From assembly GCA_041690595.1 (NCBI GenBank), contig JAWLHB010000006.1, positions 62,001 to 126,000 of the forward strand: a DNA stretch of 64,000 nt. The letters are read 5' to 3'. The stretch is from Lentisphaeria bacterium (lineage in GTDB: Bacteria; Verrucomicrobiota; Lentisphaeria; JABSQK01; JAWLHB01). The notes beneath the pieces were generated by a model that saw only the letters and a list, made by a program, of their open reading frames with translations, ran no database searches and was not told the DNA's origin. A program made the position numbers and the translations under genes. Positions 1-64,000 of the stretch are shown here, piece after piece; the stretch's first letter is position 1; each line of letters starts with the position of its first letter.

Positions 1-366
1 GACAACCCTTACCAGGCTCTGAAACGGGTCTTTCACGAGCCCAACCGCCTGGCCATTGTCTCCGCTCTCTGCCCCGCCGGCAATGGCCTCACCTTTGGAG
101 AACTCAAGGATGAATGCGACCTCACCGACGGCAATCTCAGCCGCCACCTCAGAATGCTCGAGGAGAGCAACATCATCTTCATTCGCAAGGAGTTCATCGA
201 CTCCAGACCCCGCACCACCGTCTTTCTCTCCGATATCGGCCGCGATCGCTTTGTCGACTACCTCGTCGCGCTGGAAGAAGTCTTGAAGCTGGCTGGCGAT
301 GCGTTGGAGCTGCCCGCCTCCGAATCTGAACTGAGCCTCAACGTGATGAAGGCCGCACGGGCATGA
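1..366 (+). CDS. Winged-helix (ArsR/HTH_34-like) transcriptional regulator, 5'-truncated by the window edge
   Basis: Frame +1 is open from base 1: DNPYQALKRVFHEPNRLAIVSAL...LTFGELKDECDLTDGNLSRHLRMLEESNII...PRTTVFLSDIGRDRF. The LTDGNLSRHL and R-T wing motifs are typical of this family. Confidence 0.85.
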   Translation, partial: DNPYQALKRVFHEPNRLAIVSALCPAGNGLTFGELKDECDLTDGNLSRHLRMLEESNIIFIRKEFIDSRPRTTVFLSDIGRDRFVDYLVALEEVLKLAGDALELPASESELSLNVMKAARA

Positions 367-416
367 AAACCACCAGCCATTCCTGCAAAGCTGAGCAACT
401 TTCAAGGAGCATCCCC

Positions 417-1661
417 ATGAAGATCGGCATCGACGCGCTCTCCCTTTACTGCCCGCGCTATTATCTCGATCTCAAGACCATGGCCAGGCACCGCGATGTC
501 CCCCATGAGAAGTATTACGAAGGCATCGGCCAGGAACGCATGGCCATGCCCGCCCCCGACGAGGACATCGTCACCATGGCCGCCAATGCCGCCAGCCGAG
601 TGCTCACCGGCATTGACCTCGCCACCATCGACACACTCATGTTTGCCACCGAGTCCGGTATCGATCAGTCCAAGGCAGCGGCAATCTACGTGCACCGTCT
701 TCTCGGGCTGCCCAGCAGCTGCAAGGCTTTCGAAGTGAAGCAGGCCTGCTGCAGCAGCACCATGGCCCTGCAGATGGCCATGGGCCAGGTCGCCCTGAAC
801 CCCAATCGCCGGGTCCTGATTGTCGCCTCCGACGTCGCCCGCTACGAGCTTGGCACCGCCGGCGAACCCACTCAGGGCGCCGGCGCCTCCGCCATCCTCA
901 TCTCCGCCAATCCGCGACTCCTCGCTCTCGATCATGAATCCGGCGCCTATACCGAAGATGTCATGGACTTCTGGCGCCCCAATTACCTCGAGCACGCCCT
1001 TGTCGACGGCAAGTATTCCATGCGGATCTACATCAAGGCGCTCACCGAGGCCTGGCAGCAGTATCGCCAACAGTCCGAGCGCTCCTACGGCGACTTCCAT
1101 CGCTTCGTCTACCATCTTCCCTTCACCCGCATGGCGGAAAAGGCACATGCCAGCCTGGCAAAGCTCGAACATGTCACCCTGGCGAAGGAAGATCTCGACG
1201 ACCGGCTGCACGAATCCCTCCATTTCAGCCGCCTGATCGGCAACTGCTATACCGCCGCCCTCTACATCAGCCTGCTCTCCCTGCTGGAAAACAGCCGCGA
1301 CGATCTGGCCGGCAAGCGCGTCGGACTCTTCAGCTATGGATCCGGCTGTGTCGGCATCTTCTTCAGCGGCGTTGTTCAGCCCGGCTATCAGGAGCATCTC
1401 CATCGAGTCGAGCACTACAGCATGCTGACCGATCGCATCGAACTCTCCTGGAAGCAATACCTCGACTTCTACAACTTCGCACTGCCCACCGACGGCAGCT
1501 CCCGCGGGACACGCCGCCATTCCACCGGCCGCTTCCGCCTTGCCGGCATCGAGGACCACCAGCGCCAGTATGAAATCGTGGACGCCATGCCGGCCACGCA
1601 GATCATCAATCGCACCACCAACCCAATCGTCGAGAAGGATCTCTCCGTCATCGGCACCTGA
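417..1661 (+). CDS. mvaS: Hydroxymethylglutaryl-CoA synthase (bacterial MvaS type)
   Basis: MKIGIDAL N-terminus, TESGIDQSK (catalytic Glu), EVKQACC (catalytic Cys), YHLPFTRMAEKAH, IGNCYTAALY and FSYGSG. An AAGGAG RBS precedes the ATG at 417. Confidence 0.93.
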   Translation: MKIGIDALSLYCPRYYLDLKTMARHRDVPHEKYYEGIGQERMAMPAPDEDIVTMAANAASRVLTGIDLATIDTLMFATESGIDQSKAAAIYVHRLLGLPSSCKAFEVKQACCSSTMALQMAMGQVALNPNRRVLIVASDVARYELGTAGEPTQGAGASAILISANPRLLALDHESGAYTEDVMDFWRPNYLEHALVDGKYSMRIYIKALTEAWQQYRQQSERSYGDFHRFVYHLPFTRMAEKAHASLAKLEHVTLAKEDLDDRLHESLHFSRLIGNCYTAALYISLLSLLENSRDDLAGKRVGLFSYGSGCVGIFFSGVVQPGYQEHLHRVEHYSMLTDRIELSWKQYLDFYNFALPTDGSSRGTRRHSTGRFRLAGIEDHQRQYEIVDAMPATQIINRTTNPIVEKDLSVIGT

Positions 1662-1673
1662 TCCCCCCGCGAT

Positions 1674-1721
1674 GTCAGACAAGTCAGACAAGTCAGACAA
1701 GTCAGACAAGTCAGACAAGTC
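1674..1721. repeat. Perfect 9-bp tandem repeat (GTCAGACAA)x5 plus a partial unit
   Basis: Read directly from the sequence. It lies between two convergent genes. Confidence 0.97.
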
Positions 1722-1773
1722 GATCCTTTAAGGAGCGGTTGAACCATCATCTCGCGTCGCTTCCACCGAAACG

Positions 1774-4452
1774 CTACTTACCCGATGACGTCCCACCCGG
1801 CGGATTGAGCCAGTCTGCCCAACTGCCGCGGTAGAAGAGATAGCTGGTGCCGCCCTGCAACTGCAGATGGTGCACCTCGGCCGGATCGAGTTGGCGACGC
1901 GAGAAAAGCTCATAGAGCGATTCACTCCGGGGCAGGGTCAGAGTGCGCACCCCTTCGCTTTCCGTGTGCAGCAGAATGAAGGTGTCATTCACCATCAGCA
2001 GGTCGTTCTGCTCCGCGTACAGATGCACACCCGCCCGCCTGGCCAGAGCGCGCATCACTTCCGGATTCAGCCATGGCGAGGCGCTGTAGAAGGCTGTCCA
2101 GCCGGCATGCTCCCGCATCGCCATGGCCGGTTCAGGGACATCCGCGTAATCCGCCAGAATGACGGCCTCCGGATCCCGGATGGTGAAGAGCGGCCCGAAC
2201 TGCAGGCTGATGTCGCGATCCGGCATTTGGCCACCGCCGCCCCAGCCAAAGTAACCGGCGATCCGTTCGATGCCCAGATCCCCGCGCAGAGCCGCCCGCG
2301 GCGCCAGAAAGAAGCGGCTTCCCTGCGGCTGCCACTGCAGGTCGATGCCGACGAGTTCACTCGCAAGTCCCGGAGAAAGCAAGCCGTCACCGACCGCACC
2401 CGCGCTCCACACCCACGCCAGGAGCCGGTTCTGCTTGCGACACCGCTCGATGATCCGGCGCCGCGCCGCCGTATGACGCATGATCTGGTAGAAGACGATC
2501 ATCCGATAGTTCTCCGGCTTCAGATCGTCGATGAGGACAATATCGAATGGCGCCCCGAACCGTGCCCAGGTGAGCCGAGGCAGGGAAAGCAGCGCCTCCA
2601 GGTGGGTGTTGCTCATGCCGCGATCCTGCCCGCCCGACGGTTGCAGCCAGTCGAAAACGTAAGGATCGATCACGATCGCGACCTGCGCGCGGGAAGCAAC
2701 CGGCGCCAGGGCCGACCGGCGGCCGATCTCCTCCCACGCCTTCAACTCGCCAAGCAACCCGGAACGTCGCAGCCCTCCATCCGGGGGCGACATAATCACC
2801 TGGCTGTCGCTCATCAGAATACTGCCAAGCAGCCGTCTCCGCACCTGAATGGCCGCGTCGTCGGCGCCGCTCTGCCGCAATGGTCCCCGTTGCCGGACAA
2901 CCAGAAGCTTCCCGTGCGCCCTGGCCACGTTCGACAGCATGAGCTCGAGCCCCATCGCGCCCACGCCCGGGCGCACATCCGTTGTATCCGCCAGGATCTC
3001 CAGCAGGTCCACATGCGGCGAACGCAGAAGCTCCATGACAGCATCGTGCGGCCACGCCATGCGTCCACCTGTATTCGCATTGAGAAACGCGGCGGAGCCA
3101 CCGTCAATCCCCGTCAGAAAGCGGCCATAGGTACGATCTTTCACATGCGCCGCAAGTTCCAGATGCGCCCCGATCCACGATGTCCAGAAGAAGCGATAGC
3201 TGTCGGCCGCCTGCTGGGAGCCGGCAGGGTGAAGGAAAGCAAAGACATCTCCGCTCGGCCATTGCGAGGGCGCCAGCAGGTGCGCCTCCGCCAGCGACAT
3301 CTCCTTGCGCTTCCACGCTTCCTGAAAACCTTCCGCATCCGGGTAGCGTCGCGCCAGCCAGCCACGGAACTGACTCTCCGACTGCTCCCCCGCAAGACGC
3401 TCGGGCCACGGAACGCCGCCCTGCTCCGGCGAGAGACTGATCGTGATGCCAATGACCCGACCCGCATACGCCGACCGCTGCACATGCGCGAGCAGATAGT
3501 CCAGCCCCCGCTTGCAGTAGGCCATCCAACGCGGATTGAAGTCGGAAACCGGGCCTTCCGTGAACCATCCCGGCGCATCCCAGAAGCGCACCTCCAGCAT
3601 GACAGGCGAGCTGCTTCCCGCCGCCGCCCCGATCACCGCGTCGATCGAAACGCCGTCCAGATAGTCGGCAAAGGCCAGCAGCGGTGGATGGGCTCCCCCA
3701 CCCTTGCCGCCGAGATTCAACACCGCCCGCTGAAGCAACGGCATCTCCCCACTTTCCAGCTCGATTGCAGCACTGGCTCCTTCGGAAGCCGCTGACGGAC
3801 CATACCCAATCCATGACAACGGCTTGCCATCGACGTGAATCCGCCGCGGCCCACCCGGCATCACCGGTTGAATGACCGTCCGTGCCGCCGGTGCCACCGA
3901 AAGCGCTGCCTCCAGCTCTGTCTCTGTCGGCAGATTCCCGCCCACAAGAAGGGTCAGTTCCCGCAACCTGAGCGAGGCCGTACCATCCTCTCGCAACTGC
4001 AACCTGGCAACCACGGAGATTGCCGTAGCCGGCTGACCATCGATCCGCGCAAGTGGCACCGCACCAAGCTCGGAATGGCTCGCCCCCGTCGGCTCGAAAA
4101 GCTCGATCTCACGCCAGCCCCGCGCATCCTGAAGCCGCAGCACCAGCGCCGCTCGGGAGTTTCCCGCCGCCGCGATATTTGCCGACTGCAGATTGAAGCG
4201 CACCTCCCCGTCCGCCTGCAACACCAGATTGACGGGGATGACAAACTCGCGCGCCGCCCCGGCATCACCGCTCAGGGTAAGCACCAGCGTCTCCCCCTCA
4301 CGGGTGACGGAGGTGCGGCTTGCCACCGGAAGCCCCGGCAGAGTCCGCTCACTTACCTCGGCATTGGCTATGCTGAAGAGCCCGCGCTCCGCGCCATGCA
4401 CCACCCATAGCGGAACAAGCAGCATCACGGCCGATAGGCACAGGCATCTCAT
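1774..4452 (-). CDS. Secreted GH42/beta-galactosidase-like TIM-barrel protein with a trimerization-type C-terminal domain, possibly catalytically degenerate
   Basis: Signal peptide MRCLCLSAVMLLVPLWVVHG, DAPGWF, YAGRVIG, QFRGWLARRY and FGAPFDIVL motifs, and a C-terminal RALARRAGVHLY. Confidence 0.65.
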   Translation of the reverse strand: MRCLCLSAVMLLVPLWVVHGAERGLFSIANAEVSERTLPGLPVASRTSVTREGETLVLTLSGDAGAAREFVIPVNLVLQADGEVRFNLQSANIAAAGNSRAALVLRLQDARGWREIELFEPTGASHSELGAVPLARIDGQPATAISVVARLQLREDGTASLRLRELTLLVGGNLPTETELEAALSVAPAARTVIQPVMPGGPRRIHVDGKPLSWIGYGPSAASEGASAAIELESGEMPLLQRAVLNLGGKGGGAHPPLLAFADYLDGVSIDAVIGAAAGSSSPVMLEVRFWDAPGWFTEGPVSDFNPRWMAYCKRGLDYLLAHVQRSAYAGRVIGITISLSPEQGGVPWPERLAGEQSESQFRGWLARRYPDAEGFQEAWKRKEMSLAEAHLLAPSQWPSGDVFAFLHPAGSQQAADSYRFFWTSWIGAHLELAAHVKDRTYGRFLTGIDGGSAAFLNANTGGRMAWPHDAVMELLRSPHVDLLEILADTTDVRPGVGAMGLELMLSNVARAHGKLLVVRQRGPLRQSGADDAAIQVRRRLLGSILMSDSQVIMSPPDGGLRRSGLLGELKAWEEIGRRSALAPVASRAQVAIVIDPYVFDWLQPSGGQDRGMSNTHLEALLSLPRLTWARFGAPFDIVLIDDLKPENYRMIVFYQIMRHTAARRRIIERCRKQNRLLAWVWSAGAVGDGLLSPGLASELVGIDLQWQPQGSRFFLAPRAALRGDLGIERIAGYFGWGGGGQMPDRDISLQFGPLFTIRDPEAVILADYADVPEPAMAMREHAGWTAFYSASPWLNPEVMRALARRAGVHLYAEQNDLLMVNDTFILLHTESEGVRTLTLPRSESLYELFSRRQLDPAEVHHLQLQGGTSYLFYRGSWADWLNPPGGTSSGK

Positions 4453-4472
4453 CTTGACGGGAGCTACTCCAA

Positions 4473-6779
4473 TCAGAAGCGGTAACCAAGGGTGAAGTGC
4501 AGGCGACCGGACGACGAGAGATTCTCCTGCTCCCGCACGATGGGCCACCCATAGTCGATACGCAGCGGGATATTGCCGCCAGGCACTGGGATGAAGAGGC
4601 GAATACCCACGCCGCTACCGACATTGATCTCATCGGTATGCACTTCCCAAGCCTCCCCCCACACATCACCGGCATCGGTCCATATCGCTCCATAGAGCGT
4701 CTCGCGATAGAGAGGCTTCAGCAGCTCGATGCTGGCCAGCACCCGAGACTGGCCGCCAATCGCTTCCTCATTGGAAGGATCAAAGGGGCCCACTTCGCGT
4801 TCCTTGAAGCCGCGCAGCGTATTGAGACCGCCGGCAAAGAGACGGTCGAATACCTTCGGCTCATCGCCGGAAAAGGCATCGATCTGATCAAAGCGACCTT
4901 CGATCTTGATGACGCTGTCCTTGAAGACCGGCAGGTACTGCGCGCCGCGCAAACCAAAGCTGTAGATGTTGCTGTAGCTGCCGATTGCCTCGCCCTGCAA
5001 CTCCAGCGACATGCTCAACTGCGAGCCAAAGTTGGGCACCGGATACCTGTCCACATTCTCCCGGCTGACGCCCCAGAAAAGCGCACTAACGATCTCTTCT
5101 CCCTCGTTCTCTTCGAAGAAGAAGGCACTGAAGTCCTCGTCGATGTCATTGATATCGACCTGCTCGAGACGATACCCGACCGACTGCTTCCAGAACTGCC
5201 AGGGAAGCTGATGCGTCAACTTGGCCGACGTGCCGACGCTGTCTTCATCCCACCCGCGGCTGTAGGAGGCTTCCCGCAGCCAGAGGCTCCAGTCCAGGCG
5301 CAACCGACGGTCGAAGAGCCACGGTTCCGTGAAATTGAGGTTGAACAACTGCGACTCCGTACCGATCGTCGTGCTGAAGCTGAGGCGCTGACCGCCGCCC
5401 CTGAAGAAGTTCGACGGATTGTCCAGCGCAAAGTTGCTCTGCGTCAGGTTGAAGGTCGCAAATGCATCCGCGGCACTCGAGAAGCCCACGCCCATGCCGA
5501 ACTGCCCCGTCTGCCCTTCCTCGACATTGATGTGAAGATCGTAGAAGGAGGGATCGTCCGTCGGTACGGGCACGACATCCACCTTGCTGAAATAACCCAG
5601 GTTCTGCAGCCGGCGACGGCTGGCGCGGATCTTCGTCATGTCGCCAAGATCGCCGGGGTGAATTGACATCTCGCGACGGATGACGTTGTCGTAGGTGATG
5701 GTATTGCCGGAAATTTCGATGTTGCGGATCGTGGCAATGACCCCTTCATCGATACTGTAGGCGATGGCCGCCGTATGCGTCTGGCTGTTGGCATTCCGGC
5801 TGGCGTTCACGCGAGCCTGCAGATAGCCAAGGTGATTGTAGTGTTCTTCCAGAGCCTGCGCATCTTCCAGCTCGCGCGCCCGGCTGTACGTATCCCCAGA
5901 CCGCGTCTTGATCAACGGTCTCAATTCCTCTTCCGTGAACTGCTCGAAGCCCGAGAAGGTGACATCCGAAACAATGTACGGCTCCCCCTCCACGACTTCT
6001 ACCGTCACGAACGCCTTCTTTTCGTTGTCGCTGTAGCGCACTGGCGGCGCCGAAACCTGCACGTCCAGATAACCGCGATCCCAGTACAGCTCCGTGATCC
6101 GGTCCAGATCTTCCTCGAAGACTTCGGGATTGAAGTAACCAGTCGGAAAGAGGAGATAACCCCAGAAGGAAACATCGGTCTCCATGACCCGGCGAACCTG
6201 CCGGTCGCTCAGAGCATGGTTGCCGACAATGTCGACCCCGCGGGTCTTCGCGCGACGGCGCTCTTCGAACGAGTAGACCAGATTGGCCTCGTTCGTTCCT
6301 TCGAGCCGTACCGGCTTCTGGTCGATGACCACATCCGTGTACCCCTTGTCGGTGTACAGCTTGTAGAGCGCGGCAAGATCCTGGCTGAGGATCGTATCGT
6401 CGAGCGGATCCCCCGCCTGCAGCTTCAGCTCACCGAGAATCCGCTTCTCGCTGATGTTCTTGTTGCCCTGAAGGACTATCTGGCGAATCGTCCACTTCGG
6501 CTCGAAGGTGAGCAGCAGGCGCACCGTACCATCCTCGAGCACATCTTTCTTCGGCGTGATGTTCGAGAACTGGTTCGTGTTGTACAGCTGTTTGATGTCC
6601 GCGGAAAGCTTCTCCTGGCTGAATTGATCGCCCACCCGCATCTTCATGTTGGCAAAGACGACTTCTTCGGAGATCGGCTGATCCCCCGTCGACTGAACCT
6701 GTATCTCACTGATGGTTTGCGCACAGACGGCAAAAATGCTGAACAACCAGATGCCACAACTCAACAAGAGGTGCTTCAT
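4473..6779 (-). CDS. bamA: Outer membrane protein assembly factor BamA
   Basis: Signal peptide, five POTRA-like repeats (IEISGNTITYDNVIRRE, RLQNLGYF), LFAGGLNTLRGF (VRGF-like loop 6 motif) and a C-terminal Phe. Confidence 0.96.
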   Translation of the reverse strand: MKHLLLSCGIWLFSIFAVCAQTISEIQVQSTGDQPISEEVVFANMKMRVGDQFSQEKLSADIKQLYNTNQFSNITPKKDVLEDGTVRLLLTFEPKWTIRQIVLQGNKNISEKRILGELKLQAGDPLDDTILSQDLAALYKLYTDKGYTDVVIDQKPVRLEGTNEANLVYSFEERRRAKTRGVDIVGNHALSDRQVRRVMETDVSFWGYLLFPTGYFNPEVFEEDLDRITELYWDRGYLDVQVSAPPVRYSDNEKKAFVTVEVVEGEPYIVSDVTFSGFEQFTEEELRPLIKTRSGDTYSRARELEDAQALEEHYNHLGYLQARVNASRNANSQTHTAAIAYSIDEGVIATIRNIEISGNTITYDNVIRREMSIHPGDLGDMTKIRASRRRLQNLGYFSKVDVVPVPTDDPSFYDLHINVEEGQTGQFGMGVGFSSAADAFATFNLTQSNFALDNPSNFFRGGGQRLSFSTTIGTESQLFNLNFTEPWLFDRRLRLDWSLWLREASYSRGWDEDSVGTSAKLTHQLPWQFWKQSVGYRLEQVDINDIDEDFSAFFFEENEGEEIVSALFWGVSRENVDRYPVPNFGSQLSMSLELQGEAIGSYSNIYSFGLRGAQYLPVFKDSVIKIEGRFDQIDAFSGDEPKVFDRLFAGGLNTLRGFKEREVGPFDPSNEEAIGGQSRVLASIELLKPLYRETLYGAIWTDAGDVWGEAWEVHTDEINVGSGVGIRLFIPVPGGNIPLRIDYGWPIVREQENLSSSGRLHFTLGYRF

Positions 6780-6896
6780 ACGTAGAGCCTTTTCCATGTT
6801 TGGAGACAGGCAGTCCCCCACCCGGGGTGACTACACGCCATTATTCTAAGTGGTTACTGCTGAGAGTTGTCGGTCGTTGCGGAAGGCGCCACGGCG

Positions 6897-8321
6897 TCAT
6901 CCCCCACGGTGCGGTACATCGTCATCATCGAAGCGCGTACGGCTCTCGAACCGCGTATAATGCGGCAGAAAGACCAGACTTACTTTCCCGGTTTCACCAT
7001 TACGATTCTTCGCCACAATCAAATCCGATTCAATCCCGTTCTGCAAAATCTCCTCACGACTGATGCCGGTCTCGACCTCGCGGTCGCGATGAAGAAGTAT
7101 CACCATATCCGCATCCTGCTCAATTGCACCCGATTCCCGCAAATGTGACAGTTTCGGCGCACCGCCGCTCTGCTCCGCCTGCCGGTTCAACTGGCAGAGA
7201 ATCATGATCGGGATCTGCAGCTCCTTGGCCAGACTCTTGATGTCGCTCGACAGCCGCGCCACTTCCTGCTCGCGATTGGTATTCTTGCCGCTTCCCGCGG
7301 GACGCATCAGCTGCAGGTAGTCGATCACCAGCATGCGCACCCCGTGCTCCTGATGCATTCGCCGCGCCTTCTGACGCAGCTCGAGCGAGGTGATCTGGGG
7401 CGTGTCGTCAATGAAGATCGGGGAATTGTAGAGGCGGTCCGCGGCCGGCATCAGCTCCTGGCGCCACTGCGCATTGCTCAACCGCCCGTCGCGAAGATCC
7501 TTCACGTCGATGCGAGCCTCGCTGCACAGCAACCGCACCACCACCTGAGTGCTGCCCATTTCCAGGCTGAATACGCCTACGGGTTGACGCGCCTCCAGAG
7601 CGACGTTGCGTGCTACGTTCATGGCGAAGGTCGTCTTGCCGATCGAGGGACGCGCCGCCAGCACGATCATGTCGCCCGGACGGAAACCGGTAATCAGCCG
7701 ATCCAGGTCCGGGTAGCCCGTCTGCACCCCCACCGCGCTCCTGTCGTTCTTGCTCAACTCCTCCAGGTAGGAGACGGCCGGCTTGATCAGCTCGCGGATG
7801 CTCTTCACCTGCGTGTCGACCTGCATCTCGGTGACCGACAGGATCTCCTGCTCCACCGTATCGATCAGATCTTCCACGCTGCTTCCATCATTGTTGAAGC
7901 AGCGTGACGCTATATCGCCACACGTCTGGATCAGCCGACGCAGAATGTAGACGTCGAGCAGCAGCGTGAGGTAGTTGTCCAGATTCGCCGAGGTCGGCAC
8001 CACTCCGTACAACTGATTCAGCTTCTCCAGACCACCGACATCGTCGAGCAGTTGCCGCTTCACCAAGGCATCGGAGAGGGTAATCAGGTCGATCCGGCTC
8101 GCCGCCATATCGCCGCGCATCTCACGCAGACAGACATAGATCTTGCGCAGATCGCCCTGATAAAAACACTCTTCGGTCTTCAGCCGGGCAAAGGCGGTAT
8201 CCAGCGTACCGTCAGGATCCTGCAGAAGGCACGAAATAACGGCCCGCTCGGCTTCGACCGAATTCGGCAACGGCCGGTCCCCGACAAAGAGCGGTCCAAG
8301 TTGTTTCGCATAATCAGCCAT
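6897..8321 (-). CDS. dnaB: Replicative DNA helicase
   Basis: PNSVEAERAV, AARPSIGKT (Walker A), VIDYLQLM, SHLRESGAIEQDAD and AKNRNGETG. Confidence 0.98.
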   Translation of the reverse strand: MADYAKQLGPLFVGDRPLPNSVEAERAVISCLLQDPDGTLDTAFARLKTEECFYQGDLRKIYVCLREMRGDMAASRIDLITLSDALVKRQLLDDVGGLEKLNQLYGVVPTSANLDNYLTLLLDVYILRRLIQTCGDIASRCFNNDGSSVEDLIDTVEQEILSVTEMQVDTQVKSIRELIKPAVSYLEELSKNDRSAVGVQTGYPDLDRLITGFRPGDMIVLAARPSIGKTTFAMNVARNVALEARQPVGVFSLEMGSTQVVVRLLCSEARIDVKDLRDGRLSNAQWRQELMPAADRLYNSPIFIDDTPQITSLELRQKARRMHQEHGVRMLVIDYLQLMRPAGSGKNTNREQEVARLSSDIKSLAKELQIPIMILCQLNRQAEQSGGAPKLSHLRESGAIEQDADMVILLHRDREVETGISREEILQNGIESDLIVAKNRNGETGKVSLVFLPHYTRFESRTRFDDDDVPHRGG

Positions 8322-8333
8322 CAGCGGCTAGGC

Positions 8334-8783
8334 TCAAGCACGGACGACCCATACCTTTATGGAGGAACTCACATCCTCGTGGAGCAGCACATCTATCGTG
8401 TAGACGCCAAGCTCACGGATCGGCTCCACCAAGGCAATCTTGCGGCGGTCGATATGAATGTTCATCTCGGCAAGGGCATCGGCAATCTGCTTGTTGCCCA
8501 CACTGCCGTAGAGCTTCTCGTCGTCGCCCGCTTGGACAGGAATGGTCACGGATGCTTTCTGCAGCATCGCGGCGACTTCCTGGGCAGAGCGGACCATCTG
8601 CTGGCGCTCTTCTTCGATTTGCTTCTTGCGCGCTTCGAGTTGGCGCAGGGCGCCCTGGGTGGCTTTGGCAGCCAGCTTGCGCGGAACCAGGTAGTTGCGG
8701 GCATAGCCGTCAGCGACCTTGACCACGTCGCCGATGCGCCCGAGGTCGTCCACATTTTCCATCAAAATAAGTTCAACAGCCAT
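8334..8783 (-). CDS. rplI: 50S ribosomal protein L9
   Basis: LGRIGDVVKVADGYARNYLVP, KLYGSV and PIRELG. AAGGAG RBS upstream. Confidence 0.98.
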   Translation of the reverse strand: MAVELILMENVDDLGRIGDVVKVADGYARNYLVPRKLAAKATQGALRQLEARKKQIEEERQQMVRSAQEVAAMLQKASVTIPVQAGDDEKLYGSVGNKQIADALAEMNIHIDRRKIALVEPIRELGVYTIDVLLHEDVSSSIKVWVVRA

Positions 8784-8812
8784 GGGAATCTTTTGCTCCT
8801 TGAATGATTGAG

Positions 8813-8967
8813 CCTGCACGGTGGAGGGGGTACGGGGTTACTGGATCAGGGCTACCGGCGGTAAAAGCGGTCAGTCCCCGACCCTTCTCCGCATCGCCTG
8901 CGGGCAAGGTTTCCGGGGACGTCTCCGAATGTTCGCGCCAGCCATTGCACCATCCACCGCCGCAACC
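8813..8967 (-). ncRNA. Candidate rod-shaped structured RNA (6S RNA-like) between rpsR and rplI
   Basis: Nested complementary segments form a terminal stem, a middle stem, a central bubble and an apical stem (8874-8880 with 8914-8920; 8889-8893 with 8899-8903). G-U pairs favour the minus strand. Confidence 0.45.
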
Positions 8968-8970
8968 GCG

Positions 8971-9213
8971 TCAGATGAGGGCGATATTGCGGGCTCTTTT
9001 GACCGCGCGCGCCAGCATCTTCTGGTGGTCGAAGCAAGTACCGGTAATGCGCCGCGGCAGGATCTTGCCCTGCTCGGTGGTGTAGCGATTCAGCGTATCC
9101 GTGTCCTTGAAGTCGATGTAGATGATTGCATCTTCACAGAAACGGCAGATCTTCGGCCGCGACATCCGCAGCTTGCGGGAGCGTTTTCTGCGTTTTTTCG
9201 TATTCTTGGCCAT
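8971..9213 (-). CDS. rpsR: 30S ribosomal protein S18 (Zn-binding C+ form)
   Basis: CRFC...IDFKD...GKILPRRITGTCFDHQKMLARAVKRAR. Confidence 0.98.
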   Translation of the reverse strand: MAKNTKKRRKRSRKLRMSRPKICRFCEDAIIYIDFKDTDTLNRYTTEQGKILPRRITGTCFDHQKMLARAVKRARNIALI

Positions 9214-9267
9214 ATGCACCTTCGTCCTTTATAGGGGTGTGTCTGAGTTCAGCAAAAAGCTGGTTGA

Positions 9268-9996
9268 TCAAAATGGAATATCGTCGATCGGCTCATCGTC
9301 GTCGACATTGAATGCGTCGTTGTCCGCCGGCGCCGGATTGGCGGGGCGAGCATCCTTCGGAGGAAAGGGTGGCGCGTCCTGTTGCTGCCGCGGAGGCGAA
9401 GGAGCGCCGCGATTGTCACTGCGCGGTGCGGGTGCGCCACGACCATAGTCGCCACCACCGCCTGCCGCCGGAGCTCCACCACCGCGATTATAGCCGCCGC
9501 CTCCCTGAGGCTGACCGCCGCCGCGATTATAGCCACCGCCGCCGCCGCCGCCACCGCCGCGGTTGTAGCCGCCGCCCTGGGGCGGGGCTCCCTGAGGCTG
9601 ACCACGATAGCCACCTTCCTCGTCACCGCCGCCACCGCCGCCGTCATCGAACTCGGCTCGGTTCGGCCCAGAGAGGAACTGCACGCGATTCGCCAGAACC
9701 TTCAGCTTCGATCGCTTCTGACCTGTCTGGCGATCGTCCCACTCGTCCATCTTCAGTCGGCCCTCGACGAAAACAGGCGCGCCTTTGCGCAGGTACTGCT
9801 GACATGTCTCCGCCTGGCGCTGCCACACTTCGATGTCGACGAAGGTCGTTTCCTCGCGGCTCTCGCCCGCACGATCGGTATAGTTCCGGTTGACAGCCAA
9901 ACCCAGATTACAGACGGGGCTGCCACTCGGGGTATAGCGCAACTCCGGGTCGCGGGTCAGGTTGCCCATGAGCAGGACGGTGTTGTAGTTGGGCAT
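9268..9996 (-). CDS. ssb: Single-stranded DNA-binding protein with a long Gly-rich linker
   Basis: NTVLLMGNLTRDPELRYTPSG OB fold, VFVEGRL and a C-terminal DDIPF. Confidence 0.98.
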   Translation of the reverse strand: MPNYNTVLLMGNLTRDPELRYTPSGSPVCNLGLAVNRNYTDRAGESREETTFVDIEVWQRQAETCQQYLRKGAPVFVEGRLKMDEWDDRQTGQKRSKLKVLANRVQFLSGPNRAEFDDGGGGGGDEEGGYRGQPQGAPPQGGGYNRGGGGGGGGGYNRGGGQPQGGGGYNRGGGAPAAGGGGDYGRGAPAPRSDNRGAPSPPRQQQDAPPFPPKDARPANPAPADNDAFNVDDDEPIDDIPF

Positions 9997-10062
9997 GGCT
10001 TATCCTCTATCTGGCGTGGCGTGGCTGTACAGGGCCGTGCGGCCGATGATCCGGCAACATGG

Positions 10063-10395
10063 TCATTCGCGCTCGTCGGGTACCCGATTGTTCAACGTGA
10101 ACTTCTCGGGACGGTCAAAGATGAAGACTTCGAGGTGGAGCACGGCTTCATCCAGACGGTAGCGTTCCTTGAAGACCACCACCTGGCTTTCCGGCAGCTC
10201 GCAGACGATGCTCCAGTAGAGACCGGTGCTGCGCTTGCGCAACATGTATGCCATCTGCCGCTGCCCCATGTTGACGACTTCCGCGACGCTTCCGCCAAGC
10301 TCAGCAATGGTCGCTTCCGCCTTCTTCGCAAAAGCATTGCCGTTGTCGTCCACCTTCTGGTCATCCAGAATAAATATGGCTTCGTATTTTTTCAA
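10063..10395 (-). CDS. rpsF: 30S ribosomal protein S6 (TTG start)
   Basis: KKYEAIFIL...MGQRQMAYMLRKRSTGLY, located upstream of ssb-rpsR. Confidence 0.93.
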   Translation of the reverse strand: MKKYEAIFILDDQKVDDNGNAFAKKAEATIAELGGSVAEVVNMGQRQMAYMLRKRSTGLYWSIVCELPESQVVVFKERYRLDEAVLHLEVFIFDRPEKFTLNNRVPDERE

Positions 10396-11021
10396 ACTAC
10401 CGATTCTCCACGTTGATCGTTTTCGGTTGATTCACCAAGATCCAAACCATTATACGTATTCATCGCCGCCGTCAGGCCCCGGTGAACGCACAACATAGCC
10501 GCTTCCGCGGCCGCGTCAATCACCTGAGACAGCAATGACTCCTCTTCACGCTCAAATGGCGCCAACACATGTTCCACAAGTCGTCCCTGATAATCACTCT
10601 TGCCGATACCCAGTCGCAATCGCAGGAAATCCGCCGAAGCCAGCTCCATGATCAGGGACTCGATCCCGTTGTGACCGCCGCTGCTCCCTTTGCCGCGGAG
10701 CCGCAGACGCCCCAGTGGAAGATCCGCATCGTCATAGATCACCAATACTTCCGACGGTTCGAGCCCTTCGCGGCGCGCGATCGGCCCGGCAGCACGGCCA
10801 CTCAGATTCATGAAGGTGAGCGGCTTCTGCAACCAGATCTGACGGCCTCGGGCGCGAATCGACCAGACCAGGCTCTCCGCCACATGGTCGGCAGCCGCGC
10901 CGGCAGCGTGCTTCTCCAGCAGCCGATCAATCACCATGAAGCCGATATTGTGCCGGGTCGCTTCGTACTGTGAACCGGGATTTCCCAATCCCACAATCAA
11001 TCTGGGCAACGGCTGCGTCAT
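10392..11021 (-). CDS. pth: Peptidyl-tRNA hydrolase
   Basis: LIVGLGNPG..YEATRHNIGF, KPLTFMNLSG and GSSGGHNG. Confidence 0.98.
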   Translation of the reverse strand: MTQPLPRLIVGLGNPGSQYEATRHNIGFMVIDRLLEKHAAGAAADHVAESLVWSIRARGRQIWLQKPLTFMNLSGRAAGPIARREGLEPSEVLVIYDDADLPLGRLRLRGKGSSGGHNGIESLIMELASADFLRLRLGIGKSDYQGRLVEHVLAPFEREEESLLSQVIDAAAEAAMLCVHRGLTAAMNTYNGLDLGESTENDQRGESVV

Positions 11022-11087
11022 GATTATCAAGCTGCCATCCAGCCACTGCCCGCCATCCGTGGATCGTCGGCCGGACACTTGCCAGGG

Positions 11088-11723
11088 TTACTCGCTTTCC
11101 TCGTCCTCCTCGTCCTTGCCGATAAGCTCGGGTTCCAGCAGATCGCCTTCACCTTCCGCCGGCTCTGCTTCTTCCATGCGCGGCATCGAGCATGAGAAGA
11201 CGGGCATGTCCGCGTCGGTGTAAACCGCCTCAACGCCATTGGGCAGGGTCAAATCCGTAATGGTAACAACGTCATCGATGGCCATGTGAGAAACATCGTA
11301 TTCGATGCGCTCCGGCATGTCGCCAGGCAGGCATTCGATTTCGATTTCGTGCATGATCTGATCGAGCACCCCGCCATTGTCAACGCCCGCGGCTTCGCCA
11401 ACCGCGACCAGAGGCACCGTGGTGCTGATCTTCTCGTCCATGCGCACGATCTGAAAATCGACATGCGTGACGACGTCCTTGATACAGTCGCGCTGCATGC
11501 CGCGGACAAGGACCGGCTTGACATTGCCGCCAATGACCAGCTCCACCAGACCGTGAGCAGTAGCCACGGTGTGCACGGAATCAACTGGAATGGAAACCAT
11601 CGTGTTCTCAAGGCCATGCCCGTACACAATCGCGGGGATGCTGCCACTGCGCCGAAGACGGCCCGCGGCACCTTTGCCTTTATCAGTACGGAGTTGAACC
11701 TCTACTTTCGTTCTCTCAGCCAT
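11088..11723 (-). CDS. rplY: 50S ribosomal protein L25/general stress protein Ctc
   Basis: GKGAAGRLRRSGSIPAIVYG, HVDF and GGVLDQ, with an acidic tail. Upstream of pth. Confidence 0.96.
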   Translation of the reverse strand: MAERTKVEVQLRTDKGKGAAGRLRRSGSIPAIVYGHGLENTMVSIPVDSVHTVATAHGLVELVIGGNVKPVLVRGMQRDCIKDVVTHVDFQIVRMDEKISTTVPLVAVGEAAGVDNGGVLDQIMHEIEIECLPGDMPERIEYDVSHMAIDDVVTITDLTLPNGVEAVYTDADMPVFSCSMPRMEEAEPAEGEGDLLEPELIGKDEEDEESE

Positions 11724-11945
11724 AACAGGTGTCCTCGAGTTTTTGGCTATGCTGGCCCGGAAATCGGTGATGCCACAGTACGTCCACAATTAATGGATCG
11801 GAGGCAAAAGCTGGTAATATAGGCCGATTATGTGCCGGTGCAACCAGTCCGCCTCAGATTAATACGCGATGTGAGCGGCAAGCGTTTTGCAGCCGCCACT
11901 TCGCATGCTACGTTTGCACTCCTGACGATTCACCCGGAGAGCAAC

Positions 11946-13070
11946 ATGGGCCAGATATTCCTGATTACCGGTGACGACGATGCCAGCGTCGCCGAAGAAA
12001 CGCGAAAGATCCTTACCCAGCTTGTCGGCCCCGAACCCGATGAGTTCAGCATCGACCTCTTCAAGGAAGGTGACGACAAGTCTGCCGCCCAAGTGCTCGA
12101 AGAGCTTATCGCCTCCGTCAACACCCCCTCCTTTCTCGGCGGCGACAAGACCGTCTGCCTGCAGAATTTTTCTGCCTTCGGCGAAGAAGCGGCGGCCAAG
12201 GATAAGGATCCCAAGCCCGTGGCCAAGGCGCTGCGCCAACTGGCGGAGATGATCAAGGCGACCTTGCCGCCGGACCTCAATCTCATCCTCAGCGGCATCG
12301 GCATCGATTCGCGCAAAGGTCTCAATCGCGCCTGTACCGAGGCCGGCAAGGTCCTCGTCTTCAACAAGCCGGAGATGGGCAAGCGCAACTGGGAACGCGA
12401 GGTACAGGACCTGATCCGTCAGCGCGCGGCCGAGCGCCACATGAGGCTGACCCAGCCGATGCTCATGTACCTCACCGAGATCATCGGCACCAATACCGGC
12501 CGTGTCGTGCCGGAGCTGGAGAAACTCCTCTGCTACGCCGGCGAAGAGCCGACCATGGCGGAGCTGCGAGAGATCTGCGTCGGCACCCGGGAAGCCAGTC
12601 AGTTTGCTCTCTCGGACGCGTTTGGCTCCCGCAACCTCAATGAAGTCCTGACCGTCATCGATCAGACGCTGGCGCACAGCCGCAACGCCGACAACGAGTG
12701 CATCGGCCTCACCCGCCGCATCAGCGCCATCTTTCGGCGCATGCTCCACGTGAAGGCACTCATGTCTTACGAACGGATCGCCAATCCACGGACGCTCGGC
12801 GATCGCGTCCAGGCCATGAGCGACGCCGACAAGGCCAAATACCCTGGCAACGAATGCTTCGGCATGCATCCCTTCTACCTGCAGAACATTGCCAAGGGGG
12901 CCTCGAACTACAGCCCCCATGAGCTTCTCGACATTCTCTCCTGGCTTGCCCAGTTCGACCGCCTCAATGTCTCCTCCTCGATGCCGAGGCGACTGATGTT
13001 CGAGACATTGGCCGTCCGCATCATCACCGGTCACCGTACCTCCGCGCGGCAATCCGCCGCCGCCCACTGA
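11946..13070 (+). CDS. holA: DNA polymerase III delta subunit
   Basis: IFLITGDD N-terminus, TPSFLGGDKTV, ELEKLLCY, FALSDA and HPFY in the C-terminal region. Confidence 0.82.
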   Translation: MGQIFLITGDDDASVAEETRKILTQLVGPEPDEFSIDLFKEGDDKSAAQVLEELIASVNTPSFLGGDKTVCLQNFSAFGEEAAAKDKDPKPVAKALRQLAEMIKATLPPDLNLILSGIGIDSRKGLNRACTEAGKVLVFNKPEMGKRNWEREVQDLIRQRAAERHMRLTQPMLMYLTEIIGTNTGRVVPELEKLLCYAGEEPTMAELREICVGTREASQFALSDAFGSRNLNEVLTVIDQTLAHSRNADNECIGLTRRISAIFRRMLHVKALMSYERIANPRTLGDRVQAMSDADKAKYPGNECFGMHPFYLQNIAKGASNYSPHELLDILSWLAQFDRLNVSSSMPRRLMFETLAVRIITGHRTSARQSAAAH

Positions 13071-13164
13071 AGATTCCGCGACGGCAACCGGTCTCGCCAC
13101 TTGCCCCAAGCTGCAAGGTGCGGTACGTTGGCAGCAGGTACAACCCGTAACGACCGAGGCTGCC

Positions 13165-14412
13165 ATGACCATCCTTCGCTTTCTGCTGACCCTCTGCGCA
13201 TTGGGCGCCCTGACCAGCGGCTGCAGTCGCCAGAAGAATCAGGGCGATGCTGCTGCCGTCTCCATCGAGTTCTGGCATATCCAGACCTACGAACCGACCA
13301 AACCCATCGTGGATGCCGCCATCGCCCGAGCGGAAGAAGCCCACGCGGGGCTGCAAGTTCGCGCGGAAGCCATCAAGAACGACCCGCTGAAGACCAAACT
13401 GGCGACCGCCATGGGAGCCGGCACACAGCCCGACGTCTTTCACACCTGGGGTGGTGGCGGTCTCGCCGCCTACGCCCAGTACAATCTGGTGATGGATCTC
13501 TCCGCGGCCGTGCCCGAAACCGTCGCCCGTCTTCATCCCGCCGCCCTCGACTTCTGCCGTACCGGCGGCAAGCTGCATGCCCTGCCGGTGGACGTGAGCC
13601 TGATCCCCATGTGGTACAATACCAAGTTGTTCAAGCAGGCCGGCGTCACGCCGCCGGAGAGCATCGACGAGTTTTTCGCCGTCTGCGCCACGCTTCAGGA
13701 AAAGGGCATTCGCCCGCTGGCGCTGGGCAACGCCGAAAGCTGGCCGGGCGCTTTCTACTTCATCTACTTTGCCACCCGCTTTGGCGGGAGCGAGGCGCTG
13801 GAAGCCAATCGTTTCACGGATCGGGCCTTCATTTCCGCCGGCGAACAGGTGCAGCGTCTGGTCGAGAGCGACTTCTTCAATCCCGGCTTCAACGGCTTCA
13901 GCTACGATGAGGCGCGACGGTTGTTCTTCAAGGGTGAAGCCGCGATGATGCTGATGGGGCCATGGCTCGAGGCGCACGCCCAGGAAGAGGCGCCCGATTT
14001 CCTCCCCAGCATGGCAGCCTTTCCCTTTCCCGGTGCCGGACTCCAGGCGGACTGGGATGCGACGGTGGTCGGCGGCGTCAACGCCGGTTATGCGATCAGC
14101 GCCAACACTGCCGCTCCCGCCGAATGCCTGACCCTGCTCAGTCATCTGGCCGACGATCAGGCCATGAAGGAATGGGCCGCCACCGGCCGTCTTCCGGCCC
14201 TGCGCCGGGAAGCCTACGAAGCCTTGATCGGCGAGCCCACGCCGCTGGCCCGCATGCTCTTTGCCGCCCCCAGAATCCAGATGTACTATGACCAGTTTCT
14301 GCCGCCGCGCCTGGCCTCCCTGCACAAGAGCACCACGCAGCAGCTTTTCGCCCTCCAACTGACGCCATCGGCTGCCGCCAAGCTGATGGCGGAAGCCTAT
14401 CTCGACGAATGA
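13165..14412 (+). CDS. Carbohydrate ABC transporter substrate-binding lipoprotein
   Basis: Lipobox LTSGC, PDVFHTWGGG, WYNTKLF and FFKGEAAMMLMGPW. Confidence 0.93.
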   Translation: MTILRFLLTLCALGALTSGCSRQKNQGDAAAVSIEFWHIQTYEPTKPIVDAAIARAEEAHAGLQVRAEAIKNDPLKTKLATAMGAGTQPDVFHTWGGGGLAAYAQYNLVMDLSAAVPETVARLHPAALDFCRTGGKLHALPVDVSLIPMWYNTKLFKQAGVTPPESIDEFFAVCATLQEKGIRPLALGNAESWPGAFYFIYFATRFGGSEALEANRFTDRAFISAGEQVQRLVESDFFNPGFNGFSYDEARRLFFKGEAAMMLMGPWLEAHAQEEAPDFLPSMAAFPFPGAGLQADWDATVVGGVNAGYAISANTAAPAECLTLLSHLADDQAMKEWAATGRLPALRREAYEALIGEPTPLARMLFAAPRIQMYYDQFLPPRLASLHKSTTQQLFALQLTPSAAAKLMAEAYLDE

Positions 14413-15242
14413 ACAAGCGCCGCGGAGTTACCGGCCTGCTCTTTGCGCTTCCGGCCGCGGTTGTCTACCTGCCATTGCTGGCGATTCCCCTCGTCTACAC
14501 CTTTGCCCTCTCCCTGCACCGCTGGGATGGCCTGGCGCCAAGCTGGCGCTGGTATGGCCTCGGCAACTACAGCTCCCTGCTGAACGACCGCATCTTCTGG
14601 ATCGCCCTCTGGCACAACCTCCTGCTGATTGGCGTCTCCCTCGTCGTGCAGTTGCCGCTCGGACTGGCGCTGGCCCTGCTGTTGCGACGCGCCGGTCGGC
14701 TGACCGGCCTCATCCGTACCAGCATTTTCATCCCTTACATCCTGCCGACGGTGGTGATCGCCCTGGTCTGGCGCCTGCTCTTCACCCGCGCGGTGCCGAC
14801 ACTTTACGGCGACGCCCAGTGGATGCTGCCCCTGGTGATTGTCGCCATCAGCTGGCGTTTCATCGGCTTCCACATGGTCCTCTACCTGGCCGGCCTGGCC
14901 ACCATCGATCCCCAACTCGAGGAGGCGGCAACCCTCGACGGCGCCGGTCACTGGGCGATCTTTCGCCACATCACCCTGCCCCTGCTCAAACCCGTCCTGG
15001 TCGTCTCCGCTACTCTCGCCGTGATCGGCTCCATCAAGTACTTCGACATTGTCTATGTGATGGCGGGCGGCGATCCGCCCCAGAGCACCGAACTGCTGGC
15101 GACCTACATGTTCGAGCAGGGCTTTGACGCGCGCCGCTTCGGCTATGCCTCCGCTATTGCCGTGGCCATGGTTGCCGCCGCCGGCCTCGGCGCCGGTATC
15201 ATCTGGCTGGCAACACGCGTGCGCGTGGGGAGGCGATCATGA
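14409..15242 (+). CDS. Carbohydrate ABC transporter permease (MalF-like)
   Basis: Multiple TM helices and the EAA loop LEEAATLDGA. Confidence 0.95.
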   Translation: MNKRRGVTGLLFALPAAVVYLPLLAIPLVYTFALSLHRWDGLAPSWRWYGLGNYSSLLNDRIFWIALWHNLLLIGVSLVVQLPLGLALALLLRRAGRLTGLIRTSIFIPYILPTVVIALVWRLLFTRAVPTLYGDAQWMLPLVIVAISWRFIGFHMVLYLAGLATIDPQLEEAATLDGAGHWAIFRHITLPLLKPVLVVSATLAVIGSIKYFDIVYVMAGGDPPQSTELLATYMFEQGFDARRFGYASAIAVAMVAAAGLGAGIIWLATRVRVGRRS

Positions 15243-16069
15243 AGCGACTGGGCTTCATTCCGCGGCTGACGGTGCTTCTCCTCGCCGCCGCGATCACGCT
15301 CTATCCGCTGCTCTGGATGGCCTTCACGTCGCTGAAGACGAACGCGCAGATTCACCGCCAGCTCTGGCTGCCGGACAGTTCCCCCACCCTTGCCAACTAT
15401 CAGGTCGTCTGGGAGAGCGCCCACTTCTGGCGCTTCATGCTCAACTCGCTGGCGATTACCGGAGGGACGGTGGCGATCCTCCTCTTCCTGGGCGCCCTGG
15501 CCGGCTACGGCTTCGGGCGCTTCGACTTTCGCGGCAAGCACGCTCTCTGGCTCCTTTTCCTCGGCGGCCTTTTTCTGCCGGTTCATGCCACTCTGATCCC
15601 ACTGCACCGGCTGCAGGCAACGCTGGGCATGACGCGCGGCTGGTACTCGCTCGCCTTCCTGGGCGCCATTTACCTCGCCTTCAATCTCTCCTTTACCGTC
15701 TACTTCCTGCGCGGTTTCTTCACTGCCATCCCCGATGAACTGGAGGATGCCGCCCGAGTTGACGGCTGCACCAGCTTCGGGGTCTTCTGGCGGGTCATGC
15801 TGCCGCTCAGCCTGCCGGCCCTGACCGTCACCGGCCTGATCAATGCCGTGATGATCTGGAACGAGTTCATCTTTGCGCTGGTCCTGCTGCACGACACCTC
15901 CGCCCAGACGCTGCCCCGCGCCGTCATGCGCTTCTCGGACGAGACCTCCCTCGACCTGGCGCTGACGACAGCCGCCCTCTCCCTCACCGTCTTCCCCGTG
16001 ATCGTCCTCTTCATCGCCGGGCAACGCTGGATCATCCGCGGCCTGACCGCCGGCGCCATCAAGGGATAG
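15239..16069 (+). CDS. Carbohydrate ABC transporter permease (MalG-like)
   Basis: [17 protein letters not shown] and a C-terminal GLTAGAIKG. Confidence 0.95.
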
Positions 16070-16097
16070 TTCCTCACCGCTTGCAGGAGATCTGAAG

Positions 16098-17597
16098 ATG
16101 AGTCCGTATATCGCCGCCATCGACCAGGGCACCACCAGCACCCGGTGCCTCATCTATGACGATCGCGCTCAGGTCCAGGCCGTGGTCCAGAAGGAGCACC
16201 GCCAGCACTTCCCCCGCGCCGGTTGGGTCGAGCACGATCCCGACGAGATCATGTCAAACACCCGCCAGTTGCTGGCCGACGCCATCACCCGTGCGGGGCT
16301 GCCCGCCGACGCTCTTGCTTGCATCGGCATCACCAATCAGCGGGAGACTCTGGTTGTCTGGGATCCGCGCACCGGACGGCCGTGGCACCCAGCCATCGTC
16401 TGGCAGGACACCCGCAGCCGGGAAATCTGCGACCGGCTCACCCGCGATGGGCATGCCCGCCTTTTCCGCGAACGAACCGGTCTGCCCACCGCCACCTACT
16501 TTACCGGGCCGAAGCTCCGCTGGCTCCTCGACCATGTTGACGGGCTGAGCGAGGCGGCCGCGGCGGGACGTGCCATCGCCGGCACCATCGACAGCTGGCT
16601 GATCTGGAATCTCACCGGTGGTCCCGAAGGAGGCGCCCATGTCACGGATGTCACCAACGCCTCCCGCACCATGCTGATGGATCTGCGCACCTTGGACTGG
16701 TCGCCCGATTGCCTGGAAATACTCGACATCCCGCGCGAGATGCTGCCGCGCATTGTGCCCAACAACGCTCCCGGCGGCTGGGGAGTCACCCGCCTCGGGG
16801 GTGCCTCCATACCCGTCTGTGCCGCCCTCGGCGATCAACAGGCCGCCATGCTCGGGCAGCTTTGTCTCACGCCGGGGAGCGCCAAGAACACCTATGGAAC
16901 GGGCTGTTTCATGCTCCTGAATACCGGCAAGGAGATCGTCACCTCGGAGCATGGCCTGTTGACCACCGTCGCCAGTCACCTCCACGGCGACTCGCCGCGG
17001 TATGCGCTTGAAGGCTCCGTGGCCATCGCCGGCTCGCTGGTGCAGTGGTTGCGCGACAATCTGGGGATGATCGAGACTTCCAGCGATATCGAAGCGCTTG
17101 CCTGCGGTGTCGACGACAGCGGCGGTCTCTACTTCGTGCCCGCCTTTTCCGGCCTCTTCGCCCCCTACTGGCGCGCCGATGCCAGAGGCATTCTGATCGG
17201 GCTCACGCATTACATAACCAAGGCCCACATCGCGCGTGCGGTGCTGGAGGCGACCGCCTACCAGACGCGCGAGGTCCTCGACGCCATGCAGGCGGATGCA
17301 GGCGCGAAGCTGGCCGACCTGCGGGTTGACGGCGGCATGACGGCGAACGCCCTGCTCATGCAGTTCCAGGCGGATATCCTCGGGATCCCGGTTGTCCGCC
17401 CCGCAAACACCGAAACCACCGCCATGGGCGCCGCCTTCGCCGCGGGTCTCGCCGCCGGCATCTGGGAAAGCACCGATGACCTGAGCACCTTCTGGCAGCC
17501 CGATTCCGTCTGGAGCCCTGCCATCGATACCGACCGACGCGAACGCCTGCTCAGCGGCTGGAAGGACGCCGTTCAGCGCAGCTTCAACCTGGCCTGA
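16098..17597 (+). CDS. glpK: Glycerol kinase
   Basis: [49 protein letters not shown] and [12 protein letters not shown]. Confidence 0.97.
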
Positions 17598-17604
17598 CAG
17601 GCGC

Positions 17605-19203
17605 TCAGTGATCGGGGACGAACATCTGCTGGTCGCCGCTCTCGATAGGAATCTCTCCATAGGTGTCGATGGTAAAGGCCTGCCAGTAGCACTTCCAGCG
17701 TGCATCGCTCGACAACTCGTCACGGAGGCGCGCCAGCATGTCGCGCCGCACCGCATCGTACGTTGGATCGTTGATCAGGTTGACCGCATCGGCAGCGTCG
17801 AGATCGTAGAGTTCGTCCGTCTCCGAGCACAGGTTGTAAACGTAGCGGTAGTGATCGCCCGGGCCGAGGTAGCGGTGGATCGCTATCGCGGGATTCGGCG
17901 CGATGTGCCAACCCGCTTCCCAGAGGAAGGGGCGCGCGCGCTCGGCATTGGGAGCATCGAGTCGCCGGTACAGGCTCTCGCCATCCAGACGGGCGATCGG
18001 CGTCATGCCCGCCGCCTCACAGAAGGTCGGCGCCAGGTCGAGCAGGCTCACCGGCGATAGAATGGTCTCCCCTCCACGCCGGTTCTCCGGCAGCTTCCAC
18101 AACAGGGGGACGCGGGCGATCTTTGGATGGCCATAGACCCCCTTGTCAATCAAGCCCTGCTCCAGATTCATCTCGCCATGATCCGCGGTCAGCACCATCA
18201 TCGCCTCGTCATAAAGGCCCCGTTCACGCAAGCCGCCGATAAATGTACCCAGCGCACGGTCGATCACCTCCATCTGCAGGATGTGCGCGATCAGGTAGTC
18301 GCGAGCGGTCTCCTCCTGGTAAAGCCCCCAGTTCCGGCGATAGGTGCGATAGACTTTGGGTTGCGGCCCGAAGGCGCCGTCGCCCTCGCGCAACCAGCGC
18401 AGGTATCCATCCGGCAGCTCGACCGACGCCCGAAGCTCCGCTTCCCGCTGCTCGAAACCGGCTGGGATGAGAAAAGGCTGATGCGGCGCGAAGAGATCGA
18501 CATGCAGGTACAGCGGTTCGTCCCGTCGCCGCATCAACATGCTGTCCAGAAAGGCCAGGGCGCGCTGGACAAGGTAGTGCGGATAGGTCGCTTCGATCGG
18601 GAAGGGCTTCCCATCCTCCTGCTCCAGCCAGCCGCCATAGTGATTGCCAGGGGTCCGGCGATCCGGCTTCACCCCCTGAATCTCGCGGGAAAAGCGGAAC
18701 TTGCCCACGCCCATGCCGCGCAGGTACTGGTGGTACTCGGGATCGTCCCAGATCGGTGGCGCCCAGCGATTCCAGGGGCTGCACGCTTCACCAAAGGCAT
18801 CGGCGAACTTCTGCACCCCGATATGACTCTTGCCGACATGCGCGGTCAGGTAGCCGCCCGCCTTCAGGTACTCCGGGTAAATGGCATCGTCCGGCCGCAC
18901 CTGCAGTTCATAGCCCGTGTGGGCGCGCTCCTCGTTGATGACTATGTACGGGTAGCGTCCGGTATACATCGCGGCGCGGCTCGGCCCGCACAAGGGCGAA
19001 TTCGCGAAGGCATTGTCGAAGCAGATGCTCTCCGCCGCCAGCGCCTGCCAGTTCGGCATCCGCATCTGCTCCAGAAAGGGGCTCGGCTGCCGATAGAGAT
19101 CCGGCGCCACCATGTCCATGCTGAAGACAAAGATGCTCGGCCGCTCCGCCGCTGCCTGCCGCTTGTACGGATGCCGCCCCTCGCGCGCGCTCAAATAATC
19201 CAC
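17605..19203 (-). CDS. Sulfatase (formylglycine-dependent, Cys type), probably cytoplasmic
   Basis: CGPSRAAMYTG (CxPxR), VGKSH, APHQP, TADHGE and ELYDL. GTG start with a GAAAGGAG RBS. Confidence 0.92.
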   Translation of the reverse strand: MDYLSAREGRHPYKRQAAAERPSIFVFSMDMVAPDLYRQPSPFLEQMRMPNWQALAAESICFDNAFANSPLCGPSRAAMYTGRYPYIVINEERAHTGYELQVRPDDAIYPEYLKAGGYLTAHVGKSHIGVQKFADAFGEACSPWNRWAPPIWDDPEYHQYLRGMGVGKFRFSREIQGVKPDRRTPGNHYGGWLEQEDGKPFPIEATYPHYLVQRALAFLDSMLMRRRDEPLYLHVDLFAPHQPFLIPAGFEQREAELRASVELPDGYLRWLREGDGAFGPQPKVYRTYRRNWGLYQEETARDYLIAHILQMEVIDRALGTFIGGLRERGLYDEAMMVLTADHGEMNLEQGLIDKGVYGHPKIARVPLLWKLPENRRGGETILSPVSLLDLAPTFCEAAGMTPIARLDGESLYRRLDAPNAERARPFLWEAGWHIAPNPAIAIHRYLGPGDHYRYVYNLCSETDELYDLDAADAVNLINDPTYDAVRRDMLARLRDELSSDARWKCYWQAFTIDTYGEIPIESGDQQMFVPDH

Positions 19204-19614
19204 CGTGCCTCTCCTTTCTGCCTGAACTGTTACACCCTTCCAGAAGAAATCTATCCCGCGTCTCCATGAAGGCAAGGATCCCGACACGGTTTCGTAAGCT
19301 GAGAGACTTGTGCCAATGCGCAGCAGTAGATGAAGAAGTCATAGATGATGAAGCTATGCAGAATCGGAAAGACTTTTTAGAATCATAACAAACTCCTGAT
19401 CTCCATAACTTACTCTCCCACAGGCACTTACAACTTCCATATCAACTATTTTGACTTCCTCTTGAAATTCCGGTTGTATCCTGAAGAGGAAAAAACATAG
19501 ACTAGTCATGGTTCCTGACGCAATAAACCACCTGAAGGCGGCGCATGCCAACGGCATTCCCTCCTGCTGATGCCAGCACACGGCATCCGACTCCATATGG
19601 AACGGAGCATGACC

Positions 19615-20424
19615 ATGTCATCATACCAGAGATACCAGTCCAAACGCAGGTTCGTATTGATGGCCATCGTATTCCTGCCGACGATGGCGATTATTGCCGG
19701 CATCGGAGCCATCGGGCTCTATACAGAAGTACCTGTCTCGATCTTCACGCGCGATCTCCTCGCCATCGCCGAGCTGCCGGTTTATGCCGGTTCAGTGTCG
19801 ACTGTGGGCTTCATGCTGTGGGCAAGCGCCGCTGCTTTGTGCTTTCTCACCGCGTTCGTGCTGCACCGGGTGCGCGTGGAACCGCAACTCCGCAACTATA
19901 TGATCCTGGCCGGCATCCTGACCTTGGCGTTGTTGGTGGACGATGCGTTCATGATTCATGAACATGCGCCGTCGCTGGGGATCTCCAGCGAGCTCGTCTT
20001 CGTATTCCACGGCATCTTTCTGGCAGTACTCCTTGTACGCCATGCACGAGAGATTCTGCGAACCGACTATATCCTGTTGCTGGCAGCCCTGCTCTTCCTG
20101 GGGGCGTCGGTTCTCATCGACAAGCTGCACGATTACAAGATACTGTGGGACCTCGGCATCCGCAGCTACGGCTTGATGTATCTGATGGAAGATGGCTTCA
20201 AGCTGTTGGGCATCGTTGGCTGGTGCACCTACTTCATGTGGACGAGCTACGAGCTCCTGACAGGTACCATGGAGTCAATCACGAATCGCTCCGTCATAAG
20301 CTCGCGAGATCGGGAAGAGTTGGCGCCAGCTGCGCCTGCACGGCCTCCCGTACCAACGGCGTCGGCATGCCTGCGACGCCGGGAACAGCCGAGGCAGGAG
20401 GCGAAAGCCCTGGATAACACGTAG
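19615..20424 (+). CDS. Uncharacterised polytopic membrane protein (start uncertain: 19570, 19597 or 19615)
   Basis: About 7 hydrophobic segments with polar motifs DDAFMIHEH and EDGFK. Coding-like codon usage. Confidence 0.75.
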   Translation: MSSYQRYQSKRRFVLMAIVFLPTMAIIAGIGAIGLYTEVPVSIFTRDLLAIAELPVYAGSVSTVGFMLWASAAALCFLTAFVLHRVRVEPQLRNYMILAGILTLALLVDDAFMIHEHAPSLGISSELVFVFHGIFLAVLLVRHAREILRTDYILLLAALLFLGASVLIDKLHDYKILWDLGIRSYGLMYLMEDGFKLLGIVGWCTYFMWTSYELLTGTMESITNRSVISSRDREELAPAAPARPPVPTASACLRRREQPRQEAKALDNT

Positions 20425-20447
20425 CCCAGCTACAGGTGCTTCCCTGA

Positions 20448-20463
20448 GGTCCACGCGTGGACC
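20448..20463. promoter_or_regulatory. Perfect 16-bp palindrome GGTCCACGCGTGGACC
   Basis: Self-complementary sequence in the intergenic region upstream of the Gfo/Idh/MocA gene. Its function is inferred only. Confidence 0.4.
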
Positions 20464-20590
20464 GAGACGGAGTCGGATTTGTGGGTCGGCATGATACCCT
20501 TTTCCGCGCTGGACATAGCAGAGCGGCGGAGGTGGGTTATTGTTTGAACTTGCTTCCTAAAAACCGTCACGCAACTGGACAAGGGATATC

Positions 20591-21736
20591 ATGAGCAAGA
20601 TTGGATTTGCGGCCATCGGGGTGGGCGGTCGTCTCAGCGGCCTGATCAAGGAACTTCTGAAGGAGAATGGCGATGCTATCGAGATGCGGGCCATGGCGGA
20701 TGAAGCGCCGGACGCGCTTGCGCAGGCCAGCTCCACATTCGGCAGCGACATCCCAACCTTTGCCGATTATCGGCAGGCGCTCGAACTTCCCGGCATCGAC
20801 TGGGTGATGATCGGCTCGAAGAACTACCTGCATCGCGATCAGTGCCTTGCGGCCTTTGCCGCCGGCAAGCATGTCTTCTGTGAAAAGCCGATGGCGATCA
20901 GCATCCAGGAATGCGCCGACATCCGGGAAGCGCACCGCGCCGCCGGAACCCTCTTCGCCACGGGTTTCGTCCTGCGCCACGCCCCGATGTACTGCAAGAT
21001 CAACGAGATGATCCAGCAGGGCTACGTCGGCAAGCTGATCTCTCTTGAAGCGAACGAGAACCTGTCGCCCGATCATGGTGGCTACATCATGCGCAACTGG
21101 CGCCGGCACCGCAAGTACAACGGGCCACACCTCCTCGAAAAATGCTCCCATGACATCGACCTGATCAACTGGATGATCGGCTCCCTTCCCAGCAAGGTGG
21201 CTTCATTCGGCGGCCTCGACATCTTCACGACCGCCAACAAGCCGATTGCGGACAAGCTTTCCACACCCGATGATACGCCGCCGCTCTACAAGTCCTGGCC
21301 GGCATGGGAGGATATCCATCCTTTCACCAGCGAAAAAGATGTGGAGGACAATCAGGTCGCGATCATGCAGTACCGGAACAAGGTCCGCGTCACCTTCCAT
21401 ACCAACTGCTGCACCGCCATTCCACAGCGCCGCATGCTCGTCTGCGGGTTGGAAGGCACGATCGAAGCTGATCTGGTCTCTGGAACGATTCGCGCCCAGC
21501 GCATCGGCCGCTCCACCAAGCTGGAAGATATCGAACTGGCGGAGAAGGGCGGACATGGCGGCGGGGACAAGACCATTGTCCAGGATCTGGCGGACAGCAT
21601 GACCACAGGCTGCAAGCCAAAAGCATCCGGCGAAGAAGGCTTCATCAGCGCCATCACCTGCCTCGCCATCGACGAAGCCATGACCACCTCGCAGGTGGTC
21701 GACGTCGAGCCCCATTGGCGGCGCTTCGGCCTGTAA
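20591..21736 (+). CDS. Gfo/Idh/MocA family oxidoreductase
   Basis: IGVGGR Rossmann motif, GKHVFCEKP, LLEKCSHDID and GHGGGD. Confidence 0.95.
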   Translation: MSKIGFAAIGVGGRLSGLIKELLKENGDAIEMRAMADEAPDALAQASSTFGSDIPTFADYRQALELPGIDWVMIGSKNYLHRDQCLAAFAAGKHVFCEKPMAISIQECADIREAHRAAGTLFATGFVLRHAPMYCKINEMIQQGYVGKLISLEANENLSPDHGGYIMRNWRRHRKYNGPHLLEKCSHDIDLINWMIGSLPSKVASFGGLDIFTTANKPIADKLSTPDDTPPLYKSWPAWEDIHPFTSEKDVEDNQVAIMQYRNKVRVTFHTNCCTAIPQRRMLVCGLEGTIEADLVSGTIRAQRIGRSTKLEDIELAEKGGHGGGDKTIVQDLADSMTTGCKPKASGEEGFISAITCLAIDEAMTTSQVVDVEPHWRRFGL

Positions 21737-21766
21737 GCGCCTGCTCCTCGAAACGATAATTCCGGC

Positions 21767-24040
21767 TCAATTGAGCAGGTGCGCCTCGGAGCGCGCCTGC
21801 TCGAGCACCTGGCGAATGGCGCGACGCAAGGTGGTGATCGTAACCGGCTTACTGACGATGAGGTCGACACCGGGCGGCTGTTCGCCGGCGCTGCGCATCA
21901 TCTCGCCAAAGCCGGTCAGCATGACAATCGGCAGGCTGGGCATCGCGGTGCTGATCTCGGCGGCAAGCTGATCGCCGCTCATCTCGGGCATCCCCCGGTC
22001 CGTGATCACCAGATCGAAGCCTCCCTCACGGAAGGCCTGGAGGCCGGTCAGACCGTTGTTCGCTTCGACGACGGCATGCCCGTCCATCACCAGATAGGCC
22101 TTGATCAGGCGGCGTACGGAATCGACGTCATCGACAAGCAGGACCCGAATCGGCGTCACAGATGCCACCTCCGCTTCCTCCTCCTCGATGCTCACCTCGG
22201 AGCGGTTGAGCGGGAAGCGCAGGCGCACGGTGGTTCCTTTCGCTTCGCAACTGTCAATTTCCAGGCTTCCTTCATGGCGGCGCACAATGCCATGGACCAT
22301 GGCCAGCCCAAGCCCCGTACCGTTTTCCCCCTTGGTCGTATAGAAAGGTTCCAGGCAGCGCTCGCGCACATCAGCCGTCATGCCGATGCCGGTATCGGCT
22401 ACCGAGAGCACGACCTCATCACCGCGCTGCGCGACGTCAAGCGTGATGGCGCCGCCTTCGGGCAGAGCGTCCACGGAGTTGAAGATCAGGTTGGTCAGCA
22501 TCTCACGCAACTCGGCTTCGTTGGCCATCAGGATGATGGGCTCATCGGGCAGCACCGCTCTGACAGCGAGGGAGATACCGTGCGCCTGAGCCTGATTCTT
22601 CCACATCGGTTCCGTCATGGAAACCACCTGTTGCACCAGTCGGCCGACATCGACACGATGGAGCACTTCATTCTCCTCCCGCGCACGATAGAACTCGCGC
22701 AATCGGCTCACGGCATTTGCCGCATCGCGCGCGGCCGTGTGAATCGACTCGATGAACTCTCGATCGCGGCCGTTGTCATTCGGCAGGTCGTCCTGCTTCA
22801 TCATCAGCAGCAGTTCACAGGCGCCAAGGATGGTGGCAAGGGCATTGTTGAAATCGTGAGCGATGCCGCTGGCCATCCGCCCCAATGCCCGCATGCGCTC
22901 CTGCTCGACCACCTGCTGCTGGGTGCGCCTCAACTCCTGGGTTCGCTCCTCGACGCGCACTTCGAGATCGTCGCGCGCCGTTGCCAGCTTCTTCTGCGCC
23001 TGTTCGAGTTCATCGAGCATGGCATTGATGGCCGACGAGAGGCGCCCCAGCTCATCGGCATGGTGATTCTCTATGCGAGCCGAGAAATCCTTGCTTGAAC
23101 CGATCGCGGCGACACGATTACTCAGCCGATCCAACCGCGACAACACCAGCTTGTCCAGCAGGACCAGGAATACCAGACCAAAAACCAGACCAGACAGCAG
23201 CAGCGACAGCACGTAGTAGGACAAGGCAGAACGTCCCTGCGCAAACAGATCCCGCGGTAATCGTACCTCAACAAGAAGCTGAGGCCGATCGAAAATGTCC
23301 GGCAGCAGCACATAGGCCGCAATATGTTCCTCATCCGACCGCGTTACGGCGTTGAGTCCACCCTCGAGTTCCCGTACCACCTGCCCAAGAGCCGGCGACG
23401 CCAACTCCGCCGCCAAAGAAAAGGCGCGCACCTTGCCATTGACAACAGATTCCATTCGACTCAGAATTCCCGTCTCCAGGTATCGCCCCACAACCAGCGT
23501 GCCACGCGATTCCCCATTGCCTTGATCGCGATGGATCGGCATGGCGGCAATCAGCGCGACTCGGTCGTTGACGGCCAGCCAACCGGCATGCGTCGTGTTC
23601 GCGGCCGTCCTCGGGACCGCCAGCTTGCGCAGAAACTCCCACTCCTCCAGGACCGGGGGCAGCTCCCGCAACCGCCCCGCCAGCGGATCGACGGCCCGAC
23701 CATAGCGCAGCTTGCCGCCGCGGTCGAGAAAGAGCACGAAATCGAGCTGACTGGCCGCCAGCGCCTCAGGGCCGAGTTGCTCGTTGACAAAGCGCTCGTT
23801 GTAGTGCTCGACAAAGACATAGCTCTCGTCCTGGAAGGCCATATCCCGTGCCATCCGGCGCAGGCTCTCCACCTCCCTGTCCGCCAGACTCTGAAGATGC
23901 CGCGTATGATTCAGCGCGTCATCCATCTCCAGCTCCTCAAAGCTGGCCAGCATGATGAAACGCGCGGAGATGAAGAGGATCAGGACCAATCCAAACAAGA
24001 GCGATATGATGATGATCGCTGTTCGTTTGTACAGTGACAT
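21767..24040 (-). CDS. Hybrid sensor histidine kinase (CHASE4-HAMP-HisKA-HATPase-REC)
   Basis: Two TM helices flank a CHASE4-like domain. HAMP DELGRL, H-box AHDFNNAL, N/G boxes (NLIFNSVDA, DTGIGM, GTGLGL) and receiver motifs LLVDD and ITDRGMP. Confidence 0.93.
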   Translation of the reverse strand: MSLYKRTAIIIISLLFGLVLILFISARFIMLASFEELEMDDALNHTRHLQSLADREVESLRRMARDMAFQDESYVFVEHYNERFVNEQLGPEALAASQLDFVLFLDRGGKLRYGRAVDPLAGRLRELPPVLEEWEFLRKLAVPRTAANTTHAGWLAVNDRVALIAAMPIHRDQGNGESRGTLVVGRYLETGILSRMESVVNGKVRAFSLAAELASPALGQVVRELEGGLNAVTRSDEEHIAAYVLLPDIFDRPQLLVEVRLPRDLFAQGRSALSYYVLSLLLSGLVFGLVFLVLLDKLVLSRLDRLSNRVAAIGSSKDFSARIENHHADELGRLSSAINAMLDELEQAQKKLATARDDLEVRVEERTQELRRTQQQVVEQERMRALGRMASGIAHDFNNALATILGACELLLMMKQDDLPNDNGRDREFIESIHTAARDAANAVSRLREFYRAREENEVLHRVDVGRLVQQVVSMTEPMWKNQAQAHGISLAVRAVLPDEPIILMANEAELREMLTNLIFNSVDALPEGGAITLDVAQRGDEVVLSVADTGIGMTADVRERCLEPFYTTKGENGTGLGLAMVHGIVRRHEGSLEIDSCEAKGTTVRLRFPLNRSEVSIEEEEAEVASVTPIRVLLVDDVDSVRRLIKAYLVMDGHAVVEANNGLTGLQAFREGGFDLVITDRGMPEMSGDQLAAEISTAMPSLPIVMLTGFGEMMRSAGEQPPGVDLIVSKPVTITTLRRAIRQVLEQARSEAHLLN

Positions 24041-24167
24041 GGTTCTCCTGCCCCCAGGCGCGTCTCAAGATTCACGACATGCGCACATGCGCAGAGCACG
24101 ATCCCACCCTTGGAATCGGCTTCCTAAGCTAAATGAAATGGTGCGTTATTCAAGCCCCAAAGCCTCA

Positions 24168-25082
24168 TCACGAGGCGGGCGCGCCGGCTGGCGACCGTAG
24201 AGCGGCGATGGCTTCCACGAAGTTGAACCGTGGTTGCCAACCCAACAGCCGCTTTGCCTTGCTGTTGTCGTAGATGGCGGGCAGCCAGGCGCCGCCATAG
24301 CCTTTGCTCTCCAGCCACTCCACATGCTGCGGCCAGTATTTGCGCACCATAGGCATGGGATCGGCTTTGCCGCAAAGCAAGGGGACATCGGCCGCCGTAT
24401 AGGGATGATCGCAGGTGATATAGAAGGCTTCGAAAAGTCCCAATGGCTCCGGCGCCGGGCGATCCCCCATCATGACCTCCACGGCCGCCACATGCGCCGC
24501 GGCAATATCAGCCACCACGCCGAAGCAGCCGGTCAGTCGGAAGCAGGTGGTCAGCTCATCGGCCGGCATGAAGGCCGGCGGACGCAAGGCGATCGTCTGG
24601 ATCTGGTGGGAGAGCGCGAAAGAGCGCGCCGCTTCTTCCTGACAGAACTTCGTGTAGCTGTAGATATCGCGCGGCGTGTATTGCGCTTCTTCCGTCACCG
24701 GCCAGTCGCTCATGGGCACACCACCCATGGCATTGGCCGCGATGCTGCTCGTCAAAACCACCTTGCGCAAACCCAACTCCGCCATCAGCGCATAAAGCAG
24801 ATACGTCCCTTTCACGTTGATGTCGATGTACTGCGCGTGGCTATACTTCTTCCATGGATGTATCGAGGCGACGTGCACCAGCAGATCGGCCTCCGCCAGA
24901 AGCGCTCGCATCTCATCCTCGCGCGTCATGTCGGCCTGCACAAAGCTCCAGCCTTCCGGAGGCGACGCCGGCGCCGCGACATCGAAGCCGGTGACCGCAT
25001 AGCCAAGTTTCGCCAGGGCCGGCGCCAGAGTCGATCCCAGATGACCTGCCGCACCACTCACCACTATTTTCTTGCTGCTCAT
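24168..25082 (-). CDS. NAD-dependent epimerase/dehydratase (extended SDR)
   Basis: VSGAAGHLG, NVKGT, TSS and YSYTK (YxxxK). Confidence 0.9.
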   Translation of the reverse strand: MSSKKIVVSGAAGHLGSTLAPALAKLGYAVTGFDVAAPASPPEGWSFVQADMTREDEMRALLAEADLLVHVASIHPWKKYSHAQYIDINVKGTYLLYALMAELGLRKVVLTSSIAANAMGGVPMSDWPVTEEAQYTPRDIYSYTKFCQEEAARSFALSHQIQTIALRPPAFMPADELTTCFRLTGCFGVVADIAAAHVAAVEVMMGDRPAPEPLGLFEAFYITCDHPYTAADVPLLCGKADPMPMVRKYWPQHVEWLESKGYGGAWLPAIYDNSKAKRLLGWQPRFNFVEAIAALRSPAGAPAS

Positions 25083-25097
25083 GCTTTCACCCTCTCC

Positions 25098-25847
25098 CTA
25101 CCACGGCTTCTGTGTCGTGGAAAAGACAACTGTTTCAAAAACATTGACTGCCGCCGGTGCCGATACCGCGTGCAGGACAGCCTCCGCGACATCGTCCGGC
25201 CTCATCCAGGTTGGCCGCGGCTCCCCCTTCGGGTTGGTCAATGGAGTATCGGCCACTCCTGGATTGACCATACCCACGGCGATGTTCGAGCCAGTGCCCT
25301 GCAGTTGCCGGGCTATCGACTCCATCAATCCATAGACGCCATACTTGCTGGCATTGTAGAAGCCGCAATCGCCGCCCTCCGTCCAGCGGGAACGTACGGA
25401 GCCGATCGTGACGATCTTGCCACCCTCCCCCTGCGCCGTCATCAGCCGCACCGCCTGCTGCGTGCACATGAAGACGGCTACGATGTTCAGTTCGAGGCAG
25501 TCGCGCAGCCGCGTCACATCCGCCTGATCCACCGGACCGAAAGGAGCCATGCCCGCATTGTTCACGAGGATATCCAGCCTGCCAAAACGGCTGACCGTTT
25601 CCTTGAAGAGCGTCTCGACAAAGGCGGCGTCGGTAATGTCACCGGCGAGAGCCATGGCGGTGCCGCCGGCCTTCTCGATGGTGGCGAGCCCACTGTCCAG
25701 ATCCGCCTGCGTCCGCGCCGTCAAAACGACCGTCGCGCCAGCCTCGGCAAGGCGTCGTGCCGTGGCGCGGCCGATTCCCTTGCCGGCACCCGTAACCACT
25801 GCAATTTTGCCCGTCAACGCCATCGTCATCCCCTTGTTCTTTGACAT
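25098..25847 (-). CDS. Short-chain dehydrogenase/reductase
   Basis: VTGAGKGIG, LVNNAG and YNASK. Confidence 0.95.
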   Translation of the reverse strand: MSKNKGMTMALTGKIAVVTGAGKGIGRATARRLAEAGATVVLTARTQADLDSGLATIEKAGGTAMALAGDITDAAFVETLFKETVSRFGRLDILVNNAGMAPFGPVDQADVTRLRDCLELNIVAVFMCTQQAVRLMTAQGEGGKIVTIGSVRSRWTEGGDCGFYNASKYGVYGLMESIARQLQGTGSNIAVGMVNPGVADTPLTNPKGEPRPTWMRPDDVAEAVLHAVSAPAAVNVFETVVFSTTQKPW

Positions 25848-25929
25848 GAGAGTATGGATTTCTTCCCCAGCGCATACCTTAGCTGCTCAATGCCGAAGCT
25901 CAACCACGGCCGCGAAAAGTCAAGGCCGA

Positions 25930-28428
25930 TCACCAGAATCGCTGAATGCTCCGGCTCTTCAGCCAGCCTTCGTTCTGGTCGACGCGCACCAGCGCCCACT
26001 CTCCGCGGCTCTCGACGATTCGCGCATATTCGCCGGCTTTGAGCTGAAAGGAGGATTCCTTCTGCTCTTCACGGGGCAGGCGGTAGACCGGTGTATCGTC
26101 TTGAAGCACGATAGCCTGTTGCGGCCGCCAGACACCACGATGCTGCTGCACCAGTGCGACGGTGGCCAGCAGGACAACGAGGGCGGCCAGCAGACATGCC
26201 CTTGGGAATGGCCGTCCCCGCCAGCGCCAGACGGCCCAGACCAGCCAGAAGATCCCCCAGGCAATCGCCGCCACCAGCAGCCACTGGTCCGGCCGCAGCC
26301 GGTCGCGCCAGGAGGCAAGCAGCTCCAGCGGGCTGTCGGCCCGACCAACCGGCGAATAGCCCAGTTGCCGCCGCACGAAGTTGAGGTTGACCAGGATGTC
26401 GGTGTTGCCGGGTGCGAGTCGGCGGGCGCGTTCATACCAGCCAATCGCTTCACCAAGTCGGCCCATGGCATAGGCGCAGTTGCCAAGATTGTAGCAGATG
26501 GCGGCATTCGCATACCCCTCTTCCCGCAGCTCCGCATAATAGGCGGCCGCCTGCTGGTACTTCCCCGCGTTGTAGGCCTCGGCTGCTTCCTCGAAGGATG
26601 CGCCAAAGGTGTTGGTCGTCCAGGCCAGGCAGAGGAGGAGACAGGCGATGCGCCTCACCACCTGCATGATTCGCTCCCGATCAAGTCCCTCTTGCCGGCC
26701 GGGCAGGAAGCCGGAGTTCTCGACCTGCGAGAGCAGCTCGCGCAGCGCCGTGTCCTCGGTCTGTCCCTTCAGCTCGGTCAGCGTTGTCCCCGGCGGCAAC
26801 CCCAGCAGCGCGGCCACCAGCGGTACCACATCCTGACGCACAAGCTCGGGCAAGGCATCTTCCGGTGCTTTGCGCAGCCGTCTCAGCACCTTGCCACGTT
26901 CACGAAGCGCCTGACGCCGACGCCGAGAAAAGACGTTGCCGGCCAGCCGCTCACGCCGCCGTGCCAGCCCCAGCAGGATCAGCCAGAGCAACGGGCTGGC
27001 CACCATCACCACCAGCGCCATCGGCAGCTTCTCCCGCCACAGGGGCACCCGCAGATAGGCGCTCGGTTGCGTCATGATATACTGAATATCCGCCAGCCGT
27101 CGTTCCGGCTGACTTGCCGTGGAGGCTTCGCCGCTGTCCACAATGTGCGGAGCAATCTCCGCGCTGCTCTCTCCCGGGCTCACGGTAAGTTGCGGCTGAA
27201 ACGCGTGAACCGCATAGGACATTTCCCTCGGATCGAGCGTGAGGAAGGTCAGGGTTTGCAGCTCGCTCTCCGCCGAGCGCGGTACCAGCACCCAGCTGAT
27301 GCTGCCGGTGTGCCTTTCTTTTCCCACCACACGCGTCACTTCCGGTTCGTAGACATTGAAGCCGGGAATCTTCAGCTCCGGCACCCGCAAGCCCTCGACG
27401 CTGCCTGTACCCGTAACCGCCAGGCGCATGGTGAAGTCATCGCCGACCGTCACGTTGTCGTTGTCAAGCGACAACTCGACCTGCCAATCGCCGACCAGAC
27501 CGAGGTAGATCCCGCCGGCGGGCAGAGGTGGTTGAGCCTGCACGTCGACCGGCCCTATCGGAATCCTCAATGGGTGTTTGCGCACCTGCTGATGGCCGCG
27601 AAAGAAGCCGAGTATGGTATCGCCCTGGCCATTCACCAGGTACGGCACGGCATGAAGAATCGCGCCTTCCAGCTTCCCACTCTTGAGCGGATAAAAAGCA
27701 GCCGTGTATTCGAAGAGCCGGAAGCTCTTGTTCCCGAGCTGAACCTTGCGCTCGTTCTCGAAGAGAAAGCGCCGACTGTGCTGGTTCTGCTCGTAATCGC
27801 GCCAGACCACATTCTCCAGATCGATCCGCGGGAAGTAATTGCTCACCAGCGTGAAGCTGTCGGGATGACGATTGTCGGCGACCAACTGCAGGCGTTCGTC
27901 GATGAAGAGGCGGATATTGAGTTCAACCAGTTGACCGACCACCAGCCTGGCGGGCAACTGAGATTCGCCATTGAAGGTGACGGCAAGGTTGATCAGTTCA
28001 GATAATGCGCTGCCGTCATAGGGAATGGCCCGAATCTTATAACCCTTGGTGACAAAGGACTTGCCCCCCATGACGATGGTAAAATCGGGCAGGATGATTT
28101 CTCCTTCCTTGGTCGCTTCGAAGAGGTACTCGGTGCGAAAGCTTCCAGTCCGTCTGCCGTTGATGATCTGGATCGAGGTATTAGTGGAGGGCACGCCGTT
28201 GTTCAGCCAGTTAATTCCCGCCGTCCGCGGCAGTTGCGCGATGAGCCCCTGTTCCTCCGTCGACGTTATCACTAGCTGGGCGGTCTGGCCGACGGTGACT
28301 GGATTGGGCTGGGTCCCGATCTGGTAGGATGCCGCCAGAACAGCGCCGGTCATGAAGGTGCAGAGAATACCGAGCGCCAGCCTGGCGGGCCGGATTGCAA
28401 AGAGATATGTCGTTCGAATCATCTTCAC
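25930..28428 (-). CDS. BatD-like protein fused to a BatE-like TPR/SH3 module
   Basis: Signal peptide, BatD repeats (VTVGQ, VGDDFTMRLAVTGTG), TM, TPR (YNLGNCAY..GEAIGWYERA) and a C-terminal SH3b-like WALVRVDQNEGWL. Confidence 0.85.
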   Translation of the reverse strand: MKMIRTTYLFAIRPARLALGILCTFMTGAVLAASYQIGTQPNPVTVGQTAQLVITSTEEQGLIAQLPRTAGINWLNNGVPSTNTSIQIINGRRTGSFRTEYLFEATKEGEIILPDFTIVMGGKSFVTKGYKIRAIPYDGSALSELINLAVTFNGESQLPARLVVGQLVELNIRLFIDERLQLVADNRHPDSFTLVSNYFPRIDLENVVWRDYEQNQHSRRFLFENERKVQLGNKSFRLFEYTAAFYPLKSGKLEGAILHAVPYLVNGQGDTILGFFRGHQQVRKHPLRIPIGPVDVQAQPPLPAGGIYLGLVGDWQVELSLDNDNVTVGDDFTMRLAVTGTGSVEGLRVPELKIPGFNVYEPEVTRVVGKERHTGSISWVLVPRSAESELQTLTFLTLDPREMSYAVHAFQPQLTVSPGESSAEIAPHIVDSGEASTASQPERRLADIQYIMTQPSAYLRVPLWREKLPMALVVMVASPLLWLILLGLARRRERLAGNVFSRRRRQALRERGKVLRRLRKAPEDALPELVRQDVVPLVAALLGLPPGTTLTELKGQTEDTALRELLSQVENSGFLPGRQEGLDRERIMQVVRRIACLLLCLAWTTNTFGASFEEAAEAYNAGKYQQAAAYYAELREEGYANAAICYNLGNCAYAMGRLGEAIGWYERARRLAPGNTDILVNLNFVRRQLGYSPVGRADSPLELLASWRDRLRPDQWLLVAAIAWGIFWLVWAVWRWRGRPFPRACLLAALVVLLATVALVQQHRGVWRPQQAIVLQDDTPVYRLPREEQKESSFQLKAGEYARIVESRGEWALVRVDQNEGWLKSRSIQRFW

Positions 28429-30821
28429 CAGTCCTTCCGGCGCTGCTGTCCGGTTTGCTGCATCTCGCGTAGCTTGATCTCCTTGAGCAGATTCTTTTCG
28501 TTCTCCTGAATGGCCTGCAGGAGCTGCTCGGCCTGCGCCTTGTCCAGCATCTCTTCCGGCACGGCGGCGGCGGCACTTTCACCGGAAGCCTCGCCCTCGT
28601 CCTCCGGCTGCTGCGTATCGGCTGTCGGCTCCGGCTCCTCCTTTCCGTCGTCCTCCTCACCGGCATCGGCGGTCTTCTCGGGCTCGCCGTTCTCGGCCTC
28701 GCCATCCTGGGGCTCATCCTCACCCGGCTCAGCTTCCGGTGGCTTGACCATGTCGCGAGCTTCGGAGAGTCGTTCCTCGGCCTCTTTTCCAGCCTCCTGA
28801 CGTTCCTTTACCGGCTTGTTGGCGTCATTGGCCTCCTGCTGCTTCTTCTGAGCCTCGGAAAGCTTTTCGGCGGCATCTTTCAGGCTCTCGGCCTTCTCGT
28901 CAAGTCCCTGCTCTTGCGCCTGCTTCGCCATCTCCTCGAGTTTATCCTTTGCCTGCTGCGTCTTTTCCGATGCCTGCTGCTGGGCATCGCGCCGCTCCTT
29001 GTCATTCTGTGCTTCATTGGCCTGCTGCTGGTCCTTGCGCGCCTCATCGATCTGATCGGATGCCTCCTGCTGTTGCTTATCCAACTGCTTTTCCTCCTTG
29101 CGCATCTCGATGAGTCGTTCGGCTTCCCGCCGCAAAGCCAGCAACCGCTCCTGGTTGCGGGCAGCCCCCGGAGGAGCTTCCGCCTGGCGAAGCGCTTCCC
29201 GATAGTAGCGCTCCGCTTCCGCCGCCGCGCTCAACGCCTGCTCCGGCTGCTCCTGCAACTGGGCCCGCGCCTGCTCATGGTAAATGGCACCCAGATTCTG
29301 TTGCGCGGCAGCTTTCAGTCCCGGCACGTCAGCGGCCAGCTCGAGCACCCGCTGGTACGCCGTCGCCGCAACGTCGACAAGGCCCAGGTCCTGCAGCCAC
29401 GCCCCGACGCCATACGAAATCACGGCCTGTTCATCGGCACCCCGAGACGCCGCCATTCCCCGCTGCAGCGTCTCATAGCCGAGGCGGCACTCCCTGCTCA
29501 CCGCCTGCAGCCCCTCTTCTCCCGAGCTTTGCGCGATCTCCATCAGCGACGGCTCGACAGCACTCCTCCGCAGCCTCTCCAGCGCCTGCACCAGCTGCAA
29601 CCGGGAAGCACTCTCCAACTCGATCCGCAGCTTCTCCAGCGGCTGTCGCCAGGCAAGCGCCGATGGATCCGCTGACGCCTGCGCCTCAGCGGGATCCGGG
29701 CCAGGCGAGGGCACAAGATCCTGAGCATGCAGCGAAGTCCCGTTTCCCAGCCAGACCATCGCGAAAAGGAAGAGGGTGACAACCGGTCCAGTCAGCGCAT
29801 CTTCCGGCTGTCGCTTCTCCTGCTGCACCTCGCGCCGCCGCTCACCGAGCACCAGGCGACCGAGCAGCAACAGCAGCGCCAGCAGCAGTGGCACCTGATA
29901 CCCTTCCAGCGGCCGCACCGTCGGTCCATCCTCCGCCTCTTCCGGCACCAACGATCGGATTTTCTCGGCCAGGTAAGCCGCCCCATCCTGCGCCAGAGTC
30001 GAATGCAGGAAAACGCCATTCACCGAACGACTGATCATCTCCAGACGCTCGATATTGAGCCTGCTGCGCACGCGCTCCCCCTTTTCGTCGACGACAAACT
30101 GGCGGTCCGGCAACTGGATGAAGCTGCCGTGCGTCGCATCGCCGACACCGACGATGTAGATCGGAATGCCGTCCGCCCGGTACTGCTCCAGCACCCGCTC
30201 CACATCCCCCTGCAGCTCGTCCCCATCCGTCACCAGGAGGACAGCGCGATCGCGGCCGACGCTGGCCTGCAACGCCGTATGCGCTTCCGTCAGCGCGCGC
30301 TCCAGATTCGTGCCGCCGACGGGAATCGTGGCGGTATCGAGATCGTCAAGGAAAAGCATGAAGCCGGAACGGTTCTGCGTCAGCGGGCATTCGAGGAAGG
30401 CGCTGCCGGCAAAGGCTACAAGCCCGAAGCGGTCGCCGGTCCGTGCCTCGATCACACGCCGTACCACCAGCTTGGCGTGCTGCAGCCGCGACGGCGGTAC
30501 ATCCTTCGCCAGCATGCTTCGCGAGACGTCGAAGACGACCATGACATCGCGGCTCCGCGTTGGACGGTTCACCAGCGTGGACCCCCATTGCGGGCGCATC
30601 GCCGCAACCGCCGCCAGCAGAAAACCGACGAGAAAGAGCAGATGCCGCCATTGACGGCGAGCCCGGGAGACGTTCTGCGTCAGCCGCACGGCCAGTACCG
30701 GATCGGCGATCAGAGCGCTGAGCCGGCTTCGCCGCAGGCGACTGCCAAGCCACAGCAGCACCAGCAGCAGGGGCATGATCCAGAAGAGGTGTTCCAGCAG
30801 GTTGTCGTTGACAATGCTCAT
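28425..30821 (-). CDS. BatB-like VWA protein fused to a TPR/coiled-coil BatC-like region
   Basis: RPQWG, MIDAS DVSRSM, FAGSAFLECPLT and LVTDGDE, followed by TPR and a Q/E-rich tail ending AEQLLQAI...KDW. Confidence 0.88.
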   Translation of the reverse strand: MSIVNDNLLEHLFWIMPLLLVLLWLGSRLRRSRLSALIADPVLAVRLTQNVSRARRQWRHLLFLVGFLLAAVAAMRPQWGSTLVNRPTRSRDVMVVFDVSRSMLAKDVPPSRLQHAKLVVRRVIEARTGDRFGLVAFAGSAFLECPLTQNRSGFMLFLDDLDTATIPVGGTNLERALTEAHTALQASVGRDRAVLLVTDGDELQGDVERVLEQYRADGIPIYIVGVGDATHGSFIQLPDRQFVVDEKGERVRSRLNIERLEMISRSVNGVFLHSTLAQDGAAYLAEKIRSLVPEEAEDGPTVRPLEGYQVPLLLALLLLLGRLVLGERRREVQQEKRQPEDALTGPVVTLFLFAMVWLGNGTSLHAQDLVPSPGPDPAEAQASADPSALAWRQPLEKLRIELESASRLQLVQALERLRRSAVEPSLMEIAQSSGEEGLQAVSRECRLGYETLQRGMAASRGADEQAVISYGVGAWLQDLGLVDVAATAYQRVLELAADVPGLKAAAQQNLGAIYHEQARAQLQEQPEQALSAAAEAERYYREALRQAEAPPGAARNQERLLALRREAERLIEMRKEEKQLDKQQQEASDQIDEARKDQQQANEAQNDKERRDAQQQASEKTQQAKDKLEEMAKQAQEQGLDEKAESLKDAAEKLSEAQKKQQEANDANKPVKERQEAGKEAEERLSEARDMVKPPEAEPGEDEPQDGEAENGEPEKTADAGEEDDGKEEPEPTADTQQPEDEGEASGESAAAAVPEEMLDKAQAEQLLQAIQENEKNLLKEIKLREMQQTGQQRRKDW

Positions 30822-30842
30822 GTATTCAACCGCATCTTTATC

Positions 30843-31868
30843 CTATGGGACTTTTACCAGCAGCGTCTGTTCCAGCAGGAAGGCCAGTCCCAGGAGAATC
30901 AGGCCGGCCAGCACCCAGGGTACGAACAGTTCCATGTAATCGATGTAACGCGTCAGCTCGATCGAACTCTTCTCCAGCGCATCGATGGCAGCCATCGCCT
31001 CCCGAAAGCCGTCGGCATCGCGGGCTTCGAAGAAGGTGCCTTTCGTTCGCTCGGCAATGTCGCGCAGCGTGGCCTCATCGTACGAACCGGGTTGCTGCAC
31101 CCACTGGCGCCCGCCGAAGGGCGTCTGCACCAGCGCATAGGCGTTGTTGCTGCCGATGCCTACGGTATGACAGATAATATCGAAATCGGCGGCGATATCG
31201 GCGGCCTGCAACGGCGTGATCTTCTCGGGGACGGTATTCTGGCCATCCGTGAAGAGGACCGCGACGCGACGCTTGGCCTCGGAATCCTTGAGGCGCATCA
31301 CGGCGCTGGCAATCGGCGCCGCAATGTTCGTCCCGGAATCGTCGATCAAGCCGATCTCCAGACGCGCGACCTGCTGGACCACCACGTCGTGATCGAGGGT
31401 CGGCGGGCACATGGTGTAGGTCCGGCCGGAAAAAGCGACGAGACCGATGCGATCGGAGGGCCGCTTCTCGATGAAGGTGGTGACTTCACGCTTCGCTATC
31501 TCCAGCCGCTGCTGCTTCAGATCGGGCTGCGCGCCGGGCGTGATGTCCACGGCCTGCATGCTGCCCGAGATATCGATGGCCAGCAGAATGTCGACCCCCT
31601 CCGTGATGTCGTGCATCTCCTCGATGCCGTACTGCGGCCGGCTCATGGCGACGACAAAGCAGAGGAGAGCCAGCGTCTCGATGAGCAGGGGCAGACGCAG
31701 GAGCCATCCGCCGCCGCGGGCCTCTCTTGCTTCCTGCAGGGGACGCAGTGTCGGCAGCAGGACGGTCGGCACTCGTCGCCGCCAGCCGATCACCAGCGCC
31801 ACGAGGATCACCGGCACGAGGATCAGGTACTCCGGATTGGCCATATGAAACTGCTCCAGCCAGCTCAT
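30843..31868 (-). CDS. batA: BatA-like VWA domain protein
   Basis: SRPQ, DISGSM MIDAS, DRIGLVAF, PPTLDH, LFTDGQN and DEATLRDIAERTKG. Confidence 0.92.
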   Translation of the reverse strand: MSWLEQFHMANPEYLILVPVILVALVIGWRRRVPTVLLPTLRPLQEAREARGGGWLLRLPLLIETLALLCFVVAMSRPQYGIEEMHDITEGVDILLAIDISGSMQAVDITPGAQPDLKQQRLEIAKREVTTFIEKRPSDRIGLVAFSGRTYTMCPPTLDHDVVVQQVARLEIGLIDDSGTNIAAPIASAVMRLKDSEAKRRVAVLFTDGQNTVPEKITPLQAADIAADFDIICHTVGIGSNNAYALVQTPFGGRQWVQQPGSYDEATLRDIAERTKGTFFEARDADGFREAMAAIDALEKSSIELTRYIDYMELFVPWVLAGLILLGLAFLLEQTLLVKVP

Positions 31869-32851
31869 GCCGCCTCCTTCCTGCCGCGCGCTTCGGCTTC
31901 TGCCAGCAGGCGCTCCGAGGAATCGGCCACCAACTGCCTGGCCTGCGCCAGAATCTCGCGCATCCGCGTCTCTTCCATCCGCCCGCGGGCAAACTTGACG
32001 CTGTCCGCCGCCATGAGCATGCTCTTCAGCATCGCCTTCTCCGTCATCGTCAGCCGCTCGCCATGCGCCTCGATCTCACGCAGAAACTCCGGCGTCGTCT
32101 GTTCGGTGGCGCGATAGCCGTAAGCGGCTTCCAGGTAGCGGCGAACGCAATCGGTCACCCCCACGATAAAGGGATCGGGCGCCATCGGCAACCGCGCCTC
32201 GAGGTCGTCCAGCTCCCTCTTCGCCACCGTCCACGGCGGAACGATCGCGCGTCGGTTCAATCGTCGGCGCAGATACCAGAGGCACCATCCGGTCAGAATG
32301 GCGGCAACCAGTGCGCCGGCAACAATCGTCCCCCGAAACAACCAGTCGGCACCCGAGGCGACAGGCAGCCAGGCGGCATCGACGGGCGGCGCAAGCTCCG
32401 GTGCGGCATCGGGTGGCTCGGCTTCGAGGCGCGGCACGATCTCCAGGCTCGGCAACTCGGCGACGAGCGTGGCATGCGCGCCGCGCAGGGGCACCTGCAC
32501 CTGCATCTCCGCGAAAGAACCCAAGGCAAAAGGTTGAAGTACGAAAGTCACCTCGCGGGTGATGGCCCCGATGCCAAATCCGGAAGTGGAGATCTCCGGA
32601 TCGCCTATAACGCCCAGCTCTTCCGGCACATCGAGCCGAGGGGTACCGCGCAGGCGATCCCGCCAGTGCAGGCGCACCTCGACCCGCACCACAACCGGCT
32701 CGCCGATGTGCCCCTGGGTCGGCGCCATTCGGACTTCCGTTATCGCCGGGAGAACGCTGCGCCGCCATCCATGAATGCCAAGCGCACCCAGCACCAGCAC
32801 CAGGACCAGACCCGATACCGTCATCATGGTTGAGATTGAGAATCGATTCAT
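31865..32851 (-). CDS. Conserved Bat-operon membrane protein
   Basis: N-terminal anchor, Ig-like region, TM, then RRYLE...ATEQTTPEFL...ADSVKFA motifs. Located between DUF58 and batA. Confidence 0.75.
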   Translation of the reverse strand: MNRFSISTMMTVSGLVLVLVLGALGIHGWRRSVLPAITEVRMAPTQGHIGEPVVVRVEVRLHWRDRLRGTPRLDVPEELGVIGDPEISTSGFGIGAITREVTFVLQPFALGSFAEMQVQVPLRGAHATLVAELPSLEIVPRLEAEPPDAAPELAPPVDAAWLPVASGADWLFRGTIVAGALVAAILTGWCLWYLRRRLNRRAIVPPWTVAKRELDDLEARLPMAPDPFIVGVTDCVRRYLEAAYGYRATEQTTPEFLREIEAHGERLTMTEKAMLKSMLMAADSVKFARGRMEETRMREILAQARQLVADSSERLLAEAEARGRKEAA

Positions 32852-32867
32852 ATCTGGTGAAATCCCT

Positions 32868-33752
32868 TCAATGGAGTCGACGCTGCTGGCGCTGGCGGAA
32901 GAAGCGCATGATCGGCGCTACGTAGTCCTCATCGTTGCGGATGTCGATCAGATCGACGCCGGCGCGCAGGCAGCTGCGTTCGGTCGCTGCCCGCATGTCG
33001 CGCATCTGCGTGGCATAGGCTTCCCGGGCACCCCGCCGAAACGACGGAAAGATCATCGCCTTCCCCGACTCGGCATCCTCCACGCTCAGCAGCCCTCTGG
33101 TGACAGGTATCGCCAGCTCGCAGGGATCGTGCACCCGAAGAGCCACCACATCGTGATAGCGGTTCGCACTGCGCAACGCCGTCTGAAAATCCGAGTCCAT
33201 GAAATCGCTGAGCACAAAGACCACCGCCCGCCGCTTGACCACGCGCATCATGGTCTGCAGCGCATGAGCGATGTTGGTACCGCGGGAGCGGCGCTCGCAG
33301 GCGAGCAGGTCGCGCACGAGGCGCAGCACGTGTCGGCGTCCCTTGCGGGGCGGGAGGTAAAGCTCCTCCTGGTCGCTGAACATCAGCAGCCCCACCTGAT
33401 CCTGGTTACGGACCGCGCTGAAGGCCAGCACCGCCGCCAGCTCCGCAAAGTGCTCGTTCTTCGCCCGACCGCGACTGCCAAAATCGCCGGAAGCCGAAAT
33501 ATCGACCAGCAGGAAGACAGTCAACTCGCGCTCTTCCACAAACTTCTTGATGTACGGGAGCCCCATGCGGGCGGTGACGTTCCAGTCGATCGCCCGAACA
33601 TCGTCGCCGGCAAGATACTCACGGACTTCGTTGAACTCGATGCCCTTGCCCTTGAAGACGCTATGGTAGGCCCCGCCTGTCAGCTCGTCGACGATGCGAC
33701 GGGTGCGGATCTCGATCTTGCGGACTTTCGCCAGCAGTTCACGTGTCAACAT
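32868..33752 (-). CDS. DUF58 protein (MoxR-associated VWA-like)
   Basis: GAYHSVFKGKGIEFNEVREYLAGDDVRAIDWNVTAR and FVEERE. Confidence 0.95.
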   Translation of the reverse strand: MLTRELLAKVRKIEIRTRRIVDELTGGAYHSVFKGKGIEFNEVREYLAGDDVRAIDWNVTARMGLPYIKKFVEERELTVFLLVDISASGDFGSRGRAKNEHFAELAAVLAFSAVRNQDQVGLLMFSDQEELYLPPRKGRRHVLRLVRDLLACERRSRGTNIAHALQTMMRVVKRRAVVFVLSDFMDSDFQTALRSANRYHDVVALRVHDPCELAIPVTRGLLSVEDAESGKAMIFPSFRRGAREAYATQMRDMRAATERSCLRAGVDLIDIRNDEDYVAPIMRFFRQRQQRRLH

Positions 33753-33768
33753 CGGCAGTGGAATCGCT

Positions 33769-34791
33769 TTACGGTGTGCGCAGTTGGTCGAGGAGCATGC
33801 GGATCAAATCGCTGCTGGTCAGGTTCTCCGCTTCGGCCTCATAGCTGGGAATGATACGATGGCGCATCACGTCGGGAGCGATATCCTTGACATCCTGCGG
33901 CAGCACGTGGGAACGTCCCCGCAGAAAAGCCAGCGCCTTGGCCGCCACGGCAAGACTGAGCGTCGCACGCGGTGAAGCCCCATTCTGAATAAGGTCGGCC
34001 ATATGCTTGATATCCGCGCCGGACTGCCGCGCCGAGAGCTGATCCCAGTGCCGCACGCGGGTCGCGAAGACAATGTCGAGAATGTACTGGGCGATCTTGG
34101 GATCGAGATAAATCTTGTCCACCCATTCACGAGCGGCGACAATCTCCTCCAGCGTTGCCACGCGGGCGGCATGATTTTTCACCACCGGATGCCCCATGCG
34201 CTCGAGGATCAGGGCCTCCTCGTCACGCGAGGGATAGCCAAGCTCCACCTTCAGCATAAAACGATCGACCTGGGCTTCAGGGAGCGGATAGGTCCCCTCC
34301 TGCTCCAGCGGATTCTGCGTCGCCATCACCAGGAAAAGCTCCGGCAGCGCGTGGGTCTGGCCGCCGATGGTCACCTGCCGTTCCTGCATCGACTCCAGCA
34401 GGGCACTCTGCACCTTTGCCGGGGCGCGGTTGATCTCATCCGCCAGCAGCAGGTTGGCAAAAACCGGTCCCTTCTTGACCGAAAAAGTGTGTTCGCGCGG
34501 ATCGTAAATCTGGGTTCCGACCACGTCCGCGGGCAGCAGGTCGGGCGTGAACTGAATGCGGGAAAAGCTCGCGCCGATACTCTGCGACAGAATGCTGATC
34601 GTCAACGTCTTGGCCAGACCGGGAACACCTTCCACCAGAATGTGGCCATTCGCCACCAGCCCGATCAGCAAACGATCCACCAGCCGTTCCTGGCCGACAA
34701 TGAAGCGCCCCACTTCCTCCTTGAGCGTCCGAACGAAGGCCGAACTCTCCTCAACCTTCTTCTGCAGTAGCTCCAGATCTTCAGGATTCAT
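33769..34791 (-). CDS. moxR: MoxR family AAA+ ATPase
   Basis: EGVPGLAKT, RIQFTPDLLPAD, DEINRAPAKVQSALLE and ATQNPLEQEGTYPLPEAQVDRF. Confidence 0.97.
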   Translation of the reverse strand: MNPEDLELLQKKVEESSAFVRTLKEEVGRFIVGQERLVDRLLIGLVANGHILVEGVPGLAKTLTISILSQSIGASFSRIQFTPDLLPADVVGTQIYDPREHTFSVKKGPVFANLLLADEINRAPAKVQSALLESMQERQVTIGGQTHALPELFLVMATQNPLEQEGTYPLPEAQVDRFMLKVELGYPSRDEEALILERMGHPVVKNHAARVATLEEIVAAREWVDKIYLDPKIAQYILDIVFATRVRHWDQLSARQSGADIKHMADLIQNGASPRATLSLAVAAKALAFLRGRSHVLPQDVKDIAPDVMRHRIIPSYEAEAENLTSSDLIRMLLDQLRTP

Positions 34792-34947
34792 GCGTCCTCC
34801 TCTGAAATATCGCCATTGGATTGCCACCTTCGGCGTAAAGTTCCACTCTCACCACCACGGGCAAGCCCATACCATACCAGCTTTTCGCCCATCCGCCAGT
34901 GCAACACACGCCCCGCGCAGCGAACGTCCTCTTCGTCCTTTCAGCAA

Positions 34948-36396
34948 TCAATCGCCATTGGTCTCGGGCCGCATGGTCAGCGCGCCGGTTGGGCAGATGG
35001 CGATGCAGGCGAGCGCCGTGGCGAGGCTGGCGCGGGCATTGCTACCACCGACAGTCGTGCGCATGCCGCGCCCCTGGATGCCGAGGTCGAGCGGTTCGCC
35101 GGCTTCCTGGGCCACCCGTACACATTGCCCGCACAGGATGCACTTGCCGGGCAGAAAGTACATGTGAGGCAGCGTGGTGCGGCGCTCATAGCGCGCATCG
35201 CTACTCCGCGGATGGCGCTGGCGAGCCTCATAGCGCGCCGACAGCACCCGCAACTGGCAGCTGGCCGCGACAGTGCAGTCACATTGCCCGCAGCGGCTGG
35301 CTTCGGCGCATGCCTGGGAAGCCGAAAGCGGCGCCTCGACCGAGGTGCTGGCCGGATTGCACCCTTTGATGAACTCCAGCATCTCTCCATCGTCGAGTCG
35401 CCGCAGCATGGACCGGAAAGCGACATCATGGGCACTCTGATCATGGGCCAACGAGCGGTGGACGATCATGGCGGCATCCAGACCGGCGGCAACCTGCTGC
35501 ACCAGCTTCCCGGCGGCACGTACCCGGACGATGGATTCCACCTCCGGTATGTCGTCCCGATCACCATCCGCGACGATGGTCATCGGTTGCGTGATCTCCT
35601 GCCACGAGAGGTCATGACCGACCGCCACGCCAAGCCGAACCTCCAGCCCCATGGCGACGACCCGCGCCAGCTCGGCAGCCAGGATGGCATGGGGCAGTTC
35701 CGCCTCGCCATACTGTACGCGCAGCGACTCGCCCAAGGCTTCAGCGGCGTCGTACAGGATGCAGCCATAGCCAAGCTGGAGCAGGCGCCAGGCGGCGGCC
35801 AGCCCGGCAGCACCAGAGCCAACCACCGCGATCGTCTCGTCAAAGCGTCGTTCAGACGGCGATGCCGCAACATCACGTTCAGCGGCAAAGTGTTCGATCG
35901 ACCGAATAGCCACCGGGTCATCGAGCGCGCCACGACGGCAGACTTTTTCGCACGGGGCATGGCAGACGCGGCCCAGGACCCCGGCCAGCGGCAGCTGAGC
36001 GCGCACCAGGGCTGCCGCTTCGTCCCAGCGCCGAGCGGCGCCGTGGCTCATCAACAGGGGGATATCGAGGCCGGCGGGGCAGGCGCGGCGGCACATGGCC
36101 ACGCATTCGCCGAGATGGTCACCAAGGAGATACTCGAGGGCTTTCCGGCGCATGGCGGCGACCTCATCGGTGTCGCTTTCCAGCGCCATGCCAGACTCGG
36201 CGCGAGCCGTGCAGGCGGGAAGGTAGCGTGGCGCGCCGGCAACCTTCACGGCGCAGACCATGCACGAACCGGAGGCGGCGCAGCCATCGATCCAGCAGAG
36301 CGTCGGGATGGAAATCCCCGCGCGGCTCGCGGCGCTGAGAATGGTCTCGCCGGCGGCGATCTCGATCGGGCGTCCATCGATGGTGAGGTTGGCCAT
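34948..36396 (-). CDS. Fe-S flavoprotein: NuoG/HydA N-terminal [2Fe-2S] + GltD-like Fe-S/FAD part + C-terminal ferredoxin (shortened StnC/SfrB-like)
   Basis: PTLC..GSCMVC..PAC, DHLGECVAMCRRACP, GRVCHAPCEKVCRR, VVGSGAAGLAAA, EASRCGQCDC..CQLR, KCILCGQC and CIAICPTGAL. Confidence 0.85.
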   Translation of the reverse strand: MANLTIDGRPIEIAAGETILSAASRAGISIPTLCWIDGCAASGSCMVCAVKVAGAPRYLPACTARAESGMALESDTDEVAAMRRKALEYLLGDHLGECVAMCRRACPAGLDIPLLMSHGAARRWDEAAALVRAQLPLAGVLGRVCHAPCEKVCRRGALDDPVAIRSIEHFAAERDVAASPSERRFDETIAVVGSGAAGLAAAWRLLQLGYGCILYDAAEALGESLRVQYGEAELPHAILAAELARVVAMGLEVRLGVAVGHDLSWQEITQPMTIVADGDRDDIPEVESIVRVRAAGKLVQQVAAGLDAAMIVHRSLAHDQSAHDVAFRSMLRRLDDGEMLEFIKGCNPASTSVEAPLSASQACAEASRCGQCDCTVAASCQLRVLSARYEARQRHPRSSDARYERRTTLPHMYFLPGKCILCGQCVRVAQEAGEPLDLGIQGRGMRTTVGGSNARASLATALACIAICPTGALTMRPETNGD

Positions 36397-38720
36397 CAGT
36401 GTACCTCCACGGCATCTTCGGGGCAGACCTGGCGACAGATGCCGCACCGGGTGCAGGCCTCCTGGTCGATCCGGTGAAGCTGATAGGGGGTCATGGCGAT
36501 GGCGTTGTCCGGACAATGCTGAGCACAGAGAGTGCAGCCAATGCAGCGATCATTGATGTGCAACGAGATCAGGGATCGGCAGACACCCGCTGGACAATGC
36601 CCCTGCAGGTGCGCGTCGTACTCGGCACGGAAGTGGCGCAGGGCGGTCGTGACTGGATTGGGGGCGGTCCGCCCCAAGCCGCAGAGGCTGCCGGCGCTCA
36701 CATCGGCGGCCATCTCCTCCAGGAGTTCCAGATCCCCCGGCTCTCCCCGCCCCTGGCACAGACCGTCGAGAATGTCCAGCATCCTCGCGGTGCCGACTCG
36801 GCAGAAGGTGCACTTGCCGCACGATTCCTGCTGGCAGAAGTCGAGGAAATAGCGGGCGATGCTGACCATGCAGTCGTCTTCGTCGAGCACGACCAAGCCG
36901 CCGGAGCCCATGATCGCGCCGATTCCGGTCAGAGACTCGTAGTCGATGGTGGCATCCGCCATGGATGCCGGCACGCAGCCGCCGGACGGGCCGCCAATCA
37001 GGACCGCCTTCAGGCGCTTGCCGTTGGGTACGCCGCCGCCGATCTCCTCGACAATCTGCCGAATCGTCACGCCCATGGGTACCTCGATCAGCCCCCCGCG
37101 CGCCACCTTTCCGGCAAGGGCGAAGACCTTGGTGCCGGTGCTTTGCGGAGTGCCCAGTCTGGCAAAGGCCGCCCCACCCTCCCGCAGAATCCACGGCACC
37201 ATGACGAAGGTTTCGACGTTGCTGATCAGCGTCGGAATCTCGTGCAAGCCGGCTTCGGCGGGATAGGGAGGGCGGAGGGTGGGAATGCCGCGCCGACCTT
37301 CCATCGAGGCAATCAGCGCGGTCTCTTCTCCACAGACAAAGGCGCCCGCGCCCTCGAAGACGCGGAGCTTCAGTCCCTCCCCGCCAAGCAACCCCACTTG
37401 TTCGCACCGGCGAATCGCTTCGCGCATGCGCTCGACCGCGAAAGGATACTCCGCTCGCACATAGACAAAGGCTTCGTTCGCTCCGACTGCCCGCGCCGCA
37501 ATGGCCATGCCCTCGATCACCCGGTACGGAAAGGATTCCATCAGCATCCGGTCCATGAAAGCCCCGGGATCCCCCTCGTCGCCATTGCAGACCACATAGC
37601 GCAGCCCCCCCGGCTGGGAACGCACCATCTCCCACTTGCGCGCGGTAGCAAAACCCGCCCCACCCCGACCGCGCAAGCCGCTCGCCCGAATCTCTTCGAT
37701 GATCGCCTCCGGCGTCAACTCGCCGCGGCACCGTTCGAGTGCCAGAAAGCCGCCGGCGCCCCGATAAGCCGCGAGGTCGAGCGGATCGCTGGCGCCGAAA
37801 TGCTCTGTCGCCACGTGCACCTGTGGGCCGAAGAAAGCGGCGACACCGGGCGCTTCGTCGGGCGAAGCATAGCGCTCGACCGGCTCACGTTCCTCCCAGC
37901 TCAGCAGGGTATCCAGCGCATCGGTCACTCCATTGCGCAGCCGATGGAGCAATCCAGCCGTCGGCAGGTGTTGCCGCAGGACACGGCCGATGTCCTCGTC
38001 GGGCAGCCCGGAGTAACGCACCGGCGCGCTCCCGGCGGGCGCCACTTCAAGCATTGGCGCGCGTTCGCACATCACGACGCAGGAGACGCGGCGCACACGC
38101 GCCAGGATGCCATTGTCGGTGATTGCCTTTTCGAGTGACTGCAGCGACTTGCCACAGCCTCGGGCGATGCAGCAGGAATCCATGCAGATACGGACTTCTC
38201 CGAGGTTGCCACGCGCTTCGGCCAGCTCCCAGGAGCCGCGATGCCCCTTGGCCTGCTGGTTGAAGTCGTCGATCATGCCGCCGATCGTGTCCGGTGCGAG
38301 GTGGCCATAGGTCAGGTCGTCGATCTGTACGGCGGGGGCGAGCGTGCAGCAGCCCAGACAGAAGACCTTCTGGACCGTAAAGCGGCCGCTCTCGTCCGTG
38401 TCCGCACCGGCGGCAATCCCAAGATGATGGCGGATGGCGTCGTAGACCGGGATCGAACCTTTGACGTGGCAGGCCGTTCCGTCGCAGACCTTGATGAGAT
38501 GTTTCCCCATCGGTTCAAAGCGGAAGATAGCGTAGAAGGAAGCGACACCGCGTATCTCGGCCTCGCCGATGCCGGTCAGGCGGCTGAGTCGATCCAAGGC
38601 GGCGGGGGGCAGATAATGCAGGTGCCGCTGAATGGTGAGCAGCAGCGGCAGCAATTGCGCGCGACCGGCGCCATGCAGGGAGACCGCCCGATCCACGAGG
38701 GAGATGTCGACGGCGCTCAT
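36396..38720 (-). CDS. NuoE-NuoF (HydC-HydB/BfuC-BfuB) fusion: FMN/NAD(H)-binding multi-Fe-S subunit
   Basis: CDGTACHVKG/CLGCC, a second thioredoxin-like 2Fe-2S (CMDSCC/CVVMC), SGLRGRGGAGF, NGDEGDPGAFMDR, GAFVCGEETAL, ESCGKCTFCR/SLCGLG, HLQGHCPAGVC and a C-terminal 2x[4Fe-4S]. Confidence 0.93.
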   Translation of the reverse strand: MSAVDISLVDRAVSLHGAGRAQLLPLLLTIQRHLHYLPPAALDRLSRLTGIGEAEIRGVASFYAIFRFEPMGKHLIKVCDGTACHVKGSIPVYDAIRHHLGIAAGADTDESGRFTVQKVFCLGCCTLAPAVQIDDLTYGHLAPDTIGGMIDDFNQQAKGHRGSWELAEARGNLGEVRICMDSCCIARGCGKSLQSLEKAITDNGILARVRRVSCVVMCERAPMLEVAPAGSAPVRYSGLPDEDIGRVLRQHLPTAGLLHRLRNGVTDALDTLLSWEEREPVERYASPDEAPGVAAFFGPQVHVATEHFGASDPLDLAAYRGAGGFLALERCRGELTPEAIIEEIRASGLRGRGGAGFATARKWEMVRSQPGGLRYVVCNGDEGDPGAFMDRMLMESFPYRVIEGMAIAARAVGANEAFVYVRAEYPFAVERMREAIRRCEQVGLLGGEGLKLRVFEGAGAFVCGEETALIASMEGRRGIPTLRPPYPAEAGLHEIPTLISNVETFVMVPWILREGGAAFARLGTPQSTGTKVFALAGKVARGGLIEVPMGVTIRQIVEEIGGGVPNGKRLKAVLIGGPSGGCVPASMADATIDYESLTGIGAIMGSGGLVVLDEDDCMVSIARYFLDFCQQESCGKCTFCRVGTARMLDILDGLCQGRGEPGDLELLEEMAADVSAGSLCGLGRTAPNPVTTALRHFRAEYDAHLQGHCPAGVCRSLISLHINDRCIGCTLCAQHCPDNAIAMTPYQLHRIDQEACTRCGICRQVCPEDAVEVH

Positions 38721-40411
38721 GGTGCCTCCTCCCTGAAGCAAAAGAGATGGTCGCTCCCCCGCACCAGGATGTTGCCTCCAGCCACCGCGATCGACGCATT
38801 GAGCGCCTCGCCCATGGGATTGCGGGCAAGCTCTTCGTAACCGTCTTTCATGGTGAAGACGACGAGATCGCCATCCTTCAGCGGCAGGTAGATGGCGTCG
38901 CCGACCATGGTGGGTGAAGCCCACGCGTCCCCCTCGAGATCATGCTCCCAGAGCAGCTCCCCATCGGCGGCATTCAGACAGGTCAGCATCCCGGCCATGC
39001 AGAGGAGCAGCCGTTCACCATCGCAGAGAGGACTGACGATGTCCGGCAATCCCAGGTCGTTCTTCCAGAGGATGTGGCTCTCCGTGAGATCCCCCTCGCC
39101 ATCTGGCCGGATGGCTGCCGCGTAGGCAAAGGCGGAAGCAACATAGACTAAGTCATTGGCAAAGACAGGGGCCGTGACGACCTCCCCATAGAAGAGGTTG
39201 ACCTTCCAGATCTCCGCCCCGTCCGTCGGATTGTTGGCGACGATCCACGGGCTGCCGGTGGAGACGATCTGGGGAGCACCCCCGCTCTCGATGATGATCG
39301 GCGTCGACCAGGTGTTCGGGGCCTCGCGGGGCGTCTTCCAGCGCACCTTGCCGCTCCCGGCGTCGAGCGCGTAGAGAAAGGAGGAACCGTCACCGTCCAT
39401 CCCCTGGTCGAACTGGACGATGACGAGGTCGTCCCAGAGGATCGGCGAGGCGGCGTGCCCATAGATGTTCACCGGCACGCCGAGGTTGGTTGCCCAGAGA
39501 GGCGCGCCCTGAAAAGAAAAGGCGGCGATATCGCCATTGGCGAACATGGCGACGACCCGCTTGCCGTCAGTCGCCGGCGTGGGGGCGGCATAGCCGGTGT
39601 CGGCGAGGACATTCTCCGGCATGGCGCGGGCGCCACCGATGACATTGGCCTGCCAGAGCAGCTTTCCATCCTCCAGGCTATAGGAATAGAGCTGGCGGGT
39701 GGAGCTGTTGGCACCGGTGACGAAGATCTGGTTGCCCCAGACGATCGGCGAACTCTGGCCGGTAAGAGGGATCTCGACTCGCCAAGCCAGCTTCTCGCCG
39801 GTACCCGGGTCGAAGCGTATGGGCGTGGATTGTCCGGTCGCGATGGCCAGGCCGCCCGGGCCGCGGAAGCGGGGCCACCGCAGCTCGACAGGCACCTCCA
39901 CGACAGGCGCATCGCCGGGCGGCGTGACGGCCAAGGCCGGGATGGTCAGATCAGGCCGTCTCGCCACACCGAAAGCGGCACCGAGCAGCATAGCGCCCAC
40001 GGCGGCAACTGCCCAGCGAGACTGGGAAGCCCGGCGAGCGACATCCGGTAGGGCATGCGCCGGCGGCAATGGCGTCGAAGCGCCCAGGCCGGCGGCCAGG
40101 CTGAGGCTGGCAATGATGACGACAGCTCCGGCCAGAAGGAGCCATGCCCCCTGCCTGGTGCGACGCTGGCGAGCGAAGTAGTCAACCCGCAGCTCGTGGT
40201 CGAGCTGCCGTATGCTCTCCTTCACCGCCTCGTCTTTCGGCGAATCAAGCAAGCTCTGGCGGAGGACGGCAAGCGCTTCCGCGTCGACCAGGCGAGTGGT
40301 GCGACCGCGGAAATTGTCCAGCACCAGAAAGGCGCCGACGATGACGCAGAAGATGATGGCGGCTCCGGCGGTGAGGCGCAGCGAGCGAATCCACTGGGGG
40401 CGCCCTTTCAT
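38717..40411 (-). CDS. Membrane-anchored PQQ-like (BamB-type) beta-propeller protein
   Basis: Three N-terminal TM helices, WPRFRGP, and repeated SSPIVWG/GKLLW/WSTP/ASPT blade motifs. Confidence 0.85.
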   Translation of the reverse strand: MKGRPQWIRSLRLTAGAAIIFCVIVGAFLVLDNFRGRTTRLVDAEALAVLRQSLLDSPKDEAVKESIRQLDHELRVDYFARQRRTRQGAWLLLAGAVVIIASLSLAAGLGASTPLPPAHALPDVARRASQSRWAVAAVGAMLLGAAFGVARRPDLTIPALAVTPPGDAPVVEVPVELRWPRFRGPGGLAIATGQSTPIRFDPGTGEKLAWRVEIPLTGQSSPIVWGNQIFVTGANSSTRQLYSYSLEDGKLLWQANVIGGARAMPENVLADTGYAAPTPATDGKRVVAMFANGDIAAFSFQGAPLWATNLGVPVNIYGHAASPILWDDLVIVQFDQGMDGDGSSFLYALDAGSGKVRWKTPREAPNTWSTPIIIESGGAPQIVSTGSPWIVANNPTDGAEIWKVNLFYGEVVTAPVFANDLVYVASAFAYAAAIRPDGEGDLTESHILWKNDLGLPDIVSPLCDGERLLLCMAGMLTCLNAADGELLWEHDLEGDAWASPTMVGDAIYLPLKDGDLVVFTMKDGYEELARNPMGEALNASIAVAGGNILVRGSDHLFCFREEAP

Positions 40412-41721
40412 GCGGTTACCTCCGTTTCCGGGCTCGCCGGGTTGCATGGCAAACCCCGTCGCTGCCGCTCATAGGGGCAGGTATCGAAACAGCGGGCGCA
40501 GGCGAGGCAGTGGGCGCGGTCGGCCTCGTAGTCTTCGCGCCAGTGACGCATGGCATGTTGAACGAGGGCAAGACCAATGACCAGCCCCAGAAAGCCGCCC
40601 AGCCACCAGCCCCCCTTTTCAAAGCCGTCGCGAATGGCGGTTGCCTCCTGGTAGAGGCGGTCCACCTGCCCGTCCTGTACGTAGAAAGCATCGACGGCAT
40701 CCGTGAGGGTCAGACTTTCATCTTCGGCCTGCATGCGCACCTGCTCGGCGAGCTGCACGCGAGGATGATACATGGACAAAGGATCAGCGATCCGGGAGCC
40801 GGCCCAGCCCAGCAGCACCACCAGCGCCGGCAACGCCAGCACCAGCCACCCGAGGCGCCGGCGCGCCTGTCGACGCGATTCGGCGGGACGTTCGGGCAGA
40901 GGCTGATGGATGGCGCCGAAAGGACAGGAATCTTCGCACAGCCGGCACTTGCTGCACTCGCTCGGCGTGATCCGCACAAACCATTTGCTGAAGCGCGAAC
41001 AGAGGCTCAGCAGCGCCCCCAGCGGACAGAGGAATCGACAATACGGGCGGCCAACGAACATGGAGAGGACCAGCAGGGCGACACCCACGGCGATCATGAT
41101 TCGCCCGCCGCTGAGGCGAAAGATGCCCACAAATGGATCGTAGCGGCAGATGACAAAGGCGCTTCCGGTGGCGGCAAGGAGGATGGCGGCTCCGAGATAG
41201 ATCCATGGCAGCAGGCGCAGGCCACTCTCCAGCCAATGGGGCACCTTCAGCGGCTTGATGAGCACGGCATCCTGCAGCGCGCCGTGCGGGCAGACCCCCG
41301 CGCAGAAGGATCGCCCCCAGAAGAGAGCGACAATCAAGGGCAGGAGGAAGAAGCCGAGCACCGTCCACGGCACGACATAGCCGGGCTGCCAGAGCCCAAG
41401 CGCCACGTTCTGAATCGAGCCGATCGCGCAGATGCAGCCGGCGCGATAGAAGCCGAAGTAGAGAAGGCTGCCGAGCATCAGAACGATGACCGCCTTGCGA
41501 GAGCGCCGTTTGTGGACCAGCCAGGTGGCCACCGCCAGCCCGATCGCCAGTAGCCCCAGGTCGACGATCTGCCACCAGTCGGCGCGGGCGCCGGGCGTCG
41601 AGGTCAGCGGCAGCTGATGGCCGGATTCGAAATCGGGGGGCGGAAAACGCTCGACAGCCGCCACCCAGGCAGCCGTTAATCCCATTGCCAACCCCGCACA
41701 CCTTCTCCCCCATACCTTCAT
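40408..41721 (-). CDS. Membrane polyferredoxin (NapH/MauN/NosR-C-terminal-like 4Fe-4S protein)
   Basis: Multiple TMs, CICAIG, FCAGVCPHGALQ, YCRFLCPLG, CSKCRLCEDSCP and CLACARCFDTCP. Confidence 0.88.
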   Translation of the reverse strand: MKVWGRRCAGLAMGLTAAWVAAVERFPPPDFESGHQLPLTSTPGARADWWQIVDLGLLAIGLAVATWLVHKRRSRKAVIVLMLGSLLYFGFYRAGCICAIGSIQNVALGLWQPGYVVPWTVLGFFLLPLIVALFWGRSFCAGVCPHGALQDAVLIKPLKVPHWLESGLRLLPWIYLGAAILLAATGSAFVICRYDPFVGIFRLSGGRIMIAVGVALLVLSMFVGRPYCRFLCPLGALLSLCSRFSKWFVRITPSECSKCRLCEDSCPFGAIHQPLPERPAESRRQARRRLGWLVLALPALVVLLGWAGSRIADPLSMYHPRVQLAEQVRMQAEDESLTLTDAVDAFYVQDGQVDRLYQEATAIRDGFEKGGWWLGGFLGLVIGLALVQHAMRHWREDYEADRAHCLACARCFDTCPYERQRRGLPCNPASPETEVTA

Positions 41722-42296
41722 GCCGGCTTTTCCCGTGTTTTGAGCAGGTAGGGATCGGAGGCGGGTACGCGGCTGAATGCTTCGGCTGGACATTGCACGG
41801 CGATGGAGCATTCATTGCAGTTGACGCAGCGGTCGTGACGCACTTGCAGGTAAAGCGAGCCATTGCCGAACATGGTGCAACCCTTGACGCACTTGCCGCA
41901 ACCGACGCAGAGTTCCTCGTCGATCGTATATTCGAAATACGGTTCCTCGACGAAGTGACGCTCGATGGCGCCGGTCGGGCAGAGCTGATTCTCGGCCCCC
42001 GTGTTGAGGGCATTCGGCTGCGGTTCGAAGTAGCCGGTGCAGAGGGCGCAGTAGCCGCACATGCTGTACGAGTGGACGCATTTCACGGCGGACTCCTCAA
42101 GGACGCAGGCCGTGGCGCAGTTGCCGCACTGGATGCACTTGCGTGGATCGAGCTGCCAGACGAGACCGTCGTTCCGACTGCGGCCATAGGCAAATCCCGC
42201 CAGGCTGCCGGCAGCGAGCAGCCCAAGGTTGCGCAAGCCACCCTTCAGGAATTCGCGGCGAGAGGCTTTCTCATCAGCTTTGCGGTCATCGCTCAT
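41718..42296 (-). CDS. Tat-signal multi-[4Fe-4S] ferredoxin (NapG/MauM/NapF-like)
   Basis: SRREFLK plus a hydrophobic stretch, then CIQCGNCATAC, CGYCALC..CP, CVGCGKCVKGC and CVNCNEC..CP. Confidence 0.88.
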   Translation of the reverse strand: MSDDRKADEKASRREFLKGGLRNLGLLAAGSLAGFAYGRSRNDGLVWQLDPRKCIQCGNCATACVLEESAVKCVHSYSMCGYCALCTGYFEPQPNALNTGAENQLCPTGAIERHFVEEPYFEYTIDEELCVGCGKCVKGCTMFGNGSLYLQVRHDRCVNCNECSIAVQCPAEAFSRVPASDPYLLKTREKPA

Positions 42297-43348
42297 GCGG
42301 TGATCTCCTCCATGACTCGGATGCGGCGGGTGACGATATCGAGGATGTGGATGCGCCCATCCGGCGCGACCGCCACATCGAGACCACCACGCGTACAGGT
42401 CGAGGCGTCACCTCCGGCACAGGCTGCTTCGTTCTCGGGGAAGAGCGCCGGGGGTGCCACGACGGATTCGAAGGTCCCATCGGCCGCATGAATCTTCACG
42501 CGCGGAAGCCCCTTTTCGCAGGTCACGAAACGACCATCCGGCAGGATGGTGAAGTTGACCGGATTGCAGCAACCGCAGAAGCCATCGATCGCCATAGAGG
42601 TTGTCCCCCAGGAGAATTCCAAGTCGCCACGGAAGGTATAGGCTTCGACGCGATGCCGGCCGGGATTGACTACCCGCAGGAGACCGTCGGGGGCGATGCG
42701 CAGGGCAAAGAAGGGACTTGGAACCACGAAGCCGGGTATACCGCGCTCCTCGTCTCTCGCGCCAATGGGGCCGATCAACTTGCCAGAGCGATCGTGGTGC
42801 CAGACCATGCGATTGGCGGCGTCGGCGGCAAAGACATCATCATCGATCAGGTCGACGCTGGTGAGGTGAGCGCCCTCGATGGGGGCAAAGGCCAGACGCA
42901 GGGTGCCATCGGGCGAATAGAGTTCGAGGTGATCGCGAACGCCGACCAACAGCTCGTCGCCCCGCCAGCTCAGGCCACGCGGCAAGCCGGCAGTCTCCAT
43001 ATCGAGCCGGATCGCCCCATCAGGAGAGAGGAGCCGCACCCGCTTTTCGCCGGCCACGGCAATCGTCCCATCAGGACCGATGGCGATACTGCGAACCGCG
43101 CGCAATTGCGGATCGAGTTCAGCGACCTGACGATAGCGAATCAACTCTTCGGGTACGTGACGAAAGCGCTCCACATCGTAGAAGAATTCATCGCCAAGCT
43201 TACGTCTGGCGGAGGGGGATACGGGTGCCGAGGGACCACGCCAGAGGCGCGACATCCAGGCCGTGCCGCCGGCCAGAGCAGCGAGGGCGCCCCCGGCGAG
43301 GGCCTTGCCCAGGAAGTGGCGGCGACTGCTCTTCACGGGTTCGCTCAT
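42293..43348 (-). CDS. Tat-signal NHL/six-bladed beta-propeller protein with a Cys-rich loop
   Basis: SSRRHFLG Tat motif, NHL-like blades (IAIGPDG, IAPDG, VAVAPDGRIHILD) and the motif GFCGCCNP. Confidence 0.8.
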   Translation of the reverse strand: MSEPVKSSRRHFLGKALAGGALAALAGGTAWMSRLWRGPSAPVSPSARRKLGDEFFYDVERFRHVPEELIRYRQVAELDPQLRAVRSIAIGPDGTIAVAGEKRVRLLSPDGAIRLDMETAGLPRGLSWRGDELLVGVRDHLELYSPDGTLRLAFAPIEGAHLTSVDLIDDDVFAADAANRMVWHHDRSGKLIGPIGARDEERGIPGFVVPSPFFALRIAPDGLLRVVNPGRHRVEAYTFRGDLEFSWGTTSMAIDGFCGCCNPVNFTILPDGRFVTCEKGLPRVKIHAADGTFESVVAPPALFPENEAACAGGDASTCTRGGLDVAVAPDGRIHILDIVTRRIRVMEEITA

Positions 43349-43566
43349 CGGGTGCCTCCACGCCGGAAGGCCGTGGCCTCCGGCAGTTTGCAGCGGTCGT
43401 TTTCGATGCAGGTGAAGCAGCGGCTGTCGTTCACGCAACGATCGCCCAGACGACGGGCAACAAGGAGCCCCCCGGTCGCCGCCAGTGCCCCAATCAACAC
43501 CCGCCGCCCGCAGGTGCGAATGAAGTCGCGTCGTGTCTGATTTTCCTGCCACGGATCCTGATTCAT
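43345..43566 (-). CDS. Small (73 aa) Tat-like, four-Cys protein
   Basis: MNQDPWQENQTRRDFIR, a hydrophobic helix, then CVNDSRCFTCIENDRC. It has 4-bp ATGA overlaps with both neighbours. Confidence 0.72.
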   Translation of the reverse strand: MNQDPWQENQTRRDFIRTCGRRVLIGALAATGGLLVARRLGDRCVNDSRCFTCIENDRCKLPEATAFRRGGTR

Positions 43567-44978
43567 GGCGAAGCTCCTCCCTCTTTCCCCACGTCGAGTG
43601 AAACCATACGGGTTAAGTCGCGAAGAATCAACCGTCTGCCCGCCAGCGCCATGGGCCCCCACGCTTCATGACCATCGAGCACCTGTGCGTCGCCCAGCGG
43701 GCGAAAACCATCCGGCACGGCTTCCACCATGACCAGGCGACCATGATCGTCAAGCGCATAGATCAGCCTATCGGCGATCATGCAGGGGCCCAGACCGAAG
43801 CGATAATCGATGCCACTCTCCCAGAGGATCTTGCCGGAAAGATCAAGGCAGACAAGCTCGCCATTAGGACGGATCCCATAGAGGTGCCCCTGATAGTAGA
43901 CGGGGGTCTGCTGCGTGGCGCCAAACACCTTCGGAGGAAGGCGAAAGTCGATGCGAGGGACGATGCTCTCGCCTTCTTCGATCAGCTGCAGCATGGCGCT
44001 CCCGGCATTGTATCCACCCGAGAGGAAGAGCCTGCCGTCGCCGACGACCACTGGCGAGGCAATGGTCGCGATGCTGATCTTCCATTCGTCCGTCATCCAG
44101 AGAATGTCACCGCTGTCGACATCGATCCCGGCGAGGCCGCCACTGGCATTGTAGGCGACCATGCGGCGCTTAGCGAAGGTAAAAGGGGTCAGGGATGCAT
44201 GCGTCATCTGCCATGCCTTGGGGTTGGGGCTCTTCCAGCGAAGCTCGCCGGTCGCCAGATCGACGGCAATGGCCAGAGTCTCTTCGCCGCCGACGCCAAG
44301 CAGGACAACATCATCGAGAACGAGCGGGCACTGGCCCGCATACCAGGGCGGCACGACCGTGCCATACTCGCGCACCAGATCGATCCCCCAGCGAAATTCG
44401 CCCGTGAGCGCATCGGCGCAGATCACCTGGCACATCGGCCCCATCGCCACGACATGGTCACCCGCGAGAGTGGGTATGGTGCGCGACATGCCATGGTTGC
44501 GCTTGATCTTGATCGGGTAGGTCAGCCGCCAGAGCTCGCTGCCATCCTGCAGGGAGAGGCAGCGCAGGGCATCCTCCTGGCGCTCGCGGTCGTAGTCCAT
44601 GATGTAGACGCGGCCATCGCGGACGGCGGCGCCGGCATACCCTTCCCCCACCTCGATGCTCCAGAGTTGCGGAGGGCCGCCGGCCGGCCATTGGCGGGCC
44701 AGGGGGGGCGCATCGACCGCGACCATGCTCAGCTCTGCTCCGCGAAAGCCCGGCCATGCACCAGGCAGCTCGACGACCCTGCCATCACCCGGTCGCAAGG
44801 CGATATCGCCCAGCGGGTCGGCAGCTTCGGCCTCTTCCATGCCGGCGGGCCGGTCTCGTCCCGGAACTCGCGGCTCCAGGAGGCGTGCCGTCGGCCCCTG
44901 AATCCACAGCCATAGCATGGCGCTTCCAGTCAGAGCCGTAACGGCGGGTAGCAGACGTTCGATCATGGTAAGGCTCAT
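43563..44978 (-). CDS. Membrane-anchored PQQ-like beta-propeller protein
   Basis: N-terminal TM, WPGFRG, PPQLWSIEVGEGYAG and repeated GELRW/GDILW/GKILW blades. Confidence 0.85.
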   Translation of the reverse strand: MSLTMIERLLPAVTALTGSAMLWLWIQGPTARLLEPRVPGRDRPAGMEEAEAADPLGDIALRPGDGRVVELPGAWPGFRGAELSMVAVDAPPLARQWPAGGPPQLWSIEVGEGYAGAAVRDGRVYIMDYDRERQEDALRCLSLQDGSELWRLTYPIKIKRNHGMSRTIPTLAGDHVVAMGPMCQVICADALTGEFRWGIDLVREYGTVVPPWYAGQCPLVLDDVVLLGVGGEETLAIAVDLATGELRWKSPNPKAWQMTHASLTPFTFAKRRMVAYNASGGLAGIDVDSGDILWMTDEWKISIATIASPVVVGDGRLFLSGGYNAGSAMLQLIEEGESIVPRIDFRLPPKVFGATQQTPVYYQGHLYGIRPNGELVCLDLSGKILWESGIDYRFGLGPCMIADRLIYALDDHGRLVMVEAVPDGFRPLGDAQVLDGHEAWGPMALAGRRLILRDLTRMVSLDVGKEGGASP

Positions 44979-45027
44979 CCGTGGTCACGCAGCGCATGCC
45001 CACTCGGTATGATGTTCATCCCCTTCA

Positions 45028-48000
45028 TCATTCCCTGCGTAAGGCAGACAGAAGATCGCCTCGCAGGGCGAAGACTGCCGCCAGTATTATCCATAAGATT
45101 CCACTGATTCCCAGAAGTGCCATCAGAAGGGCCAGCAAATGCCATGGTACGCCGGGGCCTGAGCGCATCAGGAGGGGCATCACCGCGGCCGCCGCGGCAA
45201 TCGCGCCAACCGTGAGACCCGCCGCATAGAGGGCAAGGTGCTCCACGATCAGCAGACGACTCAACCAGCCTCGCGGATAGCCCACAGCCCGCATCAGGGC
45301 AAGCTCGGGTCGGCGCTCCAGCACATGATTCACCACCAGCAGCCCAAGCCCAACGCTGCCCAGCAGCAGACCGAGACCGCCCAGCACCTGGAAGATGCTG
45401 ATGTAGGTGTTCTGTACCCGGTCGTATTCCGCCAGCACCTCGCTGGAAGGACGGAAATCGACGCCATGCTCCGCCAGTGCCCGATTGAGCGTCTCGGCCA
45501 GCAGCGCCGCATCTTCATAGCGGCTGTCGACCATCAGGATAGCATAGCCGGAGCTGCTCGGGAAGTGCTGGAGATAGGCCTCTTCGTCGACTATCAGCAT
45601 GCCGCGCAGGAGATTGCTGTCGAGGGCGCCGGCGATGCGGATGCCGAGTTCGCGCCCCTGCTCGTCCGTGTATCCATGGATGATGTCGCCGACGGCACGC
45701 CCCATGGTGTAGGTGAGGCTATTGAGATCGGTGAAGGCGTTGATCACCCGCGGCTCGGGCGTCTGGCGCAGCGCGCTCCATGGCTCCGTCGGATCGACAT
45801 CGGGGGCCAGCTTGAGGAAGGTGAAGGCCCGGCGCGCCTGCATGGTACGGCTGTCCAGCGCTGCCAGGCGGGGACGCTGCGCGCGGTTGAGATTGAGGCA
45901 GCTTGCCTCGTCACCGGCGCGCAGGCGGAGCTGAAGCACGCTGAAGGGCGGAATCCGCGGATCGCCGATGAGCCCCAGATCTTCGCGGGCACCATAGGTG
46001 TTGAGGTCGACATGCAGAGGAAGGGTGGCCTGAGCGAAGAGGGAGAAGCCGCCGGTGCCGCCGCTGGGGGCGAGGTTCTCCGGCTGGCGGTGAAGCCGCT
46101 GGGATTCGAGGGCCAGAACGAGGAAGGCGCCGCAGCCCAGAATAGCGGCCACCGCGAGACTTCGGCCGCGGTGGCGGGAGAGATTGCGCAGCCCCAGACG
46201 CGTGAGGCCGGGTGCGTCGCTCCCACCAAGGCGCGCCAGGCGATAAAGCAGGTCGTTGAAGGCCGACAGGGCGCCGACCAGCAGGAGCGTTCCCGCCAGA
46301 AAGAAGACCAGCGGCTGGTCAAGCTCCAGGATCGCGCCGAAGACGATGATGGCGATGCCGAGCAGAAGCAGAGTAAAGCCGAGAAAGGACCAGATGGGGC
46401 GGCGGGGGCGATGACCGACGGTGGATTCTGCGTCGCGACCACCGGCAAGCAGCACCGGTACCGGCCACCGGGCGATGAGGCGACCGGAATACCAGATGGT
46501 GGCGACCGCAACGATGAAGGTGGCGACGGCACCGCCGGCCAGCGAGGTGATGGTGGCGGAGAACTGGATCGGCCAGGTTCCGACGGCATCTTGCCAGACG
46601 TGTGTCAAGCCATGGAGGATGGCCATGGTGTAGCCGATGCCCAGGCAGGCACCGATGATGACCGCCGGTACTGCCAGAGCCGCGCTCTCCGCGATGTAGA
46701 AGAGGCGAACCCGGCGCCGGCTGAAGCCGAGGGCCACCAGCGTCCCCACTTCCGTGAGGCGCCGCTTCAGGCTGAAATTAAAGAGGAGGCCGGTGAGCAG
46801 CAGCGCGGCGATGATCAGGAAGATACTGAAGGCCAGGAAGTACTGGCTGAAGTCCAGGCTGTTCCGGTAGGCCTCGGTGCTCAGTTCCGCGATCGGCACC
46901 GGCACGAAGCCGACGGCCGCCGGATCCCCCAGGAGAACGTCCCGCAGCTGCTCGTCGACCTCTGGCGTCGCGGGAAGTCGTACAGCGGTGACGGCGCCGA
47001 AGCGGCTCCGCCAGAGGCGTTGGCCGGCCGACAGACTGATGAGCGCCTTGGGGGTGCCGCGGTACTCGCCCCAATAGGCTTCGTCACGGGGACGAATCCG
47101 CGCCAGCTCGATCGGCACACCCGTATCCCACGAGCGACAGTTTTCGGCGTCGCTCAGCCCCGGAAAGTCGGGCATCATGGCCGCATCGAGGCGCGGGTCG
47201 TCCATGGGAATGATCTGACGAATGACGAAGTCGGCGGAGTCGACGATAAGACGGTTCCCGGCGTCCAGCAGGAAGTACTCGATGGTGACGGTGTCGCCGA
47301 CAGCAGCTTCCAGATCTTCGGCAGCCCACTGGTTGAGCACCATCCCATCGTCTCCCAGCTCCGCCCACTGGTCGGTGGCGGTGACCATGCTGTAAGGAGT
47401 CACCCGCTCGCCGAGCCGAAGGGAATTGACGAACCAGGTGAGAAGCGATACGGAATCCGGCGAAAGCGCGGCGGCGCCGGCGGCAAGCGAATCGCGCATG
47501 AAGATCTGAGAGCTGCGTAGCTCCACGGTCTCGCCGTCTGGCAGTGACTGCACGGCAAAGCCGGCATCTTCAAGCTCCAGTAGCTTCGGAAGCGCTTCGT
47601 TTATCTTCCCGATAGTGCTCGCGCCACCCACGAGCAGCAGGTTGGCGCGGCCCGCACGGCCAAGCTCGGCCGCCAACTGGTCACGTGGGATGAAGAGATT
47701 GTAGGGGGCAACCTGATTGAGTTCCAGGTTGAAGTTGCCGAAGCTCTCCGCGCCGCGAATCTCACCCACGGTGGCGCGCCAACTGACGAAGGCGTCGTCG
47801 GCTGGACTCAGGGAGGCATCGCGCGGCAGTAGCCCGGGATTTGCAACCCGCAGTACAATGGCATCGCCGATCTCCACCCCGAGGCGCTCCGCCAGGCGAC
47901 GATTGAGGACGATCCCGCTGGCTGGAGGCGCATCGCCGAGGCTCCAGAACTCGGGGTCTACCCCCAGTATGCGCACCCGGTTGACGCGGCGCGATTCGTC

Positions 48001-48291
48001 CGGCAGGAGCACCATCCCATCGAGTTGGATGGCGGCAGCGAGCGGCACATCGAGCTGGTCGCGCAAGCGGTCATCCAGAGCGACGGTGAAGAAACGGTCG
48101 CCGGTAAGGATGGAGACGCTCACCTGGCGCAGCCGCTCATCGGCGATGCGGCGCAAGCTCGCCCGGACGGAATCGCCCACCAGCAGCGCGCCAGTGATCA
48201 CGGCACAGGCGACCGCGACTCCCGCCATGGTGCCGAGATACCCGCGCCAATGGTAGAGAGCGCTGCCGCGCACGAGGTTCAGCAGCTTCAT
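45028..48291 (-). CDS. Large FtsX/MacB-family ABC permease with two FtsX domains
   Basis: AVITGALLVGDS N-terminal TM, two FtsX motifs (RRLTEVGTLVALGF and ERRPELALMRAVG) and large periplasmic domains. Confidence 0.9.
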   Translation of the reverse strand: MKLLNLVRGSALYHWRGYLGTMAGVAVACAVITGALLVGDSVRASLRRIADERLRQVSVSILTGDRFFTVALDDRLRDQLDVPLAAAIQLDGMVLLPDESRRVNRVRILGVDPEFWSLGDAPPASGIVLNRRLAERLGVEIGDAIVLRVANPGLLPRDASLSPADDAFVSWRATVGEIRGAESFGNFNLELNQVAPYNLFIPRDQLAAELGRAGRANLLLVGGASTIGKINEALPKLLELEDAGFAVQSLPDGETVELRSSQIFMRDSLAAGAAALSPDSVSLLTWFVNSLRLGERVTPYSMVTATDQWAELGDDGMVLNQWAAEDLEAAVGDTVTIEYFLLDAGNRLIVDSADFVIRQIIPMDDPRLDAAMMPDFPGLSDAENCRSWDTGVPIELARIRPRDEAYWGEYRGTPKALISLSAGQRLWRSRFGAVTAVRLPATPEVDEQLRDVLLGDPAAVGFVPVPIAELSTEAYRNSLDFSQYFLAFSIFLIIAALLLTGLLFNFSLKRRLTEVGTLVALGFSRRRVRLFYIAESAALAVPAVIIGACLGIGYTMAILHGLTHVWQDAVGTWPIQFSATITSLAGGAVATFIVAVATIWYSGRLIARWPVPVLLAGGRDAESTVGHRPRRPIWSFLGFTLLLLGIAIIVFGAILELDQPLVFFLAGTLLLVGALSAFNDLLYRLARLGGSDAPGLTRLGLRNLSRHRGRSLAVAAILGCGAFLVLALESQRLHRQPENLAPSGGTGGFSLFAQATLPLHVDLNTYGAREDLGLIGDPRIPPFSVLQLRLRAGDEASCLNLNRAQRPRLAALDSRTMQARRAFTFLKLAPDVDPTEPWSALRQTPEPRVINAFTDLNSLTYTMGRAVGDIIHGYTDEQGRELGIRIAGALDSNLLRGMLIVDEEAYLQHFPSSSGYAILMVDSRYEDAALLAETLNRALAEHGVDFRPSSEVLAEYDRVQNTYISIFQVLGGLGLLLGSVGLGLLVVNHVLERRPELALMRAVGYPRGWLSRLLIVEHLALYAAGLTVGAIAAAAAVMPLLMRSGPGVPWHLLALLMALLGISGILWIILAAVFALRGDLLSALRRE

Positions 48292-49019
48292 CGCTTCCTC
48301 CTGCCCGCCTCCCTCAACCTCCCTTCACGCAAGGTGAGCAGACGGGGCATCCGACCGGCAATATCCGCGGCATGGGTCACCAGCACCAAGGCAACTCCCA
48401 GCGCCTTGTTAAACTCGATCAGAAGGTCGATCAAGGATTTGGCGGATTTCTGATCGAGCGAACCGGTCGGTTCATCGGCCAGAAGGAGCCGCGGCTGGTT
48501 GATAAGCGCACGTACGACGGCGACCCGCTGTCGCTCGCCGCCGGAGAGCTGGCCGGGGCGATGGGCGAGGCGCTCCTCCAGTCCCACCCGCGCCAGCAGC
48601 TCGCGAGCACGCGCGGTCGCCTGGGAACCGCGCAGAGGGGCATCGGGGGCGAGCGTCGGCACGAGGACGTTCTCCAGCACGGAGCATTGCGGAAGGAGGT
48701 GGTGCTCCTGAAAGATGAAGCCGATCTCGCGGTTGCGCAGGCGCGCCAGCTCGCGGTCGCTCAGTGCCTGGAGAGGCCGCTGATCAAATATTACCTCCCC
48801 CTCATCGGGCTGATCCAGCGCGCCGATGAGATTGAGCAGGGTGCTCTTGCCGCAGCCGCTGGGCCCCATGATCGCCACGGCGGCGCCCGGTTGAAGCAGG
48901 AAATCGATGCCCTCGAGGACGGTACCCGGCGCACCGTTGGCCGCCATGCCGGGATACCGTCGCGTGACGCCGCGAAGGAGGACGAGAGGGCTCTCTGCAT
49001 CGCGCGTCGTGTCACTCAT
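48288..49019 (-). CDS. ABC transporter ATPase (LolD/MacB-like)
   Basis: [36 protein letters not shown] and VTH. Confidence 0.96.
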
Positions 49020-49444
49020 GGAAGAAACCTGGGATCGGAGGTGATGTCGGCGGTCGGGAGTTCACAGGCATCCCCGCCTGGAATGCGGTGGCGATGGCGC
49101 GCGATGACCCGATAGCCCCAGTTGCGTAGTGGCGCGGGAATGAGACGCAGCATCCGCCCAACCAGACGCCAGCGCCCGCCGACGTCGACGAGCATTCGCC
49201 AGACCGCATCGGAATGAAGATAGGCCGTTTCCTTCGTCTCGTCAAAATCCCGCAGATAGATGACGCTATTCAGGGAAGGGTCGAGATCCGTGTACCGGTC
49301 GAAGACAGCTTGGGCCGTTTCCCCCTGCAGAGGCGCGAAGCGGAGAAGGCGATCGTGGTCGATACGAAGGAGGAAGCGGACGCTGCGATTGCACAATCCG
49401 CATCCTCCGTCGTAAAGGACGAGGCCCCTGTAGCGAGTCGCCAT
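49016..49444 (-). CDS. DCC family thiol-disulfide oxidoreductase (DUF393/YuxK-like)
   Basis: LYDGGCGLC (DxxCxxC), FAPLQG, LRNWGYRVIARHR and a C-terminal C..RFL. Confidence 0.92.
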   Translation of the reverse strand: MATRYRGLVLYDGGCGLCNRSVRFLLRIDHDRLLRFAPLQGETAQAVFDRYTDLDPSLNSVIYLRDFDETKETAYLHSDAVWRMLVDVGGRWRLVGRMLRLIPAPLRNWGYRVIARHRHRIPGGDACELPTADITSDPRFLP

Positions 49445-49458
49445 GGCACACTCCGATT

Positions 49459-50292
49459 TCAGCCGAGAGAGGACTTGCTGCGCGTGCGCTGCAACTCGTT
49501 CTTAGGGATGCGGCGCTCGATGAAGTCGGAAGAGATGTAGATGCACTCGCGGGCTTCGTCGCAGGTCGTGGTGCCGATGCAGACCATGTCCTGGTCGCGA
49601 ATGGTATTCCAGACGAAGGAGAAACCAACCGGTGGCAGGAGCTTGCCGGCAGCCAGAGGCTTGATGGTGAGGACGGGATGCTTGGCCTCCCGGATGATCC
49701 GCATGACCCAATCCGCCTCAACCTGCATGAGGAAGCCGGCGGCGTTGTAGATCTGGATGTAGGTGGCGATGTCCGCCTCCATTCGATCGGCATAGACGAT
49801 GGCTTCGGGCATGTGCGTGGAGAGGCCGGGTATCATGCCGTAGTCGCGGATCAGGCGGGTATAGAGTTCGAGATCCCGAATCGTCTGCGAACGACGATCG
49901 ATGAGCGCATCGATGACGGCCTGGTGCGGCAGGCAGAAGGTTCCGTTGAGCTCCTTGCACTGGCGGATCGCCGCCTCGGCGGTCACCATCGGATCCCCTT
50001 GCGGATCGACGTTGAAGATGGGGGTCCACATGCGGATGATCGCCTTGCCCGTCTTATCTTCAGCCTGGAGGATGGCATCTTCCAGCTTCTGGTTGGGCGG
50101 TGCCAGAATGGCATCGATGCCATGCTCGAGAAAGGTCTCGATGATGGCGCAGATGCGCTCGCGTGTCTGGAACTCCTTAATGAAGTTGTCCTTGGCCAGA
50201 CTCGTGTGGGAATAGCCGAGAAACCAGTTGGAGCCGATGATCAGGCGCGGCAGGCTGACGCCGCCGACGATGGTGCGTGGAAAGTCCGTCAC
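49459..50292 (-). CDS. Aldo/keto-reductase-like TIM-barrel protein of unknown function
   Basis: PRLIIGSNWFLGYSH, GMIPGLSTH and TIKPLAAGKL resemble the AKR fold. GTG start. Confidence 0.65.
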   Translation of the reverse strand: MTDFPRTIVGGVSLPRLIIGSNWFLGYSHTSLAKDNFIKEFQTRERICAIIETFLEHGIDAILAPPNQKLEDAILQAEDKTGKAIIRMWTPIFNVDPQGDPMVTAEAAIRQCKELNGTFCLPHQAVIDALIDRRSQTIRDLELYTRLIRDYGMIPGLSTHMPEAIVYADRMEADIATYIQIYNAAGFLMQVEADWVMRIIREAKHPVLTIKPLAAGKLLPPVGFSFVWNTIRDQDMVCIGTTTCDEARECIYISSDFIERRIPKNELQRTRSKSSLG

Positions 50293-50319
50293 AGATAAGT
50301 CCCTCGAGTGTGTGCGCGT

Positions 50320-51120
50320 TCAGCGTTCAACGTCATGCAGCTCCCCGCCTCGCTCTTTTGACAAGTCGGCGCCGGCAAAGTTGCCTTCGTCTGGAATAAT
50401 CAGCATGGCGCGCGGGGTGGAATCGATCTTGAGGGTGCCGCTCTCGATGTTCAGATCGAGCAAGTGCCCACCCACCTTCCGCTCATCGTCAAGAAAGTGC
50501 AGATGATAGCCCGGCACATTCAGCCGCGCCATGAAGGGGGGGCAGCGAAAGCCGACCAGCACACCCGAGATCTCGCTGTAGTTGAACTCCGGCTGTTCCC
50601 TGGCAATCTCCACGAGGGGACGATACGGCTTCTCCTGCGCCGGCACGCTGCGCGTGCGGATCGACGCAAATCTGCCGGTGATCTCGATGGCCTGAATCAT
50701 GTTCTGATTCGGCGCCTGTCTGTCGATGAAGGCGTACAATTCCTCAAGCGAAAGAGGTCCGGGTATGGCGACCTGCTGGTCAGCGCCAAAGAAGGTAACG
50801 GCGGCAAAGGGAGTGGTGGTGGAAAGGGGTGGGAGATAGACCTTGCCGTCAGCCCGCACCTGGTAGACGGTGCCCTGGTGGACGACCATTTCGCCATCGA
50901 GGCGATCGAAGGTGCCGATGCCGAAATCACCATATTCGCGAAGCTCCGTGAGAGCGATGTGACCACCGTACACGCCGCCGAGCAGCGCTTCGATCGTCGA
51001 CGTCTGCATCAGCAGTTCCTTGTCGCGGCCACCGCCGGTGCGGCAACCGGAGATTAACAACATTGCCATCAACGGCAGCGACAACGTGAAGAGCGCGCTC
51101 GATCTGGGCATGGCAGCCAC
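50320..51120 (-). CDS. budA: Alpha-acetolactate decarboxylase with a lipoprotein signal
   Basis: QTSTIEALLGGVY, GDFGIGTFDRLDGEM, PFAAVTFF and GYHLHF..GGHLLD (Zn ligands). Lipobox LISGC. Confidence 0.93.
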   Translation of the reverse strand: MAAMPRSSALFTLSLPLMAMLLISGCRTGGGRDKELLMQTSTIEALLGGVYGGHIALTELREYGDFGIGTFDRLDGEMVVHQGTVYQVRADGKVYLPPLSTTTPFAAVTFFGADQQVAIPGPLSLEELYAFIDRQAPNQNMIQAIEITGRFASIRTRSVPAQEKPYRPLVEIAREQPEFNYSEISGVLVGFRCPPFMARLNVPGYHLHFLDDERKVGGHLLDLNIESGTLKIDSTPRAMLIIPDEGNFAGADLSKERGGELHDVER

Positions 51121-51250
51121 TCCCGTATAGTGTTTTGAAGTGAGGTTAAGCTACTTGTCTGCCGGCCCGCATGCAACCGAGCTGCTGGAAAGTTGCAATT
51201 ATGCTTGTTGTCGCGGTTGCGGTGACGGCTTTTGCTGATAAAGTTCCCGG

Positions 51251-52387
51251 ATGCAAAATTCACGAACATTAGCGCCTTTGCCACTTCCATGGTCTCCCGA
51301 CCTGGCCGAAGATCCTTTGGAGAACGGCTGGACTTACGATCCACCCAGCGTCGCCCCAAGTACCGGCATGTGGCTGCAGCCGATCCCTGGCCGCCGTCGC
51401 GGACTCGTTGCCGCCAGCAATGGCAAATGGGTGACGCCGCAGGTCGCCACCGAACCCTACCACTACTATCGCGCCACCTTTCAGGCGACGGCCGATGCCT
51501 ACGGCTATTTTGCCGCCAAACACTTTCGCACCCCTGAAGAGCAGCTGATAGCGGATCACTACGAGATGCTCGGTCAGAGCGAGGATTGGCAGGAGGTGTC
51601 GTTGTACTTCCGCTGCCCGCCGGAGACGATGGCCAGTATCATCTCCTGGGAACCTGCAAAGGATGCTGCCCTGCGCATCAGCGACATCAGTATCGAGCCA
51701 GTGAAGGCTCCCGAGGTCGCCGCTCTCCTTCGTCGCTCGTGGCAACAACTGGAACAGATGAACTTCACGCCTCCCCAAGATCGGTGGGACGCGATGCCGC
51801 GGCTTCGCGAGAAGCTGGAGAAAGGCGAGACTGTGCGCATGGTCATGCTCGGCGACAGCATCGTCAACGATATCAGCAACTCCCTTTATGAGACGGTGAT
51901 CGAGGAACGCTATCCGGGCAGCCGCCTGGAGATCGCCACCTCAGTGCGCGGCTCGACCGGCTGCACCTACTATCAGAAGCCGGAGCACCTGCACGAACAC
52001 GTGCTGCGTCATTCGCCCGATCTGCTGATCGTTGGCGGCATCAGCAACAGAAACGATATCGACGCCATCCGCGCCGTGGTCCGGCAGACCCAAGCCGGAT
52101 GTCCTGCCGAGATCCTGCTGATGTCGGAGGCCTTCGGAGCGGTCGACCACCGCTACGCTCCCGCCTGGCGGCGTTTCGAAACGCCCCCAAACAGCTTCCG
52201 CGACAACCTTCGCCGGCTCGCCCGGGAAACCGGCAGCGCCTTCCTTGACATGGCCGGCTGCATCGGCTGCTATTGCGCCGACAACGAGATCGAAGACTGG
52301 CGCATTCTCAAGCGGGACAGGGTGCACGCCAACCGCCTTGGAAGGGTGGTGGCCGCTCGCTACCTGGACCTCTTCTTCGCCCCCTGA
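51251..52387 (+). CDS. SGNH/GDSL hydrolase with an N-terminal carbohydrate-binding-like domain
   Basis: MLGDSI (block I), SPDLLIVGG and DRVHAN (DxxH). Confidence 0.8.
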   Translation: MQNSRTLAPLPLPWSPDLAEDPLENGWTYDPPSVAPSTGMWLQPIPGRRRGLVAASNGKWVTPQVATEPYHYYRATFQATADAYGYFAAKHFRTPEEQLIADHYEMLGQSEDWQEVSLYFRCPPETMASIISWEPAKDAALRISDISIEPVKAPEVAALLRRSWQQLEQMNFTPPQDRWDAMPRLREKLEKGETVRMVMLGDSIVNDISNSLYETVIEERYPGSRLEIATSVRGSTGCTYYQKPEHLHEHVLRHSPDLLIVGGISNRNDIDAIRAVVRQTQAGCPAEILLMSEAFGAVDHRYAPAWRRFETPPNSFRDNLRRLARETGSAFLDMAGCIGCYCADNEIEDWRILKRDRVHANRLGRVVAARYLDLFFAP

Positions 52388-52450
52388 GCAGAGCCGCCGG
52401 CGAAACCGGCGAAACCATGGCATTTGATCTGGGGGTAGTGGGATGTATAG

Positions 52451-53266
52451 TTGCTGAAGGCGTTGACCAACCTTCAGCCGTGGGTGTATGTGAAGAATAC
52501 CGCAGTCGTCATACCGTGCTACAACGAGGAAGAGCGCCTGGATCGTGAGGCAATCGTTGGCTTCAGTCGGACTCATCCACATATCCGTCTGTTGCTGATG
52601 GATGATGGGTCGACGGATCGAACGGGGGAGATACTGGAGGCACTGTCAGCCGAGGCGCCGGAGGTGCTGGTGGCACATCGGCTGCCGAAGAACGCGGGAA
52701 AGGCGATGGCCGTTCGCGCGGGGATTCAGCATCTGCTGCGGGACCAGTCGCATGAACTCGTCGGCTACTGGGACGCGGATCTGGCGACGCCGCTGGAGGA
52801 GATTCCACGCTTCATCGCGGAGTTGGAAGCGAACGAGAAGCTGAAGCTGATCATGGGGTGCCGCCTGAAACGGCTTGGCGCCACGGTGGAACGGTCGATG
52901 CATCGCCATTATCTTGGGCGAATCTTCGCGACGGCCGCCAGCATGACGTTACGCCTCCCAGTCTACGACACGCAGTGCGGAGCCAAGTTGATGCGCCGCG
53001 AGCTGGCGGCGGCGGTTTTCGCGGAACCCTTTCACACCCGCTGGTACTTCGACGTGGAAATGCTGGCGCGGGTTATCGGCCAGCACGGCCACGCGGGGGC
53101 ACTCGAACACGTCTACGAGTTGCCGCTGACGTCATGGATCGATCGCGGCGATTCGCGATTGGGTCTCCAGGATTGCCTGCGGGCCCCACTCGAATTGTGG
53201 AAGATCGCCCGGCGCTACCGTGACACACTGGGGCGTCACGGCAGCGCCATCGAACAACTCGGCTGA
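52451..53266 (+). CDS. Glycosyltransferase family 2 (dolichyl-phosphate glucosyltransferase-like); the start may be the GTG at about 52490
   Basis: VIPCYNEEERL, DDGSTD, NAGKA, DADLATP, DTQCGAK and FDVE. Confidence 0.93.
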   Translation: MLKALTNLQPWVYVKNTAVVIPCYNEEERLDREAIVGFSRTHPHIRLLLMDDGSTDRTGEILEALSAEAPEVLVAHRLPKNAGKAMAVRAGIQHLLRDQSHELVGYWDADLATPLEEIPRFIAELEANEKLKLIMGCRLKRLGATVERSMHRHYLGRIFATAASMTLRLPVYDTQCGAKLMRRELAAAVFAEPFHTRWYFDVEMLARVIGQHGHAGALEHVYELPLTSWIDRGDSRLGLQDCLRAPLELWKIARRYRDTLGRHGSAIEQLG

Positions 53267-53267
53267 A

Positions 53268-55613
53268 TCAGAGAACAGCGTCGGGACCGACAGGGAGCAC
53301 CTCGTCCAGCTCGTTGCTGAGCGCCTCGGGCATCACAATCACATCCCAGGTGATCGGACGGAAGCCATTGGGCTCCAGGAGAATGCAGCGACAGGCGATG
53401 GCACTGCCATCGGCAAGAGACTTGCGGCTGCTCTCGTTCCAGATCGGGACGTGCACGGTGACATCATGGCCGGGGGCGCAGGTAACATGCACATCACGCC
53501 ATTCGCGCATCATGCCCATGTAGCGCCCGCCGCCGCTCATCATGGTGCGAAGCGTGCACTCCTTGAGGTCGATGGCATTGTACCCGTTGTGCAGGTCGAA
53601 GGTGATCTCCTCATCGCCGGGGCGCCAGATGGCCTTTCGGGGAAACTGAACGGGGCTGAAGAGGACGCGAAGCGCCCAGAAGGCAGGCTTGGGCAGGAGG
53701 TCGGCCGTGACGACGCCCCAGTCGGCATCCTCACCCCAGCGAGTCCATCCCCAGGGATTGTTCCCTGTGCCTGAGCAGAGCCACGGGAAGTAGGCGCCGC
53801 CAAGGCAGGTCGGGTCATCCCGCATGTAACCCCACTCGTGGGCCAGACGCTGATAGAAGACTTCAAGCGTATTCTTGCCGCTGAGAGGATCTTCCGGAGT
53901 ATCCGTGATGATGGAGGCATACGGGGCATGAAGGAGGTCCGGGATCATGTTCATGATGCCGTACTCGGAGCTGAACCAGACGCCGCTCCAGCCGCGCTCG
54001 ATGGCCTCTTCGCGGGTGACGGTCTCCATATCGGCTTCCCAGCTGCGTGGGTTGGTAAGCTTGCCGGTTTCGGCAATCTCCCTGGCCAGATTGAAGCTGT
54101 AATGGGTGTCGGCGATATCGCCCACGCGCACCTCGAAGATGCCCTTGATCTTGTTGGCCGGACCGGGAGGCGGAAACATCGTCGGGCGCGTCGGGTCGAG
54201 CCGCTTGACGAAGCGGTCGTAGATGCGCATGTGATTCCAACCCTGATCGGCTACCTTCGCGTCCTGGGGCATGTTTTCGTTGCCGACACTCCAGACCATG
54301 ATGGAGCAGCAATGACGATCCCGTCGGACGCTCCCTTCCAGGCGCTGCATGGCCGGACCGACCCACTCCGGGTCATGGATATAGTTGGTGCCCCAGTCGA
54401 TCGGCAGTTCCTGCATGAGGTAGATGCCGAGTTCATCGCAGAGTTCGGCCAGCGCGGGCGGTCCGAGGAAGTGGGTACGAATCGCATTGACGTTCGCCTT
54501 CTTCATCAGCGTCAGGCACTCACGCAGCCAGGGCTTCGGCGTATACATCCCATGTTCGGGATGGTAGGTCAGATGATTGACGCCGCGGAACTTGACGGGC
54601 CGGTCGTTGAGCCAAGCGCGCTCGTCTCTCAGCTCGAACTTGCGAAAGCCCGTGCGCCAGGAGATTTCCTGACTGCAGCCGGCGCAGTCGAGAGCGAGCG
54701 TGACCTTGTAGAGTGCCGGAATCTCGGCGTTCCACAGATTGACGGGGGCAAGACCAACGGCAATGTCAACATCGGCGGCAGCGCCCGCGTCGAGCTGGAT
54801 GTCGGCGCACGCGGAGGCGGCGCCCGTGCCACCGATCTCGGCCAGGGTGATCCGCACTTGACCGCTGACCGGACCGCGGCCATGGTTGCGAAGCTTGACG
54901 GAGCCGCTGACGCAACCCGACTTCAGGTCATCCTCGACCTTGCTGATCAGGTGGTAGTCGGCAATCTGGACAGGCTCGGTCGCGTGGAAGAAGGCATCCT
55001 GAGCGAGGCCGGTAAACTCGAGGGCATGGCGGGGCATGTCCATCTTGACAAACTTATGAGTCCGCAGGAGGCGGACGGCAACCAGAGCCTGTTGGCCGGG
55101 AGCGACGAGATCCGTCACGTCCCACTCGATCGGGGTAAGGCCGCTGGTCTGCTCGCCGAGTTTGCGCCCGTTGCAGTAGACAATGCCGGCCGGATAGATG
55201 GCGTTGAAGCGGAGGTAGATGCGCTTGCCCTTCCAGGAGGTGGGCAGGGTGACGAGGCGGCGAATCACGGCGCCATCTTCGGGATCGATATGCGTCATGG
55301 AGACGCGATTCCAGTTCTTGACGGTCGCGGGATTCTCCTCGGGATCGCCATAGAAGACGATGCCAGGCTGGGCCAGGCGCGGCCAGGCGCTGTCGTTGGT
55401 GTCGACGGCGCAAAGCGCGTCAATCGACTGCTTGAACGGCCAGCGGGAAACGGACCATTCACCGTTGAGGGAGAGCTGAGTCTCCGCGCCGGCGAGGGGG
55501 GGCACCATGCGAACTGGCGTAAGCGGCGTGCTGCTGCCATCTTCAAAGGTAGTGATAGTCGCGGTCGTCAGAGAAAGCTGTTGCTCAATGAGCTTGTCAC
55601 CATCGATGATCAT
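53268..55613 (-). CDS. Glycoside hydrolase family 2 (beta-galactosidase/glucuronidase-like), no signal peptide
   Basis: SLNGEW, IYLRFNAI, LWNAEIPALY, GFRKFE, FRGVNH, WSVGNE (acid/base) and SEYG (nucleophile). Confidence 0.9.
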   Translation of the reverse strand: MIIDGDKLIEQQLSLTTATITTFEDGSSTPLTPVRMVPPLAGAETQLSLNGEWSVSRWPFKQSIDALCAVDTNDSAWPRLAQPGIVFYGDPEENPATVKNWNRVSMTHIDPEDGAVIRRLVTLPTSWKGKRIYLRFNAIYPAGIVYCNGRKLGEQTSGLTPIEWDVTDLVAPGQQALVAVRLLRTHKFVKMDMPRHALEFTGLAQDAFFHATEPVQIADYHLISKVEDDLKSGCVSGSVKLRNHGRGPVSGQVRITLAEIGGTGAASACADIQLDAGAAADVDIAVGLAPVNLWNAEIPALYKVTLALDCAGCSQEISWRTGFRKFELRDERAWLNDRPVKFRGVNHLTYHPEHGMYTPKPWLRECLTLMKKANVNAIRTHFLGPPALAELCDELGIYLMQELPIDWGTNYIHDPEWVGPAMQRLEGSVRRDRHCCSIMVWSVGNENMPQDAKVADQGWNHMRIYDRFVKRLDPTRPTMFPPPGPANKIKGIFEVRVGDIADTHYSFNLAREIAETGKLTNPRSWEADMETVTREEAIERGWSGVWFSSEYGIMNMIPDLLHAPYASIITDTPEDPLSGKNTLEVFYQRLAHEWGYMRDDPTCLGGAYFPWLCSGTGNNPWGWTRWGEDADWGVVTADLLPKPAFWALRVLFSPVQFPRKAIWRPGDEEITFDLHNGYNAIDLKECTLRTMMSGGGRYMGMMREWRDVHVTCAPGHDVTVHVPIWNESSRKSLADGSAIACRCILLEPNGFRPITWDVIVMPEALSNELDEVLPVGPDAVL

Positions 55614-55681
55614 ACGGTCACCCCCATACTGGTTGTAGAAAACGAGACTGGTCAGCCCATAGATTAGGCGACGCAGCGACG

Positions 55682-55697
55682 AAATCAACTTTGATTT
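55682..55697. promoter_or_regulatory. AT-rich inverted repeat AAATCAA-CT-TTGATTT, a candidate operator
   Basis: Perfect 7-bp arms with a 2-bp spacer, about 70 bp upstream of the GH2 start. Confidence 0.4.
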
Positions 55698-55734
55698 GCT
55701 ATTGCTGGAAGAAAAACCAGGAACGCAACGAGGA

Positions 55735-56721
55735 TCAGGGGCGGCGGGAGATGCGGGTGCCGGTTTGCCGGGGCTGCCGCCGATAAGCATCACAGATGAC
55801 GGAGAGGGCCTGCCAACCGTCTTCAACAGTGCAGGCCAACTCGTGATGGCCCTGGATGGCGCCAACAAGATGGGCAATCTCTTCCTTGAAGCCGCTGCTT
55901 ACTGGAACCCGAAGGATCTGCCACTGGTCGTCGGAGGTGGTGCGATGGCGGATCCGGTCCGGTTCGGTATAGTCGTAGGTAAGGCGTCCTTTCGTGCCGA
56001 CGATGTCGAGGATGGCGAGGCCGGTGCCCGCGACAAAGGAGGACTGGAGGCTGCCGATGGCGCCGGTGGCGGCTTTGAGGGAGAGGATGCCTGCGTCCTC
56101 CACATCCGTAGTTTTGAGGTGGCGGTGCATGACCGCATGCTGCTGAACGATGTCACCGACGAGATAACGAAAGAGGTCGACGGAATGGGAGGAGGTATCG
56201 ATAAGGCAGCCGCCGCCGGCAACGGCCTTGCGGGTGAACCAGCGGTCTTCCATGTAGAACATCGGGCCGCAGAAGGTGTTGTTGAAGAAGACAACATCAC
56301 CGATGACGCCGCCGCGGAGCAGATCGCGAACGGCGACGATGGCGGGCATGAAGCGGTGCCTGAAAGCAGGCATGAGCAGTGCATCGCTCTCGTGTGCCGC
56401 CTGGCGAATGCGATTGCCGGCTTCGAGGTCGTTGGCGAGCGGCTTCTCGCACAGGGCGTGCACGCCATGCCGCAGAGCATGAATGGCGGCCTCTTCGTGC
56501 ACGGCCGGAGGTGTGCAGATGCTGACCATCCGCACATCCTCGCGCTCGATCAGGCTGCTGAAATCGCGGCAGACAGTCGCTCCGATATCGGCAGCCAGCG
56601 CGTTGGCAGCATCAGGATTGCTGTCCGTGACGGCAACAACCTTGACGTTGTTGGCCATATAGGCATTGAGATGAGAGCGGGCGACGCCGCCGCATCCGAT
56701 GATTCCAGCTTGTACGACCAT
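55735..56721 (-). CDS. Gfo/Idh/MocA family oxidoreductase
   Basis: GIIGCGGVA, ICTPPAVH, LCEKPLA and GGGCLIDTSSHSVD. Confidence 0.95.
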   Translation of the reverse strand: MVVQAGIIGCGGVARSHLNAYMANNVKVVAVTDSNPDAANALAADIGATVCRDFSSLIEREDVRMVSICTPPAVHEEAAIHALRHGVHALCEKPLANDLEAGNRIRQAAHESDALLMPAFRHRFMPAIVAVRDLLRGGVIGDVVFFNNTFCGPMFYMEDRWFTRKAVAGGGCLIDTSSHSVDLFRYLVGDIVQQHAVMHRHLKTTDVEDAGILSLKAATGAIGSLQSSFVAGTGLAILDIVGTKGRLTYDYTEPDRIRHRTTSDDQWQILRVPVSSGFKEEIAHLVGAIQGHHELACTVEDGWQALSVICDAYRRQPRQTGTRISRRP

Positions 56722-56894
56722 AAGCGAAGCCCCTCCAGTAAGCGGGAGAGGATCCTACCACCATAGAGGCACAGCGTCAAGCAGCAACGGCGCGTAAAAT
56801 GCGCAAGATTGCCCGCCGCACTTCCAAGACGGCGGTCAGACACGTATACTACAAGGCACTTGAACGCCCTCACCCCCCTTCAGGAGATTCCGGC

Positions 56895-57899
56895 ATGTCC
56901 CCCACCATCAAGACCACCGTAGTCGGTAGCTACCCGCTGCCGGACTGGCTGCTGGCGGCACCCAGTGAACAGGCCCTTGAAGATGCGACCATGGTGGTCC
57001 TGAAGACACAGGAGCTGGCCGGTATCGACCTCATTGCCGACGGCGAACTTTACCGCTTCGACGTGAGCCACCCGGAGACAAATGGGATGATCGACTACTT
57101 TGTGCGCCCCCTGGCGGGAGTGCGGACGGCGATCACCCGGGCGGATCTGAAGGCGTTCGAGAACAAGGCGGGCATGGCTTTTCGCAGCCGGCCGGCGGGG
57201 GTGATAGAAGGACAGATCGGCGAAGGCTGCCTGGATCTGGTGAGCGCCTACCGGCGGGTACGACGTCTGACGGACCGGCCGCTGAAGTTCACCATCACCA
57301 GTCCCTACATGCTGGCGCGTACCCTGATGGATACCCATTACGGCGATCTGGAGCGGGTGACGCTGGCCCTGGCGGAGGTGCTGGCATGCCAGGTGCGCGA
57401 GATCGATGCCGAGGTGATTCAGATCGACGAAGCCAACATCACGGGCAAGGCGGAAGACGGCTTCTGGGTGGCGCCGACGCTCAATCGTATCCTCTACGAA
57501 GTTCAGAAGATCCCGGCACTGCACCTGTGCTTCGGCAACTATGGCGGACAGAGCATCCAGCAGGGGACATGGGAGCAGCTGATTGGCTTCCTGAATTGCC
57601 TGCACATCGACCATGTTGTGGCGGAGATGGCCTTTCGGGGGGACGACGAGCTACCGGCTTTCCGAGATCTGCGACCGGAAGTGAAGCTGGGGCTGGGGGT
57701 GATCGACGTGAAGCGGACGGTCGTGGAGACGCCTGAAGAGATCGCCCGCACTCTCGAAAAGGCGACGCAGGTACTGGGTGCGGAGCGGATCAGCTACATT
57801 CACCCGGACTGCGGCTTCTGGATGCTCAAGCGGTCGATCGCCGACGCCAAGATGCGTGCCTTGGTGAAGGGGCGGGATCTTTTCGAGGGGAGAGGATGA
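56895..57899 (+). CDS. Cobalamin-independent methionine synthase family, catalytic (core) domain only
   Basis: TTVVGSYPLPDWL, IQIDE, HLCFGN (HxC Zn ligands), GLGVIDVK and HPDCGF. About 334 aa, lacking the N-terminal half of MetE. Confidence 0.88.
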   Translation: MSPTIKTTVVGSYPLPDWLLAAPSEQALEDATMVVLKTQELAGIDLIADGELYRFDVSHPETNGMIDYFVRPLAGVRTAITRADLKAFENKAGMAFRSRPAGVIEGQIGEGCLDLVSAYRRVRRLTDRPLKFTITSPYMLARTLMDTHYGDLERVTLALAEVLACQVREIDAEVIQIDEANITGKAEDGFWVAPTLNRILYEVQKIPALHLCFGNYGGQSIQQGTWEQLIGFLNCLHIDHVVAEMAFRGDDELPAFRDLRPEVKLGLGVIDVKRTVVETPEEIARTLEKATQVLGAERISYIHPDCGFWMLKRSIADAKMRALVKGRDLFEGRG

Positions 57900-58948
57900 T
57901 GAAGCGGACAGCGCTGCCGCACCTTCATGGCCTGCTCCTGATTGCCTTGGCGACCGCTTTGCTGACGGCACCGGCGGCGTGGGCGGCGGAGGGTTGCGCG
58001 ACCTGCGGCAAGGCATTGCCCGAGCGGTATCTGAAGGATCAGGAGAGTGGCAAGAGCTATTGCTCAAAGGCGTGTTACGCAGCCACGCGCCCACAATGCG
58101 TGATCTGCGGCCAAGCGCTGACCGATCGCTATCTGCAGAGCGACGATCAGCTCTTCTGCTCGGAGGCATGCCTGCTGAAGAGCCTTCCCGCCTGCGCAAT
58201 CTGCGGCAAGCGCAACCACAGGTACGCCACCTTCCGCGGTCAGGTGTTCTGCGCCGAGCATGCCTCAAGCCCCCGCTGCAACGAGTGCCAGCTGCCCTTT
58301 GGCAAGGGGCATGAACTGAGCGATGGACGGCGGCTGTGCGCGGCCTGCCGTGTGCACGCGATCTTCGACATGAAGGACGCTCAGCTCTGGTACGATCATG
58401 CCCGGCAGGAGGTGCAGGCAATCACCGGCTATACCATCGGATCGCCGCCGCGACTGGCCCTGGCGGACCGACACAAGCTCGCCCAGTTGATGCATGAGCA
58501 GATCTTTGCCGACGATGCCACCGTCGTGCGCGGCTGCTATGAGCGCAGTGAGCAAGTGGAAGTGCGACGCGGCCCCAAGGGAGACAAACACCGGATGGTG
58601 GCAATCGACGAACGGATCACCCTGCTCTTCGGCCAGACCCGTGACAACTTCGTGGCCGGGGCGGTTCACGAGCTGACGCACGACCTGCTGGCCGACCGCT
58701 TCCCCCACATGCGCAAGACCCCACTCTGGGTGCAGGAAGGGATCTGCCAGTACCTCTCCGCCGTCTATTGCCACAAGCACCAGCTCCTTGACGCGCTGCA
58801 GACGATTGAAGAGAGTCCCAACCCAGTCTACGGCGACGGCTACCGGTACTTCAAGCGAAAGTTTGGCGAGAACAACTGGTCGGGCCTCCATTACTGGCTG
58901 CGCAACGGGGAGCTGTCTGAGCTGACGCAGCATGCTCCCGCGGAATAG
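57896..58948 (+). CDS. Secreted tandem zinc-finger (LIM-like) protein with a DA1-like zinc metallopeptidase domain
   Basis: Signal peptide ending AAWA, four Cys/His finger units, then HELTH...QEGICQ and PVYGDGYR. Confidence 0.85.
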   Translation: MMKRTALPHLHGLLLIALATALLTAPAAWAAEGCATCGKALPERYLKDQESGKSYCSKACYAATRPQCVICGQALTDRYLQSDDQLFCSEACLLKSLPACAICGKRNHRYATFRGQVFCAEHASSPRCNECQLPFGKGHELSDGRRLCAACRVHAIFDMKDAQLWYDHARQEVQAITGYTIGSPPRLALADRHKLAQLMHEQIFADDATVVRGCYERSEQVEVRRGPKGDKHRMVAIDERITLLFGQTRDNFVAGAVHELTHDLLADRFPHMRKTPLWVQEGICQYLSAVYCHKHQLLDALQTIEESPNPVYGDGYRYFKRKFGENNWSGLHYWLRNGELSELTQHAPAE

Positions 58949-59117
58949 TTTATTGAGATCCTCCCCTTCTTGATAAATCGGTGTATAGTACGGGTCGATT
59001 TTGACAGGTCGACAGTTGGTTTGGAAACTGTCGGCCGCTTTTTCGCGCCCTGACTGGTGGCAGGCCGACAAAGGTGTCGTGTGCAATAGAACTATTTCCC
59101 CAAGGATACCTTACTCC

Positions 59118-61016
59118 ATGAGTCCAGCAAACAAGCTGCCCAAGTTCAAAGTTCCCCCCGAAGTGCGCGCACTGCTCGAAGACTGTCCCGATTTCACCAT
59201 AGCCGGCACCCTGAGCGAGCTGGCCGACCTGTCGGTGCGTGATGCGGTAGACGGCTGGGCGGATGTGGCCTACGACGTGCCCGGCAAAGGACGAATCGTG
59301 GAGGCAAGAGCCTGCCGCGTGCGAAACGGCATTGCCGCCAATTACCTCGATCCCTACATGCGGCGACGGGATCCGGACTGCATGGTGATCGCGGACGATC
59401 TGCCGACCAATAAGCCGCACTACAAGGATCGCTTCGGGGAGGCCTTTACCAAGACGCGCCAGGAAACGATGGATTGGCTGCGCGAGCAGGAACTATGCCT
59501 CTTCCCCTTCGTGGCGGGTGCGCCCGGCAAAGGGGTCGATGCGCTGGTGGTGGCGCCGGCCAACGCCGGTTTCTTCGCCTTCGGGTTGGCTTTGCTGCAG
59601 GGGATCATCGAGGCGTCGGAGCTGCGCTCGAGTTACGACCCGAAAGCGGTCATCTATGTGGCTCCACCCTTCCGGCACAGTCATTTCGATGGGCGGCAGG
59701 TGGTCGTGCACAACCGCCGTTCGACCGTGCATGAACTTTTTGCCTATAACCTCTATCCGGGACCGAGCGCCAAGAAGGGAATCTACGGGGTCCTCATCAA
59801 TCTGGGCGAGCAGGAGGACTGGCTGACTGCCCACTGCTCCACGGTGCAGGTGGTCACGCCGTACGACAACAAGATCACCATCATGCATGAGGGGGCCAGC
59901 GGCGGCGGCAAGAGCGAAATGCTCGAAACCATGCACCGCGAGAAGGACGGACGCCTCCTGCTCGGACGCAACGTGGTCACCGGCGAGGACCGCCATGTCG
60001 TCCTGCCCCGTAACTGCGAGCTGCGCCCGGTCACCGACGATATGGCCCTCTGCCATCCGTCGCTGCAGAAGGACAGCGAGAAGCTCTACGTGATGGATGC
60101 CGAAAATGCCTGGTTCATCCGCGTCAATCACATTGCCCACTACGGTACGGATCCGAGTCTGGAAGAGACGACCATCCACAGCAAGGAACCGTTGCTCTTC
60201 CTGAACATCGATGCGGCACCCGGGGGCACCGGGCTGATCTGGCAACACATCGAAGACGAACCCGGCGTCGCCTGCCCGAATCCACGCGTAGTCGTGCCGC
60301 GCGAAGTCGTCCCCAATGTGGTGACGGGGGCGGTGCGGGTGGATATCCGCAGCTTCGGCGTACGCACCCCACCGTGCACGGCGGATGAGCCGAGCTTCGG
60401 CATCTTCGGGCTGCTGCACGTGCTGCCGCCAGCCCTGGCATGGCTCTGGCGTCTGGTTGCCCCGCGCGGATACGCCAACCCCAGCATTACCTCCGGCGAG
60501 GCCATGGAGAGCGAAGGCGTCGGCTCCTACTGGCCCTTTGCCACGGGTCGCCGTGTAGACCAGGCGAACCTGCTGCTCAAGCAGATCGTCCATACGCCCA
60601 AGGTGCGGTACATCCTGATTCCGAACCAGCATATCGGCTCCTGGCGGGTCGGTTTCATGGCGCAGTGGCTTGCCCGCGAGTACCTTGCCCGCCGTGGCGG
60701 AGCCTGGTTTACCCGTGACCAGGTCACCCCCTCGCGCTGTCCGCTCCTTGGCTACACGCCGAAGCAGGTCATGATCGAGGGACAGACCATCGGTCCATGG
60801 TTCCTGCGGACGCATACCCAGCCGGAGATCGGTGAAGCCGGCTACGACGAGGGAGCCAGGATTCTGGGCAACTTCTTCCGCGAGCAACTCGAGCATTTCC
60901 TCGAACCGGATCTCATGTTCATCGGCAAGCAGATTATCGCCTGCTGCCTGGACAACGGCAGTCTCGAAGACTATACCCTGCTGATGAACGCCGAAGTCTT
61001 CCAGCAGGACGAGTGA
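59118..61016 (+). CDS. DUF4914-like protein with PEP-carboxykinase-like P-loop motifs
   Basis: NYLDPYMRRRDPDCM, YNLYPGPSAKKG, TAHCS, HEGASGGGKSE (Walker A), TDDMA and CPNPR. Confidence 0.78.
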   Translation: MSPANKLPKFKVPPEVRALLEDCPDFTIAGTLSELADLSVRDAVDGWADVAYDVPGKGRIVEARACRVRNGIAANYLDPYMRRRDPDCMVIADDLPTNKPHYKDRFGEAFTKTRQETMDWLREQELCLFPFVAGAPGKGVDALVVAPANAGFFAFGLALLQGIIEASELRSSYDPKAVIYVAPPFRHSHFDGRQVVVHNRRSTVHELFAYNLYPGPSAKKGIYGVLINLGEQEDWLTAHCSTVQVVTPYDNKITIMHEGASGGGKSEMLETMHREKDGRLLLGRNVVTGEDRHVVLPRNCELRPVTDDMALCHPSLQKDSEKLYVMDAENAWFIRVNHIAHYGTDPSLEETTIHSKEPLLFLNIDAAPGGTGLIWQHIEDEPGVACPNPRVVVPREVVPNVVTGAVRVDIRSFGVRTPPCTADEPSFGIFGLLHVLPPALAWLWRLVAPRGYANPSITSGEAMESEGVGSYWPFATGRRVDQANLLLKQIVHTPKVRYILIPNQHIGSWRVGFMAQWLAREYLARRGGAWFTRDQVTPSRCPLLGYTPKQVMIEGQTIGPWFLRTHTQPEIGEAGYDEGARILGNFFREQLEHFLEPDLMFIGKQIIACCLDNGSLEDYTLLMNAEVFQQDE

Positions 61017-61022
61017 GGCATG

Positions 61023-61057
61023 GGCACGGATCGATCATGAAAGGGTCGATCCGTGCC
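61023..61057. terminator. GC-rich hairpin between convergent genes (possible bidirectional terminator)
   Basis: GGCACGGATCGA (61023-61034) is the perfect reverse complement of TCGATCCGTGCC (61046-61057). There is no clear U-tract. Confidence 0.6.
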
Positions 61058-61062
61058 AGACT

Positions 61063-61758
61063 TCAGCTCTGGCCGTAGTAGGCGTTGGCGCCATGCTTGC
61101 GCTGATAGTGCTTGGCCATCAGCGACCGCTTCAGCGGCTGGGCATCGGGATCGATGCTGAGCGTGAGCCATGCCATGCGGGCAAGCTCCTCCAGCACCGC
61201 GGCATTGTAGACGGCCTTGGCGCCATCCTTGCCCCAGGTGAAGGGGCCGTGGCCGGCCACGAGCATCATCTGGATGTCATCCGGCGAGGAGTCTCCCATT
61301 GCCTCGATGATCTGGACGCCGGTCTCCTCCTCGTAGTCTCCGGCGATCTGGTCGTCGCGCAGAATGCCGGTGCAGGGGATCTCCGCCGCGAGGTGATCCG
61401 CGTGGGTGGTGCCGAAGCAGGGAATGGGACGGCAGGCCTGCGCCCAGGCTGTCGCATGGGTGCTGTGCGTATGAACAACGCCGCCAATAGAGGGGTAGCG
61501 GCGATAGAGCGCGTTGTGGGTCCTGGTATCACTCGATGGACGGAGCTTGCCCTCGACGACGCGATTATCGAGGTCGACGACCACCATCATGTCAGCCGTC
61601 AGTTCCTCGTAGGCAACGCCAGAAGGCTTGACCGCCATGACGCCGCGGTCGCGATCGACCTCGCTCACGTTGCCGAAGGTATAGAGGACGAGTCCGCGGC
61701 GAGGCAGCTCCATGTTGGCTTCCCAGGCGCGTTGTTTCAGGTCACGATAATTGCTCAT
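61063..61758 (-). CDS. araD: L-ribulose-5-phosphate 4-epimerase
   Basis: YTFGNVS, KPSGV, PSSDT, GGVVHTHS, GTTHAD, HGPFTWG and RKHGANAYYGQ. Confidence 0.97.
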   Translation of the reverse strand: MSNYRDLKQRAWEANMELPRRGLVLYTFGNVSEVDRDRGVMAVKPSGVAYEELTADMMVVVDLDNRVVEGKLRPSSDTRTHNALYRRYPSIGGVVHTHSTHATAWAQACRPIPCFGTTHADHLAAEIPCTGILRDDQIAGDYEEETGVQIIEAMGDSSPDDIQMMLVAGHGPFTWGKDGAKAVYNAAVLEELARMAWLTLSIDPDAQPLKRSLMAKHYQRKHGANAYYGQS

Positions 61759-63410
61759 GAGCTTCTGGATCCGCCTTCGTGGTGCTCTTCGACAAAAGCG
61801 CCGAGCGCCAGGTAATGCTGATAGAGCGTTTCATAGGCGCGCACGTTCTCCGGGATCGGCCGGTACTGCATTTCGGCGCCGGCGCCCATGGCCGGTTGGG
61901 CATCCTCGACCTTGTCGTAGATGCCGGCGGCCGTTGCTGCAAACATGGCCGCACCGAGCGCGCAGGCCTGCTCGGAGCGCGCCACATCGATCGGCATATT
62001 GAGGATGTCCGCACAGACCTGAACAATGAAGGGCGACTTCTTCGGGATGCCGCCCAGAACGATCACCCGCTCGATCTCTATTCCCTCCTCGCGAAAGCGA
62101 TCGACGATCCGCCGGGAACCGAAGGCCGTGGCCTCGACCAGCGCCCTGTAGATGCGCGGGGCATCGCTACCGAGGGTCAGCCCCATGATGGCGCCGCGCA
62201 GTTCCTGATTTGCATAGGGGGTGCGGCGGCCATTCATCCAGTCGATGGCGACGATCCCGGATTCTCCAATGGGAATCTTCTCGGCCGCGGCATTCAGGGC
62301 GGGGAGAATCCGGTCGCGTGCGGCTTCTCCTCCCTCGACCAGGTCGAGGCCGAAGCCAAGGAGAGCGCCGAACCAGGCAAAAAGGTCGCCAAAGGCGGAT
62401 TGACCGGCCTCCATTCCCAGCATCCCAGGGACGATTGAACCATCGACCTGACCGCAGATGCCGCCGATCAGCTTGTCGCCGATATGGGCACAGGGCGCGA
62501 TGAGCATGTCGCAGGTGGAGGTACCCATCACCTTGCTGAGCGTGTAGGGCTTGATCTCCACCCCCACGGCGCCCATGTGCGCATCGAAGGCGCCGACGGC
62601 AACGGCAACATCCGTGGTGAGTCCGAGCTTGGCGGCCCATTCCGCCGTCAGGTTGCCCACCTTGACATCCGAGGTGAAGGTGTGGCGGTAGAGACGGTCG
62701 CGAAGACCACCGAGAAGCGGATCGACGACGGTCAGGAACGCTTCGGGGGGAAGCCCTTCCCAAGACTCGTGCCACATGGCCTTGTGACCGGCGGCGCAGC
62801 GGCTTCGCTTCAGGGTCAGGGGGTCGGTCTTGCCGGTAAGCAGGGCCGGCATCCAATCGCAATGCTCTACCCAAGACCAGGCAGCGTCTCGGACGGCGGC
62901 ATCCTTGCGCAGAATGTGCAGGATCTTGGCAAAGAACCATTCGCTGGAATAGACGCCGCCCGAGTAGCGGGTATAGTCGTCGCCACCCCAAGTACGCGCG
63001 GTGCGGTTGATGTCCGCCGCTTCCTTCACTGCCGTATGGTCTTTCCACAAGACGAACATGGCATTGGGGTTGTCGGCAAATTCATCCTTGAGCGCCAGCG
63101 GGGTGCCTTGGCGATCGACCGCCACGGGTGTCGATCCGGTGGTATCGACCGCCAGCCCCTTCACCTGCGAGGCGACCTCCTCGCCGGCCTCTTCGAGGGC
63201 GCCGCGGACGGAGGCGATGAGCCCTTCGATGTAGTCGAGGGGATGCTGGCGGAACGCGTTCCTGGACGGATCGCAGTACAATCCGCGCTTCCATCTCGCG
63301 TAGGGATGTACGTGGGCGCCAAGTTCCTCGCCGGTGCGGGCGTTGACCACCACCGAGCGCACGGAATCCGTGCCGTAATCCACGCCAATGACATAGCTGT
63401 CCCGTGCCAT
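61755..63410 (-). CDS. araB: Ribulokinase
   Basis: GVDYGTDSVR, FRQHPLDY, DTTGSTP, LWKDHTA, YSSEWF, RSRCAAGHK and DWMNGRRTP. Confidence 0.97.
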   Translation of the reverse strand: MARDSYVIGVDYGTDSVRSVVVNARTGEELGAHVHPYARWKRGLYCDPSRNAFRQHPLDYIEGLIASVRGALEEAGEEVASQVKGLAVDTTGSTPVAVDRQGTPLALKDEFADNPNAMFVLWKDHTAVKEAADINRTARTWGGDDYTRYSGGVYSSEWFFAKILHILRKDAAVRDAAWSWVEHCDWMPALLTGKTDPLTLKRSRCAAGHKAMWHESWEGLPPEAFLTVVDPLLGGLRDRLYRHTFTSDVKVGNLTAEWAAKLGLTTDVAVAVGAFDAHMGAVGVEIKPYTLSKVMGTSTCDMLIAPCAHIGDKLIGGICGQVDGSIVPGMLGMEAGQSAFGDLFAWFGALLGFGLDLVEGGEAARDRILPALNAAAEKIPIGESGIVAIDWMNGRRTPYANQELRGAIMGLTLGSDAPRIYRALVEATAFGSRRIVDRFREEGIEIERVIVLGGIPKKSPFIVQVCADILNMPIDVARSEQACALGAAMFAATAAGIYDKVEDAQPAMGAGAEMQYRPIPENVRAYETLYQHYLALGAFVEEHHEGGSRSS

Positions 63411-63520
63411 AGAAAGATCTCCTGTATCGTTGCCTTGCTGAAGGTATGCTTCAGGCTAAAGATAGCTGGCCATGCCCCGAAGGCAAAGCCTTGCGAAGAA
63501 GCTTTCCAGCAACTCCCGGT

Positions 63521-64000
63521 TCAGACGCGCTCCTGCATCAGCGTGAAAAGGCGTTGCTTGTCCAGGTATGGCAGATATTGCCTGAAATCCATGCCGGAAC
63601 GAACGACCCAGTCGGTCAGCAGGCGTTTGACGGCATCCTGCAGATTCTGCGTCGTCCACGGCTTCTGGATGTAATGATCGATGTGCGCCTGATTGATTGC
63701 CCGGATGGTATCCTCGTGGGTCGCCAGACCGGTGAGCAACAGCTTGAGGACCGCCTCGTATTCCGGCTCGTTGTTGAGTTCGATGAGGAAGTCGATGCCG
63801 GTGGTGCCGGGCATGATATGATCGCAGATGATGAGCGGGATGAGCTCGCCATGCTGCACCAGCTCGTTCATGACCTGCCGAGCCTCGTCGACAGATTCGC
63901 ATTCGACAAGGTTGAAGGCGTCGACAAAGTAATCGAGATCGCGCCGTAAGGTCGCCAGGACCTCCCGCTGATCGTCCACGCAAAGAATGTTAAGCTGAGC
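63521..64000 (-). CDS. Stand-alone response regulator receiver protein, 5'-truncated by the window edge
   Basis: The frame is open to base 64000: AQLNILCVDDQREV...IICDHIMP...LLTG...KPW. Confidence 0.9.
   Translation of the reverse strand, partial: AQLNILCVDDQREVLATLRRDLDYFVDAFNLVECESVDEARQVMNELVQHGELIPLIICDHIMPGTTGIDFLIELNNEPEYEAVLKLLLTGLATHEDTIRAINQAHIDHYIQKPWTTQNLQDAVKRLLTDWVVRSGMDFRQYLPYLDKQRLFTLMQERV

Follow-up and report, generated by a model that had tools for sequence, protein, structure and literature searches.

A widely conserved bacterial gene cluster joins a Bfu-type flavoprotein with a NapH-like membrane route and propeller proteins

Introduction

What is the task of a gene cluster in which a Bfu-type flavoprotein, belonging to enzymes central to anaerobic energy metabolism, adjoins a NapH-like membrane protein and predicted periplasmic propellers, and do these genes form a single system? 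This question is raised by twelve genes (g01 to g12) found in a 64,000-nucleotide stretch of DNA from a Lentisphaeria bacterium (contig JAWLHB010000006.1), hereafter the window. The original prediction treated the twelve genes as one unit and held that no characterised system has a like composition. No description of the g05-g12 system was indeed found in the literature searched; members may figure among the unassigned clades of PMC9304861 and PMC8238504. The cluster is real, widely conserved among bacteria and unstudied. With moderate confidence, we propose that it encodes a new membrane-linked Bfu-type enzyme, through which electrons of NADH, and perhaps of ferredoxin, would reach a periplasmic thiol-based propeller enzyme.

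Layout of the locus

An ORF and junction check of the window bore out the twelve predicted open reading frames, co-oriented on the minus strand at positions 34948..50292, together with all eleven junction types: eight 4-bp ATGA overlaps, one of 1 bp at position 36396, and two gaps (14 and 49 bp), these lengths being computed with the start codons of the original prediction. The start codon is GTG in g01 and ATG in the other eleven genes, the stop codon is TGA throughout, and GGAGG-like sites are present 5′ of seven of the twelve starts. A promoter and terminator scan gave counts no higher than those in shuffled sequence. Pfam and NCBIfam upheld the proposed domain labels (DCC, LolD-like, FtsX, PQQ-like, ferredoxin, NapH-like, NuoE-F and NuoG/GltD-like), and RR motifs were found in all three proteins, g06, g07 and g08, for which Tat signals had been claimed. 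The claimed absence of hydrogenase, molybdopterin, heme-c and nitrous-oxide-reductase (NosZ) genes also held among the 12 proteins, with no such match by Pfam and no CxxCH motif in the 14 proteins checked. Pfam likewise detected no formate dehydrogenase, CO dehydrogenase, FMN_bind or ApbE domain in the 12 proteins, and no catalytic domain of known chemistry is found in the cluster.

Conservation and limits of the cluster

The gene for the NHL propeller g07 is held by at least 578 species genomes. The comparison set used throughout consists of the best 80 of these 578 related loci, and loci "with room" for a gene are those that extend far enough to include it. From the first propeller gene (prop1, g05) to the NuoG-like gene (g12), the same order on a single strand is found again in three or more phyla, with proteins 30-65% identical, and was seen in loci titled Verrucomicrobiota, Planctomycetota and Latescibacterota; the phylum of named loci was read from identical match positions. 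Among loci with room in the best 80 of 578, prop1 lies upstream of the NHL gene in 58/70, and the NHL gene is followed by the genes for the ferredoxin (73/75), the NapH-like protein (65/66) and the second propeller, prop2 (53/56), and further downstream by those for NuoEF (46/52) and the NuoG-like protein (40/46); the last two are each missing from six loci (6/52 and 6/46, respectively). Co-occurrence in other genomes, on which the original prediction had staked its own refutation, is thus found for the core, the order of which recurs across phyla, but not for a unit of twelve genes: within the best 80 of 578, g01 (AKR fold) and g02 (DCC) occur in 0/80 loci, the FtsX gene in 27/54 with room and the ATPase gene in 25/51. 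As judged from gene order, the conserved unit is g05-g12, which the ABC pair g03-g04 joins in some lineages. In order, the core encodes a PQQ_2 propeller (g05), a Tat-signal Cys4 mini-protein (g06), the NHL propeller (g07), a ferredoxin with a Tat signal and four clusters (g08), the NapH-like protein of the membrane (g09), another propeller (g10), BfuC and BfuB fused in one chain (g11), and a shortened BfuA (g12).

The NHL-gene system was present in 23 of 301 sampled Verrucomicrobiota (~8%), the phylum of the window, and in 43 of 301 sampled Planctomycetota (14%). This distribution is patchy; the system is accessory and does not belong to the core functions. Both phyla are abundant in soils, sediments and waters. 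Among sequencing runs listed for the locus none was of RNA, and four sediment DNA runs of one study showed small shares (0.10-0.11). One locus is titled Methylacidiphilum; no link to a studied strain is drawn through it, since the genus group comprises two genomes, one of which has the gene. Selenocysteine was considered for three Planctomycetota matches flagged as containing one internal TGA, and was rejected when translation placed the TGA as the terminal stop.

The genes preceding the core are local or part-time companions. By the comparison above, g01 and g02 are local additions outside the conserved system, given their absence from all of the best 80 loci. The product of g01 (49459..50292, minus strand), local to this genome, is a 277-aa (beta/alpha)8 barrel with an AKR-like fold, modelled at a pLDDT of 93.2, whose best Foldseek matches are aldo-keto reductases (TMq 0.66, 15% identity). 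The label "AKR-like" stands as far as this fold is concerned, but not as a sequence family: g01 has no Pfam or NCBIfam match, falls in the protein atlas only with "hypothetical protein" clusters, and resembles AKRs in its barrel fold alone. The catalytic tetrad of AKRs is Asp-Tyr-Lys-His, and no invariant Tyr is among the conserved columns of 18 g01 relatives. The adjoining g02 (49016..49444, minus strand), which overlaps g03 by 4 bp in the window, encodes a DCC1-like thiol-disulfide oxidoreductase of 142 aa (PF04134, E 1.6e-23); the maturation role suggested for it has no comparative backing, g02 being found in none of the best 80 of 578 loci.

The ABC pair consists of g03 (48288..49019, minus strand), a LolD-like ABC ATPase of 243 aa (PF00005) whose best NCBIfam model, LolD TIGR02211, scores 247.6 bits, below the 307.75 cut-off, and of g04 (45028..48291, minus strand), a duplicated FtsX/MacB-type permease of 1087 aa (PF02687 in two stretches, PF12704) with nine hydrophobic segments. 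With PF02687, PF12704 and PF00005 all present, the two correspond to a MacB-type (type VII) ABC system. The ATPase gene lies upstream of the core on the same strand wherever counted, and the permeases of the related loci are 33-43% identical to g04 and mostly full length. In 18 loci, a GT4 glycosyltransferase gene is found 5′ of the ABC and FtsX genes. About half of the loci, mostly titled Verrucomicrobiota, are without the ABC pair and GT4 and keep the redox core.

The cytoplasmic Bfu-type module

At the downstream end of the core, g11 (36396..38720, minus strand) encodes a BfuC-BfuB fusion of 774 aa, in which a NuoE-like domain is followed by a second thioredoxin-like [2Fe-2S] domain, a NuoF FMN/NADH domain and a C-terminal 2x[4Fe-4S] domain. 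Pfam assigns PF01257 in two stretches (residues 15-153 at 151.7 bits), PF01512 (153.6 bits), PF10589 (108.2 bits) and PF14697 (42.3 bits), whereas the SLBB domain (PF10531) scores 25.2 bits, below its 27-bit cut-off. In the alignment with NfnB (9n5u_B; E 4.5e-184), residues 176-773 of g11 pair with residues 7-594, and g11 aligns over almost the whole length of the solved NfnB, StnB and HydB chains (E 1e-184 to 1e-170). Bfu enzymes, as defined in PMC9304861, link NAD(H), ferredoxin and a third substrate through electron bifurcation. According to the subunit definitions given there, BfuB comprises 51-kDa FMN/NADH, SLBB, Nuo51 [4Fe-4S] and 4Fe-4S ferredoxin-type domains, BfuC is a NuoE-like thioredoxin-type [2Fe-2S] protein, and BfuA has at minimum 2Fe-2S and 4Fe-4S ferredoxin-type domains. 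By these definitions g11 qualifies as BfuB, with the Pfam counterparts present (SLBB below its cut-off) and the set supported by the whole-chain NfnB alignment, and also as BfuC, though fused to BfuB instead of forming a separate chain.

Its neighbour g12 (34948..36396, minus strand; 482 aa) is a truncated BfuA of the NfnA/StnA type, containing Fer2_4, Fer4_20, the start of a Rossmann domain and Fer4_Nqo3; the minimal BfuA domains of PMC9304861 are represented by PF13510 (62.3 bits) and PF22117 (33.1 bits). Aligned with 8oh5_C, its residues 3-266 pair with 5-272 and its residues 293-474 with 483-672; NfnA/StnA residues 273-482 and everything past ~677 are skipped, and g12 residues 266-293 occupy the place of StnA 273-482, which is the NADP(H)-binding stretch. 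A GxGxxG motif and D216 are conserved in 36 sequences, among which no second GxGxxG motif is conserved, and the NADP(H) domain of the Nfn-Bfu/Stn transhydrogenases (GltD/NfnB type) is not present. By alignment, g12 is missing two domains of these enzymes, the one for NADP(H) and the pterin-like one at the C-terminus. Because these two parts are absent, and because genes for membrane and periplasmic partners are present, the enzyme of the cluster is, on its predicted architecture, not a transhydrogenase. The earlier assignment of the cytoplasmic module to the bifurcating type finds support in its domain content and in its best solved relatives, Nfn and Stn.

The ferredoxin and the NapH-like membrane protein

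Two genes of the core could lead from the cytoplasm to the periplasm. The first, g08 (41718..42296, minus strand), encodes a Tat-exported NapG-like ferredoxin of 192 aa (Fer4 families, SRREFL) with 17 Cys, enough for four [4Fe-4S] clusters and all conserved at ≥93% in 41 sequences. With 25.1 bits against a cut-off of 269 for NapG NF007012, g08 is not a NapG proper, and NapA is absent. Judged by their signals, g08 and the RR-bearing Cys4 mini-protein are the consistently Tat-type exported parts of the system.

The second, g09 (40408..41721, minus strand), is a NapH-like membrane polyferredoxin of 437 aa (PF12801, TIGR02163) with seven hydrophobic segments. It carries the NapH/MauN set of motifs, namely two CX3CP (C140/C144-P and C228/C232-P) and two C-terminal [4Fe-4S] motifs of the form CxxCxxCxxxCP (C256-C266-P and C405-C415-P), all conserved at ≥93% in 54 sequences, and its hydrophobic segments put all four motifs on the same side of the membrane. 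Its scores stay below the cut-offs of both TIGR02163 (56.9 bits against 213.05) and the NapH equivalog NF007013 (46.1 against 234). No part of a nos cluster (NosZ, NosD, NosF, NosY, NosL) was matched by Pfam or NCBIfam in the 12 proteins or the flanks. In PMC8238504, NapH-type proteins are described as quinol dehydrogenases, and NapH-like proteins as common, modular cross-membrane routes to varied periplasmic enzymes whose reactions are mostly unassigned.

The propellers and the mini-protein

The NHL propeller g07 (42293..43348, minus strand) is six-bladed and 351 aa long, bears a Tat signal and contains the motif GFCGCCNP; more than 2800 homologues of it were found. Its fold is given by an AlphaFold model (pLDDT 86.6), for which Foldseek ranked the NHL domains of TRIM2, Thin, TRIM71 and Brat highest (E 7e-18 to 1e-13, TMt 0.73-0.82); g07 itself has no Pfam match to PF01436 at E 0.01 or better, and PF01436 is precomputed on many of its relatives. 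The adjacent Cys pair is nearly invariant, C260 being found in 66/66 and C261 in 64/66 sequences, as are E278 and K279 (66/66 each), with C258 kept in 59/66 and C277 in 50/66. An RR motif is present in only 25/66 NHL sequences and a lipobox-like motif in one. Since fused forms of the protein (see below) also begin with a non-RR anchor, the NHL propeller is probably without a cofactor inserted in the cytoplasm. Two candidate sites were rejected. A four-Cys [4Fe-4S] site does not hold as a general rule, in view of the counts for C258, C277 and RR and of the Sec-type fusions. A nitrous-oxide-reductase-like propeller is ruled out by the lack of a set of conserved histidines: NosZ has a seven-His CuZ site, and H232 (56/66) is the only well-conserved His of the NHL family.

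Upstream, g06 (43345..43566, minus strand) encodes a Tat-signal mini-protein of 73 aa (TRRDFI) with a Cx5Cx2Cx5C motif, the four Cys of which are invariant in 28/28 aligned sequences. A small four-Cys frame adjoins the NHL gene in 66/80 loci (best 80 of 578), with RR upstream in all 66. A complex prediction made with alignments for NHL residues 58-351 and mini-protein residues 30-73, and run without controls, gave no answer (score 0.01) and weighs neither for nor against such a pair.

The two remaining propellers match BamB-type models: g05 (43563..44978, minus strand), a PQQ_2/BamB-like propeller of 471 aa (PF13360), and g10 (38717..40411, minus strand), a PQQ_2 propeller of 564 aa (PF13360) with three N-terminal hydrophobic segments. 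Natural fusions of prop1 and NHL exist (P0121-P0126), in which a prop1 orthologue (49% identical to g05 in P0124) is joined to an NHL orthologue (34% identity) with GFCGCCNP retained; they begin with a non-RR anchor of the Sec type. These fusions point to a prop1-NHL pairing, and g05 is the probable partner of the NHL propeller.

Discussion

We propose that g05-g12 would constitute one membrane-spanning redox machine. In the cytoplasm, the Bfu-type flavoprotein core of g11 would bind NAD(H) at its FMN and, by analogy with Bfu enzymes, exchange electrons with ferredoxin, possibly by bifurcation or confurcation. The cut-down BfuA g12, having kept the iron-sulfur chain and the FAD-type fold and lost the NADP(H) domain, would pass electrons to the cytoplasmic iron-sulfur motifs of g09 in place of a soluble third substrate, and g09 would carry them across the membrane to g08, the ferredoxin with four clusters and a Tat signal. 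From there they would enter a periplasmic assembly that unites the NHL propeller g07 with the mini-protein g06 and the anchored propellers g05 and g10. In g07, which we propose as the terminal redox protein, the adjacent Cys pair is probably the site of the reaction; as a redox-active dithiol/disulfide or as a metal site, it could reduce a periplasmic or envelope substrate.

The same wiring might also run in reverse, a periplasmic low-potential donor being oxidised at the propellers and its electrons passing inward by way of g08 and g09 into the Bfu core, from which bifurcation would deliver them to NAD+ and ferredoxin. Bfu enzymes are reversible, and their third substrate is the donor in several cases described in PMC9304861. 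The sequences themselves leave the direction unfixed. We nevertheless consider reversed flow unlikely, as no known oxidising centre (hydrogenase, formate dehydrogenase, CO dehydrogenase or heme) is encoded, and a cysteine pair is the more usual feature of reductases. It is distinctly unlikely that the locus serves envelope biogenesis or maintenance, where the ABC pair and BamB-like propellers would handle a lipoprotein, glycan or lipid, joined by GT4 in Planctomycetota loci, and the redox module would keep a periplasmic thiol or cofactor reduced: the presence of ABC and FtsX genes upstream in 25/51 to 27/54 loci with room (best 80 of 578), the 18 loci with GT4 and the BamB-type propeller matches agree with such a role, but the redox core stays where the ABC pair and GT4 are missing, and upkeep would be a costly use of seven iron-sulfur chain proteins and their Bfu core.

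Quinol is the electron source generally assumed for NapH, and g09 does not have to depend on g11-g12. The locus could hold two neighbouring enzymes, a quinol-fed NapGH-like periplasmic system (g05-g10) and, independent of it, a soluble Bfu enzyme (g11-g12) whose third substrate is cytoplasmic. The description of NapH-type proteins as quinol dehydrogenases (PMC8238504) and the six of 52 loci with room that are missing NuoEF downstream speak for this arrangement. We regard it as highly improbable, since adjacency is kept across phyla in 46/52 and 40/46 loci (best 80 of 578), the window shows overlaps of 4 bp between g10 and g11 and of 1 bp between g11 and g12, and g12, having lost the sole substrate-binding domain of its solved relatives, is without an evident soluble third substrate. 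That the gene order is due to chance or specific to this genome, with no functional meaning, has next to no probability; it fits g01 and g02, found in 0/80 loci, and is refuted for g05-g12 by recurrence of the core order in most of the best 80 of 578 loci and in several phyla.

If the proposed single enzyme delivering electrons outward is real, it would be the first bifurcating-type flavoprotein to feed a periplasmic reaction without heme or quinone. A further version is offered tentatively, as a possibility about which we remain doubtful: the cluster might encode a third, so far undescribed class of membrane-linked Bfu enzyme, in which NADH and ferredoxin drive a periplasmic reaction via iron-sulfur clusters only (no heme, no quinone), ending at a novel type of two-propeller enzyme with an adjacent-Cys active site served by the Tat-exported four-Cys mini-subunit. 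A third membrane-bound Bfu type is plausible, because the classification within PMC9304861 includes 17 BfuB clades without an assigned function or third substrate and predicts two other such types, Mbh-Bfu and Nuo-Bfu. Such an enzyme would represent a previously unknown respiratory or energy-conserving outlet for Verrucomicrobiota, Planctomycetota and their neighbours. The system is frequent, with at least 578 species genomes holding the NHL gene, and the comparative data provide a minimal gene set (g05-g12), a testable active-site pair (C260/C261) and fusions that mark the prop1-NHL pairing.

Comparison with known systems

The cluster thus joins a Bfu-type enzyme with a NapH-like route. The ABC pair is alike to the MacB/LolCDE type (type VII) in its LolD-like ATPase and its FtsX permease with a MacB periplasmic core domain, and differs in that the g04 permease is doubled within one 1087-aa chain and the pair is tied to a redox cluster. 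With NapGH, NosGH and MauMN the cluster shares an adjacent Tat four-cluster ferredoxin (g08) and membrane polyferredoxin (g09). However, its NapH and NapG scores lie far below the family cut-offs, genes for NapA, NosZ and methylamine dehydrogenase are absent, the ferredoxin motifs of g09 are separated by two additional hydrophobic segments, and the proposed donor is a Bfu flavoprotein and not quinol. A NapH-like route to the periplasm is also found in the flavinylated extracytosolic systems that PMC8238504 defines by an ApbE or FMN-binding partner, neither of which is seen among the 12 proteins.

The closest solved enzymes are NfnABC and StnABC (PDB 9n5u, 9bov, 8oh5). Near its full length, g11 corresponds to NfnB/StnB, and g12 shares with NfnA/StnA the N-terminal [2Fe-2S] part, the iron-sulfur/FAD part of GltD type and the NuoG-like clusters, whereas the membrane and periplasmic partner genes that always adjoin g11-g12 are lacking in Nfn and Stn. 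The Mbh-Bfu and Nuo-Bfu types, as predicted in PMC9304861, likewise have a BfuABC module clustered with membrane subunits and read as one enzyme. In those types the membrane part is a proton-pumping module of the complex I or Mbh kind and the third substrate is quinone or H+, whereas here the membrane part is NapH-like and the proposed end point is a set of periplasmic propellers.

Gene Layout and Domain Assignments

Twelve co-oriented open reading frames, numbered g01 to g12 from 5′ to 3′, occupy 34948..50292 on the minus strand. With the start codons of the original prediction, its eight 4-bp ATGA overlaps and the 1-bp overlap at 36396 were all recovered; g01 is separated from g02 by 14 bp and g04 from g05 by 49 bp, also as predicted, and g02 overlaps g03 by 4 bp. 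Translation starts at GTG in g01 and at ATG in the other eleven genes, all 12 end in TGA, and seven starts are preceded by GGAGG-like sites. Upstream of g01, at a distance of 27 bp and also on the minus strand, an alpha-acetolactate decarboxylase is encoded (50320-51120; PF03306, 258.9 bits); its hydrophobic N-terminal segment, soon followed by a cysteine, suggests an exported or lipid-anchored form. A MoxR-DUF58-DUF4381-VWA-VWA-BatD/TPR operon of the Bat aerotolerance type (25930-34827, minus strand) starts 120 bp downstream of g12, and a DUF4914 protein is encoded at 59001-61016 on the plus strand (1029.5 bits across the full model).

Most of the predicted gene labels were borne out by Pfam and NCBIfam, those of g07 and g01 needing fold comparison. 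These databases identify g02 as DCC1-like, g03 as a LolD-like ABC ATPase (247.6 bits, below the LolD cut-off of 307.75), g04 as an FtsX/MacB_PCD permease of 1087 aa, and two of the 12 products as PQQ_2 propellers. Fer4 motifs are found in the ferredoxin g08, g09 gives a NapH-like match of 56.9 bits (below the cut-off of 213), g11 is a NuoE-NuoF-2x[4Fe-4S] fusion, and g12 combines Fer2_4, Fer4_20, the start of a Rossmann domain and Fer4_Nqo3. RR motifs occur in g06 (a four-cysteine mini-protein), g07 and g08, and the CxxCH motif is absent from every protein checked. The g07 protein has no Pfam match, and its model (pLDDT 86.6) resembles the NHL domains of TRIM2, Thin and Brat; g01, likewise matching no Pfam or NCBIfam family, is modeled as a barrel (pLDDT 93.2) nearest to aldo-keto reductases at 15% identity.

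Conservation Across Related Loci

More than 2800 homologues of the NHL protein g07 (E 0.001 or better) were found among 8000 candidates scored, annotated, if at all, as "NHL repeat". A scan with one genome per species returned 598 pattern matches, 578 of them encoding an NHL relative, and the best 80 of these 578 loci were queried by tblastn with all 12 window proteins and two flanking genes, a gene being counted solely where the contig had room for it (by thresholds of our own choice). The predicted genes do co-occur in other genomes: downstream of the NHL gene and on the same strand, the ferredoxin gene is found in 73/75 loci with room, the NapH-like gene in 65/66, the second propeller gene (prop2, g10) in 53/56, NuoEF in 46/52 and the NuoG-like gene in 40/46. 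Upstream, the first propeller gene (prop1, g05) is present in 58 of 70 loci with room, FtsX in 27 of 54 and the ABC ATPase in 25 of 51. Acetolactate decarboxylase, g01, DCC and MoxR, sought by tblastn anywhere in the locus, were each found in 0/80.

The proposal of a 12-gene operon acting as one unit therefore stands in part: g05-g12 recur in order in most of the 80 loci, but g01 and g02 are missing from all of them and g03-g04 occur in about half of those with room. The conserved system is g05-g12, plus g03-g04 in part of the family; because of these counts, and despite the g02/g03 overlap, g01 and g02 are regarded as local to the window genome, as is the adjacency of MoxR to g12.

The surroundings of the cluster vary. 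Eighteen loci have a GT4 glycosyltransferase gene before the ABC genes, and extra PQQ_2 propellers flank the cluster; in Planctomycetota-type loci such as L040 (1784-4357 and 19631-20860), a Beta-prop_ACSF4/PQQ_2 propeller accompanies this GT4 gene, as similarly in the 18 loci, and another PQQ_2 propeller follows the NuoG-like gene. Tandem NHL duplications are seen in the two Latescibacterota loci and one Planctomycetota locus (L019 5294-7441, L041 4796-6798, L063 10001-11947), and a Verrucomicrobiae locus (L032 8329-8715) has a PemK/MazF-type toxin gene and a malectin-domain gene separating prop1 from the mini-protein gene.

The window genome (8.1 Mb, 97% complete) carries a single copy. Its phylum is probably the one to which a MAG titled Verrucomicrobiae belongs, since three match places coincide between the samples drawn around the two. 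Counting NHL matches at E 1e-30 or better, 23/301 sampled genomes of its phylum, 0/2 of its order and 43/301 of the phylum of a Phycisphaerales MAG were positive. A quick tree built from 64 NHL sequences splits into two groups, one mostly of Verrucomicrobiota and the other mostly of Planctomycetota; in it the window sequence forms a long branch beside L002 and two Akkermansiaceae-type loci. By title, 38 of its rows are Planctomycetota and 18 Verrucomicrobiota, with two each for Latescibacterota and Actinomycetota and one for each of two other phyla; the last few may be binning errors.

Cytoplasmic Flavoprotein Module

The g11 protein matches solved NfnB, StnB and HydB chains (E 1e-184 to 1e-170), residues 176-773 aligning with 9n5u_B residues 7-594 behind an N-terminal NuoE-like domain. 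It has the domains by which PMC9304861 defines the BfuBC core of electron-bifurcating flavoproteins, SLBB being the weak point (25.2 bits versus a cut-off of 27); these domains and alignments agree with the predicted bifurcating-type NAD(H) module. The g12 protein aligns with StnA/NfnA in two pieces (3-266 to 5-272 and 293-474 to 483-672), and therefore about 210 residues, the NADP(H) part of StnA/NfnA, and everything past about 677 are missing; GxGxxG and D216 are kept in 36 orthologues. Because the NADP(H) part is missing, g11-g12, by its sequence of the Bfu type, would not be a transhydrogenase, and its third substrate would lie elsewhere.

Membrane and Periplasmic Proteins

Seven hydrophobic segments are present in g09, together with conserved CX3CP motifs (140-145, 228-233), ferredoxin motifs (256-267, 405-416), a CxC (96-98) and an N-terminal RFPPPxF motif; a simple topology count would put the two CX3CP and the two ferredoxin motifs alike on the cytoplasmic face. 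In g08, 17 cysteines are kept in 41 orthologues. A small frame with Cx(3-8)CxxCx(3-8)C adjoins the NHL gene in 66/80 loci, with an upstream RR in 66/66; under a stricter pattern it lies upstream of that gene in 23 cases and downstream in 35, and its four cysteines are invariant in 28 aligned copies.

Among 66 NHL sequences, C260, E278 and K279 are kept in all and C261 in 64, whereas C258 (59/66) and C277 (50/66) vary, so that a four-cysteine cluster was rejected as a constant feature; the RR motif is seen in 25/66. In the L085 orthologue (G427:C257:11770-12723) a lipobox-like N-terminus (…GIGC…) takes the place of the RR signal, and the NHL export route therefore differs among lineages, the mini-protein always being RR-type. 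Six longer proteins, five of them close kin and counted as one event, fuse prop1 to NHL orthologues and start with a hydrophobic segment without RR. One fusion, P0124, retains GFCGCCNP and shares 49% identity with g05 and 34% with g07; another, P0126 (857 aa), keeps only the CC pair (AECCNP) and has a hydrophobic segment between its propellers, which as written would lie on opposite membrane sides, and may be two genes read as one. Fusions, residue conservation and RR counts argue for prop1 and the NHL propeller as working partners, and for the adjacent cysteines, not a four-cysteine cluster, as the constant NHL feature. The signal sequences likewise argue for the ferredoxin and the mini-protein as the consistently Tat-type exported parts.

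Proposed Electron Route and Alternatives

We lean toward a route in which electrons from NADH, and perhaps from ferredoxin, would enter at the BfuBC core g11, leave via the truncated BfuA g12 to the NapH-like g09, and be carried across the membrane to g08, the ferredoxin in the periplasm. They would end at an assembly of prop1, the NHL protein and the mini-protein, whose cysteine pair would act on a substrate. That electrons run in the reverse direction seems unlikely, and an envelope machine to which the redox part is auxiliary a little more so. It is improbable that these are two separate enzymes, merely neighbors, and a chance arrangement is hardly credible.

Comparison With Known Systems

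Searches of the literature, including passages of PMC9304861 and PMC8238504, returned no description of the cluster. Among known systems, g11-g12 come nearest to NfnABC/StnABC and g08-g09 to NapGH, NosGH and MauMN; Mbh-Bfu and Nuo-Bfu, both predicted to be membrane-bound enzymes, and MacB-type ABC systems are also among the closest. Bfu membership holds at the domain level, an Nfn/Stn function does not since g12 lacks the NADP(H) domain, and scores fall below the cut-offs of the NapH and NapG families. We rate the system as an undescribed arrangement of known modules, with an uncharacterized candidate for the terminal enzyme.
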